Part shown: positions 1-64,000 of the stretch, piece after piece
Layout of the letters: each line of letters starts with the position of its first letter
Position numbering within the stretch: position 1 is the stretch's first letter
Assembly: GCA_020137815.1 (NCBI GenBank)
Contig: CM035357.1
Coordinates: 1,798,001 to 1,862,000, forward strand
Direction of reading: 5' to 3'
DNA from: Hormiphora californensis
Lineage: Eukaryota > Animalia > Ctenophora
DNA length: 64,000 bases
The notes under the pieces: generated by a model
What the model was told of the DNA's origin: nothing
Seen by the model: the letters and a program-made list of their open reading frames with translations, nothing else
Databases searched by the model: none
Translations under genes and position numbers: made by a program

Positions 1-118
1 CGATGAGGGAGGGTCTAGCAAGACAAATCTGAAATCTCCCCTATTTCCCCCGCTTACTAACTTTCTCTCCCTCCTCACCTATTAATATCTTATCCACCTC
101 TAGCAAGTCCCTGAAGAA

Positions 119-953
119 ATGTCCTCTCCCAGTATCTGTGAAGTAGGTAGCCGCCTCGTCCAGGAGTACACCACTAAAACTCCCCAGAAACTGAAACTTA
201 TCGATGCCTATTTGGGGTAAGTACACTTGAATCCCTGGACCGCAAAGTTGTTTTGGGAGTTGGAAGAAGGTCGGAAGAGGGCGGTGTTAGAAAAGACCTA
301 AAATATATATGGTGGGGATAGAACCAGAAAAGGACAACGCATCATTCTAAGAACGGGTCGGTTTAATTAACCCATTATCTTCCCCTCCCACAGATACATC
401 ATGGTAACAGGAATTATCCAGTTTATCTACTGTTGTCTAGTCGGTACTTTCCCCTTCAACTCCTTCCTATCTGGCTTCATCTCAACTGTGGCCAGCTTCA
501 TTCTTGGAGGTAAGTTTTTAGATAAATCCTGGTTTTGCCACGACTATCACTGATAGTTGATACCTTTCCCGAAAACATCTTCAATTATCCATAAAGTCCA
601 TATTTTTTCAATTGTTCCCCCAAACTCATGAAATTGTGAAATTTGAAGTTTTGTTGTGCACACCACACGTTAACATGTAATAAGCGTGCAAAACAAATCT
701 GCACACTAATTTAGGGGGGAACAGTTGAAAAAAATGGAGAATACTTCAATTTATAGCTTTACTTTAGTTCTAAATTTTTTAACCAAATCTCCCTCCACTA
801 AACAAATCTCCCTCCACTTCAGTATGTCTGAGGATCCAGGTGAATCCCGCCAACAACATCGTCTTCAAGGACATCTCAGTGGAGAGGGCCTTTGCTGATT
901 TTATCTTTGCTCATGGTGTCCTGCATCTAGTTGTCCTCAACTTCATCGGTTAA
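119..953 (+). CDS. DAD1: Defender against cell death 1 (oligosaccharyltransferase subunit); exons 119-216, 394-509, 823-953
   Basis: Spliced translation [80 protein letters not shown]...[23 protein letters not shown]; GT-AG introns keep the frame. Confidence 0.97.
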
Positions 954-1354
954 TTATCGGTTAACTATCGGTTAACTATCGGTTAATTATCGGAGATAAT
1001 ATCTTAGAGCCTGGACTATCTCCTTGGGGAAAGAGTTGAACTCTCTCAGAGCATTTATTTTTATTTTGCCATATAATTTAAAGTTGACAGTTATAAAGTA
1101 TGTGTATGAACGATTGCTTGTGATTGTCTTGAGAAGAAAACATGTTTGAGAAATTTCACTTGTTTCCATTCTTACACGTCCCACCCGGTATAAACTTTCA
1201 GAAAATCCCCCCCCCCTCATCATGGCGAACAAAACTATACCGAATCGGGTTGGTCTGATTTTGTTCGTTATGGCGGAGGGTTACCTACAAACAGCCCCGT
1301 CAACTCCTCTCCTCCAACACCCCATTCTAGTTACTCTCCTTCTCTTGTAGTACC

Positions 1355-2053
1355 ATGGTCATGTCAGAGGAAGGCCAGGGTTCAGATGACCAACCTCGAA
1401 AGAGACTAAAGTTCAGATGTTACAAACCGGCTGATGAAACACTGCAGGACCGGCAGGTAAGTTGTAACTATGATAACAATGTGGTAACCATGGTCACATT
1501 ATTGTGGGCTGGACGCTGTGGTTTGTCATTCAATTAACAGATTTGTGGCAATTATTGGGCCCGTATTGCATTGTGTTCCTCGACCCTTGCTGTATCTAAA
1601 TCCCTGGATTTTTATCGGTTTTGTTCCACTGATTCCCAAAATCTAAAGACCAGCCTTTCATCAGTATCAACTTTTTTTCCACCAGATTGCACCTGCCTCA
1701 TCTCTCTCGGTTGATTCTGAGGTGAAGAAGATAGTTGAAGAATCCAAGATAGCTGGTTCGGCAGAGATCGACCTCAACGCACTAGCTCCCAGGTAAAATT
1801 TGTACTTTACCTCTCTGAAAACTTCACGATCTAATCAGAATATATTATTCTATGAAGACCTATAGTGTATACTGTATAGTCCATACCATCATTTTCTAAT
1901 ACTATTTCTCCATATATTCCCAGAAAAGAGAACTGGGATCTGAAGAGGGATGTCGAGAAGAAACTGGCCAAGTTGGAGAAGAGAACAAAGAGATCCATGG
2001 CAGAGATGATTCGAGAGAAACTGAAATCAGAAAACTCACTTTCTGCTGATTGA
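1355..2053 (+). CDS. CCDC12: CCDC12/Cwf18 spliceosomal protein; exons 1355-1456, 1686-1792, 1924-2053
   Basis: LKFRCYKP motif and DLNALAPRKENWDLKRDVEKKLAKLEKRTKRSMAEMIREKL resemble the Cwf18 family; GT-AG introns. Confidence 0.92.
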
Positions 2054-2548
2054 TGTAACTTGATAGATATCTTCACCACCAAACTAAAACAATCTCTATT
2101 TAACGCCCGACACAGAAAGTATATATCTATTTTTATTTGTTTCCTATATCATTGACCGTTTTTATCCCATAAAGATTTGAGTTTTGGACCTTTTTGCCTC
2201 ACTCCTTTCTCTCCCCGAGCGATGATTTCTCTGTTCACTCTCGCCAACGCGGCCACTCTTTTCTTGAATGTGACGCGCCGTGGTTTCAATATGCGGGGAG
2301 TTCAAGTCGTCAGCACTCGACTGACGTATCTGGCTGTAACGCGAGCAAATGTAAACCGCGGCGCTCTCTGTTTCAGTTTTCAAGTCCGATTTATGAGTTT
2401 GATTCTGAGCTGTGCCTTGTGGTTTGTTGTGAGTTTGAGTTTTGATGGGGTTTTGCCACGTCGTTCACTGCTCAGGCCCTTGATCCGTCATTAAAAGCTC
2501 GAAGTGTACCCCAAAAATTAATCCCAACTCCCCGATTAGGTTTTTAGG

Positions 2549-3235
2549 ATGGAAGGAACAGTGCAGTTTGTTCAAACAACACGTGGAAACGATAAAATAT
2601 TCCGCGTTCTTCAATACTCCCTCCGATACTTCATCGCCAAAGGACTGACATGTCGTCAAATTAGCTCCCTAGAACATCACATCACATTAGCAAGGAAAAT
2701 AGCACGAACAACACGAGATTTTGAGTATTTTCAGAAAGGTTTGGTTGCCATTGGTAACCCAGATAAAATAGAGGCTGTTGGTAGAACGGTTGCAGCATTT
2801 GGGAAGTGTTGCTGGTTACTGACTGATCATATTGACCTGTTGTACCGGATAGGAGTGATGTCATCTAAATCGGGTAGCCCTGTATCAAAATGGTCGAAGA
2901 TATCGAACTGGTTGTGGTTGTTGGGTTATCTGGGTTCAATATTACTCTACCTTCGACAGCTTTCAATAGTCGAGGATCAAATACTTGAGGCACAGAGGAC
3001 GTTTATTGGAAATGGACTTGCCGAGTCAATTAATGAGGAAGAGACAGATGTACAGGTGGTAGAGCTGGACAAATTAAAAGAATTAAGATCCTCGATTTGG
3101 GTCGATGTGATACGAGAGTTATTGGACTGTGGAATTCCAGCGGGATCTCTGGGATTAATGTCAATGTCGAGTGGTAGTTTTGCTGGAGTTCTCTCTTCTT
3201 GTGTAGGAGCCTACCAAGTCAATAAATCTTTATAA
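2549..3235 (+). CDS. PEX11: Peroxisomal biogenesis factor 11, single exon
   Basis: 228-aa ORF with N-terminal GNDKIFRVLQY, ARKIAR, WLLTDHI and a C-terminal GVLSS hydrophobic segment typical of PEX11. Confidence 0.9.
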   Translation: MEGTVQFVQTTRGNDKIFRVLQYSLRYFIAKGLTCRQISSLEHHITLARKIARTTRDFEYFQKGLVAIGNPDKIEAVGRTVAAFGKCCWLLTDHIDLLYRIGVMSSKSGSPVSKWSKISNWLWLLGYLGSILLYLRQLSIVEDQILEAQRTFIGNGLAESINEEETDVQVVELDKLKELRSSIWVDVIRELLDCGIPAGSLGLMSMSSGSFAGVLSSCVGAYQVNKSL

Positions 3236-3728
3236 AATATTATGTTAATTTACTTTTGCTAGGTTTTGTGAATAAGATTTGTTGAATATATATTCTTTGT
3301 GACGTTTTCTGAGTTGTAGAGTTTTCCAAATTACTCCATTTATATGCAATGGTTTTATCTGTGGGTTGTTGTTATCTTGACATACGTAACTGGAAACCTG
3401 GACTTATCAGCTGCTGAGGTGGACCTCTGCAGTCTCTCCTCAAAAGTGTATTTTATAGTTTTATTCCCCCCTCCCCCGCCACTGCAACTTCCCTCTGACC
3501 ACCGGCACCCTGAATATATGTGTTATTTGTAGCTCCCGTTTACCAACCAATATACTAGATATTTTAACCAATCTACAGATATTGAACTGTACACAGTGTG
3601 ATGGTACCAAATATCTCGATATTTGGTGCCATCACACTGTGTTCCTGCTCTCGCCTCCTGACTAGACGATTGAGCTCTCTCCACTGTTTGTACTAACTCA
3701 CTCTCTATTTATAGCAAAGTGAGGCAAA

Positions 3729-6700
3729 ATGAGTATCCAGTGGGTTCTTGTTTCAGGGTTCCTCTACTCGGAGATTGCCCTGGCCCTTCTCCTTTCTCTT
3801 CCTTTCATCTCTGCCAAGAGGTTAGTTGTAATGAGAGATTGCCCTTCTCCTTTCCCTTCCTTTCATCTCTGCCAAGAGGTTAGTTGTAATGAGAGATTGT
3901 CCTGGTCCTTCTCCTTTCCCTTCCTTTCATCTCTGCCAAGAGGTTAGTTGTAATGAGAGATTGCCCTTTTCCTTCTCCTTTCCCTTCCCTTCATCTCTGC
4001 CAAGAGGTTAGTTGTAATGAGAGATTGCCCTTCTCCTTTCTCTTCCTTTCATCTCTGCCAAGAGGTTAGTTGTAATGAGAGATTGCCTTGGCCCTTCTCC
4101 TTTCCCTTCCTTTCATCTCTGCCAAGAGGTTAGTTGTAATGAGAGATTGCCCTGGCCCTTCTCCTTTCTCTTCCTTTCATCTCTGCCAAGAGGTTAGTTG
4201 TAATGAGAGATTGCCAAGAGGTTAGTTGTAATGAGAGATTGGCCTGGCCCTTCTCCTTTCCCTTCCTTTCATCTCTGCCAAGAGGTTAGTTGTAATGAGA
4301 GATTGCCCTGGCTCTTCTCCTTTCCCTTCCTTTCATCTCTGCCAAGAGGTTAGTTGTAATGAGAGATTGCCAAGAGGTTAGTTGTAATGAGAGATTGCCC
4401 TGGCCCTGCTCCTTTCTCTTCCTTTCATCTCTGCCAAGAGGTTAGTATTGTCAATACCCAATTGAGAGATTGAATGAAGATTGCCCTTATTATTATTATT
4501 GTGCTCGGCAACTTGATCTTGAGAGAAGGATGCTTTTGATTTGCTGGTGACAGTCAATTCGAAATATGACAGTCACGTCTGTAAATTGAGACAAGAATTC
4601 GTGAGAATTGTACACTGACTCTAAAAATAGAAAAACACCTCTTTATGCCTAATAAGTATGTCCTACTACTACATGAGATATCTATCCCCCCTCCCAGATT
4701 TAATGTATCTTGAAACTATGAGTTGAGGTTGTATTGTTCATACTCGGCGCGGGGGAGGTGCAACAGCACAAAGTTGAGGGGGAGGAGTGTTTAACTAACA
4801 ATTCCTCTTTCCCATGTGTGGTTGTATTAACTGTACCTGAGTTACACTGTGGTACAAGAGTGTTAACAATTTCCCATTTCCCAGGTGGCACAGGATCTTC
4901 AACTCTTCCTTTATAGCTCATATTTCCCATATGTACAGACTACAGTGTAACTGTAACTGAGTTACACTTGTACTACTCTAGTCCACGTGTGTTTAAACAA
5001 CACTTTTCCCTTTCCCAGGTGGCACAGGATCTTCAATTCATCCTTTATAGCCCTGGTGACGGCGTATGTTAATTGGATATTTGTATGTTTCCTGTCTTGT
5101 CTGGTCGTCCTTTTCGCGGGTAAGATATTGTCAGATAATATTATCTCCTTCTAAGTTCTAATTAGATATCTTCCCTTTTGCCCTGAATATTTCCCCACCA
5201 TCAAGATGTATCTCCACTTCCACTCCAAAGTCAGAGGGGTCCTCTCATCCCGATTATATAGCCCCATTATTGTCTCACATGAGAAACAACGATTTTGCAG
5301 TACTAATATTCAATTAAGAACAGGAGCTTTCGACTGATCTATGTCAGACGTCTTAATCTATTGAATTCTTGCTGTGACCTCATATTTTTGGGGGGCAAGC
5401 TAATTCCTTCATTGAATGGTAGCTAGGGACCTCCTGAAACACCAAAAAAAAGTTTACAGCCCTACTCGTTGGGGGGAGGTCATTTCCGGGCCACGCCCTT
5501 TTTAATAAAAAGTGTAACTATCCTTAGGAAAGGAGTAGAGACAAAATTAAGGGCACCAAAATGTTCAGCGTCCTCGCATTAGTGGGGGTAGGTGCCGGAA
5601 TTAAGTCTCTATCTCATCTGGTTAATTAGATAATTGGATAATTAGGTATGCACACAGCCGTTTGAGGGCCATATGGCTATAGCCATGTTAGGAACGGAGT
5701 AGAGACAAAATCAAGGGCATTAAAATAATCAGCGTCCTCGAATTAGTGGGGGTAGGTGCTGAAATTAAGTCTCTATCTCATCTGGTTAATTAGATAATTG
5801 GATAATTAGGTTTGCACATAACCGTTTTTTGGATATATGGCTATAGCCACTTAGGAATGGTTTCGAGACTTTTCACTGGTGCCATTTTGTTCAGAAGAAA
5901 ATTTTAATCTAAGAGTTGTGGAAAAATTTAGGCCCTATCTCTTACCGTTTTGGCGTTATTTGCGGTCAAAGTAGGCCAATTTACTCAATTTTTGGCATTT
6001 TCGGCCAATTTTCCCCCATTTTTTGGCATTTTCGGCTGATTTGACGTTCTTTGACCGCAAATAACGCCAAAACGGTAAGAGATAGGGCCTAAATTTTTCC
6101 ACAACTCTTAGATTAAAATTTTCTTCTGAACAAAATGGCACCAGTGAAAAGTCTCTAAACCATTCCTAAGTGGTTATAGCCATATAGCCAAAAAACGGTT
6201 ATGTGCAAACCTAATTATCCAATTATCTAATTAACCAGATGAGATAGAGACTTAATTTCAGCACCTACCCCCACTAATTCGAGGACGCTGATCATTTTAA
6301 TGCCCTTGATTTTGTCTCTACTCCGTTCCTAACATGGCTATAGCCATATGGCCCTCAAACGGCTATGCGCATACCTAATTATCCAATTATCTAATTAACC
6401 AGATGAGATAGAGACTTAATTCCGGCACCTACCCCCACTAATGCGAGGACGCTGAACATTTTGGTGCCCTTAATTTTGTCTCTACTCCTTTCCTAAGGAT
6501 AGTTACACTTTTTATTAAAAAGGGCGTGGCCCGGAAATGACCTCCCCCCAACGAGTAGGGCTGTAAACTTTTTTTGGTGTTTCAGGAGGTCCCTAGCTAC
6601 CATTTAGTGAAGGAATTAGCTTGCCCCCCAAAAATATGAGGTCAAGCCGTATTTGACAAGAATTCAATAGATTATCTTCAGCTATGTCCCTCCTTTACAG

Positions 6701-8592
6701 ATTCGATCAGGGAGATGTACGTGTATACGGGTCAGGACAAGAAACTGGACATGGGAAGTGCGGCTGCTCCTTCTGCCCAGGAACATGTGTTGATGAGACT
6801 CTTCAGGGCCCAGAGAAACTTTTATATCACCGGAATCTCTCTCTTCCTCCTCATGTAGGTTGTTGAGTTAGAATAGGAATTTACTAGTACGTCAGGTTTG
6901 CCTGGGAATTGAACCAGGGACCTCCAGAGAGACATGCTCAGAGCTATAAACCACTAAGCTACCAAACCCTATGTACTGATCGCAGGTTTGCTGTATAATA
7001 AATTTGATTTTGAGGGCCACAGTTGAGTTTTTAAGTATTCAATGCTCTTTCATCTTTGATTATTTTATGGCTTTGAATGACATGGATGTAACACTATCAA
7101 TTAATTTCCCTCCCAGTGTGCTAAGGACTATGCTGAGTCGAGTTAGCAACATTAATTCCCTTCTCCCAGTGTGCTAAGGACCATGCTGAGTCGAGTTAGC
7201 AACATTAATTTCCCTTCTCCCAGTGTGCTAAGGACCATGCTGAGTCGAGTTAGCAACATTAATTCCCTTCTCCCAGTGTGCTAAGGACCATGCTGAGTCG
7301 AGTTAGCAACATTAATTTCCCTTCTCCCAGTGTGCTAAGGACCATGCTGAGTCGAGTTAGCAACATTGCCAAACTGGAGGCTAACAATGAAGCTATCCAC
7401 AAACAGGCTGTCTCTGCTGGAACTATGAACAAAACTCTACTCGAGGAGAACTCTGCTCTGAAAAAGGTACATTATACCGACCGAATCAGGAAATACTGGT
7501 CCCTGATTGGCTGATAACCAATCACGTGACCTAAATAACGAGTTCTGATTGGTTGTTTACTTGTTTCGGTCGGTTCCTAAGGTACATTATATTATATAGC
7601 AAGCTAGGTCTGACATTTGGTTGTATGAAGTCAGCCCTATTATAGGCATGATACATCTGGAGATTGTCTTCCATTTTTCTTGCTTCACAAATAAAAAAGT
7701 GCCCTCTCTGCACCGAACGTAGCTACGGCGAAGACACAGTCATGTAGTATGACATTTATTTAACGGTCACATCCCTTATTAATTCCCAATTATTTAACGG
7801 TCACATCCCTTATTAATTCCCAATTATTTAACGGTCACATCCCTTATTAATTCCCAATTATTTAACGATCACATCCCTTCAGCTGAGCGCTGGCAAGGAG
7901 GAACTACTTGAAGAGGTAAAGAAGATCGAAGAACTGAAGGATGCTGTCAAGGCCGCAGAAAGGAGTAAGTTCTGTTCACTGTTCAGATCTGTATCAGCAG
8001 TTCTGCATTTTATTTACTGTTCAGATCTGTGGATTTGCTGTTTTATATCCCTTGCCTTAGGGAGAGGGTCGATCAAGACAAATGTATATTATACCCCGGA
8101 CCCCCGTTAACCTTTTTTTACAAAAGACTCCCCTCCGAACTGAGATGGTGCTAAAATTCAGTCGTACAGTATTTATATCTGGTAACGAAATTACCAACAT
8201 TTAACCTGGTACATATATCTCTAACCAACAATTCCCTCATCTTTTGCAGAAGCGGAAACTAGCAAGGCTGATGCTGATGCGATGAGGAAACAGAGTGAGA
8301 ATCTCACCATGGAGTATGATCGTCTCCTGATTGAGCACCAGAAGCTCCAGGTAACTGAGATATTGATAATTGGTTTCCCGTTAGAGATTCCATGAAACAT
8401 GTGTTGCGTCCTAAATACAGTTGCATTATTTCGTTGTATAGAAATATTGGATTGTTAAATGTTTTGGATATGTTTCTATATGAGGTCTGGGCAGGTCAGC
8501 AGTTAGTCGGATGTATTCAAGATCGGGAATTAAGACTAATGCTTATACCATTTCAGGACGCTTGTATGCCGACAGACAAGAAATCTGAGTAA
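3729..8592 (+). CDS. BCAP31: BAP31/BAP29 ER membrane protein; exons 3729-3820, 5019-5119, 6701-6854, 7331-7466, 7883-7964, 8250-8350, 8557-8592
   Basis: MSIQWVLVSGFLYSEI...PFISAKRW, FADSIREM, MRLFRAQRNFYITG, MRKQSENLTMEYDRLL and C-terminal KKSE (KKxx ER retrieval). Confidence 0.95.
3772..4445 (+). repeat. Tandem array of the BCAP31 exon-1 end plus donor (12 copies of ccaagag|gttag)
   Basis: Unit of about 58-64 nt, gagattgccctggcccttctcctttc(t/c)cttcctttcatctctgccaagaggttagttgtaatga, plus two short 28-nt units. Confidence 0.95.
5356..6672. mobile_element. 1.3-kb fold-back (non-autonomous DNA transposon) in BCAP31 intron 2
   Basis: Arms of about 600 bp are near-perfect reverse complements (atctattgaattcttg...caagaattcaatagat), flanked by TA; each arm contains an internal direct duplication of about 170 bp. 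Confidence 0.88.
6894..6969 (-). pseudogene. tRNA-like / tRNA-derived SINE head in BCAP31 intron 3
   Basis: Reverse strand GGGTTTGGTAGCTTAGTGGTTTATAGCT...CCTGGTTCAATTCCCAGGCAAACCT has A-box, B-box, acceptor-like and T stems, but a poor anticodon arm. Confidence 0.5.
7098..7367 (+). repeat. Five tandem copies (53-54 nt) of the BCAP31 exon-4 acceptor plus exon start
   Basis: ttaat(t)tcccttctcccag|tgtgctaaggaccatgctgagtcgagttagcaaca repeated five times. Confidence 0.95.
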
Positions 8593-9044
8593 ATGATGGC
8601 TGATGGGGTGCTTGCATTACCAAGAATCTTGCTATTCCAGCTGGTCACATAAACAGCTCGCTCACTTTGTGCAGTTTCGATTGAGCTCAATGAGCCACGT
8701 TTTTATTTGTTAGATTTAGGCATTTTTTTCTCTATCAAAATTCTCATTATACACTTTTTTCGTTTCTGATTATGTTTCAAACAAAACTTACCACCGTCTT
8801 TTTCTTGGTTGGAGACATGACATGATTAGGTCACCAAACTGAAGCTCCAGAAAATTCCAGTCCGGTTGGTGAGGTGGCACCTGGCTCTTCTTTACCTAAC
8901 TTGACGAGCTGCGGCGGCTAAAAAAATGTAGCCCGCTCGGCGCGAAATTTTGTAACGCGCAAATAATACCCGCGCGGTTACTTGGTCTTATCTGCGCGCA
9001 CGGACTTTTCGGAATTGGAGATAAGAGTTTCTTCCGAAGCTGAA

Positions 9045-9300
9045 GGGCGCCGTTACGATCTGGGTGTTTGGAGGCCTGTTTACAGGTGCGCGCTGCGGGC
9101 TGCCAAAAAAAGTTGATTCACTAAAGTGGCTCTAACCGCCAAACCACTCAACCGTTTTGGCTGATTCAAAGTTTATCTGGTAGGGAATGTCAAGGCCTAA
9201 CCCCAACCCAAACCCCCAACCCTAACCCTAACCCTACTTTAGCCCTAACCCTAAAAAACCGTTTGTCAGCACTCCCAAAACACCCAGATTTTAACGCTGG
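9045..9300. mobile_element. Short insertion with subterminal inverted repeats and internal telomere-like (CCCTAA)n
   Basis: ccgaagctgaag duplicated at 9033-9044 and 9301-9312; cgttacgatctgggtgttt pairs with aaacacccagattttaacg; CCCTAA-type units at 9196-9253. Confidence 0.6.
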
Positions 9301-9543
9301 CCGAAGCTGAAGTTCTCAAAATTTTGAAATTTGAATCGCTTTCCTGTCTGTTGGTCCAAACTCCAACATATTTATTCTTTTCTAAGAGTAATGATTTGAT
9401 TGTTGCCTTTTAACCATTCGTGACTATTTATCAGTCGATTGAAAACCGAAATCGACTCAATGACAATAAGACCGTTACCTCCCCGCAAGTCGCAACAATT
9501 TATTTATCATCGTTTTTAGGATTATGTAAAGTTAAATAATACT

Positions 9544-13843
<4,300 letters not shown>

Positions 13844-14759
13844 GGAAATCCGACACAACTCACGTCACTACAATGGAAGATGCATTTGCATGTGCCAGGA
13901 AGGAAAATATATCTATCTCTTATTAAGAACTGTTTTTTGTACGATTTTAAAGAACTTTCGACTCAACATAAAATTATACTTTTCAATCGATGATGATTAA
14001 ATCTGGGTTACGTAGATATCTCTCTCTTTGTTCCCCCGTTCTCTTAATTCGTGTGTCTTGTTTTCGGTTTGATTTTAGTTTTATAATCCCATTTTAACAA
14101 GCGAAAGTGTTTTATTTCAATGTAATAATAGTAGCATTTTATTATTTAGTAGCTGAACATGCATACTCGGAGAACAGCTCAATTGGGCTAGCTACTCAAA
14201 GAAGCTGGGTCATATCTTTAGTCCCTTGTTTTCCCCATTCCTTGTGTGTATCAGTAATATGATAAAAAGGCACCCCGATACTGACATTCGATACCAAAAA
14301 AGCAAACACTCAGTGCAACACTCAAATTGTGTTCCTACCTGAAAAACTGCTCAATGTGTTTGTGTGGTAACGCGCGGGAACAAAATGGTTGACAGCGGCG
14401 CGCGAGAAGGGTCTACCTAGACGGGGTTCAAAACACTGGATCAGATGCCCCCCTTCATGCTGTCTGGTGACCCCATTTGAGCACACTGTCAAATGGGGGT
14501 ATGGCGCCACCAAACAGCCCTCATAAGTCTTGACGTCCCAGTACTTTTAACTTGGACTCTGGGACGGTCCAATATATAGTGTGGTGTTTTATACAACCCA
14601 GAACTCGAAATAGGTCGAAGAGATTAGAGAACCAAAACACAGGGCTTATAAAACATGAAATAATGTGCGTCGAATAAGTACTACAAGAATAAGATACAAG
14701 ATCCCGAACAACCAAAAACAAAAAATAAATACACTTTTTATCCACAAGAATGTGATAAC

Positions 14760-14872
14760 CAGGAACCGACCGAAACAAGTAAACAACCGGCCAATCAGAA
14801 CTAGTTATTTAGGTCACGTGACTGGTTATCAGCCAATCAGGGGCCAGTATTTCCTGATTCGGTCGGTTCCTG
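14760..14872. mobile_element. About 110-bp hAT-like MITE, CAGGAACCGACCGAA...TTCGGTCGGTTCCTG (representative; about 12 copies)
   Basis: Terminal inverted repeats; 8-bp target duplications at other copies (tatcaaac at 30874-30985, taggaaag at 34950-35058, gtaac(g/a)aa at 26886-26993); more copies near 7477, 27467, 27925, 30631, 31175, 32050, 51140, 63383. Confidence 0.9.
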
Positions 14873-14935
14873 GAATGTGATAACTAAACAAAATATTGAG
14901 TTAACGTATTATTTACAATAATCAGTATCCCTTGA

Positions 14936-17900
14936 TTACTCCGCCTTTGACTTGAGCACAACTGGGTTGAGAGATTTTAAGAAGTTCTTGAAGCTTGAAT
15001 CCTCGCACTGCCAAACCATCTTGAGTAGGAAAACAAAGCTTAGTCCTCCAATAATCACATGAAGGACATGACCTGAAAAAAAATTGCTGAAGACTTGGCC
15101 TTTTTTCACTAAATTCCCCTAACATACAGGGTGATTTTTCTGATAAATTGTTGGGGAAATATAGGTGCAATCTGTATCGTTTTAGGATCACTGGAAAATA
15201 AATGTATAATCAATTAGAAAACCAAGCTGCAGTGACTCACCTAAAAAGCTCTCAGTCAGATCAAATACGAATTTGGTGAGCAAACAGGCCCCACCACACA
15301 CGAGAATTAGGGCCAGTTCGGGGACAGAGGGAATGGCCCTGTGCAGCACGTCGTAACCTCCAAAATATTGGCAAATATACCTGGGAACAGTGTGATCTGT
15401 TACTCAACAATGTTTTGTTATTATATTCAGCACGCTGAACAACTGTATGGCGGCGCCATACCCCATTTGATTCTCAGATGGGTCGCGGCGCCAGACAGCT
15501 GAACAATGTGTCTAGAATCTAGCTCTGAAAATAGTTCAGCATTCTAGACTCTAGAATCCTATTTTCAGAGCTTGTTATGTTCTAACCATCCTATACAGTC
15601 ATACACAATATATTTGTAAGAGGGTCGAGCAAGGTAATTTCAGAGAATGGACAGGAGAACTAAAGCCTATAAAAAAGCACTGAAAACTCAGTGAAGCTCA
15701 CACTGCTCTCTGTCTGAGGATTTGGCAAAGTACCAAAAACCTTGTTTTGTTCAAACTCTTTTTATTTTTTTTTCGAACAAAGCAATGAAAACCTACCTCA
15801 TGCTGAATGTGATTCTGATCAGCATATTTCCAATGTTGGCCATGATGAAACCAACTGAGCCAAATACATAGGAGAGACACACGGATAGGGCGAGGAAACA
15901 AACTGCAGAGAAATTAAATATATTAGATTAATAGTGAAACTAAGTGTTAGTTAGTAAGTTCGTTAAATGTTCGTTAATCATTACATTAAATGCTAATAAA
16001 CCTGAGAATGGTAGTAACTTCCAGTTGTATCTCTCAACCTCCCTCTGGGACATTGTCGCAAAATAGTAGCACTCACTGACGCCGTTTATTCCACACACAG
16101 CAATATAAGGACAGTGCCAGAGCAGCAATATTGGTCCCTCACTGTTCGCTAGCTGGTAGCCCCCGTATAGAAGTAGAGCCACCCGGGCATAGGACATGCC
16201 ATATATGGTCACAATGATGCCGAATAAGGAATTGAATCGGAGAAGGTTGCCAAGGGTTTCCCTGCATGTAGCAACTGCATCTGCACTCTAGAGGGGGAAA
16301 ATGAGATGAAAATGGTCTGAACAACTAAAAACTGCAAAAAAACTTGGCCACTTTTGGAAAAAAAATAAAGAAGTTTATTTGTCAGATAGTTGTTTCTTTG
16401 ATGTGCTAGATCTCATCCGGATGATGTGGAGAGTATTGGGTGTAAACAGCAAAAACAAGTGGGTTAAAACGTTTTGGATTTGATATATCCTTTATCAAGT
16501 TGTTTCACCAATACGAAATACAATACAAAATACAAAATAAAATACAAAAAATATACAAAATACTTCGCCGGCTTCGTTTGCTGCGCTTCGCGCGGCCCTA
16601 GTGTAGGGGTGACCGCGTCACCAAACAAAATACAAAACAAAATACTAACACATTATAATTTCACCTGATTCTGTACAGGAATCCCTCTGTGGATCATCTG
16701 CGCAAAGAACACATAGTAACTGTCTTCCACGTGCTTGAACCCAACACGAACCACAATAGCAGCTAGCTTTGAAACCGTACTAAACACACCTAGATCGAGA
16801 TGAGATCTGATAATTAACTCATAATTGGTTCATGAAATGAACAAACTGTCACATATATTTGCCTGTGATCAGTTTATTTGATCACAGAGAAATATGCGGT
16901 GTGAGCCACAAACAGTTTGTTGCACTGACTTACTATGTGCTATCCCTCATTATTTGGGGCGCGATGAGAGAAGGTCGATAGGAAGCACTGACCTTGTTGA
17001 GCAAAGGAAATGACGCTAAAGAATGTCATGACGTATTCTTCTCCCATCGTTAGAACCTGCTTTAGTATCGTCTAGAGGGGGGGGGGGTAGACGGGTTATA
17101 GTTCATGTTGTATTAGAACAAAAGACTTTTGTGATTTTGAGTCATGAATTTTGTCAAAAGTCATGATTCAAAATCACAATTCACAAATAAAGTTCAACAT
17201 CTCACAGAACATCACAAACAGAACATTACCAATATAGGTAGTCTACCTGAACGAAGAAGCTGATGGTGAGGGAGATATGATGTGTGGAGATAGGTTCTAG
17301 TTGGGTTGGTGGGGTGATACGGCCAGTGTCGTTACCACGTGATTTCAGTATGTATAGGATCCAATACACTACAATGTAGAGGCAGCTATACACTGCCATA
17401 CCTGCAGGAGAGAGAGGGGGGTTATAAAATGTAGAGGCAACTATACACTGCCATACCTGAAGGAGAGAGGGGGGGTTGAAAAACTGAACGAACTGCGACC
17501 TCCATCCCAGCAAGAGAAATCAATGATAACGAAATAACCCCTCCCTTGCCAGTGCTTGAAGGGATGGGTTATTTCGTAACCAAGAGAAATCCCACTGCGT
17601 CACTCACCGATAATAAAGGGGAGGAGTGATGATGAAAAGTGGGCAATTATAACCGTCACAGCCGTCTGGGTCAGACTTGAAACCAGCTCAACCACTATCT
17701 GAAAACAAGAATTTGTATTGCAGGGGCTGGTAGTGAGACCCCATACTTCGCTGTGTGCTACGCACAAACGACTAGCAAATTTGAGTGGGCTGTACGGAAA
17801 AGCGTGCTAAGGGAGCAAATAACGGAATTTTTCCAAATTTTTTTCACTGTGGGATTCACAAGGCCGTCACCTACAGCCCAGTGAAATCCCGGTGAAAAAC

Positions 17901-18716
17901 AGTTAATTTCAAGGTTCGCAGTGATCAAAACAGTAAACAACTTCATTTTTCAAATTTTTCCATTTTTGGGAGGGTAGAGCTCTTTACCAGACTGTCACTA
18001 AAAATTGAGATCAAAAATCGAAAAAAATCGTCAATTGAGTATCTCAAAATTGTCCATTTTATCGATTCCCGGGTTGTTTGGGACTCCTAGGGCAACCGTC
18101 TAGGGTGCAACCTCAAAAAACTTTGAAAACACCGGATTTTTTTGAGCCGGAGAAGTATGGGGTCTCACTCTAAGTCACGTGATCTCGGGCTAGAGAGAAC
18201 TTGGTATCGCGTGATTAGGCGATTAAGTGAGACCCCATACTCAGTTGTGCACGTATACGTATGTATCTCTCTCTCTCCCCTTCGTCTAGATGCCATTCTC
18301 ACTTCTTGAGTGTAGTGTTGCACACACAAGAGGGGGGGGACCCTTCACCCAGTCGATCTGTTCAGAGCAGGTGCAGTAGCTGCACATAAAAAACAAAAAT
18401 TAGTTTATATCAAAGCAAAATTCACTTTACCCGACTAATTTTGATACGCTGAATCGCATGAGCAACATTTCAAAGTTAGAGGTGGGGAAATTTCCCTAAT
18501 TGAGTATAATTGGGCATAAGATGGGGATAATTGAGCCTATAGTTTACCAATCTTCTCCTTTTCATATTTTATTGATGGTAGATACTCCTCCGACCCTACT
18601 ATTTACCCCATCAGAATCCTTCAGGACCTTCTAGACACCCATCATGTCATGCAGACTGAATATGACTAGCAGGGTCTGCTTTCCGAGGGGTGTGTAGTAG
18701 GATAACTTACTGCCTT

Positions 18717-18815
<99 letters not shown>

Positions 18816-19813
18816 ACACTCACTAACTCACTCACTCACTCACTCACTCACTCACTCACTCACTCACTCACTCACTCACTCACTCACTCACTCACTCACT
18901 CACTCACTCACTCACTCACTCACTCACTCTCTCTCTCTCTCTTTCTCTCTCTCTGCAGCCTGCAAACCCTTAAAGTGAGAGAGAACAGCCCCGATTTTGA
19001 TGAAACTTGGTCAAAATAGTGTTTGGTGTCTGATTAGAAGTCAAAAAATTTTTAGTGCCCAAATCCTAAATTCAGGATTTTTAGTTTTTTAGGTTTTTCG
19101 GCTTTTATGGATTTCAGGAACGTCCTAGAACAAAATGAATAGAACCATCTTTCTCGGCGTTAAATTCTGCATCGAGTATAGTGGTTGTAAACCTTTCTAT
19201 GACGTAAGGTTCAGAAGTTATCGCGAAAAACCCCAAACGGGTACATGTGTTAGGGGCGGGTTCATGTTTTAGGCTAACGGGCGAACCTCTTGATCTACGA
19301 TGTAAAAAACCTTACCACATGTTTTAACCAAACGGGTATGCTTCATTCAGTAAGGTTTTTTAGGTTTCATTCGTTACACAGACATCGCAGATCAAAATGG
19401 TTTTCACTAAAATGATCTCCTTATCAATACGCGTCGATTGACACCCTATAACATGGTGTTCTGACAAGAGGTTCGCCCGTTAGCCTAAAACATGAACCCG
19501 CCCCTAACACATGTACCCGTTTGGGGTTTTTCGCGATAACTTCTGAACGGGAACCTACGTCATAGAAAGGTTTACAACCACTATTCTCGATGCAGAATTT
19601 AACGCCGAGAAAGATGGTTCTATTCATTTTGTTCTAGGACGTTCCTAGCTGAAACCCATAAAAGCCGAAAAACCTAAAAAAACTAAAAATCCTAAATTTA
19701 GGATTTGAGCACTAAAAATTTTTTTGACTTCTAATCAGACACCAAACACTATTCTGACCAAGTTTCATCAAAATCGGGGCTGTTCTCTCTCACTCTAACG
19801 AGGGTTTGCAGGC

Positions 19814-19861
<48 letters not shown>

Positions 19862-22800
19862 GTGAGTGAGTGAGTGAGTGAGTGAGTGTGTGTGTGATTG
19901 AGTAAGTGAGTGAGTGAGTGACTGAGTGAGTAAGCGAGTGAGTGAGTGAGTGAGTGAGTGAGTGAGTGAGTGAGTGAGTGAGTGAGTGAGTGAGTGAGTG
20001 AGTGAGTGAGTGAGTGAGTGAGTGAGTGAGTGAGTGAGTGAGTGAGTGAGTGAGTGAGTGAGTGAGTGAGTGAGTGAGTTAGTGAGTGAGTTAGTGAGTT
20101 AGTGAGTGAGGTAGTGAGTTTGAGAGAGAGAGAGAGGAGAGAGAAAGGCAGTAAGTTATCCTACTACACACCCCTCGGAAAGCAGACCCTGCTAGTCATA
20201 TTCAGTCTGCATGACATGATGGGTGTCTAGAAGGTCCTGAAGGATTCTGATGGGGTAAATAGTAGGGTCGGAGGAGTATCTACCATCAATAAAATATGAA
20301 AAGGAGAAGATTGGTAAACTATAGGCTCAATTATCCCCATCTTATGCCCAATTATACTCAATTAGGGAAATTTCCCCACCTCTGAGGACTTTGAAATGTT
20401 GCTCATGTGATTCAGCGTATCAAAATTAGTCGGGTAAAGTGAATTTTGCTTTAATATAAACTAATTTTTGTTTTTTATGTGCAGCTACTGCACCTGCTCT
20501 GAACAGATCGACTGGGTGAAGGGTCCCCCCCTCTTGTGTGTGCAACACTACACTCAAGAAGTGAGAATGGCATCTAGACGAAGGGGAGAGAGAGAGAGAT
20601 ACATACGTATACGTGCACAACTGAGTATGGGGTCTCACTTAATCGCCTAATCACGCGATACCAAGTTCTCTCTAGCCCGAGATCACGTGACTTAGAGTGA
20701 GACCCCATACTTCTCCGGCTCAAAAAAATCCGGTGTTTTCAAAGTTTTTTGAGGTTGCACCCTAGACGGTTGCCCTAGGAGTCCCAAACAACCCGGGAAT
20801 CGATAAAATGGACAATTTTGAGATACTCAATTGACGATTTTTTTCGATTTTTGATCTCAATTTTTAGTGACAGTCTGGTAAAGAGCTCTACCCTCCCAAA
20901 AATGGAGAAATCTGAAAAATGAAGTTGTTTACTGTTTTGATCACTGCGAACCTTGAAATTAACTGTTTTTCACCGGGATTTCACTGGGCTGTAGGTGACG
21001 GCCTTGTGAATCCCACAGTGAAAAAAATTTGGAAAAATTCCGTTATTTGCTCTCTTAGCACGCTTTTCCGTACAGCCCACTCAAATTTGCTAGTCGTTTG
21101 TGCGTAGCACACAGCGAAGTATGGGGTCTCACTACCAGCCCCTGATTGGGGTCTTAGGATTTGTCTTATTCAGCTTGAAAAGAACAATATATGACAGGGT
21201 ATACGGATAGGAACAAGATTAGAGGGGCCCTGATTTGCTCTCTAATTAGAGCCCTCCATCACATCAATTTATCGCTCTTCAAATCCGTGGCACCCCACAT
21301 ACCGGGCACCGGTTGGTAATGAAATTACCCCTCCGCGAAAGCTCACGGATATATAGACCCCGCCGGCTCAAATAGACGCACGGCACGCTCAAACAATTTG
21401 CACTGGTCTATTGGGCCGTGCACTGCCGTGAGTTTGTGTCTCGATAGACGCACGCCCTCTGACAGATTTGTGTAAAGATCACAAAGAATCACTGGAAACA
21501 CGATAAAATGACATGACAACACAAGAGGGAGTGTGTGTACAACCTACAACGCTCTCTGTCTAGACGCTCGGGATTTACAGGGCTGTAATGCACGGTCCCT
21601 TCGGGACCCGTGCATTACAGCTCAATAGACGCACTGCTCTGCAGTGCGTCTATTGAATAGATGCCCGCGCGGGAGGGAGTTATGTACTACAGTCGGACCC
21701 CGATTTAGTGGCATCCTCGGGGGAAAAAAATCCTGCCACTAAATCGGGGTGCCACTAAATCGAGGTGAGCCATATTTGGCCCATAAAAACCTATTTTATG
21801 CCCAAAATGCTATACTAAAACTAAAGACACCTCTAACTGTTATATGCAATATTTATGTATTGATGACATGATCATTTCTGATTAGAAATAGAAAACTATA
21901 AAATAATTTTTTCAAAAAAATTGTGAAAAATTTTCTAAGTTATACCGGCCCGTCCGATTTGTGTTTCGAATCGGTGCAGTTTACTGGATGTCCTGTCTAA
22001 TTAGCGGGTTCGAAACGAACCGATACGTGATACCATGCCGAATTGAGGCACCCTAAGCGGGTGAGGAAGTATCAAAATTTGAAAATAACTTTTTCTCTCA
22101 AAATTTATGGGGAGCACCGATCAAAGCATTGACAATCTTACTGTAAAATTTTGCAAAAAAAAAATTTTTAAAGGTATACCAGCCACGTCCGAATCCTGTT
22201 TCGAATCGGTGCATCTTATCGCATGTCCTGCTGCTAATTAGACGGTTCGGAACGAATCGAAACGTGATCCCCATTGAATCGAAATTTTGACGCTTGGTGA
22301 GCTTTTAATTCAATGGCCCCATGGGGATCATGTATCGGTTCTTTCCGAGCCGTCTAATTAGCAGCAGGACATGCGACAAGATTCACTGATTCGAAACACG
22401 ATTCGGACGTGGCTGGTGGTTCTTTGAGAAATTTTCAAAAAAATTTCAAAAAAATTTCACAAAAAAATTCAAAAAAATTTTTGGGGGAAAAAAATCCTGC
22501 CACTAAATCGGGGTGCCACTAAATCGGGGGCCACTAAATCGGGGTCCGACTGTATATATGCAATAATAGGGGAGACTTCGTAACCGAGGGCACCGGCATA
22601 AAAAAATAATAGTATAAACAATACAACGGCAGCCAATGGAGGGATAACATACCGGGGCTCTGATGTGTTGATGGTTCAGCAGGTAAATGTGAGGGGGTTC
22701 AGCCAACATCTCCAGCACACCCGCTACCCCAAACACCACGCAACCAAGGGTGTAGTAGGACTGGTCGGGACGCTCTAGTAGGTAGACCCACACCAGGGTT

Positions 22801-24500
22801 AACAGTGTGCCGAGAACTGAACTACAGGGGGAATAGAAGGATTAGACATTAGAACTGGGGGGATGGAGAGTGATTAGACATGATTGCATTCCCAAATCAC
22901 GGATATATGGTATTTGATCGCTCCTTCCAGAAATCAAATTCAGTCATCAAGTGCCCCCTCCCACCTCAATACCACCTTCTCTCCGGGCTACAAAACAACC
23001 CAATATGTACCATGTGTGCCCCTTTCCTACCTCAACCCAATACCATGTGCCCCCTTCCTACCTCAACCCAATACCATGTGCCCCTTTCTTACCTCAACCC
23101 AATACCATATGCCCCTTCCCTACCTCAACCCAATACCATATGCCCCCTTCCTACATCAACCTAATACCATATGCCCCTTTCCTACCTCAACCCAATACCA
23201 TGTGCCCCTTCCCTACCTCAACCCAATACCATGTGCCCCTTCCCTACCTCAACCCAATACCATGTGCCCCTTCCCTACCTCAACCCAATACCATGTGCCC
23301 CTTTCCTACCTCAATGGCATAGAGATCCACAATAAACTGGATAGCTGTTTCCACTGTTCGGGGGTGTGTTTTGTAAGGCATACCTTCCTAAGGGGTTCTC
23401 GGGAGAGAATTTGAATTGTCGCATGGAGGAGGGCCAGTCGGATATACACCACACCCAGAACCTGTGTGTGAAACGGGGGTAAATTCAAACACCACACCTA
23501 GGACCTGTGTGTGAAACGGGGGTAAATTCAAACATGGTAACCTAGGACCTGTGTATGAAACGGAGGTAAATTCAAGCATGATAATCAATAAAGTATATGA
23601 CCCTATGTTCGACTGTCGCAGACCCCATCTGAGCGCACTGAGAATCAAATCGTGCCGCCAAACAGATTGTCGATATAATTTAGAATAATTAACTGCACCT
23701 AAAACAATTAATCTAACGTAATTAACTGCACCTAAAATAATTAACCTAACGTAATTAACTGCACCTTAAACAGTTAATCTTGATTTACCTCGGTTGTAAC
23801 CAGTCGAATGAGATACCCATTTGCAAGGAAGGAGATTACCTTGAATAACACCTGTCAGGGAGATGTACTTTGTAAATATCCCTGGATGTTGGCTTTAGTA
23901 CAGTCGGACCCCGATTTAACGGCCCCCCGATTTAGCGGCACCCCGATTTAACGGACAAACCCTTGCCACCGAGAGTGCCGTTAAATCGGGGTCAGATTGA
24001 TATCTAACGGGGAAATAGTACTAGATTCCACCAGTTATATAATGAGTTTGCAGGAAGGGGGCCACAGGGCTGTTGAAACTGGCTCTTAATTAGTGTTCAT
24101 TTTATTTGCAACTATAGAATCACATACACACAGTCGCCCCCACACATACAATTAGCACACACGGCACACATTTTTGACGAAAAGTTACAAAATATCAAGG
24201 TTTATTTTACTTGTTTTCGCTCGTGATCAAGGTAATTTTGAGGGTGCAAAGCTTGCAAGGACAGCCGCTCCTGTACCCCCGGTCTCTCTAGCATGATGCG
24301 TCCTAGAGGTATACATGTGGTGTGATGGATTGCAGGGGATTGCAGAAGATTTGGGGAAACTGTATCATGTGGGGATTGGGGAAATGTGAAGGGACTGTCA
24401 GGGATAGTATAATCATGCAATTGGATCACCCCATTAGGATCTTGATTACCTGAGCGAGGGCGTTACTTGAGGCCGCACGTCCTGCTACAGCGGCATCCAT
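14936..24500 (-). CDS. RFT1: RFT1 homolog (Man5GlcNAc2-PP-dolichol translocation protein), about 12 exons
   Basis: Exons read MDAAVAGRAASSNALAQ/VLFKVISFLANGYLIRLVTTE/VLGVVYIRLALLHATIQILSREPLRKVCL/...LEMLAEP/LKQVLTMGEEYVM...QQGVF...VEDSYYVFFA/CGINGVSECY/GFIMANIGNMLIRI/...KSKAE*. Confidence 0.93.
17721..21144. mobile_element. 3.4-kb fold-back element with mirrored (CT)n/(CTCA)n microsatellites in an RFT1 intron
   Basis: caggggctggtagtgagaccccat...atggggtctcactaccagcccctg; arms about 17721-19292 and 19465-21144, spacer about 170 bp; attg on both flanks. Confidence 0.92.
21690..22552. mobile_element. Long (about 860 bp) member of the CAGTCGGACCCCG TA-flanked family
   Basis: Same termini as the short MITEs; internal direct and inverted subrepeats; no transposase ORF. 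Confidence 0.85.
23005..23315 (-). repeat. About 10 copies of a 30-31-nt unit containing the RFT1 donor ttgag|gtagg
   Basis: Plus strand cctacctcaacccaataccatgtgcccctt abuts the exon end at about 23309. Confidence 0.93.
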
Positions 24501-25521
24501 GGGTAGCTACAGAGAAGATAAGAGGGTTAAAACTTTAGGGAAACAGGGAGGGGTCAGGGAAGCAGATAAGCCGTGTGGGAAATTATTATATCGGAGGAGG
24601 TGAGTCAGCAGAACTAGGAGCGCGCAACTACCATAACACCTGAGACCCCGCGCGCTACGCAGAACAGAGAGAGAATTGTGCGACAGACATCTGACCCCCA
24701 CTTCATCACCCCCTACCGATTTAGCTAGTACAGTCGGACCCCGATTTACCGGAACCCCGATTTACCGGGAGGAAAAACTTCCCCCGATTTAGGAAATTAA
24801 CGGTGTATCACCCCGATATACCGGGCACCCCGATTAACCCTTTCCCCCGAGCATCCCGGTAAATCGGGGTCTGACTGTATACTAAACCGTCATCTTTGAA
24901 TTCTAACCCTTATATATGCGGGTGATTGCCTTCGTCAGTCACCCGGGCAGGAAAAAATTAGTTATAACTAAATATGATAAAAAGAAGGGGTGATGAAGTG
25001 GCATGGGGGATCAGGTGTCTGACCCAATTACGCAGCCACTTGCAATATTGAGTCCCTTGGAACCAAGTTAAGATTGGAATATGTGAGTGCCCTGATGGAA
25101 TATCATCTTACGCTCCGTCATTTCTCCATTTGTAGTTGGTCCCTCCCCCACACATACCGCCACTGCACCTGGCGCTGTACTAGCATATATTGTATGACCA
25201 CAAAACTGCACATTTCTTTAGTCTTAACTTCAACTTTTCCTGTTTGTAAATTTCAATACCTTGGGTCTTTGGTGTTAACTCTACTTTTGCTTTCAATTTT
25301 GTGATTTGTAATACATATAGCACATATATAAGTATATATATATATATATATATAAGTATATATATATATCAGGACTGGAAACGGTGAAACTATTACTAAA
25401 TGTCTTCTGAGCCCTTCCTTGTTTGTGCACTGTAATAAATACTTAGCGTCATAGTTACCCATACCCGGGCGGTATGCGGTTTGCTCAGCGTGTGGCTAAG
25501 TAACCCAAAAAGTAGATATAC

Positions 25522-25962
25522 ACTGTTCCCCTAGAAGCTGTGGTATAGACACTGTTCCCCTTATTTTCAAGTACCAAAATAACTCGTGTTTCCTTTGTGA
25601 CTGTTCCCCTAGATAAAAGCTGTGTCATGTGGTGGTTAGTATTGCTCCTCCCCCTAATAAGACTCCCCTAATAGATAGACACTGTTCCCCTAGAAGCTGT
25701 TTCATGTGGTGGTTAGTATTGCTCCTCCCCCTAATAAGACTCCCCTAATAGATAGACACTGTTCCCCTAGAAGCTGTGTCATGTGGTGGTTAGTATTGCT
25801 CCTCCCCCTAATAAGACTCCCCTAATAGATAAAAACTGTTCCCCTAGAAGCTGTGTCATGTGGTGGTTAGTGTTGCTCCTCCCCCTAATAATACTCCCCT
25901 AATAGATAAAGACTGTTCCCCTAGAAGCTGTGTTATGTGGTGGTTAGTGTTGCTCCTCCCTC
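25522..25962 (+). repeat. 77-nt tandem array of the hexosaminidase 5' acceptor, ATG and signal-peptide start
   Basis: ATGs at 25627, 25704, 25781, 25858, 25935; the first four read MWWLVLLLPLI(R/I)LP*. Confidence 0.93.
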
Positions 25963-28900
25963 TAGTACAGGGGGATGATGAAACCTTTACTTTCGAGTGT
26001 AAAAACAGCATATGTACCAGGACCATACGACGTAAGAAACGTGACGTCACTCAATATCTAATTAATTAATAATTAATTAATTCTAATGACATCTTTTTAC
26101 TAATTTCATTTCTCCTACCGATCAATAAACACCCAAACTTTATCACAATTTAACCCTCAGCGGAAAGTATTGACTACCACAGCCTTGAGACGTGCATGCT
26201 GCTTTGCAGAGCTCCTGTTTGGCCCCGTCCTTCCTCCATGTCTTACACCTCAGAACTGAAACTACTGGATAGTGGGGCCATCTTTTTTGAAATAATTGGA
26301 GGCAACTCTGCAGAAACTGCTGTGAATGACTTCAAAGCTCTTTTTCCTACGACGGATGATGAATCAAAAGTACAGTCGGACCCCGATTTAGTGGCATCCT
26401 TGGGGGAAAAATCCTGTCACTAAATCGGGGTGCCACTAAATCGGGGGCCACTAAATCGGGGGCCACTAAATCGGGGGCCACTAAATCGGGGGCCACTAAA
26501 TCGGGAGCCACTAAATCGGGGACCGACTGTAATTACAGTCGGACCCCAATTTACCGGGAGGAAAAACTTCCTCCGAGCATCCCGCTACATCGGGGTCCGG
26601 CTGTACCGTGTACATATTCTTAATTTTACACCCATTAATTTGATATACATTTCCGAAGACTCTATCTATGACCATATATGATATATATATATATATATAT
26701 ATCTCCTTACAGGGAAACAAGGTGACGATAACCTTTGTAACAATTGACTACCAAGAGGATGACGTGTACACTTTAGATACTCAAATGGAGGCGTATACAA
26801 TAGGATTACGTGCTGATGATGCTACTGACGGAATTGATATAAAGATCACAGCTAGCCCACTGGTAGATACTAGATTGGTAACGAACAGGAACCGACCGAA
26901 TCGGCAAATACTGGTCCCTGATTGGCTGATAACCAGTCACGTGACCTAAATAACGAGTTCTGTTTGGTTGTTTACTTGTGTCGGTCGGTTCCTGGTAACA
27001 AAATTACCCCTCGTCTTAGCGTGCCTGCAAGGTAGGGGTAATTTCGTTACCAAAATGGTAGGTAGGTTTTGCAGAACTTATCATTGTCATAATAAGTTCA
27101 TGTGTTGCCGCGTTCGATATGAGTCTCATGATCAATCGGTTGATATAGTACTACTAAAGTCGGATTTTTTGAAGTTGTCACCCCAAATGACCGTGCATGT
27201 GAAATTCACACGTTAACATGTGATGTGATAATATGAAACTCGACAACTAAAATTACATTACTTCAGGGACAGATTAGAGCTATGCAGACCCTCAGCCAAC
27301 TATTTGTTGTGGATCCATCTGGTCTTATCTGGACACTTGTTAGTAAGTTGAAATGCTAACTAAGTACTATGTGGTGAGCTGAAGTAATTAAAATTCTAAA
27401 AACACGGAGATATACCACTTTGTACATATTATTGCGATAACAGCCTCAGTTGTGAGGGTGAAGCTGCAGGAACCGATCGAATCAGGAAATACTGGTCCCT
27501 GATTGGCTGATAACCAGTCACGTGACCTAAATAACGAGTTCTGATTGGCTGTTTACTTGGAGTCTTATACAGTTATCCTAGGTGTTGATGTGAATGATAA
27601 ACCAGCATATAAATGGCGAGGATTATCGGTTGACACTTCCAGAAACTTTATCTCTGTTGAAGCTATTAAGTAAGCTGTGATTAGATTTAGTAATCAAGTA
27701 AGCTATTATAATTTTATACATTATCACAACATACAAACTGATAACTGAAAAACATTTCCCAGGGAGATAATCAAAGGATTGGCTGCATCTAAGATGAACA
27801 CGTTTCACTGGCACCTGTCGGATAGCCACAGCTTCCCCTTTGAAAGCAAAAAGCAGCCAAATCTACCAAAATATGGCGCCTATAGTTCAGACCAGGTAGG
27901 CGAATGGAAATGACAGTGAAATGGCCAGGAACCGACACAAGTAAACAACCAATCAGAACTCGTTATTTAGGTCACCTGATTGGTTATCAGCCAATCAGGG
28001 ACCAGTATTTCCTGATTCGGTCGGAAATGGCCACCATACAAGTGTGATTTGTGATATATAGAATCTCACTCATCACTGTCAAACCGTGGCATATACACGG
28101 CCAACAAACATTTTGTGTAACAGGGAAAAGGGAGAAGACACGAAAAAAAAACAGGTTAATGTTAGCACGGACAAGACACAAGAAAAAAGTGTCTTTATAT
28201 CTGTCACCACTCATCCCCTCTTATTTATATCTCATCATTATAGGTTTACACAGTAGACCAAATACGGGAAATAGTGCAGTACGCCCAGGAGAGAGGAGTC
28301 AGGGTTCTACCAGAGTTCGATGCTCCTGCACATGTTGGTTACGGCTGGCAGTGGGGCAATAACAAGGATGAAAATCTAGGTATCTAACCATCTGTATATT
28401 GTGTATAAGTTGGTAACGAAATTACCCCTCGTACTAAGGAATCTGGCATCGTTTTAGCCCGCAAGGTAGGGGTAATTTCGTTACCAAATAAATGAGGGGG
28501 AGACAGATGAAACAGTTGCCATGGTAACAAGGGATGATCTCAGTAACAAAATGTCTTAGGTGAGTTGCTATCTTGCTTCCAGAAGACGCCCTGGGAGAAG
28601 TACTGCCTGGAACCGCCCTGTGGACAACTCAACATCCTTAATGAGAATATTTACCCAATTATAAAGGTAATATTAGCTCATAATATCATTTGTAGAATAT
28701 AATGACCAATCAGGGATCCTACTATTTTAAAGTCTAAGATGTGATATATGTAGAGAGGTGGGTGATCGGATTATATATGTCTTTGTATAGGAAATGTGAA
28801 TACAGTCGGACCCCGATATACCGGGCCCCGATTTACCGGAACCCCGATTTACCGGGAGGATAAACTTCCCCGAATATAGGATTTGAACAGTATTTGACCC

Positions 28901-31900
28901 CGATATACCGGGCACCCCGATTTACCGGGCAAAACCCTTGGTATCGAAGACACCTCACACTCTTCGCTGCCTTCGTTTGGCGTGCTTCATGCACCGGCAA
29001 GGGAGGGTAACTTCGTTACCAAGCAAAACCCTTTCCCCCGAGCATCCCGGTAAATCCCGGGTGATCAGATTATATTATATGTGTCTTTGTATATGAAATG
29101 TGAATAGTATACACTTATATTTGACAGTGTCGGAAGATCAAGAGATCATCTCTCTCATTCAACTAACAGCAACCCACCTCAGGACATGAGATCATCTCTC
29201 ATTCAACTAACACCAACCCATCATGAGATATTGAGATCATCTCTCATTCAACTAACACCAACCCACTCTCTCATTCAACTAACACCAACCCACCTCAGAT
29301 CATCTCTCATTAAACTAACACCAACCCACCTCACCAACCCACCTCAGATCATCTCTCATTCAACTAACACCAACCCACCTCAGGACATGAGATCATCTCT
29401 CATTCAACTAACACCAACCCACCTCAGGACATGAGATCATGATCTCTCATTCAACTAACACCAACCCCCACCTCATCTCTCATTCAACTAACACCAACCC
29501 ACCTCAACTAACACCAACCCACCTCATCAATCTCTCATTCAACTAACACCAACCCACCTCATTCAACTAACACCAACCCACCTCATTCGACTAACACCAA
29601 CCCACCTCAGGACATTATTGTTGCATGAGATCATCTCTCTCATTCAACTAACACCTTGTATTGACAACAGCACAACTAACACCAACCCACCTCAGGACAT
29701 TTACTCAGAGTACATAGACCTCTTCAACCTCGATCGGGGGGATAGATATTTTCACATGGGAGGGGATGAGGTTAAGTTGTCCTGTTGGAAGGAGGATCGA
29801 CGACTCGAAATACTGGCGATTGCTGGAACAGTCACGGCACTAAATAACAGAGTAAGTCCTGGTCCATGATTGGCTGATAACCAGATTATTCACATATAGT
29901 TTTAAAACGCAAACGGAATATGAGTAGGAGTGGAGTTGATTATGGTTTCAGGTTCTCCGCTGTTCGAACCTTTGGCAGGGACTACAAGGGAATTACAGTA
30001 AAGAGGATTACTAGCCGGATAGTGACAAAACTTGCCTGGGCGAATGATCTAGTTAAAAGTGAACGATGAGAGTCTATTGACAATGAAGGGAGACGGAGAA
30101 AGAAACCCAGGTTATCCTGTGAACGTCCTAACACAACCCCCTGTGGAAACTAATATCCAAAATTTCCTTTATAAATTCTATAAGATCATTGTAGTATGAA
30201 CCAATCAGGGATTCGTTTTAGGAGAAATTTCGACACTTGTGGACATATTGAGGGAAGGTTATATTGACATTGGGGAAATGGAAGTTGAAAATTTGACAGG
30301 GAAACATAGACACATTCTCAACAACACAAACCCATAGACATGAGATCATCTCTCTCATTCAACTAACACCAACCCAAACCTCAGGACATGAGATCATCTC
30401 TCATTCAACTAACACCAACCCACCTCATTCAACTAACACCAACCCACCTCATTCAACTAACACCAACCCACCTCAGGACATTTACTCTGAGTACATAGAC
30501 CTCTTCAACCTCGATCGGGGTGATAGATATTTTCACATGGGAGGGGATGAGGTTAAGTTGTCCTGTTGGAAGGAGGATGAAGCCTTCCAAACGTTACTGG
30601 CAGAGGCACTAAAAAATAACAAGTAAGTTGCAGGAACCGACCGAAACAAGTAAACAACCAATCAGAACTCGTTATTTAGGTCACGTGACTGGTTATTAGC
30701 CAATCAGGGACCAGTATTTCATGGTTCGGTCGGTTCCTGTCCCCTACCGTCTGTCCGGTAACCCAGGCAACTTTTATTTCCCCACAACTATATCCCTGAC
30801 TTGGATTTTGTGTTATTTTCCACGGTCAAAGCGATCCACCCTAAGATGGAGACTTCCTCTATTTGCTATCAAACCAGGAACCGACCGAATCAGGAAATAC
30901 TGCTCCCTGATTGGCTGATAACCAGTTACGCGACCTAAATAACGAGTTCTGATTGGTTGTTTACTTGTGTTTCGGTCGGTTCCTGTATCAAACCTTCCTG
31001 CAGGACTCTCCAAGATTACACTAAAGAGGATGATGCCCTTTACTACAAACTGTGGGGCGACTACCAGGACAGAGTCAAGGAGATCTATGACAATGAAGTG
31101 GATAATGATGGAAAGAAACCCAAGTTTATCCTGTGGAACAGTCATCTAACACAAAGTAAGAGAACTGACACCCACACAAGTAAACAACCAATCAGAACTC
31201 GTTATTTAGGTCGCGTGACTGGTTATCAGCCAATCAGGGACCAGTATTTCCACGATTTTCTGACTAAATTCGATCAGATCAGTTTCAAATTTAACGATTC
31301 ATTTTTTAGTTTTTTCGGTGCCAATAAAATCTCTCAAAAGCACATTTCCTCTTATAAGCTGTCAAATTCCTCCCCCTGATAATCCAAACTTGTGTTTTCA
31401 GAAGAGAGATTGGGTGCACTCGACCCTGCCCGTTACACTATCCAATTCTGGGGAAACCTAGTAGATGAATCATTCCTGGAGGAACTTGACAACATCCTAT
31501 TGAATGATTTCGAGGTGATCATGCCGAGATTTAACACCGATAATTTTTAACTTATTTATAACTACAGAACATATTGCAATTGTTTAAATTCATGTTGATG
31601 TATAACTTTTAACTTTCACCCCCGCCGCCCAAAGGTTATCATGTCCAACTATGATGACCTCTACTTGGACTGTGGTTTTGGACCTTGGGTAGGGGGAGCA
31701 GATAACAACTGGTGTTCTCCATACAAGAGCTGGAAGACAATCTTTGAGGCGGATGTTAGGAAGTTGGAACGCTCGAGCCATGACATAATTGACCAGTAAG
31801 AAGCTAAAAATTAGAACTTCTGTATTAGTATCCAAAAGTAGAAACATATCTGGATGGAATTTGATATTCGGTTACCAACACCGCATTATTTTGAACTAGC

Positions 31901-32984
31901 ACTATTGGACCTCTCTCTCTTGTTAGGATTATAGGAGGGGAGACAGCTATTTGGACAGAGCAAACTGGTACTGGTGACATACTACAAAGGGTCTTTCCTA
32001 GGACATGGGCCTATGCTGAACGGCTCTGGACTAATCCCGACTCAGGTACCAGGAACCGACCGAATCAGGAAATACTGATCCCTGATTGGCTGAAAACCAG
32101 TCACGTGACCTAAATAACGAGTTCTGATTGGTTGTTTACTTGTTTCGGTCGGTTCCTGCTGCTGACCTGGGGAATACCATAACCTAGATTTATAAGCCCT
32201 TTCGGGATGCCCAGTGCCCAGCCTTTATATTATAAGCTTTATAAGTTCATGTGTTGCCACGTTTGATATATGAGTCTCATGATCAATATTCAATAACTAA
32301 CCTAGCTATATATCTCCAGATACAATTTAGTTGGAATCCCTATATTATTGCAGTGCCCCACAGTCACTAGATAAAGGAATTTTGGAATCCTTTAGTTCGT
32401 TTCACAATTTCCATGATTTAGAGGACCCCCTCCCCCCTTGGTAATGAAACTACCCCTCCGCAAAAGCTCACTATATATAGTGAGCTTTTGCAATATAATA
32501 ACAGGGATGACCCCCTCCCCCGATTTAGATGTAGCGGCGGGTGAGCTGGGTAGCTGGGAGGAGGCAGAGGTGAGGTTGGCACATTTCGCTAGTCTGATGA
32601 GTAAACGGAATATAACAAGCAACACCTTCAAACCACAATTCTGCCTTCAAAACACAGGTATAATTGGGAGAAACCCGTGTATAGTATTGACGGTCCTTGT
32701 CTCGAACAGTGCTCTACTCACGGTTGTGAGGAGCTATTACAATTTAAACAAGTTAGTTCAGTTTCTGAACTAACTTGTTTAAATTGAAACCCGTGTATAG
32801 CTATTATTGTTGTGTTCTAACCCTTCTCGGGTAGATCGAGGTTTGACTGTAGTTACCAGTCCTAATTTAGCCCTCCAACTTTCTGCTTCCAGGTGCCTGT
32901 GTTCTTCCACGTGCCAGCTCCTCCCAACGTGTGGCCACGTCCCTGGCGACAATTCTCTCTCTGTTGGTTTTCTACGCGTTTTGA
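25935..32984 (+). CDS. GH20 beta-N-acetylhexosaminidase with signal peptide and hydrophobic C-terminal tail
   Basis: DKPAYKWRGLSVDTSRNF, KMNTFHWHLSDSHSFP, RGVRVLPEFDAPAH, YCLEPPCGQL, FHMGGDEV, YLDCGFGPW...WCSPYKSW, GGETAIWTEQ...FPR...AERLW, PQFC. Confidence 0.95.
28410..28487. mobile_element. Short MITE family ttggtaacgaaattacccctc...ggggtaatttcgttaccaa
   Basis: Terminal inverted repeats; related copies near 13352-13416, 21312-21685, 26875-27053 (interrupted by a hAT-like MITE), 32438. Confidence 0.75.
29140..29700 (+). repeat. Irregular satellite of the branch point/acceptor motif tcattcaactaacaccaacccacctcag|gacat (second block 30337-30480)
   Basis: Direct reading; each block runs into a copy of the DIYSEY...HMGGDE exon. 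Confidence 0.9.
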
Positions 32985-33299
32985 TAGGCTATTATATATA
33001 AACATTGAACCTTTAGATGGTGCTGTTATCGTGCTGTTATCGTGCCATTATTTTACTGTAATTTGTAGGTTTGACACCTGATTAATGATACTACGCTACA
33101 TTAGAATTATATAAATGGACCATTATTTAACTTTCAAACAAAGAAAAAGTAGCAAACATCAACACACAAAAAAACACGTAGGGAAACCTGCAAAGGCTAG
33201 TTATAAAAAAAGAAGGGGGTTCGGATACTAAACGGTGCGATTACACTCATAAGAGATAGGAGGATCACCAGACCAGCTAGCGCCTCACTCAATCACAGC

Positions 33300-33470
33300 T
33301 ACCATGGTGACAAGTACATGGTTACCATGGTTACAACTACATGGTTACCATGGTTACCATGGTTACACCCACTGGTTACCATGGTTACAATTACATGGTT
33401 ACCATGGTTACAACTACATGGTTACCATGGTTACAACTACATGGTTACCATGGTTACACCCACTGGTTAC
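33300..33470. repeat. catggttac tandem array directly after the HSD17B12-like stop codon
   Basis: Repeated atggttacc / atggttacaactac units. Confidence 0.9.
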
Positions 33471-36202
33471 TCTTTCTTCTCTGCCTGTTTCTTGTACCAC
33501 CTGGCACGTCCCTTCTTCATTACTTTCAACTGGTTGGAGTCAAAATACATCTTGGGTGCGAGACTGTACAGAGCGGTCTGAAACACAGATAATTAATTAG
33601 TACAGAGCCGTCTGAAATAATTAGTAGGGAGTAATTTGGACCATGGAAGATTGAAGAAAAAACAGGTCTATATCTTGTTGAACAGTTCATCAAGAATGTA
33701 TTATTACTGTTTAGTGTACTACAATACTAATATTTCCAATACTGCTAAATATTTCATTAAAAATTCTGTTTCTAACCTGTGCAGCGTGAGCCCAGTATCC
33801 ACAGGTGAAGTCGAACTTGCCAAAGGATGCGACAGCACTTCGGGCATAGGTAGCGGGGTCGGGGCACATTGTGGATTTCCTCATTCCCGTCATGGCTGTA
33901 GCCACGAACATGGGGCAAATAACCTGAGGATCAGGGGTAAGGTTAGAGATAAGAGGGGTCAGGTTAGAGATAAGAGGGGTCAGGTTAGAGAGATAAGAGG
34001 GGTCAGGTTAGAGATAAGAGGGGTAAGGTTAGAGATAAGAGGGATAAGGTTAGAGATAAGAGGAGGCAGGTTAGAGATAAGAGGGGTCAGGTTAGAGATA
34101 AGAGGGGTCAGGTTAGTGATAAGAGGGGTCAGGTCAGAGATAAGAGGGGGTCAGGTTAGAGATAAGAGGGGTCAGGTTAGAGATAAGAGGGGGTCAGGTT
34201 AGAGATAAGAGGGGTCAGGTTAGAGAGATAATAGGGGTCAGGTTAGAGAGATAAGAGTGGTCAGGTTAGAGATAAGAGGGGGTCAGGTTAGAGATAAGAG
34301 GGGTCAGGTTAGTGATAAGAGGGGTCAGGTCAGAGATAAGAGGGGTCAGGTTAGAGATAAGAGGGGTCAGGTTAGTGATAAGAGGGGTCAGGTCAGAGAT
34401 AAGAGGGGGTCAGGTTAGAGATAAGAGGGGTCAGGTTAGTGATAAGAGGGGTCAGGTCAGAGATAAGAGGGGGTCAGGTTGTAGTTGGTAGGAGGATGGG
34501 AGAAGAAAAGTCCACGTGTAGTGTATCAGAGATTCTAACAGCACGTGTTCTGCTGCACACTTTACACGTGCACCCATACAATGACTGAGGACACGTGTCA
34601 ATCCTAATACAAACGTCTAACTCTATCTCCATACCTGAAAGTCGATTCGTTTCTCAGCATACTCTTGGCGCAGTGATTCGGTGAGTGTGTGCACGTATGC
34701 TTTGCTCGCACTGTACACAGACAGAAGAGGAGTATTGAACAGACCGGACTGGGAACCAACATTGACAACAAGACCTGGAAATTAGTTTATATTAGTTGGT
34801 TGGTGATCAATTGGGCGATATACCAACGTTGACAACAAGACCTGGGAGAGAATATTAGTTTGGAGAATTAGTTTAGAGAATATTAGTTGGTTGGTGATCA
34901 ATTGGGCGATAGGAGAGGGTGGATTTATGTAGGGTTGTTTCTAGGAAAGCAGGAACCGACCGAATCAGGATATACTGGTCCCTGATTGGCTGATAACCAG
35001 TCACGTGACCTAAATAACGAGCTCTGATTGGTTGTTTACTTGGTCCGGTCGGTTCCTGTAGGAAAGCCTTACCTCGCTTCTTTTGAACCATGCCGGGTAG
35101 GAAAGCTTTGGTCAGCATGGTACAGGGAATTGTATTCATCTTGATGATATTCCACAGTCTCTGTAAGAAATATTTGATTTAGTAACTTAGTTATTTTAGG
35201 AGGTGTTTTTTTCTTTCTTGGGCCCGACCACGTTCCAATGGGGTCCCTGAATAGTCCCTAAAAATGTTTCACATTGCCTTGTTCGACTCTGTCTCACTAC
35301 GCCCAGCGCCCAATGGAACAAATTTAATGGAGTTTTAAGAACATAACAATCACTACTTACATCGGAGTCAGAAGCGTCCAGATAGTCAGGGTGATCGTAG
35401 GAGAGACCAACATTGTTTACTGGACAAGTAGAGGTTGTTAATACAATCATAAATTGAAACTTATTGCCCTGTTATTCTCAGAATTCGTTTAATTAAATCC
35501 TCGTCATTTGAGGCTAGAATGACGAGGATCCAAGGATCACTTTGTAATCTACAGATGTTATGTTCAAACCCTTCTTTACAGTTGTAACACAGTATAGCTA
35601 GGCAAATCTACAGATCTCAACTTACCCACAATCCCAACGTCAAGATGTCCATACTTCCTCGCCAGATCATCATAAGTACCCTGGTCAGTTTTGCTCATAT
35701 CGATGGCCTCAGTCTCAACCTTCACATCACTCATCTCGGCAGCGACAGCAGCCAGTTTGTCAGCACTCCGGGAGATAAGAATCAGGTTGATCTTCTGTCT
35801 TGCTAGCTCCTTGGCAATGGCTTTACCAATACCGTCGGTACTTCCTGAGAGAGGGATACAGTGATTGTCAGAGCTTAATCAGATGGAAAACTTTAAATAA
35901 TTCTGCACTGTTGGGATAATGAATCTGTAACTGTAGATTATGCATCTAATATACCACTTAACAGTTTCACAGAAAAAAGGTGCCAACAAACTATCTGTTG
36001 ATAATGAATTTCCCTGACGGCTGTTGATACCTGTGACGATGGCCCAAGTTCCGTACTTTCGAACATCCGCACTGCCAGTGTACAGTTGGAAGACATGAAG
36101 GAACTTGGTGAGGAAGGAGAGGAATGTGTAGAGCATGGTCATTACACCTACCATGAGCAGGCCGTTGATGACCAGGGGCGACATTGGGGTGGTTTCTGAC
36201 AT
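33467..36202 (-). CDS. HSD17B12: Very-long-chain 3-oxoacyl-CoA reductase / 17-beta-HSD12-like SDR
   Basis: YGTWAIVT/GSTDGIGKAIAKELA...LISRS, VNNVGLSYDHP, FLPGMVQKKRG, catalytic YSASK, PMFVATAM, GYWAH, C-terminal EKKE*. Confidence 0.92.
33932..34480 (-). repeat. About 26 copies of a 21-23-nt intronic unit (sense strand cctcttatctctaacctgacc)
   Basis: Plus strand ggtcaggttagagataagagg, abutting the acceptor at about 33923. Confidence 0.95.
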
Positions 36203-36357
36203 GGCTGTAGTTGATAAAGTTGATTAGTAGGAAAGTATCTGATGCGAGAGAGTGCTAATTCTGCAGATAAACTAATTTCATTTTCAGAACTGCCGACTGC
36301 GCCAGCAAGAGAAGAACTTTGCGGGGGAAAAATGTTTTAAAAATAAAAAAGTTTCAG

Positions 36358-37152
36358 GTCCTGAATTACAGGTTAAACTCCACGAAGCCACTGAGAGATC
36401 TACCTTTCAATGCTGAATGCTATTTCTACTTCAACCCGAACGGAGACATCATCGAAGCAGAATTCGGAGTAAAAGACCTTGGGATATACCTGACAGAGGA
36501 TGGAAAGTTCGATTTCCACATCGCAACCATCGCAACAGAGGCCAAGAGGATCGCTGGATGGGCCCTCGGAGTGTTCAGAAACCGGTCGAAACGAACGATG
36601 ATAACACTTTTCAAGGCATTGGTCAGGCCAAAGCTAGAATACTGTTCGGCTCTCTGGTCTCCCACGACGATTAGTAACATCGCTAAGCTCGAGGGAGTCC
36701 AGAGATTCTTTACGCGGCGGATCGAGGAGTGCATCGGGATGGACTACTGGGAGAGGCTCAAGTTCCTGGGGATCCAGTCACTTCAACGGCGACGGGAGCG
36801 ATTCATGATAATCCATCTCTGGAAAGTATATCATGGACTCGTCCCGAACCATACCACCAGGCCCGTGGACGAGTCATTCAAGGTTCATCCACGGCGAGGT
36901 CTCCTAGCTGAATACCCGGACCTTTACACTTCGGCCCAAGATTCAATTGAGACCATCAGGGAAGGATCATTCTCAGTGAGGTCAGTCAAGCTCTTCAATA
37001 GGATGCCGAAAGAAGTTCGAAGATGCGAAACACTAGAGGATCTCAAAGTTTCTCTCGGCAAGTTCCTGGATGGTATACCTGATCACCCTCCAGTTCGGGG
37101 CTACAGGAGTCCCAACGACAACTCATTGGTTACACTGCTCCCCCCTGGGTAG
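36358..37152 (+). mobile_element. 5'-truncated non-LTR retrotransposon (CR1/L2-like RT C-terminus)
   Basis: VKDLGI...FDFHI, LFKALVRPKLEYCSALWSP, LEGVQRFFTRRI, YWERLKFLGIQSLQRRRER, FNRMP. Confidence 0.9.
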
Positions 37153-37559
37153 TGTATGTTGGTCACTGCATCATTCACATCATTGTACGTAGAAGCATCA
37201 TGCTGAGAACGTGGTATATTTGTCTTTATAATGCATTGTATGCCGAATCTAATTTTGTAAACTTGTAAACTTGTAAAATGTTTACAAAAACCGACGATCG
37301 CGATTTTCAAATTCATATTTTGCGATTTCTTAGCAGCGCATTTTGTAAAACTCTACTGAAGCGTGGCGTTTATGTGTAACGCGCCAAATAATTTCTTGAA
37401 GCGCTGCATTTCACCACAGACCAAGTCTCAAAAAAACTTTTGTTGCCGACTTTTTCAAAGTTTTCCCCACTTCCTCAAGTCTAAAGACGGAAAACCGACC
37501 GTTTCATGCACTGTTAAGATCTTTTCTAGCAGTATTTCCTGTATTGGACGTGTGGAAAC

Positions 37560-38009
37560 ATGAAATTGGAGCGAAACTCAGCTGGGATAGTGATTTATCG
37601 TCTAATTGAGGGTGTGCCAGAAGTCCTGCTGCTGACAACGGCTTGCGGACGGTACAGCCCACCAAAGGGAGGTCGGGAGGGGTGTGAAACTGAACTGGAA
37701 AATGCAATAAGAGAGACGTATGAAGAAAGTGGACTCACCGTGGAGGACTTTGATTTCATACAATCATACCGACATGAAATTTTATACAAAACGTCCCGGT
37801 ACAAAACGAAACAAGTGGTGTTGTTCCTCGCTAAAATAAAGCACCCTGATACGACGATAACAGTGTCCAGCGAACACTGCTATCACACATGGATGAAATT
37901 TGAAGATGCGGTTGTCTCACGAAACCATGCTGCCTCCAACGAATCCTTTGCTAAAATGTACAGAAACGTGTTTGGGTTTATAAATCAAATCGAAAACTTA
38001 AATGTTTAG
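37560..38009 (+). CDS. NUDT2: Nudix hydrolase, bis(5'-nucleosyl)-tetraphosphatase (Ap4A hydrolase)-like
   Basis: SAGIVIYR, PPKGGREGCETELENAIRETYEESGL Nudix box, KQVVLFLA, SSEH...W. Confidence 0.85.
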   Translation: MKLERNSAGIVIYRLIEGVPEVLLLTTACGRYSPPKGGREGCETELENAIRETYEESGLTVEDFDFIQSYRHEILYKTSRYKTKQVVLFLAKIKHPDTTITVSSEHCYHTWMKFEDAVVSRNHAASNESFAKMYRNVFGFINQIENLNV

Positions 38010-38230
38010 TGGTAGATTTTATTATTTTATGTTTTTACTTCTCCATTCTCCATATGGTTTGGTGATTTTTTATGTCTTAGATAATTTTGTTATATAATTT
38101 TTACGATAGCTGTTTATGATATACATCCGAGAGTATATTCAGTATTGATTTTAAATTTATTAAAATCTTCCTTTCTATTTCTTCTTCCCCTATAACCATC
38201 TTCCTACTTCTGTATTGTATAGCGCGTACA

Positions 38231-41200
38231 ATGGCTGCTCAGGTTACCACAGTGGTCAGCGACCTGATCCTCTCTTTAACCTGTCTCCTGTGTTGCTACG
38301 AAATATTTTTAGTAAGTTGGGAGGCATATATTCGTGATAGTGCACTACCTTTTGGTGGAGCTGTTTACTAAACTAAGAGCTGTTGACTAAGAAGTTACTA
38401 TTGACTAAGAAATAATCAACTCTGTCCCAACTCGCAGGAAAAAGAGGATGTCTTCGTAATTTACGGGTTCATTCTTGTTGGACTTGCATCTGCGGCTGGG
38501 GTGTTCAGATTCGGAGGCTGTGATTCGGTAAAAGACCTTCACAGTTCACTATCCACTCATGCAGGTACACAGATGTATATTATTGCCAGTTACAGGATTA
38601 ACCATGATCTTGCTTAAAAGAGACGAGGTTCAACTTAAAAAGAAGAGTATGGACATGATCTAGTTTCTTATAACTAACTCCCCTCCTTCCCTTCTAACAG
38701 CTGCCGTTGGTCTCCCCTGGTTGATGCTCCTCAGTGCGTCCATTCAACTCAACCAAGGCCTCAAGCTCTCCCTGGTATCTCCGGGCTGGGATATCTTTGT
38801 TATACTGGGCATGCACGTCTGTACTATACAGGTAACTTGTTTTGTGAGACAAGGCCAGGCAAGACATACACATTCAGTAGTAGCAGTATTATAGTCAGTC
38901 AGAATATTCTAGCATGGGGACAGTGAATGGGTTGTTCTCTAGATTTGCGATCAGTACGATCACCCCAGTTTCTATTACAGAAATGAATACAGGTAGAGCA
39001 ATGGCCATTATTGCATGTACATTTAGAACATCATTTCACTATTTTCCGTCTGCTTTAAACTTTCTGACGTTCTGGTACGTGTGTTGTATTGAATGACTTC
39101 TAAGGAAAACAAACTGCCGGTGTAATTAGAAATATATTGACACATTGCCCAGTTTGTATGTAACACACACACTCTATCTCTCTCTCTGGAGGAGGAGGGC
39201 TCTTTCTCAGATAACCAGCATGGTTTTCGAGCCAAAAGATCATGTTTGACCCAGTTAGTTGACCATCTGGATGACCTGCTGAACGAACTTGAGAACGGTC
39301 ACAATGTTGATGTACTCTACCTAGATATGTCTAAGGCCTTTGACAAGGTTTGCCACAGGAGATTACTGAAAAAGCTAGCCAAAGCAGGGATTGGTGGGAA
39401 GCTCCTTGCCTGGCTCGAATCCTTCCTGGTTGGTAGATCTCAAGCCGTTGTAGTTGATGGAGTCAAATCCAAAGTTGCAGCGGTGGAATCGGGAGTGCCC
39501 CAAGGAACTGTTTTAGCGCCTCTGTTGTTCCTACTATATGTCAACGACATGGCTGATGTGTTGGAGCACTGCACTATGAAACTATTCGCTGATGATGCCA
39601 AGGTGAAAAAAGCATCAAATCAGAGAGGGACAGGTCACTACTGTTAGATGACATGGACCGTATCAACCAATGGGCTGCAGAGAACTCAATGGAGCTTAAT
39701 GCGCAGAAATATCAACTCCTGCAGCACGGGCGGAACGAGCTTCTCAAGATGCCCTACTCCCTTCCAGATGGTACTACAGTGGAAAGGGAGAATGCCGTGA
39801 AGGACCTGGGGATAATTGTGGACTCTGAACTTACATGGAATCCCCAGATCACCAATGTGATAAAATCCGCCTCCCAAACTGCAGGAAGGATCCTTAGATC
39901 ATTTGAGACTAGGGAAGCGGAGCCTATGCTGGTGCTCATGAAAACTTATATCAGACCTCACCTCGAGTACATCTCACCGATTTGGTCTCCACATCTGGTA
40001 GGGGAAATTCAACGAGTTGAGGCGGTTCAACGAGATTCACTGCACATATCTCTGGCTGCGAGGAGATTAGTTTACTTGGCAACGGTTACATCATCTCGGC
40101 CTGTACTCGTACCAGAATAAGTGAGAGAAACGTTTACAAAACTTCTCTAACTATGGAAATTGTATCGTGGACTACTACCAAATCACCTCAACTGACTTCA
40201 ATCACTCTGCCAGACGAGGACCCTATGTGGAGAGACCGCTGGGTAAATGCTAAACTGAAGAGCGTCAACTCCAAAAATTTTCAATTCCTGCTCATCAACT
40301 GCTGTTTCCCTGTTCAATGTGTTCCTAGTGTCAAGACACTGAACCGAGACGCAAAGCGGAGCTATAAATTCTTCAAAATCCCGGATGACCCTCATAAGGG
40401 TTTAACTAGGCCCTGACCTAACAGCTGTTGGTGTGCCTAGCCAGGAGCGTTGTTGAACTAGAGCCTCAAGCTGAGTGAACTGTCACGGTAGACAGGAATA
40501 TCTTCTTTCTGGGTGTCTCGTTCTCTCTCATGCACTGTTTTGTGAGACAGCCAGCAGCTACACATCTATGCAGTATTTGTCGTCATCGAATATTCTAGAT
40601 GACAGTGACATCTTTCTCTCTTTTGCTTCTTCTCCCTCTTTCTTTCGTCGATCGTGTAGCTCAATGCCTTATGCATGTCTTTGACTCATTTCCTTTTCCG
40701 TCTGCTTTCTTTCTGACTCTGGTCGTGTTCATGCTCTAAGGAACAACTGCCGGTAGTAAATTGAAATGTATGACACATGTGCTCAGTGTTTGTATGTAAC
40801 GTTCCAGCGTTACCTGTTACTGATGACCCGCACATTGTAGATGTAAGACACCGTATTGAATATATATCCTTAGTTCATCTCTTATGTTACTTAAAACTCG
40901 CTACGACCTCAGTGTACTGCGACTCTCTGACTCTATGCCCATTCAAACCATTCTCACTCAGATCGCTCTTCTCTTTGCTTCTATTCTCTTCGTCTCTCTG
41001 CTCTCACTGTATCTCACATTCTCTCTCTCAAGCTCTACTTCCACCTCTCTCTCTCTCTCACACACATACTATCATAGAGAGAGAACTGCTTGTTTCAACT
41101 CACACACATGATAGATGATAGTGTTAAATACTGATACTGACCTGTAGCTGTGTGAATCACAAAGGCGGTGTTCAACACACTTGCAGTACGGTGTAAAAGC

Positions 41201-42538
41201 TGGATGAACATTGAACAACCAGCACAATTGTAGAATGTGAAATTTTTTTCGTTTTTTCTTTTTTTTCTGTTTTCTCCGGATTGGAGGTGCCTGCCGGCAC
41301 CTGAATATCTGACCAATAACCATCTCTTTATTTTAAAACCTTTAAAAACATCTCTTTTCTGCAGTACGAGAACACTCGACAGATGTTGGTACCTGCGACT
41401 CTACTGGGACTACTCTATGCAGCCATTGTCAACAAAAACCATTTTCATCTCGTAGGACTCGGCCTCCTCGCTCTCTCTGGAGTTATTGGACCTTCAGGTA
41501 TTAGTTTGGTCGAGATGTAGATTGTAGAAGATTTAAAGTAAGAGTGGCGCGCCATGTTTTCTCACAAAACTTGGTGAATGAACGGGGAGTACCACCAGGA
41601 CCATTGGTACGGTATAGAAAATTTCAAATTCCGTCTCATTTATTAGTTATGACGTAATATGTTCATTATTTCAACTTTCACAAAATTGTTCTACAGAAAA
41701 ATCTGTTCATTGTGGATTGAAATGGATGCTTGCATCGTGTTCAGCGTCAAAAAATAGCCGGGGTACCAAATTTTGGTGTCTCTACCTTGTCTGTGACGCG
41801 AGATATTGACAAATATCAAAAACGACAAAAGTGAGAGAAAGAGAGATTGCTACAAGTGGGTGGCGCGCACAAACAACTAGCACCCAAAGATAACAAACTC
41901 TCTTTCTCCCATTTTTGGTCGTTTTTGATAATTGTCGATATCTCGCGTCACAGACAAGGTAGAGACACCAAAATTTGGTACCCCGGCTATTTTTTGACGC
42001 TGAACACGATGCAAGCATCCATTTCAGTCCGCAATGAACAGATTTTTCTGTAGAGCAATTTTATGAAAGTTGAAATAATGAACATATTACGTCATAACTA
42101 ATGAACGAGACAGAATTGGAAATTTTCGATACCGTACCAATGGTCCTGGTGGTACTCCCCGTTCATCCACCAAGTTTTGTGAGAAAACACGGCGCGCCAC
42201 TCTTACTTTAAAGAAGGTTGAGTTAGTTGGTGGAGATTAGCAATATTGCGTGTTGTAACTCTCTTTACATTTGTGCGGGGCTCGCGAAAGGCAGTCTAGC
42301 TTGGCAACAATATATTGCGTGTTAGATAGGCTACGTGAATTCATCGGAACATGCTCAGGGCAATATATGATCTATTTTTATCCTACTAGTAGTACTCATT
42401 ATCCATCATACTCAATAGCATTATTCAATGCATTTCCTTTCAGGAAAGATAGGTCCAGTACACAGAATCGATCTCTTCCACTTTGCTCTCGCTGGTGCTC
42501 TCTACGCTTTCAAAACTGGACTCATCCATGTTATTTGA
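38231..42538 (+). CDS. Multi-pass membrane protein, TMEM276/DUF6962-like; 5 exons (about 38231-38311, 38438-38565, 38701-38831, 41365-41498, 42444-42538)
   Basis: MAAQVTTVVSDLILSL.../...GFILVGLASAAGVFRFG...LH/AAVGLPW.../.../RIDLFHFALA; GT-AG junctions keep the frame; family assignment from memory. Confidence 0.72.
39190..40410 (+). mobile_element. Degenerate LINE reverse transcriptase fragment in an intron
   Basis: QHGFR...SCLTQL, YLDMSKAFDKVCH, GVPQGTVLAPLLFLLYVND, LFADD, KDLGI, IRPHLEY; frameshifted. Confidence 0.92.
41537..42206. mobile_element. TTAA-flanked fold-back MITE (Kolobok/piggyBac-like target)
   Basis: ttaa|agtaagagtggcgcgcc...ggcgcgccactcttact|ttaa with arms of about 290 bp. 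Confidence 0.85.
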
Positions 42539-43141
42539 GGGTCCAAGTAGGAGCCATTTTGTGGATACATTTCAAGACTATACGGTTCTGACTCAAATGT
42601 TAATTTTCAAGCGTGAATTTGATTTTGACAGTATGAATAATTTTTAATCAGACCTAGGATTAGATAACGTTTCAATCTTTTAATGAAAATCTATTTATCA
42701 ATGAATTTGTTGAGTGCACTCGAGTGGCGAGAAAAAGATAAATTATTAGTCATCTGATAAATTATATTTGTTCAACAATTTATATGTTCACAGTTAAAAA
42801 ACAATGAGTATTCAACACAGGTGATTGCCTTACTAAATCATTTTCCATTCATATCCCTTGGAAATTACCGAAATTATTTTAAATCCCCTCCTGTCTCCCA
42901 TGTTAATTACATCAGCATGGAGCAAATATATAAGTACCGTAAAACCATATATTTTCGCGGGAAACTCCTTCATCAGCGACTCCTGGTACGCTGGTGAAGT
43001 CGTCAGGGACCACCAGTAGCCAAATCGTGAAAATTAATTCCCCGCGAAAATGAATGGTTTTACTATAATACTAAAAACCCAATCCTTATTTAGCCCAGAT
43101 ATGACCTGACATGATCTAATGTAACATATAATACAAGTGTA

Positions 43142-45541
43142 ATGCTTCTGCGGCAGCTATGCCGGCGTCCCCCCTCCCTTCCACACTCCTCCCCTCTACA
43201 ACCTAGTGTCACCTGCACCCATCCAATCCGGAACCTAACCAATACAGCACGTCGACATGCCTCTCTCAAATCCCGAATCCTTGTTAATCCCATCACCCGT
43301 TTGCCCGTTGAAGTAGTAAAGATCCATTGGACGATTATCAAGGTTCCCTTTTCTTTCCTTCGAGCAGCCATCACACCTCTCCTCTTTGGCGGGTCAGTGT
43401 TCCTGGTCTACTGTGGGGGATACTCCCTTATATCACCGGCCGAATGGGCCCTTTCAGACTCTAACGTGTATCTTAATGGGGTGTTTAGGGTGTTGAGAAC
43501 TTTGGTTAACGCTGCAATGATTGTGATTGTCATGAAGTGGATGTACTGGGGTGTAGAGGTACCTGAGAGTATGACACGACGCGGTCGAGGACCACCTGTG
43601 GGGGGTCAACCGGCATCCAAACAGGAGAATGAGAATTTGACACCTATTGAAATGAAATACAAGGAGGTTCAGCACGACTTTTGGTTGTTCGCAGCAAACA
43701 AAATCGCTCAAACTTTCCTGGCGAACGGTGGGATTTACATTAAGTTAGGACAAGCGATGGCAACCTACTCTTCAATGTTACCCCAAGAGTTCGGAGATGC
43801 TTTGAAACCTCTCCTAACGAGTATATTTGAGCGGGAAAACGGGGAAATTGACCACATGTTTGCGAGAGATTTAGGTGGGCCACCGAGCGAGCTGTTTGCC
43901 GAGTTCCACCGGCAGCCCATTGCAGGAGCATCCATAGCTCAGGTGTTTCTGGGGAAGACTAATAAAGGCGAAAAAGTAGCCATCAAAGTCCAATATCACG
44001 ATATAGCGAAACGCTTCAAAACAGATAAATACACCACTATTTTCCTTCTGAAGATTCTAAATTACTTTCAACCTGATATCGAGTTTCTGAAGATGGTGCC
44101 TCACGTGTTTAATGGTTTAGAACTGGAGCTGGATTTCGTTACGGAGGGTAAAAACGCAGAGCAATGTGCCCGGGATCTTTCCCATCTTGACTTTCTGGTC
44201 ATTCCCAAGGTTCACTGGGACCTCTCTAGTAGGAGAATCCTGACAATGGAATTTGCAGAGGGAGTCAACTTGGTGGATGTACCTCAACTAAAATCGGCTG
44301 GTTTTGATCTTAGTGACATCATGAGAAAGTTGGTGAGGGTGTTTGGGGAACAGGTGTTTAACACGGGTCACGTGCACAGTGATCCTCATCCTGGGAATAT
44401 TCTGGTGCGGAAGGACAATAACGGGAAAACAGAGGTCGTTCTGATTGATCATGGGCTTTATGAGAGGTTGTCTCCGACCCTCCGGCAGGCTTTTGCTGCT
44501 TTCTGGCACTCTGTTATTATTGAAGATGATGAAACCGTCCAGAGGAGTGGACGGGATATGGGGCTCGCGCATCCGGATATATTTGCAACGCTTCTCTTTT
44601 TCAAAGCGTACGGGAAGATGAAGAAGATGGGGTTCGGGGGAGGGAGTCACAGAATGCCCAGTGAGCTGAGTGAGGAAGAGAGGAAGGAGATGGAGGATAT
44701 TCGGAGTATGGGGCACGAAATGTTCAATAGTCTACCGAAACAGTTGGGGCTGGTTATACGGAATATCAGACTCACTCAGGTATATTGCATGACTAAATTA
44801 GTAAGTTACCACACAGATGACTTACAGTGCTACTTGCAGTCAAAATACGGTATTGCGAAATACAGTAATGAGATACACACGTTGCATAACGCGCAGCAAA
44901 AAGTTCATGTGTCAGCACGTACTAGCGTACTGATTGGCCACGGTTGCGTGTCGTCTTACTGTATCTTCGTTTTCCATTACCGTTTTCCCACTACAAGCGA
45001 CCGTGATACTCTCAGTTAACATGACCCACTCATTACACAACTCAAATTCCTGTTTGTTTCATACTCCTAGTCAGTCTAGTTACACGATTCCCCCCGCTTG
45101 CAGGGTATCAACCTTTCCTTTGGAATTCCGGTCAACAGAACTAGGTTAATGGCAGAGATTGCCGTGAAGTACAGTCACCGTGACACTGACCTGTGGACAT
45201 CAATAAAACAAAGGGTGAATTATACAGTCCTTACATAGTAGTAGTAGTAGTAGTAGTACGGTCCTTACATTTGTTAGAATTGTAGGAAGTTCAGAGAAAT
45301 ATGAATTATGATTTGTATCTGTTACTAAAATATGGTATATTTCAGATAAGCTAACTAATTAAAGTAACTAATTAAAAATTTGATATTTCAGATAAAGTTT
45401 GAGTGGCACTTTTTGTACTTGGACGTCCGGAATCGCCTCCTTGAGTGGGGTGCCTGGGTCTACAGTGTGTGGACTCGAAACCAAACGAAGAATGGAGACC
45501 GACCTGACTTGACCCAGGCTGTCTCGTTCCTTCGTGCATAA
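43142..45541 (+). CDS. ADCK5: aarF/ABC1 atypical kinase; exons about 43142-44779, 45104-45214, 45392-45541
   Basis: NGGIYIKLGQ, PIAGASIAQV, VAIKVQY, ELDFVTEGKNAEQCARDL, HSDPHPGNILVRK, LIDHGLY; best recalled match is ADCK5. Confidence 0.88.
44821..45006. mobile_element. About 185-bp intronic element; second copy inverted at 56399-56583
   Basis: The two segments are reverse complements over most of their length, with imperfect TIRs. Confidence 0.75.
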
Positions 45542-45799
45542 AGACTGAGACTCTGTCCGTAATGTGTCCTCAAACGTTCCGTAGGCAGTATGTCATACTA
45601 CCCTCTGTTTGACATTAATTTTGTTGTGTCGACCCTCATTAAACCAATTTGACTTATTTTACAGATCTGCACATTGTATAATATTTGGATCATGTTTTGT
45701 AGATACTAAATGAACCTCGTTTCAACTGTTTCTCAAAGTTCCAAGTTAATCGTCTTGGCACGTCAATACTAAACTTGTTTTTACCAGAAGGTTCTTAAA

Positions 45800-47610
45800 A
45801 TGGAAGAGGGTGGATTTACGATGGTTACTCGGCAGAGAAAACGAAAGAAGGGCCGCTCCAAGAATTCTAAACCCACTGAATCGATAACAATACCATCTGG
45901 CAATGAGATGAACTTTGATATCAAGAGTCTTGTGAATGAAGTTTCATTGGAAGGTAAATGAGTTTTAAATCACGTTCCGGGTTCCCTCTCCATTATTCAA
46001 ACTGATTGCTCCTTCATCAAATTAATTATTAATGTTTCAGATCAAAATTTTTGCTCCTTCATCAAAACAGCGATTGAAAAGTATGCGATTGAGGATATCG
46101 TATGTTATGGCATTGGCAGTATTGCATCCTGTAAACTTGCACAGTACCAACTTGCCGTGTTACTCAACGTCTGCAATGGAAAAACGTGTGAGTCAGGTGT
46201 AAAATAGAAAGGTATTACACCTGAATTTTATAATCGCATTACTAGGAGTAATATTTCATCCTTAATTTCATAATACTATTGCCCCCACTTCAGTCTCGAG
46301 TGACTAATAAACATTTTCTCAAGAGCAAAGGCGGAAGTTTCCGATAAGATAAAATGCAAAGTTCACTCTGTATTTTTTCTTATCGGAAATTTGCCCTTGA
46401 GACAATTTTTATTGGTCGTGGTCATACCACTGCAAATTATGCTTTTAGGAAATACCACCAAGTATAATAAAAAGATACTAGACAGCACTGTAAATTTGTT
46501 ATGATCTGAAATATGAACCCTAATCAGAAAACTGTTCAGGTGCTCGGTATATGACCCGGTGCTGGGAGAAACAGAGAGACAGCTGATAGAGAAACAAGGT
46601 TTGGCAGCCCCTGAAAAAGGTGATGGATGTCGAAAAAAGGCAGCAGTACCCACACTTTTTTATATGATTCACTGCAGGTAAGACTCTACACTTTTGTAAA
46701 GATTTGAACCTATAATCAGGCAATGACATAGTAGTCTTTGGTCCTGTGTTTTTATAAAAGCAGTGTGAGTGAATCTTTTGAGGTTAGAACTAAAATCAGT
46801 TATTATTTTCCAGTAAGGACATGTACGATAATGTGATCACAGCAAACAAGGGAACATTGGGGAATTGTGTCATTATCGGGAACTCTATCCAGGGATATCT
46901 TACTCACAACACAGATGCCTCATTAAAGAACGAGGTTGGTTCATGTTCAACACACAGCTCTACAGGTTTCATAAACAGAGTTTCATTAACTAGCGCACCC
47001 ATTGGGTGCGCCTCAAGTAAGGATTTTTTGATAACCCACCCGGCTTCGCCGGATGGTTCTTTTCGCCCCTTGAACGTCAATAACACGGTTGCCATGGCAA
47101 CTGTATCGGTAACCATGAAGACTGGCATGTTAAAAGTCATTCGAAAATATCAACAAACTTCCACCGGAAGTTCCAAAAGTGTTAATAACAGCTTTACAGC
47201 TTTAGTCACATAAAGTGTTTTATGAAGGAGCAGTCTGTCGCTTAGATACCGCCTAACGAACGACCACTTCGACGTTCATCTCCAAATTATAATAGAGATG
47301 ATAAGTTACACAGGATAAGTATCGGATAATTGTTTATGAGCCGCATGATAATAGTTTGTAGAGATGGTACTATTATGATAAGTTAGTTTCAGTTGCTGTT
47401 GTTAACTTGGTTACGAAGTCACCCATAATTTACGTTGGGGTGCTCCCACAGATGTATAATTTCATTGCCAAATTATCCACCACTTCCCAGGTACCAGGTC
47501 TGTTTGCTGCTGCGAGTGAATCAACTGAAGAACCTCTCCCTTCCTTCGACAGTTACCCCAATGTTTTTAACGATACCTACCTGATACACTTTAACAAGAA
47601 CAAAAGATGA
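45800..47610 (+). CDS. SRRD: SRR1-like protein, 5 exons
   Basis: FTMVTR..RK, IVCYGIGSI...AQYQLA, VYDPV, PTLFYMIHC...YDNV, VIIGNS, VFNDTYLIHF. Confidence 0.9.
47088..47101. promoter_or_regulatory. Perfect palindromic RFX X-box GTTGCCATGGCAAC in an SRRD intron
   Basis: Exact consensus match; CCGGAAGT (ETS-type) about 60 bp downstream; function untested. Confidence 0.35.
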
Positions 47611-47787
47611 TGTATTTTGTTTAGAATATTTTCAGTTTTATAATTGACAATTAACATGAAATTTTGTTTATTGTTTCTGTCTGTTCCCCCTCACAATAAC
47701 AGTTTGTGTCGCCATTCTCTACATCACCTTATTGTGTCCCTGTCTCTCTACAGAGCTGTCCCGTGTTCTCTCTACAACGGGTTCTCT

Positions 47788-50010
47788 CTACAGCTCTGCT
47801 TTGTTTAGAGGGTTATACGGACACTTATGGCACGCTCGTTTCTGCCTCAACTCTCTCATCCCCTTCCGCACCTCAATCTTTCCGTACTGCTTCTCCGCAT
47901 ACCTTCCAAACAACCGGTAATAGTAACAGTAAACATCAGAAGGACGGAGCTCAGTCCGGATGAAATGCCGCCCATTTTCTGATATGATGTGGGCTAGGTG
48001 GTCGTTCTCAGCGGCCCAGTTGATCCGTTGGATCAGGTTATTAAGGTTGTGGTTGAAGGGGATGTAGTGGACCCAGGGTTCGATATCAGCGTAGAAATGC
48101 TCATAGAAGAAGGAGTCCTGTGGAAATACAATATGTGTGTTAGGTGTTTGGAATCGGAAATGTGATGAGAGCTAGCTCAAAATTTGAAATTCAATTCTGT
48201 AAAAAATAAATCCTGAAGATTTAGTTTCCCAGTACCTGTTTAAAAAGTACTGCAGGGCCAGCCATTATGAATGGAACCCGTGTAGCAGCAGCCATCCCAT
48301 CAAGTGACAACTGATACTTGTACTCGAAGAAGTCGTTGAACGGAATCCTGGAGGCATGCTCTCCATACATACTGGGCACATGAGAAAAAAACAGGGACTG
48401 AGTCAACTTAGCATCAATCTTATCTGGGTAACTCCTGGATAGCCTACACAGATCAAGCCTCTGTTCCCTGGAATCTCGACCTCTCCAAAACCCAATCGGA
48501 ACCTTCTCAGACCACTCTGGACCGACTGTCCCCGCTTGGAGTCTCTGTAGATCAAGATCGGATTTGTGGAGCGACTTCTGGATACTGTCAGTCAGCTCGT
48601 AACTGGGCAGGGCAATGTCCGCTGTATCTCGGGATCCTCCGAATGAGAACACAGGGATTGGGAGTCGCGTTGTCTTGACGATGGGCTTATCCCGGAAGTT
48701 GACGAAGAATTCCATGTCGGGAAAGGACACTTTGCCCATCAGGGATAGGAGCATGGATTCAAACTTAACATTTAGGCCACTGTGTTCACCTGGGAAGAAT
48801 TGTGGAGGTTAAGCTGCTCAGTACATAAATACATAGTATACACTGTTGTAATGGTGTAGCTGGGTAATTTTATACACGTCTGTCACAATTGTGTGACAAC
48901 TAAATATTTCCCTTGAATTACCAGGGTATTTTCTCCATACCATCTCCTATAACGTTGTTCTCTCACCTATTTCCTTGCTGTAGACCTGGTTGTTCAAGAT
49001 AACGTAGTGACCCAGATTGTAGTGGGTATCAAACTTCCTGTTCACTTGTGCATCTAGGTCAACTACTGAGATATCCGGGAATTGCTCCAGGTCCAAGTCA
49101 ATCTGATAGAATGGTGGGGGGGTATGTTAGCTGGACTTAAAACTTATGTACAACAAGAAAAAGTAGAGAGAAGGAGAGAATTTTTACTCCAACTTTATTG
49201 AACTTCTGTCTTTGGATTGCCGTGTCTGAGAAATAGGCTAATAATCGAGTGATCTATAGTCTTTTTACCGGAGAAGTAGACGTTTTATGATTTACATTTC
49301 ATGGGTATATTACCGGAGAAGTAGACGTTTTACATTTCAGTGGTATATTATACCTGGGTGTAATTTGTTTTGCATTCCATCATCTCAGTCCACTTTGCAG
49401 CGTTCCTCTCCGCACACCCACACGACTCGTGGAAAATGGGACCTTGAAGGGTGTAGGGAGAGTTCGCCACTTGAGCTCCGTTCTCCAGCTTTACCTCGAT
49501 TTCCAGGTCATCAACCTGTGGGATATAGGGGTTAAATTGACAATATCATAGGTATTGGGTAGGGGCCAAATTGATATTTGATATGCAATTAGAAAGGACC
49601 TAAGTCCTAAAACCCCTGATTTGAACTCCGAATCCAGTTACCTCTTCAAACAACCTAAACCTGGCCAGGTACACACCGTCCTCTCTGTCCACAATCTCGC
49701 TCCACACCCTCACCACATGTTTCCCTCCATCCTTCCTGACCTCCATCTTGAACTTATTCCCCACGGATACCGTGAAATTCTGCCCATTTGAGTCCACCGC
49801 CTGGATGTAGAAATACCTGACGGGCATGTGGAAGGCTGGATCCAACCCGGGACCCCAGACTTTACTGTGCTTAGGGCAGAGACTCCGTGTGGCGGTTGCG
49901 CCCCCGAGGGACATTTGGGGTTGCCCGCCGAGATTTCCATCGAAGGCTATTTCTGTTGTCTGGGTGAGGCCCAGGAGAGGGATGAGTAAACACGTAACAA
50001 GGGGACACAT
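47788..50010 (-). CDS. KDELC1: Protein O-glucosyltransferase 2/3 (KDELC; filamin repeat plus CAP10 domain)
   Basis: Signal peptide, VWGPGL...PVRYFYIQAVD, PDMEFFVNFRDKP, FWRGRDSREQRL, FFEYKYQLSLDG, DSFFYEHFY...PWVHYIP, C-terminal KAEL*. Confidence 0.92.
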
Positions 50011-50296
50011 GATGCAAACTGAGGTTGGGGAGAGAGAGAAAGAGAGAGGGAGAGAGAGAGGGAGAGAGAGAGAGAGGGGGAGTGAGTGAGAAAGAGAGAG
50101 GGAGAAAGAGAGATCTTATGTATTGGAGCTGTACACGGCGTTTGGTGAGGTGTGTGCGTGTATCTGGCTATGTGTAATAGCGTGTGTGTGTGATTCAAGA
50201 GCTTCATGTGACCCTTGTCAGCGCTAATATCCAATCTACCAGCTACATTTTACAAGAACAATGAATGAATAAAATTTTACCTGTTTTTCTAGTAGG

Positions 50297-52885
50297 ATGA
50301 TTTGTACTCGGGCACTGCTAGGTTCGGCCAGGAAGTCCCTTCTGACTAGTACCACAAGGCAGTCCCTCCTGGAGAAGATTCAACCATTTAGAAACTTCGC
50401 AACACAACAGACTCGTGAGTAATATTCAGTGGGCTTTGTATTTTATACAAGAAATCGTTTCCCCAACATTCAACAATGAATATTAACCCTCCGGAATTTG
50501 TCTTGAAAAGCACACATTGTTCCCAGTTTTGGTGTTTTAAAACCCTTCCCCTGTTCAGAGAAAGGGGCGAGAAAGCAGGCTGAAGAGAAGAGAATACTAC
50601 TGTACCAACGAAACAATTACAAGAGAGATTTGAGGTTCAATAAATTCGCTGGATTCTGCATCTGGGGACCAGGTAAAACTATCACTGTATTATTCTCATA
50701 ACTGACCTAGACCACTGTTTAGGCTTTAGGGACAGGGTCTAATCGTTCCTGAAACACGAGTTTCCTGAAACACGAGTTTCCGCTTTTTTATACTCATATC
50801 ATCTAACTCGGCTGTCCCTTTTTATGATCCCCTTCTTCTCTTAGTCTTCTCGGATCATTATTGTTGCACTTATAACACTCGACCTTCGGTCTCGTGTTAT
50901 AAGTTTTCAGGTACAACTTATAGGCATAATAAAATCCTACACTGTATTATTGTCATATCTGACCTAGATCACTTTTTAGGTACAGGGACCATGATACGTC
51001 CACTCTGAAAATAAACCCGAGTTTCTGGTTGTTCACTCTCAGATCTAACTCAGCTGTCCTGCTCATTTTATAACCCTCGGGGGTTATCTAAATTCTAGCC
51101 CCATTCAGGAGTGTTCACGGTGTCCCTTTTTATGATTACCAGTAACCGACCGAATCAGGAAATACTGGCCCCTGATTGGCTGATAACCAGTCACGTGACC
51201 TAAATAACTTGTTCTGATTGCTTGTTTACTTGTTTCGGTAGGTTCCTGATGACCCCCTTCCTCTCGTTCCAGGAGTGTTCACGGTTATAAACCTGTTGGA
51301 TCTGGGTAGAAACTACGCCAAAGTTCCCCTCTTCCAGCAGGCCTCACTTGTTGTCTGTGCCGCTGGTTGGTTTGCTGGGGCCATACTCATCTGGAAAAAA
51401 CAGGTACACAGTAAGAGAAATTACGAGAGAGCTCAATTGTCGGCGTGAGAGCGGTAGAAAGCAGTAGAAAAGAAAGGGAAGAAATTTAGAAGTTAGATAC
51501 TGGAAAGTGGATAGAATAATTCTAGAATGATTCTAGAAAAAAAAAGATTATTTTCATAGAATTGTTCGGTACGATTTGAGATGACAGGGGGTCTACCAAC
51601 CCTCTTGCCTAGCGAGTCTAACTAGTTATCTTCGGATTTAAAAACTGGTTTTCTTATAGGACAATAACTGGATCACCGTTTTTAAAACTTGTGCATTTTA
51701 ACAAATATAACTTTGTTTGTCGTAATGCCCTCAGCAATTCATACCTTTTATCTTCTCTCTATGACTGAATGTTATAATCTAACCCTTATTCTCCTTTATA
51801 TTTGTAAAATAGAGGGTCGAACAAGGCAAATTATAACAGCGTGTCAACTGCTAGTGGGAGACACTAGCGTGGTATGTGCAAAAAAATGTGTGCCACACCA
51901 ATTTCGTTTTTTCAAAAAACACGCAAGAAAAAGTTTTTCAAGATCAACTTTTCACGTTTTGGCTCATAACTCCTGTTTCTGATAAGATAAAGACTTCAAA
52001 CCTTCGCCATTCGATGGAGCTTGAAATTTCCTTTCCAACGGTATGCAAATGATTTCTGTAGCTCATCAGGAACCGGAGATATGATCACTTATGATCATAA
52101 CCGCGTAAGTTTCCTTCGGCATTATCATAATTGATCATATCTCCGGTTCCTGATGAGCTACAGAAATCGTTTGCATACCGTTGGAAAGGGAATTTCAAGC
52201 CCCATCGAATGGCGAAGGTTTGAAGTCTTTATCTTATCAGAAAAAGGAGTTATGAGCCAAAACGTGAAAAGTCAATCTTGAAAAACTTTTTCTTGCGTGT
52301 TTTTTGAAAAACGAAATTGGTGTGGCGCGCATTTTTTTGCGCATACCACGCTAGTGTCTCCCATGACTATGCAGGTAACAACACCACTAGTATATAACAA
52401 GTAATATAACAAGTGCGTGTTCAATTCAGGTACGGCAGCTCGAGTATTTCCCACTTAAGAACATGTTTGAGATAACAACGCTGAACTGGAGAGGAGCTCC
52501 CGTGGTAGATCGAGCTAAACTGGGGGATGTACTTTATAGGGATACCAATGAACGACAAAATAGTGAGTTTCATCATGAGACAAAATAGTGAGTTTGAGAG
52601 ACCATGATTTATGACACAAAATAGTGAGTTTGAAAGGATTTAGGAGATAAAATTGTGAGACTAAAACATGGAAATTGGAATCAGATGTACAATGATATCA
52701 TCATGTACATTTGGGCCATTATACAACATTGACAACAAATCGTGATTCAATATTCCCATTTAATTTCCATTTAATTTCCAGGGTTGATTCTGCAAGTAAT
52801 GGACAGGGATTTTGTTATACAAAAAGATAAGGGTGTTTTGCCGAATGAAGAGACTCTATACAAGCTGACGGGACGAAGAAGTTGA
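50297..52885 (+). CDS. TMEM223/TMEM70/TMEM186-family mitochondrial membrane protein (paralog A), 5 exons
   Basis: Arg/Ser/Leu-rich presequence, ILLYQRN, two hydrophobic segments, KQVRQLEY...FEITT, LILQV...KDKGVLPNEETLYKLTG, recalling the TMEM223 C-terminus. Confidence 0.7.
51855..52343. mobile_element. About 490-bp fold-back element in an intron of paralog A
   Basis: tgggagacactagcgtggtatg...cataccacgctagtgtctccca, nearly fully palindromic. Confidence 0.85.
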
Positions 52886-53020
52886 ATTTATATTTGTTAC
52901 GAAAGTTTTGTAATAATTTTGTTTTCCGTGATTTTGGGGGCAAAACTATTTAGTAGTTTCATTACATTACAAATTTCAATGATGAATTTAACACTAATCC
53001 CATTTTCTATGTTAGTCACC

Positions 53021-53554
53021 ATGGTTACAGTCCGGGGTAAACAGCGAAACAATCGACGTGGCAGGATCACCAAGACAACAGCGGGGAAAAGCCGGAAAAA
53101 GGACTACCAAAAAAAGCACAAAGTTATCATCAAAAATGAGTTAATTCGGAAAAACTGGGACAAATCCAAGACCATGAAAGAGAACTTTGCGGCGCTTGGT
53201 CTTGCTTCAGACGTGAACGAGGTTTACCGCACCACCCACCACAAGAGAGCCAAGGATGATGAAGTTGAAGAGGGGGACGTCGCTGAATACCAAGCCATGG
53301 TTGAGACAGATGTTGTAAAACAGATGGAATCGGAGTGCAAGAGTGGGGCCGGACCGGTTATCAGACATTACTCTCCCAATGAGTGTGCGCTGTGGGAGGG
53401 TCTGGTTAAGGATCATGGGGAGGATTACAAGGCGATGGCAAGGGATAAGAGGAACACTCTCCAGCATACACCGAAACAGATAAAGAGGAAGATTGAGGGG
53501 TATTTGAAGTTTAAAAGTGCAGAAGGGAGGACCAAAATGGGCTGTGTCGGGTGA
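53021..53554 (+). CDS. NOP16: Nucleolar protein 16, single exon
   Basis: IRKNWDKSKTMKENFAALGL and HGEDYKAMARDKRNTLQHTPKQIKRKI; ATG taken at 53021, behind an acceptor. Confidence 0.93.
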   Translation: MVTVRGKQRNNRRGRITKTTAGKSRKKDYQKKHKVIIKNELIRKNWDKSKTMKENFAALGLASDVNEVYRTTHHKRAKDDEVEEGDVAEYQAMVETDVVKQMESECKSGAGPVIRHYSPNECALWEGLVKDHGEDYKAMARDKRNTLQHTPKQIKRKIEGYLKFKSAEGRTKMGCVG

Positions 53555-53895
53555 TCTCGCAGGGACCATGTTTTTATTCTTTAGAGTGTGTGTTTCGCAG
53601 CAGTTTAACCAGTGACTAAATTATTATTTTATTCAAACCAGCAACTCACGTGTTTTATGTTTGATTTTCGACAATCCTCCCTGGCCCCCTTATCCTTCTG
53701 TATGGCGGCGGCAGACCCCGATTTGCGCTCAGAGGGGGGTCTGCGGCGCCAGACGGTTATCCTTCAAGTTAAGTCCCAGACGGGCTTCCCTGATTGACGA
53801 ATACCCCTTCCTTTGCCAACCTCTTCGTTTTTCCCCAACTTCCTCATTAAATGATTATAACCCCTCTCTTTCAACAGTTTTCGAGAACTATAATC

Positions 53896-55328
53896 ATGAC
53901 GATGGTGTATTGCAAGTTGAGGGCTGCTGATGGACTCAGGGAGATCCTGAGACGGCGCTGTCTCTTCAGATCTCTCTCAGTCAGTGCTCAGAACTCCGGA
54001 CCAGCACAACCTGCTCAACCAAGACAAACAGCAGCTAAATCGTTAGGTAATTGGACAATGACTTAAACAAAGCGTACTTCAAAATCAAAATGAAACGGTA
54101 GAATATGGGAATCATCTTTAAAAACAGTTTCGTCCTTGCAGGTAAAAAGTCGGTAACTTTATACGAGAGGGACGACCCTTCGAGGAAGTTTTTCTTTAGA
54201 ATGTTCTTTATTCCCGCCCCTCTGGCCCTTTTACCAAAGGTAATTTCTCTTTCTCACATTATATCATGTCCCCCAAACTCGCCCCGTACTTCTTTTTTTT
54301 CATGATACACTTGATTGATGCCATTATTTCGTTACATTTATTTCCTCCACATTATCAATCACTCCATGACTTCCCTGGTGAACCTGCTGTTTCTACTTCT
54401 GCTCTTTATCTCCATCGGTATCTACTATACCTCTTTCTCTGTCCCATCTCTAGACTCTACCCCCACTACTCCCCCAGTCCGTTCATCGGTCTCTACCCCT
54501 TACATGGCTCCCCATCTCTACCCCACTACTCCCTCAGTTTATTCCCTGGTACTATGACATTATTAATGTGACAATGTCAAAGAGTGGAGCGGGACTGTTC
54601 TGGTTCACCTTCGGAACGCCCTTTCTTGTGTACGCTGGGCTCTATGCGTTTACAGTTATCAGCGCACTTAGGTACATTTTGTGAGGAAAAGTAAATGAGA
54701 TTGCTGTACTAAGTCTAAGATAAAAAACGATTATAATTTATAGGTATAGCACGCTATAGCGGTAGTAGTACTTTAAATGTCGGTATATCTTACGAAACTG
54801 GTTTATTATTAGCTTCTTGAATTGAAGGTTTACTCTTTCTTAGGTCACCCCGAAAGGTTGAGCTAGTCAAGACGCCAGAGGAGGGTTTGAGATTGCGGAT
54901 GCATGTCATGTCCTGGCCAGGAAGGTTGACTACAAAAGATCTGGATCCAGGCGCCATGTTCCTCGCTGTGGACAACAAAAGTAAGTTGTGTCTTGAGAGC
55001 CGCACAAAATTAAGTTGTGACAAAGCGGCCCGGCTCGGACAAAGTATTATAATTCATTGATCCAATTAGTATCTTTGAGTGGGCAGCTTTTTGTATCCTC
55101 GCTCTAGCGTCGTTAGCCGTTTCCACTTCTCGTCATGATAAAGCAGTTCGTATTTTGGTCGGAGTTCATTGAATTACCACTCTCTCTCCTTCAGAAATCT
55201 GCAGTCTGGGACACAATCTTCTTTTTTGGAACTACACGTGGGATAAGAAGTATGGGAAGATAAAAAATGCCCACATTCTGACCAAGATAGTTGGCTCGGA
55301 GCCAAGGAACAAGAAAAAGGGCGAATAA
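53896..55328 (+). CDS. TMEM223/70/186-family protein (paralog B), 5 exons
   Basis: Presequence (LRRRCLFRSLSVS), VTLYERD, two hydrophobic segments, RSPRKVEL, WDKKYGKIKNAHILTKIVG. Confidence 0.65.
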
Positions 55329-55487
55329 AACAATCAGCTCTGTGTACGAACTTTTGGGGTTTTTCGATTTGTTATGTAAATTATTGACTTTCATATTCAT
55401 TCGACATGCAAAATGCAGTATTAAAGAATGTTAACGGAAGGACAAGGTACCAAAATATAAAATTCTAACGACCCATCTTCCCCAGTC

Positions 55488-56994
55488 ATGATTTGTCTCC
55501 GAGTTCTCCGGGAATCATCCTATCGTGTTGCAGGCCATTTCACCCGTCGCTTGCTCTCCTCTGAGGCCTACCACAAGGCGAACAGAGTGACACTTTACAC
55601 AGTGTCGTGTGACCTCGGTCGGTGGTATTCTGTTATAGGGATTTGTGCCACTGGAGTCGCTGCATCAGGGATTGTGATTGGTCAAAAGCTCATATCATGT
55701 TAGTACGATATAACAATGTGCAAAAGCTGTCTGGCGGCGCCCACCCGATCTGAGCGCACTTTCACACAATTTGAAAAACAAAACGGCTTAGGCGGCGCCA
55801 GACAGCAGAAAAATATGTACAGTCGGACCCCGATTTAACGGCACCCTCGGGGGAAAGGATTTTGTCCGTTAAATCGGGGTGTCCGCTAAATCGGGGTCAA
55901 ATAATGTTAATTTTCCAAATCGGGGGAAGATTATGCTGCCGTTAAATCGGGGTGCCGCTAAATCGGGGGCCGTTAAATCGGGGTCCGACTGTACTTGGAA
56001 TCACATTTTTATTTTCATATTCTACATTTCTATCGCCAACACGTATCTCCCAGTGTATGATACTGGTGACGTGAGACTCCGTTGGGGATTTATTGGAGTT
56101 GCCACTGTGGCCATCGTAATGCTGAACATCATGGCTAGAAGGTACGAACTAGTCATCAATATCATTTTCAAAAGATAATGACTCATCATCTTTTAAAGAT
56201 GATAGTAATCACATAATCATGTGTCGATGTCCCTCCTGCGCTGTACTCTCTCGTCATTTCGTGCACGCTACGTCTTTTGTTAGGGATGGGGATGTTCGGG
56301 ATGGGGGCGTACGTGCCTTGCCCAACACTTGGTGGCGCCGTCACCTCTCTTACAACGGGCGAGTTGTAAGGGTGACCGTGTCACCAAGCCCAACACTAAC
56401 ACGGTCGCTTGTAGTGGGAAAACGGTAATGGAAAACGAAAGATACAGTAAGACGACGCGCAACCGTGACCAATCAGGGAGCTAGTACGTGCTGACACATG
56501 AACTTTTTGCCACACGTTATGCACCGTGCGCGGCTCCTTACTGTATTTTCATTACGGTAATTTGACTACAAGCAGCACTGTAACAATTTAATTATCCCGC
56601 AGGTTAGTGTTAAGTCTACACTACAGCAAATCAAGGCAGATGCTGCAGCTGCGAAGATTGGGGGTTCTGGGATTCAACAACGTTAGAGAAATGAAACCGG
56701 GGACAGCTAAAATTGTATTTAACTCAAAAAGTAAGTCACATTATACTGCAAAGTTGTGGAATTGTATATGTATGCTTACACTCCGTCTTTTATATTGACC
56801 CGTTCGTCTTCCACACAACTTAGCCTGTTACTTCCACAAAATGTTTTGTATTTAAATTCCTCCTTTCAGGTAACCAATTGGAAGTGTCACACGAATCTCT
56901 GGGTAGCTCTCCAAGTATAATATTTGTGAACTGGGGTACTGTTGAGAACGAACAAGCTTATCATAAACTGTTTGCTATTGTGGACGAGAAGTGA
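55488..56994 (+). CDS. TMEM223/70/186-family protein (paralog C), 4 exons
   Basis: Presequence (FTRRLLSS), VTLYT, two hydrophobic segments with LRWG, RRLVLSLHY...LQL, WGTVENEQAYHKLF. Confidence 0.65.
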
Positions 56995-57142
56995 AAATTA
57001 GGGATTTTGTATACTTTTGTGTGAGTTGAAATATGATTCGAGCTTTTGGTGATTTTGCAATTTGCAAGAAAATTTTTACCCCAATTTTTTCATGTCATTG
57101 TTTTAATAATCTCCACTCTAGCTCCTATATATTTTACAGCCC

Positions 57143-58310
57143 ATGTCAAAAAGAAAGCAGCCCGCCAGATCAGCCAAATCCAATGGCACTGTCAATGAAG
57201 TGCTCGAGATGGACGCTAAAGAGGTTGAATCTGTTGTCCCGAGGCCCTTTATAAAAACTGAACCCATCATAGTTAACCTCCCAATGGTGAAAATGGAACC
57301 GTTAGATGGGGGATTTCTGGACAGCTCCTTTTCTCGGATGATATGCCGTTGTGAATGGTGCGGACATCAAAACATGGGACCTCGGGGTGTGGAGATAGCC
57401 GTCCAAACTGAGCCAACTATAACTCTTGAAGAGGAAACCCAGACCGTGAAAGTGGCTGCTGATTTGGAGTTCTTAGAAAGGCCCTCAGACGTTGAAATCA
57501 TAGATGAGAAGCCCCAAATTGAGAATTCAGAAAAGCCGCCAGAAGTTAACTACAGTGAAGAAATGCCAGAGATTTGCGATGGTGAAGAAGAAAAGCCAGT
57601 GATTGAGGAATTGAATTCTAAAACTTCTGAGATAATCTTACCTCTGGCACCTCCATCCTTCCCACAAAAAGGTAATAACGGTCAAGAAGTATTTCAAATT
57701 AGTTGTGTGTGTGTGTTTTATTTTCCTCTTCTTTCGTAACACTGTTTTATTTTCAGGGAAAGTCAATGTGCGTTTCTCAGGGAAAGACTCTCAGAAGAAA
57801 GCCAACTTGATCCAGGAAAAGAAGAATGTGGTCCAAAAGAAGGAGAATGTGATCCAGAAGGAGAGTGTGATCCAGGAAAAGAAGAATGTGCTACCATCTA
57901 CAAAACGGATCAGGAGCCACCAGGACTGCGCTACTAAAGCCAAGCAAGGGAATGAGATATCCTGTTCCTCCTCGAGTTATATAAATCCTGTGGGGAAACA
58001 TAGAGAGAACTACCGTATAGATGTGCTCGTGCCTTGTGCTGTTGCACCACCCCCGCGCCCCCCAACAATACAACTCGTGCCAAGAAGGAGGGTCTCTGAT
58101 GATGGAAGGATCCACAAATGTGATGAGTGTGGAGCGAGATTTGCTTACCCGAGTACCTTGGTTTATCATAAGAAGATCCATACGGGGGAACGAGGTGAAT
58201 CAGAATACGAGAGCAGGAATAATTGGAGAAAGAGAAAGAAAAATGAAAGAGAGATGAGTAAGACAGAAAGAAATCAGAGAACTTATTCCCAACAGACTGA
58301 GTACATGTGA
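57143..58310 (+). CDS. Protein with one C2H2 zinc finger; exons 57143-57671 and 57757-58310
   Basis: HKCDECGARFAYPSTLVYHKKIHTGER; IKTEP and VKMEP SUMO-type motifs; in-frame GT-AG intron; 3' end uncertain. Confidence 0.75.
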
Positions 58311-58545
58311 AGAACCACAGTTATCATAAACCGTTTTTAAATCCTGTTTCTATCAAATCATGTTTTATAATCATTATTGACATTGTATTAAATCCAAGTA
58401 CATTATATTTCTATTTTACATTAATTTATTCAATTTCCTGTCCGAATTTGTTGATGTCAACCATGGTCCAGCTGTAGACCTAAAGAATCTATCTATCTAG
58501 AATCTAGAAGAATCTAGTATACATAATATATGATTTCTAGATCAC

Positions 58546-60895
58546 ATGTTACAAAACCTGATAGTTCGTTACCGGAATATCCTTCAATCACGATGTCATA
58601 ACCTCTCCATTGTTCCAGCAAGACGGTGGTTGTCTAGCACTACAAAACAAGGTAGACAATAATTCCTCTAACTATAAATACCATTTCTAGCTATGATGAT
58701 TTTTGTCATATACCCCTTTTTGTCATATACCCCTTTTTGTCATATACCCCTTTTTGTCATATACCCCTTTCTTCCAATTCGTAATATATACCTAGTCTCT
58801 GCCTTAACTAAAACCAAGATTACTTCCCCAATAACTAAATACTGTTTACTACTACTGCTACCAAGATTACTTCCCCAATAACTAAATACTGTTTACTTCC
58901 ACAATATAACTTTACTACTACTGCAGGGGTTTCCAAATATGGTATTGTGGTGTACGATAATGGGGGAAGTCTAAACCAGGCCAGAATGGCTCGCATCGGG
59001 GCTCTCTTTATGGTCTTTACTACACCCATCTGTCTGATTGCTGGATATGTTGATACTATTTTGAGTAATCCAAATGAAGAGGATCCTTCTATGAAGGTTA
59101 GTGTTGCTAGGTGACATGGTGGTGTTGTGTTGCTTTGCGGGTCTGAGTTGAACTGAATACTCCGAGTTAGCTATATAAAATCAAAGCAAGCTCTACCACA
59201 ATATGTTTCAAAATGTGTTTCAATATCATCGTGTTTCAGGAAATGATGAGGTGGACACTCATCACTCTTACCCTGACAACTGTTGCCGTGAAGTTTAGTC
59301 AGAATACCTGTAGGAAGACACTTACAACCCTCTACTTCAACAAAGCTGAGGGAAAGATCTATCTGGATGCGTTTAGGGGCTGGTTTTGTAAGCCTAAAAT
59401 GTATGGCCCCTACACTCCCTCTATTGGTTAGTTTGTAAACCTAAACTGTATGGCCCCTATTCTCCCTCTATTGGTTAGTTTGTAAACCTAAACTGTATGG
59501 CCCCTACTCTCCCTCTATTGGTTAGTTTGTAAACCTAAAATGTATGGCCCCTACTCTCCCTCTATTGGTTAGTTTGTAAACCTAAAATGTATGGCCCCTA
59601 CTCTCCCTCTATTGGTTAGTTTGTAAACCTAAAATGTATGGCCCCTACTCTCCCTCTATTGGTTAGTTTGTAAACCTAAAATGTATGGCCCCTACTCTCC
59701 CTCTATTGGTTAGTTTGTAAACCTAAACTGTATGGCCCCTACACTCCCTCTATTGGTTAGTTTGTAAACCTAAAATGTATGGCCCCTACACTCCTTCTAT
59801 TGGTTAGTTTGTAAATCTAAAATGTATGGCCCCTACTCTCCCTCTATTGGTTAGTTTGTAAACCTAAAATGTATGGCCCCTACACTCCTTCTATTGGTTA
59901 GTTTGTAAACCTAAAATGTATGGCCCCTACTCTCCCTCTATTGGTTAGTTTGTAAACCTAAAATGTATGGCCCCTACTCTCCCTCTATTGGTTAGTTTGT
60001 AAACCTAAAATGTATGGCCCCTACTCTCCCTCTATTGGTTAGTTTGTAAACCTAAAATGTATGGCCCCTACTCTCCCTCTATTGGTTAGTTTGTAAATCT
60101 AAACTGTATGGCCCCTACACTCCCTCTATTGGTTAGTTTGTAAACCTAAAATGTATGGCCCCTACTCTCCCTCTATTGGTTAGTTTGTAAACCTAAAATG
60201 TATGGCCCCTACACACCCTCTATTGGTTAGTTTGTAAACCTAAAATGTATGGCCCCTACTATCCCTTGTTGTTGGCAATGATCACCAATTTTTTGTCGTG
60301 ATAAATTATGTTTCCTCGGTCCCCAGTCCCCTTCCAGTGGATGGCATCCACCACATTCCCATCCATCACATAATTCAGCCGGACCCCCATTTACTGGGTT
60401 GCTCAAGGAAAAGGGTTTTGCCCAGTAAATCTGGGTTCAACTGTATCCACCTCTGATTCTGAATTATTACTTTCTATCTATTTCAGCATACAGAACGTTA
60501 GAAACTCGGAGAGAGGGAAATGGTTTTCGCACTTACAGTAAGTTAAAAACAGAGCCATCTCCAAACAACATTTATGTTATAATCATGTTTTACAAACGTC
60601 AAACAGTTATCTATATAAATCGTTATCAAAACATCAAAAACTTTTTTTTTCAGATCAGCTAATTTTCGAGCCACATGTCATGTCGGCCCGGTTTCTCTCT
60701 CAAGAGGAAGTTTATGAACACAAAATCAATAAAAACATTGAAGTTGAGGCATCGGACATGGGAAACAAGAGCTTTGAAATCAGGGAGGAGTTGATCACGG
60801 AATACACACTGTGGAGAAAGTTGTTCAAGATAAAAGAAGAGGAAAGTAATGATAAGGAGGCCGAGGGGAAGGCTAAGAGAAAGATATATGATTGA
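58546..60895 (+). CDS. TMEM70/186-family protein (paralog D), 5 exons
   Basis: Presequence (ARRWLSS), GIVVYDNGGSL...R, two hydrophobic segments, KTLTTLYFNKAEGKIYL, FRTY...LIFEP. Confidence 0.62.
59386..60262 (+). repeat. 47-nt tandem array of exon end plus donor (18 copies of ctattg|gttagt)
   Basis: Exact 47-nt period from 59421 to 60220. Confidence 0.97.
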
Positions 60896-60949
60896 GGTTT
60901 TTCGTACTATTTTGTAAGATATGAATCGAGAGTTTTCAGTCATCAATTT

Positions 60950-63618
60950 TTATCCCAATTCGCCCCCGAACCCCCAAACAGTACCTAATTAGTCCACTGC
61001 TACAGAATACAGACCATCAACCTTTTCCAATTTCCCCCAACAATCGCACCACAACTCTGCAATTTAAGAGTCCAAACTCTCTACACTTCTTGGGTCTCAA
61101 AAACACTCCACTCACACTTCTTGTGTCTCGAAAACACTCCACTCACACTTCTTGGGTCTCAAAAACACTCCACTCATTCACACTTCTTGGGTCTCAAAAA
61201 CACTCCACTCACACTTCTTGGGTCTCAAAAACACTCCACTCACACTTCTTGGGTCTCAAAAACACTCCATTCACACTTCTTGGGTCTCGAAAACACTCCA
61301 CTCACTAGCACCTTGGTAGTATGCTGCGAAGTTGCTGGGAGGATCCGGTCTAACACTCCACTCCTCCTCTATAGAGCTATTCTCGTCAAACAATACCACC
61401 TCCCCTGGTAGATAGTCCGCCCTGAACATGGGAAGAATGGTTTAGAATGTACATTGTGCGAAGTATGGTTTAGAATGTACAACGTGCGATGGTTTACATC
61501 TGTATCTGATAAGAGGTTGTCTATTTTGGATATTTGTCACTGCTCTGGATATATATCCTAGTAGTCCTTCACTAAGTACTGATCGATCAGTAGTGAAGGA
61601 TTATGATGTAAATCTTATGATTGGTATCCAAATTACACGATTAAAGAATGATCAACTCACGTTACAGTTCCTGCGTGAACTCCGGCCCCATCATCATCAT
61701 CATCCCCCTGGCTAGCTCCACTGACTGCTATCTCCATACTCCCGAAATCTTTACTCCGGATCAGTGCCGCTTTAGCAGCCCTCACCCCTGCCATCACCAC
61801 ACCGTGCTCTATCTTGGTTGGTGGTTGTTTGTCTCCATGGTAACCATGTTTGTCTCCATGGTAACCATGTTTGTCTCCATGGTAACCATGTTTGTCTCCA
61901 TGGTAACCGTGTGGTGGCAGGTTAGGTAGAGCTATCGCTTCCTCGTAGTGGTTTGTTTCTTTCCTTCGGAAGGTCCCTACCCCGGGCGACCCAGCTGATC
62001 CTATCTCCATCTTGGCAGCCCTAATTCTCATCCTCACAAAGAGTCCGGCTACCATGGCAACCACTGCGACAGAAAACAGTCCAAACATTCCACAGATCAG
62101 TGTGTTTTGTTGGCAGTACCCACAGTCGTCACCGGTACAGGGTGGCTCCGTGTCACCTGCCACAATGGCGTTGGAATTACCGTCTGATCCGCTGGTGTCG
62201 TTGTGACCTGTACCATGACACTCGGTGTAGGTTTCTCCCCCACACTCCAGGATGACGCTGGGAAGAGGACGATAGTGTTATTACAGTTGGACCCCGATTT
62301 ACCGGGGGGGGGGGGCTGACACTGGGAAGAGGGGAGAGTGTTATTACAGTTGGACCCCGACCCGGGGGGTAGTAAACAGGAGTGTTAATAGTAGTACTAA
62401 AAGTAAAAAGTTACTCTTACCCCCCACACTCCAGGATGACGCTGGGAAGAGGGGAGAGTGTTATTACAGTTGGACCCCGATTTACCGGGATCCTCGGGGG
62501 AAGCCATTTTGTAAATCGGGGGGTAGTAAACTGGAGTCTGGCAATTATTGTTGATCACCTCAAAGAAACTAAAATAAAAAGTTACTCTTACCGACATCCT
62601 TCCAATCCCTCTCCTAATTGTGACCATCCACACACTTCAATTGAAACACTTTCCTCGATACCTAGAGGTTTAGTTGTTGAAATTAGAAAATATCGTTCGG
62701 CCAATCACTATCATGGGCCTCAAAGGGTTAAAGCAATAAAACAAACGATGCAAATTGTAGGGAAAAGCCATCAGTGATGGACTGGTTTTCCCTAAAATTT
62801 GATGGTCCATCATATTATCCTGATAATTACCGTCGCAGGTACAGCTGTAATGACCATCATCCTCCTTTGATGCAGATTGAATCCACAGAGAACCGTTCTT
62901 CAGTATCTCCTAAAGATGATCACATTTACAAGGTTCAAACTGATTATCCATACTGTACCCGGCGCCATTCCGGGGATAAAAACGGAACGAAAGTTTCTAC
63001 CTCAAAGGCGATAAAGATATAAAATGTTGTTCTTAAAACTGAATCGATCTTACTGCAAAGGATGGTCGTGTTTTCCATTCAATGTCTCCCCTACAACCCT
63101 CCCCGCACGAAACCAGGGTCTGGTAACCCTCCGGGACGTAGACCGTGGTTTTTAGGTCTGAGACCACCTTTAGGATTTTAACCACTTTCTTCGCTATAGA
63201 GATAATATCGTAATGTTATTTCTTAAAGTGCCTGGGTAAAACACTAAGGAAAAACAGTCGGACCTCAATTTACCGGGATACACGGGGGAAGGCCGTTTCA
63301 CCCGGTAAATCGAGATCAGGCTGTGTCGCTAAAAATGATTTCGCTGGCACTAGTGGAGATCCTAAACCTATACAATCCCCTTCAGGAACCGACCGAATCA
63401 GGAAATACTGGTCCCTGATTGGCTGATAACCAGTCACGTGACCTAAATAACGAGTTCTGATTGGCTGTTTACTTGTTTCGGTCGGTTCCCTAGTCCCCTT
63501 ATATTTGGTATGATATTACTAAGCTTGTCATCTACCTACCTCCACAGCTGCAGCTATATTCCCCGTCGTCGGACCTTGTCAGCGCTTCAATCAGCAATGA
63601 TCTATCTGATTGTTGAAC
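60950..63618 (-). CDS. Ig-domain single-pass membrane protein, 3' part; 5' end lies beyond the window
   Basis: Exons SLLIEALTRSDDGEYSC; VYVPEGYQTLVSC...IEW; ILKNGSLWIQSASKEDDGHYSC; TM segment LICGMFGLFSVAVVAMVAGLFV then RMRIR; last exon tentative. Confidence 0.75.
61080..61306 (-). repeat. About 7 copies of a 31-nt unit starting with the donor gtgagt
   Basis: Plus strand cactccactcacacttcttgggtctcaaaaa abuts the exon end at about 61306. Confidence 0.9.
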
Positions 63619-64000
63619 CTGTGAGAGATTTCATCTTTTGTACAATTTAGGGTTAGTGTCAGAGTGGTAGACATTCATCCCAGTGTTTAGTTATAATAGC
63701 CGGTACAACACCATCCCTATCCTAATCATGCATGTCTCATAAACTGTTGGCCAATCCAATTTTCACTTTTCAGTTATCGGAATGTTTTCAGATAACTACA
63801 CAATATATTATGTAGTTGTCGGTTGGTAGAAACGCTGTAAGGCCAATGCTCTGACGGCTGACCACAGTTCTCGGGCGAGAGAAATGAGAATAGGGTCAGG
63901 CCAATGCTCTGACAATAAAACGCAGATCTGTCAGATTGGGATAAATTGAAAACTTACTGCTGACGGTGGGATAAATTGAAAACTTACTGGTGACGGTAGT

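What the first reader, a model, noticed from the sequence alone, without database searches (positions are those of the whole stretch)
781..64000. Window-wide pattern: tandem repeats are built from the genes' own splice, start and stop signals
Seen: apart from simple microsatellites, almost every tandem repeat here straddles or abuts an exon boundary and copies the signal itself. Donor arrays: BCAP31 3772-4445, RFT1 23005-23315, paralog A 52555-52632 (aata|gtgagt x3), paralog D 59386-60262, Ig gene 61080-61306 and probably 63937-64000. Acceptor or branch-point arrays: DAD1 781-822, BCAP31 4850-5050, 7098-7367 and 7755-7882, PLEKHF2 10423-10485 and 12990-13137, RFT1 17372-17478 and 23447-23580, HEX 29140-30480, HSD17B12 33932-34480 and 34755-34910, ADCK5 45337-45397, paralog B 54455-54540. 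The units are unrelated to each other, so this is not one transposon family. Polarity is consistent: the copy that keeps the reading frame is always the exon-proximal one. Inference: either a mutational process that targets exon-intron junctions, or selection that tolerates duplications only when they extend into the intron, together with splicing that ignores many identical decoy sites.
Basis: partly seen in the sequence, partly recalled or inferred. Interest (0 to 1): 0.9.

Follow-up and report, generated by a model that had tools for sequence, protein, structure and literature searches.

The report
Tandem repeats copying exon boundaries
In this comb-jelly genome many short tandem repeats are copies of the exact spot where an exon meets its intron, or of its start or stop codon. 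This repeat type is known from a few lancelet and human genes, but here it occurs about three times more often than chance predicts.

Summary
The window is from a ctenophore and fits Hormiphora californensis: 110.7 Mb, 13 chromosome-size contigs, and a protein 93% identical to one from Pleurobrachia bachei.

I read every listed array. In all but the one cut by the window end (63937-64000), the unit spans an exon boundary or ends 1-9 nt from it. Pfam hits on single exons support the boundaries.

- **Unbiased scan of the window:** 16 of 24 local duplication loci hold a boundary inside a copy, against 4.5 expected (P=5e-8). Four more abut a boundary.
- **Twenty loci on other chromosomes:** 12 of 40 against 4.1 expected (P=3e-4).
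- **Annotation-free test:** repeat units carry strong donor motifs twice as often as control DNA.

The excess is therefore real, roughly threefold, and genome-wide. It is not "almost every repeat"; transposon-derived repeats and plain intronic arrays also occur.

The "polarity" is geometric necessity. The kind is known as "mirage" minisatellites in amphioxus and as the human F7 intron-7 VNTR. I found no earlier report of it in ctenophores or at this density.

I obtained no RNA data, so which copies are actually spliced is untested. The scan's first readers noted the same pattern in other windows of this genome.

The parts
780..818 (+). DAD1 intron 2: 19-nt polypyrimidine unit x2.1 ending 4 nt before the acceptor AG (821-822). 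It holds no exon letters.
   Evidence: TRF; sequence; the exon starting at 823 matches Pfam DAD 68-109/109
945..993 (+). DAD1 stop array: 11-nt unit ATCGGTTAACT x4.5 copies the last two codons plus the TAA (951-953).
3771..4446 (+). BCAP31 exon-1 donor array: 64-nt unit (50 nt of exon end + GTTAGTTGTAATGA), about 11 copies, two of them shortened to 28 nt. The real donor GT is at 3821.
   Evidence: Pfam Bap31 1-29 on exon 1 continues at 32-63 on exon 2. The array's k-mers sit at 10-15x baseline depth in an independent sample, X5.
4828..5051 (+). BCAP31 exon-2 acceptor duplication: 2 copies with 134-nt spacing, each holding the polypyrimidine tract, CAG and 33 nt of exon. The real exon starts at 5019.
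   Evidence: 53 nt, 91% identical
7100..7367 (+). BCAP31 exon-4 acceptor array: 54-nt unit (16 nt of intron ending in CAG + 38 nt of exon) x4.8. The real exon starts at 7331.
7756..7879 (+). BCAP31 intron-4 array: 34-nt unit with a TTAAC branch-like motif and pyrimidines, x3.6, ending 3 nt before the exon at 7883. It holds no AG and no exon letters.
10420..10485 (+). PLEKHF2 acceptor duplication: 2 copies of CTCCCTCAG + TACAA. The real exon starts at 10481.
12983..13137 (+). PLEKHF2 FYVE-exon acceptor duplication: 2-3 copies of the polypyrimidine tract, TTTTCAG and about 12 nt of exon. The real exon starts at 13127.
17373..17477 (-). RFT1 acceptor duplication: 55-nt unit x1.9 (polypyrimidine tract, CAG and 32 nt of exon start).
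23015..23314 (-). RFT1 donor array: 31-nt unit x9.7 (TTGAG|GTAGG...). The exon ends at 23310.
   Evidence: Pfam Rft-1 35-90 on this exon continues at 97-143 on the next.
23446..23584 (-). RFT1 acceptor array: 43-nt unit x3 (CACACAG + 15 nt of exon).
23684..23780 (-). RFT1 intron array: 33-nt unit x2.9 starting 8 nt after the donor at 23788.
25617..25964 (+). HEX start array: 77-nt unit x4.5 holding CCCCTAG (probably the spliced-leader acceptor), a 10-nt leader, the ATG and the start of the signal peptide. The last copy is the real start (ATG 25935).
   Evidence: SL trans-splicing is common in H. californensis (PMC8527503). Use of this acceptor for the leader is inferred.
29142..29701 (+). HEX acceptor array A: ACTAAC branch motif, polypyrimidine tract, CAG and GACAT, in 24-49-nt units, before the exon at 29696-29851.
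   Evidence: Pfam GH20 151-183
30322..30481 (+). HEX acceptor array B: the same unit before the tandemly duplicated exon at 30477-30622.
33300..33470 (-). HSD17B12 stop array: GTAACCATG-based 23-nt unit. The array starts on the G before the TAA (33469-33467).
33566..33617 (-). HSD17B12 last-exon acceptor duplication: TTTCAG + 12 nt of exon, x2.
33933..34480 (-). HSD17B12 branch/polypyrimidine array: 21-nt unit CTTATCTCTAACCTGACCCCT x25.6, ending 9 nt before the acceptor.
34755..34911 (-). HSD17B12 acceptor duplication: 2 copies of the polypyrimidine tract, CAG and 19 nt of exon.
   Evidence: Pfam adh_short 131-173 on the exon
45323..45395 (+). ADCK5 last-exon acceptor duplication: 2 copies of ATATTTCAG|ATAA, 78% identical. 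This is the weakest case.
51106..51285 (+). Two exact copies of CAG|GAGTGTTCACGGT, 164 nt apart, flanking a MITE. The second copy is the real acceptor, at 51273.
52550..52636 (+). Paralog A donor triplet: 3 copies of ACAAAATA|GTGAGTTT.
52752..52780 (+). Paralog A: 11-nt polypyrimidine unit x2.6 running into the acceptor AG before the exon at 52782.
54461..54538 (+). Paralog B acceptor duplication: CCCCACTACTCCCYCAGT x2.
58813..58924 (+). 47-nt duplication whose TTTACTACTACTGC tail recurs directly before the acceptor of the exon at 58927.
59385..60266 (+). Paralog D donor array: 47-nt unit (41 nt of exon end + GTTAGT) x18.8.
61083..61305 (-). Ig-like gene: 31-nt unit x7.1 starting 7 nt after the donor CCAAG|GTGCTAGTGAGTGG. 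The unit resembles the junction.
61425..61489 (-). Ig-like gene: 28-nt unit x2.3 ending 3 nt before the acceptor of the exon that ends at 61421.
63937..63997 (-). 30-nt unit x2 holding CAGCA|GTAAGT. The exon context lies outside the window, so this is unresolved.

Best explanation
These are 'mirage'-type minisatellites in a ctenophore genome.

**What they are.** A short stretch (11-134 bp) lying across the border between coding exon and non-coding flank was duplicated in tandem. Often it then expanded by slippage or unequal exchange to between 2 and 26 copies in this window. First-stage notes on other windows of this genome report arrays of over 100 copies, which I did not check. The border can be a 5' splice site, a branch point with polypyrimidine tract and AG, a probable spliced-leader acceptor with the ATG, or a stop codon. 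Each array is a local product of its own gene, not a mobile family.

**Why the gene still works (inferred, not shown here).**
- Only the copy contiguous with the exon body keeps the frame.
- That copy is the first donor or the last acceptor.
- The human F7 VNTR shows that the most upstream of identical donors is chosen by 5'-to-3' scanning.
- For acceptors, exon definition and nonsense-mediated decay of decoy-spliced RNA are assumed.

**Why there are so many at boundaries.** Boundary arrays are about three times more frequent than a neutral model predicts, so their birth or survival is biased toward exon borders. My best guess is a mutational bias: DNA next to exon borders is more prone to breakage, insertion or template switching. 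Two observations point that way. The arrays are young and homogeneous, and an unrelated MITE also piles up within 25 nt of exon borders. I put this guess at about 45% within this explanation.
For: **The sequence shows units that span boundaries.**

**Exon boundaries are backed by Pfam on single exons:**
- DAD 68-109/109.
- Bap31 1-29, then 32-63 on the next exon.
- Rft-1 35-90, then 97-143 on the next exon.
- adh_short 131-173.
- GH20 151-183.

**Enrichment over the neutral seed model:**
- Window: 16 of 24 duplication loci against 4.5 expected, P=5e-8.
- TRF arrays straddling or abutting a boundary: 15 of 30 against 6.25, P=2e-4.
- Twenty loci on the 13 chromosome-size contigs: 12 of 40 against 4.1, P=3e-4, and 18 of 73 against 9.2.
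- Strong donor motifs in units: 34 of 103 against 17.6, P=2e-5.

**Clear examples elsewhere in the genome:** L008 (donor x3), L009 (acceptor x8), L012 (acceptor x2 and donor x4) and L020 (stop array x5).

**Other support:**
- Units are locus-specific.
- The BCAP31 array k-mers appear at 10-15x depth in an independent sample. They are absent at 90% identity or more from the sister species, which does cover exon 2.
- The class is described in amphioxus and in human F7.
- The MITE lies within 25 nt of an exon border in 10 of 16 copies, against 2.4 expected.
Against: - No RNA evidence was obtained. The only RNA-labelled run had zero depth on the exons, so which copies are spliced is unknown.
- Gene models are my own. 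They were curated by eye in the window and are automatic in the other loci, where some 'straddling' calls (L005, L007, L015) are probably exons wrongly predicted inside arrays.
- The excess is modest, two- to 3.5-fold. Part of it could be a detection bias, because a pair with one constrained copy diverges more slowly.
- Copy-number variation is only hinted at. A contig joint skipping 100 nt at 7754-7855 in X5 could be an assembly collapse.
- Outside this gene-dense window most arrays are not at predicted boundaries.
- Some units recur at two loci: a 34-mer in L003 and L015, and a 19-mer CAGGTTAAGGAGG in L003 and L006.
Confidence: 0.7

Rival explanations
1. There is no real association. In a compact genome with 200-500-nt introns, any intronic repeat lies near an exon boundary by chance.
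For: Boundary density is high, about one per 300 bp in the window. A seed model with 30% more boundaries weakens the 'straddle only' TRF test to P=0.05.
Against: - Self-alignment loci: 16 of 24 against 4.5 expected, P=5e-8, and still P=3e-4 with half the non-coding space.
- The result is replicated on 20 other loci.
- It is also seen in an annotation-free motif test.
- Four of the eight window loci that do not straddle a boundary end 3-9 nt from one.
Confidence: 0.04
2. The arrays are functional devices kept by selection. Rows of decoy 5' splice sites or branch/polypyrimidine units would recruit U1 or U2AF/SF1 to boost splicing or transcription. Alternatively, AG|GT units would allow stepwise (recursive) splicing.
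For: - The largest arrays are donor arrays in first introns: BCAP31 and paralog D.
- The decoys keep intact GT or AG.
- Four of 11 acceptor-array exons start with GT, which gives recursive-site-like AG|GT.
Against: - Seven of 11 acceptor arrays lack AG|GT.
- Stop-codon arrays (DAD1, HSD17B12, L020) have no splicing role.
- The arrays are not detectable in the sister species at the same sites.
- Unit sequences and lengths are idiosyncratic.
- High identity fits youth or homogenisation rather than constraint.
Confidence: 0.1
3. Cause and effect are reversed. The introns, or their present boundaries, were created by tandem duplication of exon segments holding AG|GT proto-splice sites (Rogers' model, proposed for amphioxus globin mirages). 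On this view junctions sit in repeats because repeats made them.
For: - In paralog D the array fills about 80% of the intron.
- One HEX exon with its acceptor array is itself tandemly duplicated.
- The model is discussed in PMC3087553.
Against: - From my recollection of the human gene, untested here, the DAD1 intron positions look shared with vertebrates, yet they carry arrays.
- Units contain genuine intron letters next to unique intron sequence.
- Arrays that only abut an acceptor, and stop arrays, are not explained.
Confidence: 0.08
4. The arrays are a dispersed satellite or transposon family that happens to carry splice-like motifs.
For: - A 34-mer (L003, L015) and a 19-mer CAGGTTAAGGAGG (L003, L006) recur at two loci each.
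- The 15-17-mer CCCGATTTAGTGGC arrays and a 102-bp MITE are truly dispersed.
Against: - Every boundary array in the window matches only its own locus.
- Each contains that gene's own coding letters, confirmed by Pfam for BCAP31, DAD1 and RFT1.
Confidence: 0.04
5. The arrays are assembly artefacts: mis-expanded repeats in a long-read assembly.
For: Short-read contigs cannot span the arrays. One X5 contig skips 100 nt in the 7756-7879 array.
Against: - An independent sample (X5) holds the BCAP31 array words at 10-15x its baseline depth.
- The pattern recurs on all chromosomes.
- Copies differ by scattered substitutions and by short variants of the unit.
Confidence: 0.03

Closest known systems
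Amphioxus 'mirage' minisatellites (Adh3, Canestro et al. 2002; globins BflGb6/9; PGBD5; troponin C)
   Same: - They are tandem repeats whose unit spans an intron-exon boundary, at either the 5' or the 3' end, and multiply the splice sites.
- Units of 10-160 bp are locus-specific.
- Regular splicing is reported to be unaffected.
- They occur in a highly heterozygous marine invertebrate.
   Different: - The phylum is different: ctenophore rather than cephalochordate.
- Here I show a roughly threefold excess over a neutral model, and several arrays per gene. I found no such test in the papers I read.
- Copy numbers here reach 26. First-stage notes on other windows, which I did not check, report over 100.
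- Stop-codon and start (leader-acceptor) arrays also occur.
- Somatic instability and correct splicing were not tested here.
Human F7 intron-7 37-bp VNTR
   Same: The first unit spans the exon 7 donor, so the authentic 5' splice site is followed by identical pseudo-sites. Only the most upstream one is used.
   Different: It is a single locus in a genome where such arrays are rare. Its splicing mechanism was shown experimentally, whereas here it is only inferred.
Intron gain by tandem duplication of AGGT proto-splice sites (Rogers' model)
   Same: A tandem duplication puts donor and acceptor signals in series.
   Different: Most arrays here sit at what look like pre-existing junctions. They include true intron sequence and create no new exon-exon junction.
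Introner-like elements / MITE-made introns
   Same: Repeated DNA lies right at intron ends, and the window's MITE sits 4-23 nt from donors.
   Different: The boundary arrays are not mobile and share no sequence. The MITE does not supply the splice sites.

Membership tests
Mirage minisatellites (boundary-spanning tandem repeats) | Head-to-tail repeat of a 10-160-bp unit | tested here: met
   TRF; the repeat finder; self-alignment
Mirage minisatellites (boundary-spanning tandem repeats) | The unit contains both exon and intron letters of one junction, so the splice site is multiplied | tested here: met
   - Met for about 16 loci in the window, with the exons confirmed by Pfam.
- Not met for the arrays that only abut a boundary: 780, 7756, 23684, 33933, 61083 and 61425.
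Mirage minisatellites (boundary-spanning tandem repeats) | Normal mRNA is still made; the decoy sites stay silent | not testable with these tools
   The only RNA-labelled run had no depth on the exons.
Mirage minisatellites (boundary-spanning tandem repeats) | Length polymorphism or instability between alleles or individuals | tested here: inconclusive
   Depth ratios and one 100-nt skipping contig in X5 hint at variation. Short-word contigs collapse repeats, so this is not decisive.
Dispersed transposon or satellite family | Related copies at many unlinked loci | tested here: not met
   Boundary-array units hit only their own locus in 264 kb. The 15-17-mer arrays and the MITE do meet this feature and were set aside.
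Recursive splice sites (ratchet points) | Acceptor followed at once by a donor (AG|GT) in every unit | tested here: not met
   Only 4 of 11 acceptor arrays have an exon starting with GT.

The most novel reading that the evidence does not exclude
Exon borders in this hyper-polymorphic, compact genome may be true mutational hot spots for DNA duplication and insertion. Candidate causes are breaks at the edges of exon-positioned nucleosomes, or recombination intermediates that stall where allelic homology ends at the exon-intron border.

One process would then explain three things: the boundary minisatellites, the pile-up of an unrelated MITE 4-23 nt from donors, and the indel-rich introns. It might also explain why the only other animal known for 'mirages', amphioxus, is also extremely heterozygous.
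Probability: 0.25. Interest if true: 0.8.

Novelty: new member of a known kind. Interest (0 to 1): 0.55.

Why it matters
**A natural test of splice-site choice.** If the density holds genome-wide, this ctenophore offers hundreds of natural experiments. Each has identical donors or acceptors in series, 2 to more than 100 deep, where position alone must decide which is used. It is also an organism with spliced-leader trans-splicing.

**A widening of a known oddity.** A feature known from a few amphioxus genes and single human loci would become a measurable genomic tendency in a second, very distant, highly heterozygous marine animal. That makes the open question of why exon borders breed or keep tandem duplications testable with population and long-read data.

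**A practical warning.** Such arrays are traps for gene prediction and for read mapping near exon ends.

Tried and rejected
1. **Amphioxus as the source.** I first suspected amphioxus. That was rejected: the PEX11-like ORF is 93% identical to a Pleurobrachia bachei protein, and the next hits are about 50%.
2. **RNA evidence.** The one RNA-labelled run (X13) covered only dispersed repeats and no exon. No further run search was allowed.
3. **Closed or unavailable sources.** The original mirage paper (PMC117041) is not held.
4. **Pfam searches of the whole genome** to map exons found only a few exons per gene. This was too sparse for annotation.
5. **My first self-trained exon-chaining run** over-split everything and was discarded. 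A stricter run reproduced the hand-checked models and was used, with manual corrections.
6. **A first version of the duplication test** used alignment length instead of unit length. That inflated the expectation. It was corrected.
7. **Replicate loci.** I planned 100 but got only 20.
8. **MITE excision footprints as the seed of the arrays.** Rejected: the MITE's target-site duplications are 7-13 nt, while the array units are 11-134 nt and unrelated.
9. **Recursive splicing as a general rule.** Rejected (see the membership test).
10. **Spliced models.** Exons were searched one by one, by reference.

Full report
**Source of the window.** The window is G000:C8:1798001-1862000, from a 110.69-Mb assembly of 45 contigs. 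Thirteen of these are 6.4-10.5 Mb long. Its single-exon PEX11-like gene (2549-3232) is 93% identical to EukProt EP00116 Pleurobrachia bachei P009249. The next relatives are about 50% identical. Runs of a second, related organism share 11-14% of 31-mers, and a seawater metagenome holds some as well. The published Hormiphora californensis assembly is 110 Mb in 44 scaffolds with 13 chromosomes. It has 3.2% heterozygosity, indel-rich introns, and a spliced leader on at least 56% of Iso-Seq reads (PMC8527503). I infer that the window is from that species or a very close relative. It is not amphioxus, which was my first guess.

**Checking the arrays.** TRF lists 105 rows. I confirmed the two-copy cases with the repeat finder.

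Clear boundary-spanning units:
- **BCAP31 exon-1 donor, 3771-4446.** The unit is 50 nt of exon plus GTTAGTTGTAATGA, in about 11 copies.
- **BCAP31 exon-2 acceptor, 4828-5051.** Two copies.
- **BCAP31 exon-4 acceptor, 7100-7367.** Each unit holds CAG plus 38 nt of exon, x4.8.
- **PLEKHF2 acceptors, 10420-10485 and 12983-13137.**
- **RFT1.** Acceptors at 17373-17477 and 23446-23584, and a donor array at 23015-23314 (x9.7).
- **HEX acceptor arrays, 29142-29701 and 30322-30481.** Each unit has an ACTAAC branch motif, a pyrimidine tract, CAG and GACAT. Each array precedes one of two tandemly duplicated exons.
- **HSD17B12 acceptor, 34755-34911.**
- **Paralog A donors, 52550-52636** (x3).
- **Paralog B acceptor, 54461-54538.**
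- **Paralog D donor, 59385-60266.** The unit is 41 nt of exon plus GTTAGT, x18.8.

Other signal types:
- The HEX array at 25617-25964 copies CCCCTAG, a 10-nt leader, the ATG and the start of the signal peptide. Given common trans-splicing in this species, it is most simply an array of a leader-acceptor junction. That reading is inferred.
- Two arrays copy stop codons: DAD1 at 945-993 and HSD17B12 at 33300-33470.

Several arrays hold no exon letters and only abut a boundary:
- 780-818: 4 nt.
- 7756-7879: 3 nt.
- 33933-34480: 9 nt.
- 61083-61305: 7 nt.

ADCK5 (45323-45395) is weak, at 78% identity. The array at 63937-64000 is cut by the window end.

**Support for the exon boundaries.** I did not rest the boundaries on memory of human proteins alone. 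Single exons given by reference match Pfam in register:
- DAD 68-109/109, so the stop array begins at the true C-terminus.
- Bap31 1-29 on exon 1, then 32-63 on exon 2.
- Rft-1 35-90, then 97-143 on the next exon.
- adh_short 131-173.
- GH20 151-183.

A small exon-chaining predictor that I wrote and trained on this window reproduces these models. I then curated 101 exons by hand.

**Is it more than chance?** The genome is compact, with about one exon boundary per 300 bp here. Proximity alone therefore means little.

The null model works as follows. Each array is collapsed to one unit. A seed of unit length is placed uniformly wherever it is not wholly inside an exon. I then ask how often a boundary falls inside it.

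| Test | Sample | Observed | Expected | P |
|---|---|---|---|---|
| TRF arrays straddling a boundary (period 9 or more, score 50 or more, dispersed families removed, automatic models) | window | 10 of 30 | 4.9 | 0.011 |
| TRF arrays straddling or within 10 nt | window | 15 of 30 | 6.25 | 1.9e-4 |
| Self-alignment duplication loci holding a curated boundary | window | 16 of 24 | 4.5 | 5e-8 |
| The same, with non-coding space halved | window | 16 of 24 | 8.1 | 3e-4 |
| TRF arrays straddling | 20 other loci | 14 of 73 | 6.8 | 0.005 |
| TRF arrays straddling or within 10 nt | 20 other loci | 18 of 73 | 9.2 | 0.003 |
| Self-alignment duplication loci | 20 other loci | 12 of 40 | 4.1 | 3e-4 |
| Units with a strong donor PWM hit (annotation-free) | all | 34 of 103 | 17.6 | 2e-5 |
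| Units with a strong acceptor PWM hit | all | 12 of 103 | 6.6 | 0.03 |

Of the eight window duplication loci that do not hold a boundary, four end 3-9 nt from one, and two are transposon-derived 164-mers.

The 20 other loci are 10 kb each, taken at fixed coordinates on the 13 chromosome-size contigs.

By eye the replicate loci contain clean cases:
- L008: donor x3.
- L009: acceptor x8, each unit with CTAAC, a pyrimidine tract, CAG and 12 nt of exon.
- L012: one acceptor pair and one donor x4.
- L020: a stop-codon array x5.

Some automatic calls (L005, L007, L015) are probably exons mispredicted inside arrays.

So the excess is real, about two- to 3.5-fold, and genome-wide. "Almost every repeat" holds only for the larger non-transposon repeats of this gene-dense window.

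**Are the arrays real DNA?** Contigs of an independent sample of the same species (X5) hold the BCAP31 exon-1 array words at 10-15 times their baseline depth. Contigs of the sister species cover exon 2 but have zero depth over the arrays at 3588-4572 and 7134-7330, at 90% identity or more. The arrays are therefore not peculiar to this assembly, and they appear young or lineage-specific. Copy-number variation is only hinted at, by a 100-nt skip in one X5 contig, which could be a repeat collapse. The run labelled RNA had no depth on any exon, so I have no evidence on splice-site use.

**Interpretation.** The "polarity" is not a finding. When a segment across a boundary is duplicated in tandem, only the copy joined to the exon body can keep the frame. 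That is always the first donor or the last acceptor.

The units are locus-specific and contain the host gene's own coding letters. They are therefore local duplications, not a mobile family.

This is a described class:
- "Mirages" of amphioxus Adh3, globin, PGBD5 and troponin C genes. There both 5' and 3' boundaries are multiplied, splicing stays normal, and the mechanism of origin is called unclear (PMC3087553, PMC3902484).
- The human F7 intron-7 VNTR. There identical downstream donors stay silent because the most upstream site is chosen by 5'-to-3' scanning (PMC1557585).

That explains donor arrays by analogy. For acceptor arrays the last of several complete branch-tract-AG units must win. 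I assume exon definition plus decay of mis-spliced RNA, but this is untested. Only 4 of 11 acceptor arrays have an exon starting with GT, so recursive splicing is not a general answer.

**Why the excess?** Tolerance alone predicts the neutral expectation, which is rejected.

- *Detection bias.* A pair with one constrained copy diverges more slowly. This can give at most about twofold, and it does not fit multi-copy arrays whose unconstrained copies are 90-98% alike.
- *Shelter from deletions next to constrained signals.* This should enrich old elements, but these arrays look young.
- *An unrelated MITE shows the same bias.* It is 102 bp, has AGGAACCGACCG inverted ends and 7-13-nt target duplications, and is hugely abundant in all runs. 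It lies within 25 nt of an exon border in 10 of 16 copies, against 2.4 expected. Six of those copies lie in successive HEX introns, close to an exon border.

I therefore favour a border-biased mutational input. I hold this loosely, at about 45% within the main explanation, and I list the decisive tests. Stop-codon arrays argue against a cause tied to the splicing machinery itself, but there are too few of them to be significant on their own.

**Novelty.** I found no mention of such repeats in the Hormiphora genome paper, nor in searches joining ctenophores with tandem repeats and splice sites. The kind is known. The new elements are its presence in a ctenophore, its density (boundary duplications at some 16-20 loci among about 200 exon boundaries in this window), the extension to start and stop signals, and a quantified excess.

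First-stage readers of this scan noted the same pattern in other windows of this genome. One follow-up reached a similar verdict on a 107-copy donor array in GCP2. These are unchecked notes. My 20-locus replicate is the independent test.

Noticed in passing
window 7477-7578, 26892-26993, 29851-29883, 30632-30733, 30881-30984, 31170-31251, 32056-32157, 34956-35057, 51146-51247; also L010:4845-4946 and L011:8324-8425: A 102-bp MITE sits within 25 nt of an exon border in 10 of 16 copies, against 2.4 expected. It has AGGAACCGACCG inverted ends, 7-13-nt target duplications, internal CCAAT/ATTGG and CACGTGAC motifs, and enormous depth in all DNA runs. Most of these copies lie 4-23 nt downstream of a donor, and six lie in successive HEX introns. 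At BCAP31 exon 4 its 13-nt target duplication AAGGTACATTATA copies the donor itself.
   Followed up: partly
window 29696-29851 and 30477-30622: A HEX (GH20) exon is tandemly duplicated, about 780 bp apart, together with its acceptor array and donor. The first copy is 156 nt and keeps the frame. The second is 146 nt and is needed for the frame. They could be alternative exons, or the first could be a pseudo-exon.
   Followed up: no
window 13127-13313: The PLEKHF2 FYVE exon changes reading frame near 13190. HHCRRCGKICCNGCSTKRLLL is in one frame and SSHNPPEPVRVCDPCFA in another. This could be an assembly indel, an allele, or a broken gene.
   Followed up: no
window 10910-11018, 21734-21767, 22498-22545, 23908-23954, 24738-24768, 26418-26521, 28807-28931, 55863-55987: A dispersed element carries internal 15-17-nt tandem repeats of CCCGATTTAGTGGC-like units. 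It accounts for most tandem repeats that are not at exon borders.
   Followed up: partly
window 5523-5857 and 6151-6496: Two 164-bp two-copy repeats lie in inverted orientation inside BCAP31 intron 2. Both are very high-copy in all DNA runs, so this is probably a composite transposon.
   Followed up: no
window 17700-21200: A large palindromic region lies in the 4.9-kb RFT1 intron. The same ORFs appear on both strands, and it is flanked by long TCTC/GAGT microsatellites (18717-18954, 19820-20119).
   Followed up: no
window 9196-9254: An interstitial run of about 10 CCTAAC (TTAGGG-type) telomere-like repeats lies between BCAP31 and PLEKHF2.
   Followed up: no
L003:3777-7006, L015:3443-8712; L003:9123-9782, L006:3912-4456: Kilobase-scale satellites recur on different chromosomes: a 34-mer GGTCAAAGTGGGAAAGTTTCTTAGAGATAAGGAG and a 19-mer with CAG|GTTAAGG. 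The 34-mer shares CTTATCTCTAA with the HSD17B12 branch-point array.
   Followed up: no
window 61826-61912 and 57819-57890: Two in-frame 21-nt coding repeats lie wholly inside exons: HGYHGDK x4 in the Ig-like gene, and a K/E-rich repeat in a zinc-finger gene. Tandem duplications inside exons that survive are multiples of three.
   Followed up: no

Follow-up and report, generated by a model that had tools for sequence, protein, structure and literature searches.

A compact six-gene cluster of the ctenophore Hormiphora californensis as a candidate spliced-leader operon

Layout of the cluster and its surroundings

The window analyzed here is a stretch of 64,000 nucleotides from the genome of the ctenophore Hormiphora californensis (contig CM035357.1, positions 1,798,001 to 1,862,000). 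Between its positions 50297 and 60895 lie six genes on the plus strand, G1 to G6, as an earlier note on this DNA had proposed; all models are in frame and bear canonical GT-AG introns, with splice sites picked so as to keep the frame open. G1 (50297–52885) comprises five exons and encodes 199 amino acids, G2 (53021–53554) is a single exon of 177 codons, G3 (53896–55328) has five exons and 217 amino acids, G4 (55488–56994) four exons and 183 amino acids, G5 (57143–58310) two exons and 360 amino acids, and G6 (58546–60895) five exons and 238 amino acids. The codon scores of the cluster exons fit real genes. With one gene per 1.8 kb, the cluster is packed far more densely than the genome mean of one per ~7.8 kb—the H. 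californensis genome holds 14,265 genes in 110.7 Mb (PMC8527503). No Rfam family was found in the whole window, and a genome search for retrocopies of the cluster gave intronic repeats only.

The stop-to-ATG gaps previously given as 135, 341, 159, 148, and 235 bp proved exact on re-measurement. The G1–G2 spacer (52886–53020; 135 bp, GC 0.27) carries its acceptor AG at 53014–53015, and no in-frame stop separates the TGA of G1 from the ATG of G2. The G2–G3 spacer (53555–53895; 341 bp) has the acceptor AG at 53876–53877, 18 nt before the ATG, and is richer in GC (0.46) than the other spacers. The MITE reported within it could be recognized as a dispersed palindromic repeat of ~57 nt at about 53698–53754, of which the genome holds at least 40 copies. 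In the G3–G4 spacer (55329–55487; 159 bp), which follows an AATAAA overlapping the stop codon of G3, the acceptor AG at 55484–55485 is placed 2 nt before the ATG. The G4–G5 spacer (56995–57142; 148 bp, GC 0.30) offers two acceptor AGs, at 57138–57139 (3 nt before the ATG) and at 57120–57121 (21 nt), and the G5–G6 spacer (58311–58545; 235 bp, GC 0.28) one at 58539–58540, 5 nt before the ATG. Poly(A) signals in the spacers are mostly non-canonical, and a search for a motif common to all five spacers yielded no k-mer beyond chance; both observations speak against an operon. Measured from stop codon to acceptor, the distances are 130, 322, 156, 126–144, and 229 nt. Hence, little space is left for a 3′ UTR, an independent promoter, and a 5′ UTR within these 126–322 nt.

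The cluster consists of exactly six genes, as minus-strand genes are present on both flanks. The upstream neighbor (47791–50010, minus strand, ATG at 50010) encodes a signal peptide, a filamin repeat (PF00630, 1.4e-8), and a POGLUT/KDELC-like Glyco_transf_90 domain (PF05686, 5.6e-36 and 2.7e-25). It stands head to head with G1, and the 286 bp between the two ATGs (50011–50296) may act as bidirectional promoter and as outron region; the arrangement fits a putative promoter region shared by both genes. A CpG signature was not found in this interval. The downstream neighbor (61274–62400, minus strand) consists of open minus-strand segments in which no Pfam family was detected. It is convergent with the cluster, and, hence, the plus-strand run stops at G6.

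The encoded proteins

G2 is the sole gene of the cluster with a significant Pfam match. It matches the NOP16 profile PF09420 with an E-value of 2.7e-28 and 100 bits, at a cut-off of 25, and by this profile is NOP16, a protein of ribosome biogenesis. Ten relatives at 62–77% identity, carrying PF09420, align from one and the same methionine (MVTVRG), two of them bearing unrelated N-terminal extensions; the NOP16 relatives P0005 and P0012 belong to contigs that are 3.3 Mb and 261 kb long, respectively. An identical copy of the G2 protein was not found by exact look-up. The three in-frame ATGs upstream of G2—at 52979, 52982, and 53009—all lie 5′ of the acceptor. Taken together with the methionine common to the relatives, 5′ trimming at 53016 would thus account for the conserved NOP16 start.

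The G5 product is acidic and bears a single C2H2 zinc finger, whose matches to zf-C2H2 (E 4.2e-4) and zf-H2C2_2 (E 5.4e-5) are both under the curated Pfam cut-offs. A homologue search with exon 1 of G5 returned no relatives. An alternative donor of this gene is found at 58195 (score 4.9).

The remaining four proteins—those of G1, G3, G4, and G6—look alike. Their first exons encode 6–9 arginines and lysines and 0–2 acidic residues, and their central exons hydrophobic 17-mers that score 1.1–2.2. The N-terminus is presequence-like in both G1, where it is basic, and G3; the hydrophobic part is encoded by a core exon in G1 and by central exons in G3. In G4 and G6, a presequence-like N-terminus—in G6 devoid of acidic residues—is combined with two hydrophobic segments each; intron 3 of G6 is filled by 19 copies of a 47-bp repeat. 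An exon-level BLAST among the four showed no significant similarity. For exon 1 of G4, a search of 1.84 billion representatives returned two spurious repeat proteins and no real relative; in a language-model comparison, it resembles small subunits of the mitochondrial inner membrane (score 0.87), which is a weak lead only. A common ancestry of the four genes is suggested by their architecture alone. Together with NOP16, these mitochondrial-type membrane proteins make the gene content of the cluster mostly housekeeping.

In their length of 183–238 amino acids, their presequence, their central hydrophobic pair, and their soluble C-terminal part, the four proteins resemble TMEM70, TMEM186, and TMEM223 (PF06979); the C-terminus of G1 presumably resembles that of TMEM223. 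PF06979 gave no match at E-values up to 10 when single exons of the four genes were searched. Across the entire genome, searched in six frames, the profile found two other genes only, both intronless (C5:173131 and C6:4776557), and for the C6 gene two close orthologues were found. Unlike these two PF06979 members, the exons of G1, G3, G4, and G6 bear no profile match, and exon-level BLAST of the four to both was not significant.

Acceptors before the ATGs and the spliced leader

The acceptor strings that the earlier note had quoted before each ATG are all present. The first base past the AG is 50296 (or 50293) for G1, 53016 for G2, 53878 for G3, 55486 for G4, 57140 (or 57122) for G5, and 58541 for G6. 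The acceptors hence precede the ATGs by 1–21 nt, and in six of six genes the ATG is the first one past the acceptor; an in-frame ATG upstream of G3 (53851) lies 5′ of it. At G1, the AG at 50294–50295 scores 4.3 and the alternative at 50291–50292 scores 2.3. These scores derive from a weight matrix trained on the 16 internal acceptors of the six genes, by which the top-scoring acceptor in the 21 nt before each ATG reaches 0.6–5.9, compared with 0.5–14.1 for the internal ones. As a background, 23% of all 2013 ATGs in the window reach an acceptor score of 0.6, and 12.5% reach 3.3. A plausible acceptor at six of six ATGs is expected by chance with a probability of about 1.6e-4, the individual acceptors being only moderate (79th–96th percentile among all AGs).

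Spliced-leader trans-splicing in ctenophores, which had been put forward as background to the operon proposal, is tangible in this very assembly. The 3′ 26-mer of the published H. californensis leader, which ends in ...AATTTGAG, has 640 matches, and the reversed control has 0. Inside the 64,000-nt window, a search with the same 26-mer found no copy of the leader—any leader on the mRNAs of the cluster must therefore arrive in trans. A single leader family is known in H. californensis, and at least 56% of the Iso-Seq reads carry it (PMC8527503). Considering that the leader is encoded elsewhere in the genome and that the candidate acceptors show the geometry described, trans-splicing at all six of them is likely. 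In X1, the one sequencing run compared with the locus, a repeat fragment at 51149–51231 was the only match to 49900–55899, and 52800–58800 was next to absent.

The earlier note had taken this acceptor pattern as a sign of an operon. Plausible acceptors precede all six ATGs, but the same layout recurs outside the cluster: the divergent GT90/filamin gene on the minus strand has its own CT-tract and CAG acceptor 8 nt before its ATG (score 5.4), whose pyrimidine tract is a (GA)n run of the plus strand at 50020–50114. As this neighbor carries the same kind of acceptor and most mRNAs of the species bear the leader, acceptors do not discriminate between an operon and six trans-spliced genes that are each transcribed on their own. 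The acceptor geometry is general in this species, and it is hence left to spacing, shared strand, and cluster boundaries to carry the operon reading.

A possible single precursor, its alternatives, and known operons

The cluster is best explained as six trans-spliced genes that most likely derive from one polycistronic precursor resolved into six mRNAs—a reading to which we assign a probability of roughly 45%. Overall, the operon reading is credible but unproven. The bidirectional promoter region at 50011–50296 would drive one precursor over all six genes, 3′ end formation in each of the AT-rich spacers would cut this precursor, and the leader of roughly 44 nt would be added at the acceptor 1–21 nt before each ATG. 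Both the leader addition at these sites and the co-transcription are what we infer, the latter above all. Tentatively, the cluster might be a true ctenophore operon with its promoter at 50011–50296, a single leader, and six cistrons, in which shared transcription could have kept four anciently duplicated genes of mitochondrial membrane proteins in linkage with NOP16 and the gene of a zinc-finger protein.

It is quite possible, on the other hand, that six separate genes are present, each with a promoter of its own in the spacer or within the 3′ portion of the preceding gene and with a short outron that is removed by trans-splicing. The tight packing would then reflect compaction and old tandem duplication, and one architecture in four of six genes is what tandem duplicates are expected to show. 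This species trans-splices by default (PMC8527503), and the divergent neighbor, which is not part of the cluster, has the same acceptor–ATG layout. In addition, nested genes occur in more than 1,600 host genes of the H. californensis genome (PMC8527503); promoters that lie within another transcription unit are therefore common, which counts against an operon. Several ATGs are preceded, at a distance of 20–40 nt, by TATA-like strings such as TATAAA at 55456, and the GC-richer G2–G3 spacer tolerates a repeat insertion. However, gaps of 135–159 bp would need to accommodate the 3′ UTR and poly(A) site of one gene as well as the promoter and outron of the next, and no promoter-type signal stands out in the CpG/GC profile of the spacers. 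Moreover, two unrelated genes stand among the four look-alikes, which have lost all detectable sequence similarity to one another and yet are still adjacent. Given the heavy rearrangement of this lineage (PMC8527503), this adjacency suggests a constraint on linkage.

Ordinary cis-splicing, in which short untranslated first exons in the spacers or upstream genes would feed the acceptors and no leader would be involved, is unlikely. The statement of the earlier note that no obvious upstream exon exists holds upstream of G1 and in the G2–G3 and G4–G5 spacers, where donors score 4.0–5.2 at best and none compares with those named below; it is less certain for the G3–G4 and G5–G6 spacers, which contain plausible cis donors at 55376 (6.9) and 58398 (7.1). 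These two sites, as well as one at 53011 (5.9), score within the range of true donors. Nevertheless, a first exon and its promoter would need to fit into 130–230 nt, and the leader is found on most mRNAs of the species (PMC8527503). Finally, it is most unlikely that some of G1, G3, G4, and G6 are non-functional—decaying duplicates or over-fitted models, which would leave an operon of fewer than six genes—for while none of their exons matched Pfam in an exon-by-exon search, exon 1 of G4 has no relative among 1.84 billion representatives, the four show no significant mutual similarity, and the splice sites were selected for an open frame, all four are complete open reading frames with 3–4 canonical introns each, a common architecture, and similar intron phases, and their in-frame codon scores are positive in exons and negative in introns.

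For the preferred reading of one shared precursor, the comparison with known systems begins within the phylum. Spliced-leader trans-splicing is known in ctenophores, and operons or polycistronic mRNAs were unreported there as of 2021 (PMC7986045); no report on ctenophore operons was found in the later literature that was searched. Co-transcription of such clusters would place operons in an animal lineage that was among the earliest to branch off, and they would be new for Ctenophora. This would bear on the question whether operons emerge in every lineage that has a general leader, and also on the regulation of compact ctenophore genomes.

The SL2-type operons of Caenorhabditis elegans are enriched in housekeeping and mitochondrial genes, and 3′ end formation of the upstream gene is coupled to the trans-splicing of the downstream gene. 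Like the cluster, they consist of same-strand genes a few hundred base pairs apart or less, with an acceptor near the ATG. In nematodes, a dedicated leader, SL2, is at work and the spacers contain a U-rich element, whereas the cluster—known from its sequence alone—would draw on one leader family and has spacers without a common motif. Among non-bilaterians, Hydra combines trans-splicing with a few described operons (PMC3273482), but it belongs to another phylum, and its leaders evolved independently.

Closer in leader usage are the tunicates (Ciona and Oikopleura) and the chaetognaths, where one leader class serves operonic and monocistronic genes alike. In these animals, polycistronic RNAs and leader junctions have been demonstrated, whereas our view of the cluster comes from DNA only. 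The intercistronic regions of tunicates are almost nil, in contrast to the roughly 130–320 nt between stop codon and acceptor in the cluster. Chaetognath operons are defined operationally, by genes less than 250 bp apart together with evidence for the spliced leader, and bear no operon-specific leader (PMC12460157). Measured from stop codon to ATG, four of the five gaps of the cluster comply with this spacing, and the fifth would do so once its 3′ UTR is subtracted.

Six plus-strand genes and their flanks

When rebuilt from their coordinates, all six plus-strand models show canonical GT-AG introns and close in frame: G1 (50297-52885, five exons, 199 aa), G2 (53021-53554, one exon, 177 aa), G3 (53896-55328, five exons, 217 aa), G4 (55488-56994, four exons, 183 aa), G5 (57143-58310, two exons, 360 aa), and G6 (58546-60895, five exons, 238 aa). 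The stop-to-ATG gaps from G1 to G6 measure 135, 341, 159, 148, and 235 bp—exactly the figures of the earlier note, whose repeat element within the 341-bp gap was also located: the G2–G3 spacer carries a dispersed repeat of ~57 nt that occurs at least 40 times in the genome. Local codon usage scores +0.13 per codon for predicted exons in the predicted frame versus −0.42 for introns, a test that is partly circular since open frames had been chosen for the models.

Upstream of G1, a minus-strand gene encoding a signal peptide, a filamin repeat, and a Glyco_transf_90 domain has its ATG at 50010; hence, G1 lies head to head with it, 286 bp separating the two ATGs. The next coding segments downstream of G6 are again on the minus strand, and with opposite-strand genes on both flanks, the plus-strand run comprises exactly six genes. 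The convergent interval past G6 holds a tandem array (61052-61342, seven copies of a 31–35-bp unit). The interval 50011-50296 can reasonably be regarded as the candidate promoter region of the cluster; neither there nor in the spacers was a CpG signature found.

G1, G3, G4, and G6, whose spliced models were searched exon by exon, have a common architecture: a basic first exon (R+K 6–9, D+E 0–2), central exons that encode two hydrophobic segments, and then a soluble tail, with the last intron in phase 1 in all four and the first in three. This resembles the TMEM70/186/223 type. PF06979, however, matches none of their exons and is found elsewhere in the genome in two intronless genes, on contigs C5 and C6. 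Exon-level BLAST among the four gave nothing significant—common ancestry is thus suggested by architecture only—and wider searches for relatives of the group were empty or spurious. G5 carries a single C2H2 finger, whose matches fall short of the curated cut-offs of Pfam, and no relatives were detectable. Directly after its zinc-finger linker HTGER lies a donor-like site (58195, gag/GTGAAT, score 4.9); splicing from there to the G6 acceptor at 58541 would be in frame with the G6 ATG at 58546, which makes a G5–G6 fusion isoform possible on paper.

Several introns hold repeats. G1 intron 3 contains a ~512-bp palindromic MITE-like element (51852-52363; arms of 191 nt, 96% complementary) with dozens of genomic copies at 81–96% identity. 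The ~189-bp repeat in G4 intron 2 (56396-56584) has 96–98% identical copies on other chromosomes, so that its insertion looks young. In G6 intron 3, 19 repeats of a 47-bp unit (59244-60389) begin at the exon 3 donor, hence each unit carries a donor-like site.

Acceptors and leader addition

Ahead of every ATG, the earlier note had seen a trans-splice-type acceptor. With a weight matrix from the 16 internal acceptors of G1–G6, the best AG no more than 21 nt upstream of the ATG scores 4.3, 0.6, 5.1, 5.9, 3.4, and 3.3 from G1 to G6; the internal acceptors, by leave-one-out scoring, have a median of 7.4 and span 0.5–14.1. Among all 2013 ATGs in the window, a site of at least 0.6 occurs at 23% and one of at least 3.3 at 12.5%, which puts six of six by chance at ~1.6e-4. 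The annotated ATG is the first past the acceptor in all six genes, leaving a 5′ UTR of 1–21 nt.

G2 encodes NOP16 (Pfam 2.7e-28) and has in-frame ATGs at 52979, 52982, and 53009, just upstream of its acceptor at 53016. All ten NOP16 relatives (62–77% identity), whose contigs include transcript-sized (0.8–0.95 kb) and genomic ones (3.3 Mb, 261 kb), align from one common methionine, MVTVRG. The conserved start and the upstream ATGs fit 5′ trimming at 53016. The G1 stop codon shares the NOP16 frame (52883-53021), and no in-frame stop interrupts the 135-bp spacer. Two of the ten relatives (P0003 and P0010, on contigs of 1.1–2.0 kb) likewise bear unrelated, open N-terminal extensions of 36–57 codons. 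Such openness is probably chance in T-rich sequence.

That ctenophores trans-splice a leader, as the earlier note stated, holds for this host: the published H. californensis leader is carried by at least 56% of Iso-Seq reads in a study that leaves operons unmentioned (PMC8527503), and its 3′ 26 bases occur 640 times in the assembly (110,691,255 bases, 45 contigs), versus 0 for a reversed control. The window (C8:1798001-1862000) holds no copy, even allowing three mismatches. Only 83 exact copies of the ~640 have GT directly after the leader 3′ end, several of them grouped at C13:3,189,657-3,195,365. At five of six inspected loci, the leader is followed without a break by unrelated sequence, in which an ATG often lies only a few bases away; rather than SL RNA genes, such copies appear to be 5′ ends of mobile elements or mRNAs that were retro-copied together with the leader they carried.

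Trans-splicing at or near the six acceptors is likely, and we consider addition of the leader there probable. The acceptors say little on an operon, since trans-splicing is the default of the species and a non-clustered neighbor has the same layout: before the Glyco_transf_90 gene, a (GA)n run (50020-50114) forms a long minus-strand pyrimidine tract that closes with a CAG, the ATG following 8 nt later (acceptor score 5.4).

One transcript or six

A single polycistronic transcript from G1–G6 is plausible, with a probability of roughly 0.45. The main rival—six genes transcribed separately, each trans-spliced—is a tentative but serious possibility, somewhat less likely than the single transcript. 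Neutral toward co-transcription, or against it, are the lack of a motif common to the five spacers, mostly non-canonical poly(A) signals in the cluster, donor-like sites at 55376 and 58398 with room for cis-spliced leader exons, and TATA-like strings upstream of several ATGs; the many nested genes of the H. californensis genome (PMC8527503) moreover imply that internal promoters are common. Run X1, sequenced under the same species label and only presumed to be RNA, shares almost no words with 52800-58800; against 49900-55899 (candidate promoter region, G1–G3, four acceptors), only one of its contigs matches, at a repeat fragment in G1 intron 2 (51149-51231).

In favor of one transcript, by contrast, count stop-to-acceptor distances of 130, 322, 156, 126–144, and 229 nt, AT-rich spacers (GC 0.27–0.35, G2–G3 excepted), and a density of one gene per 1.8 kb versus a genome mean of ~7.8 kb. 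Ctenophore operons were still unreported in 2021 (PMC7986045), and our literature searches turned up none since. Chaetognath operons have been called at gaps below 250 bp (PMC12460157), and four of the five gaps within G1–G6 are shorter than this, which likewise speaks for co-transcription.
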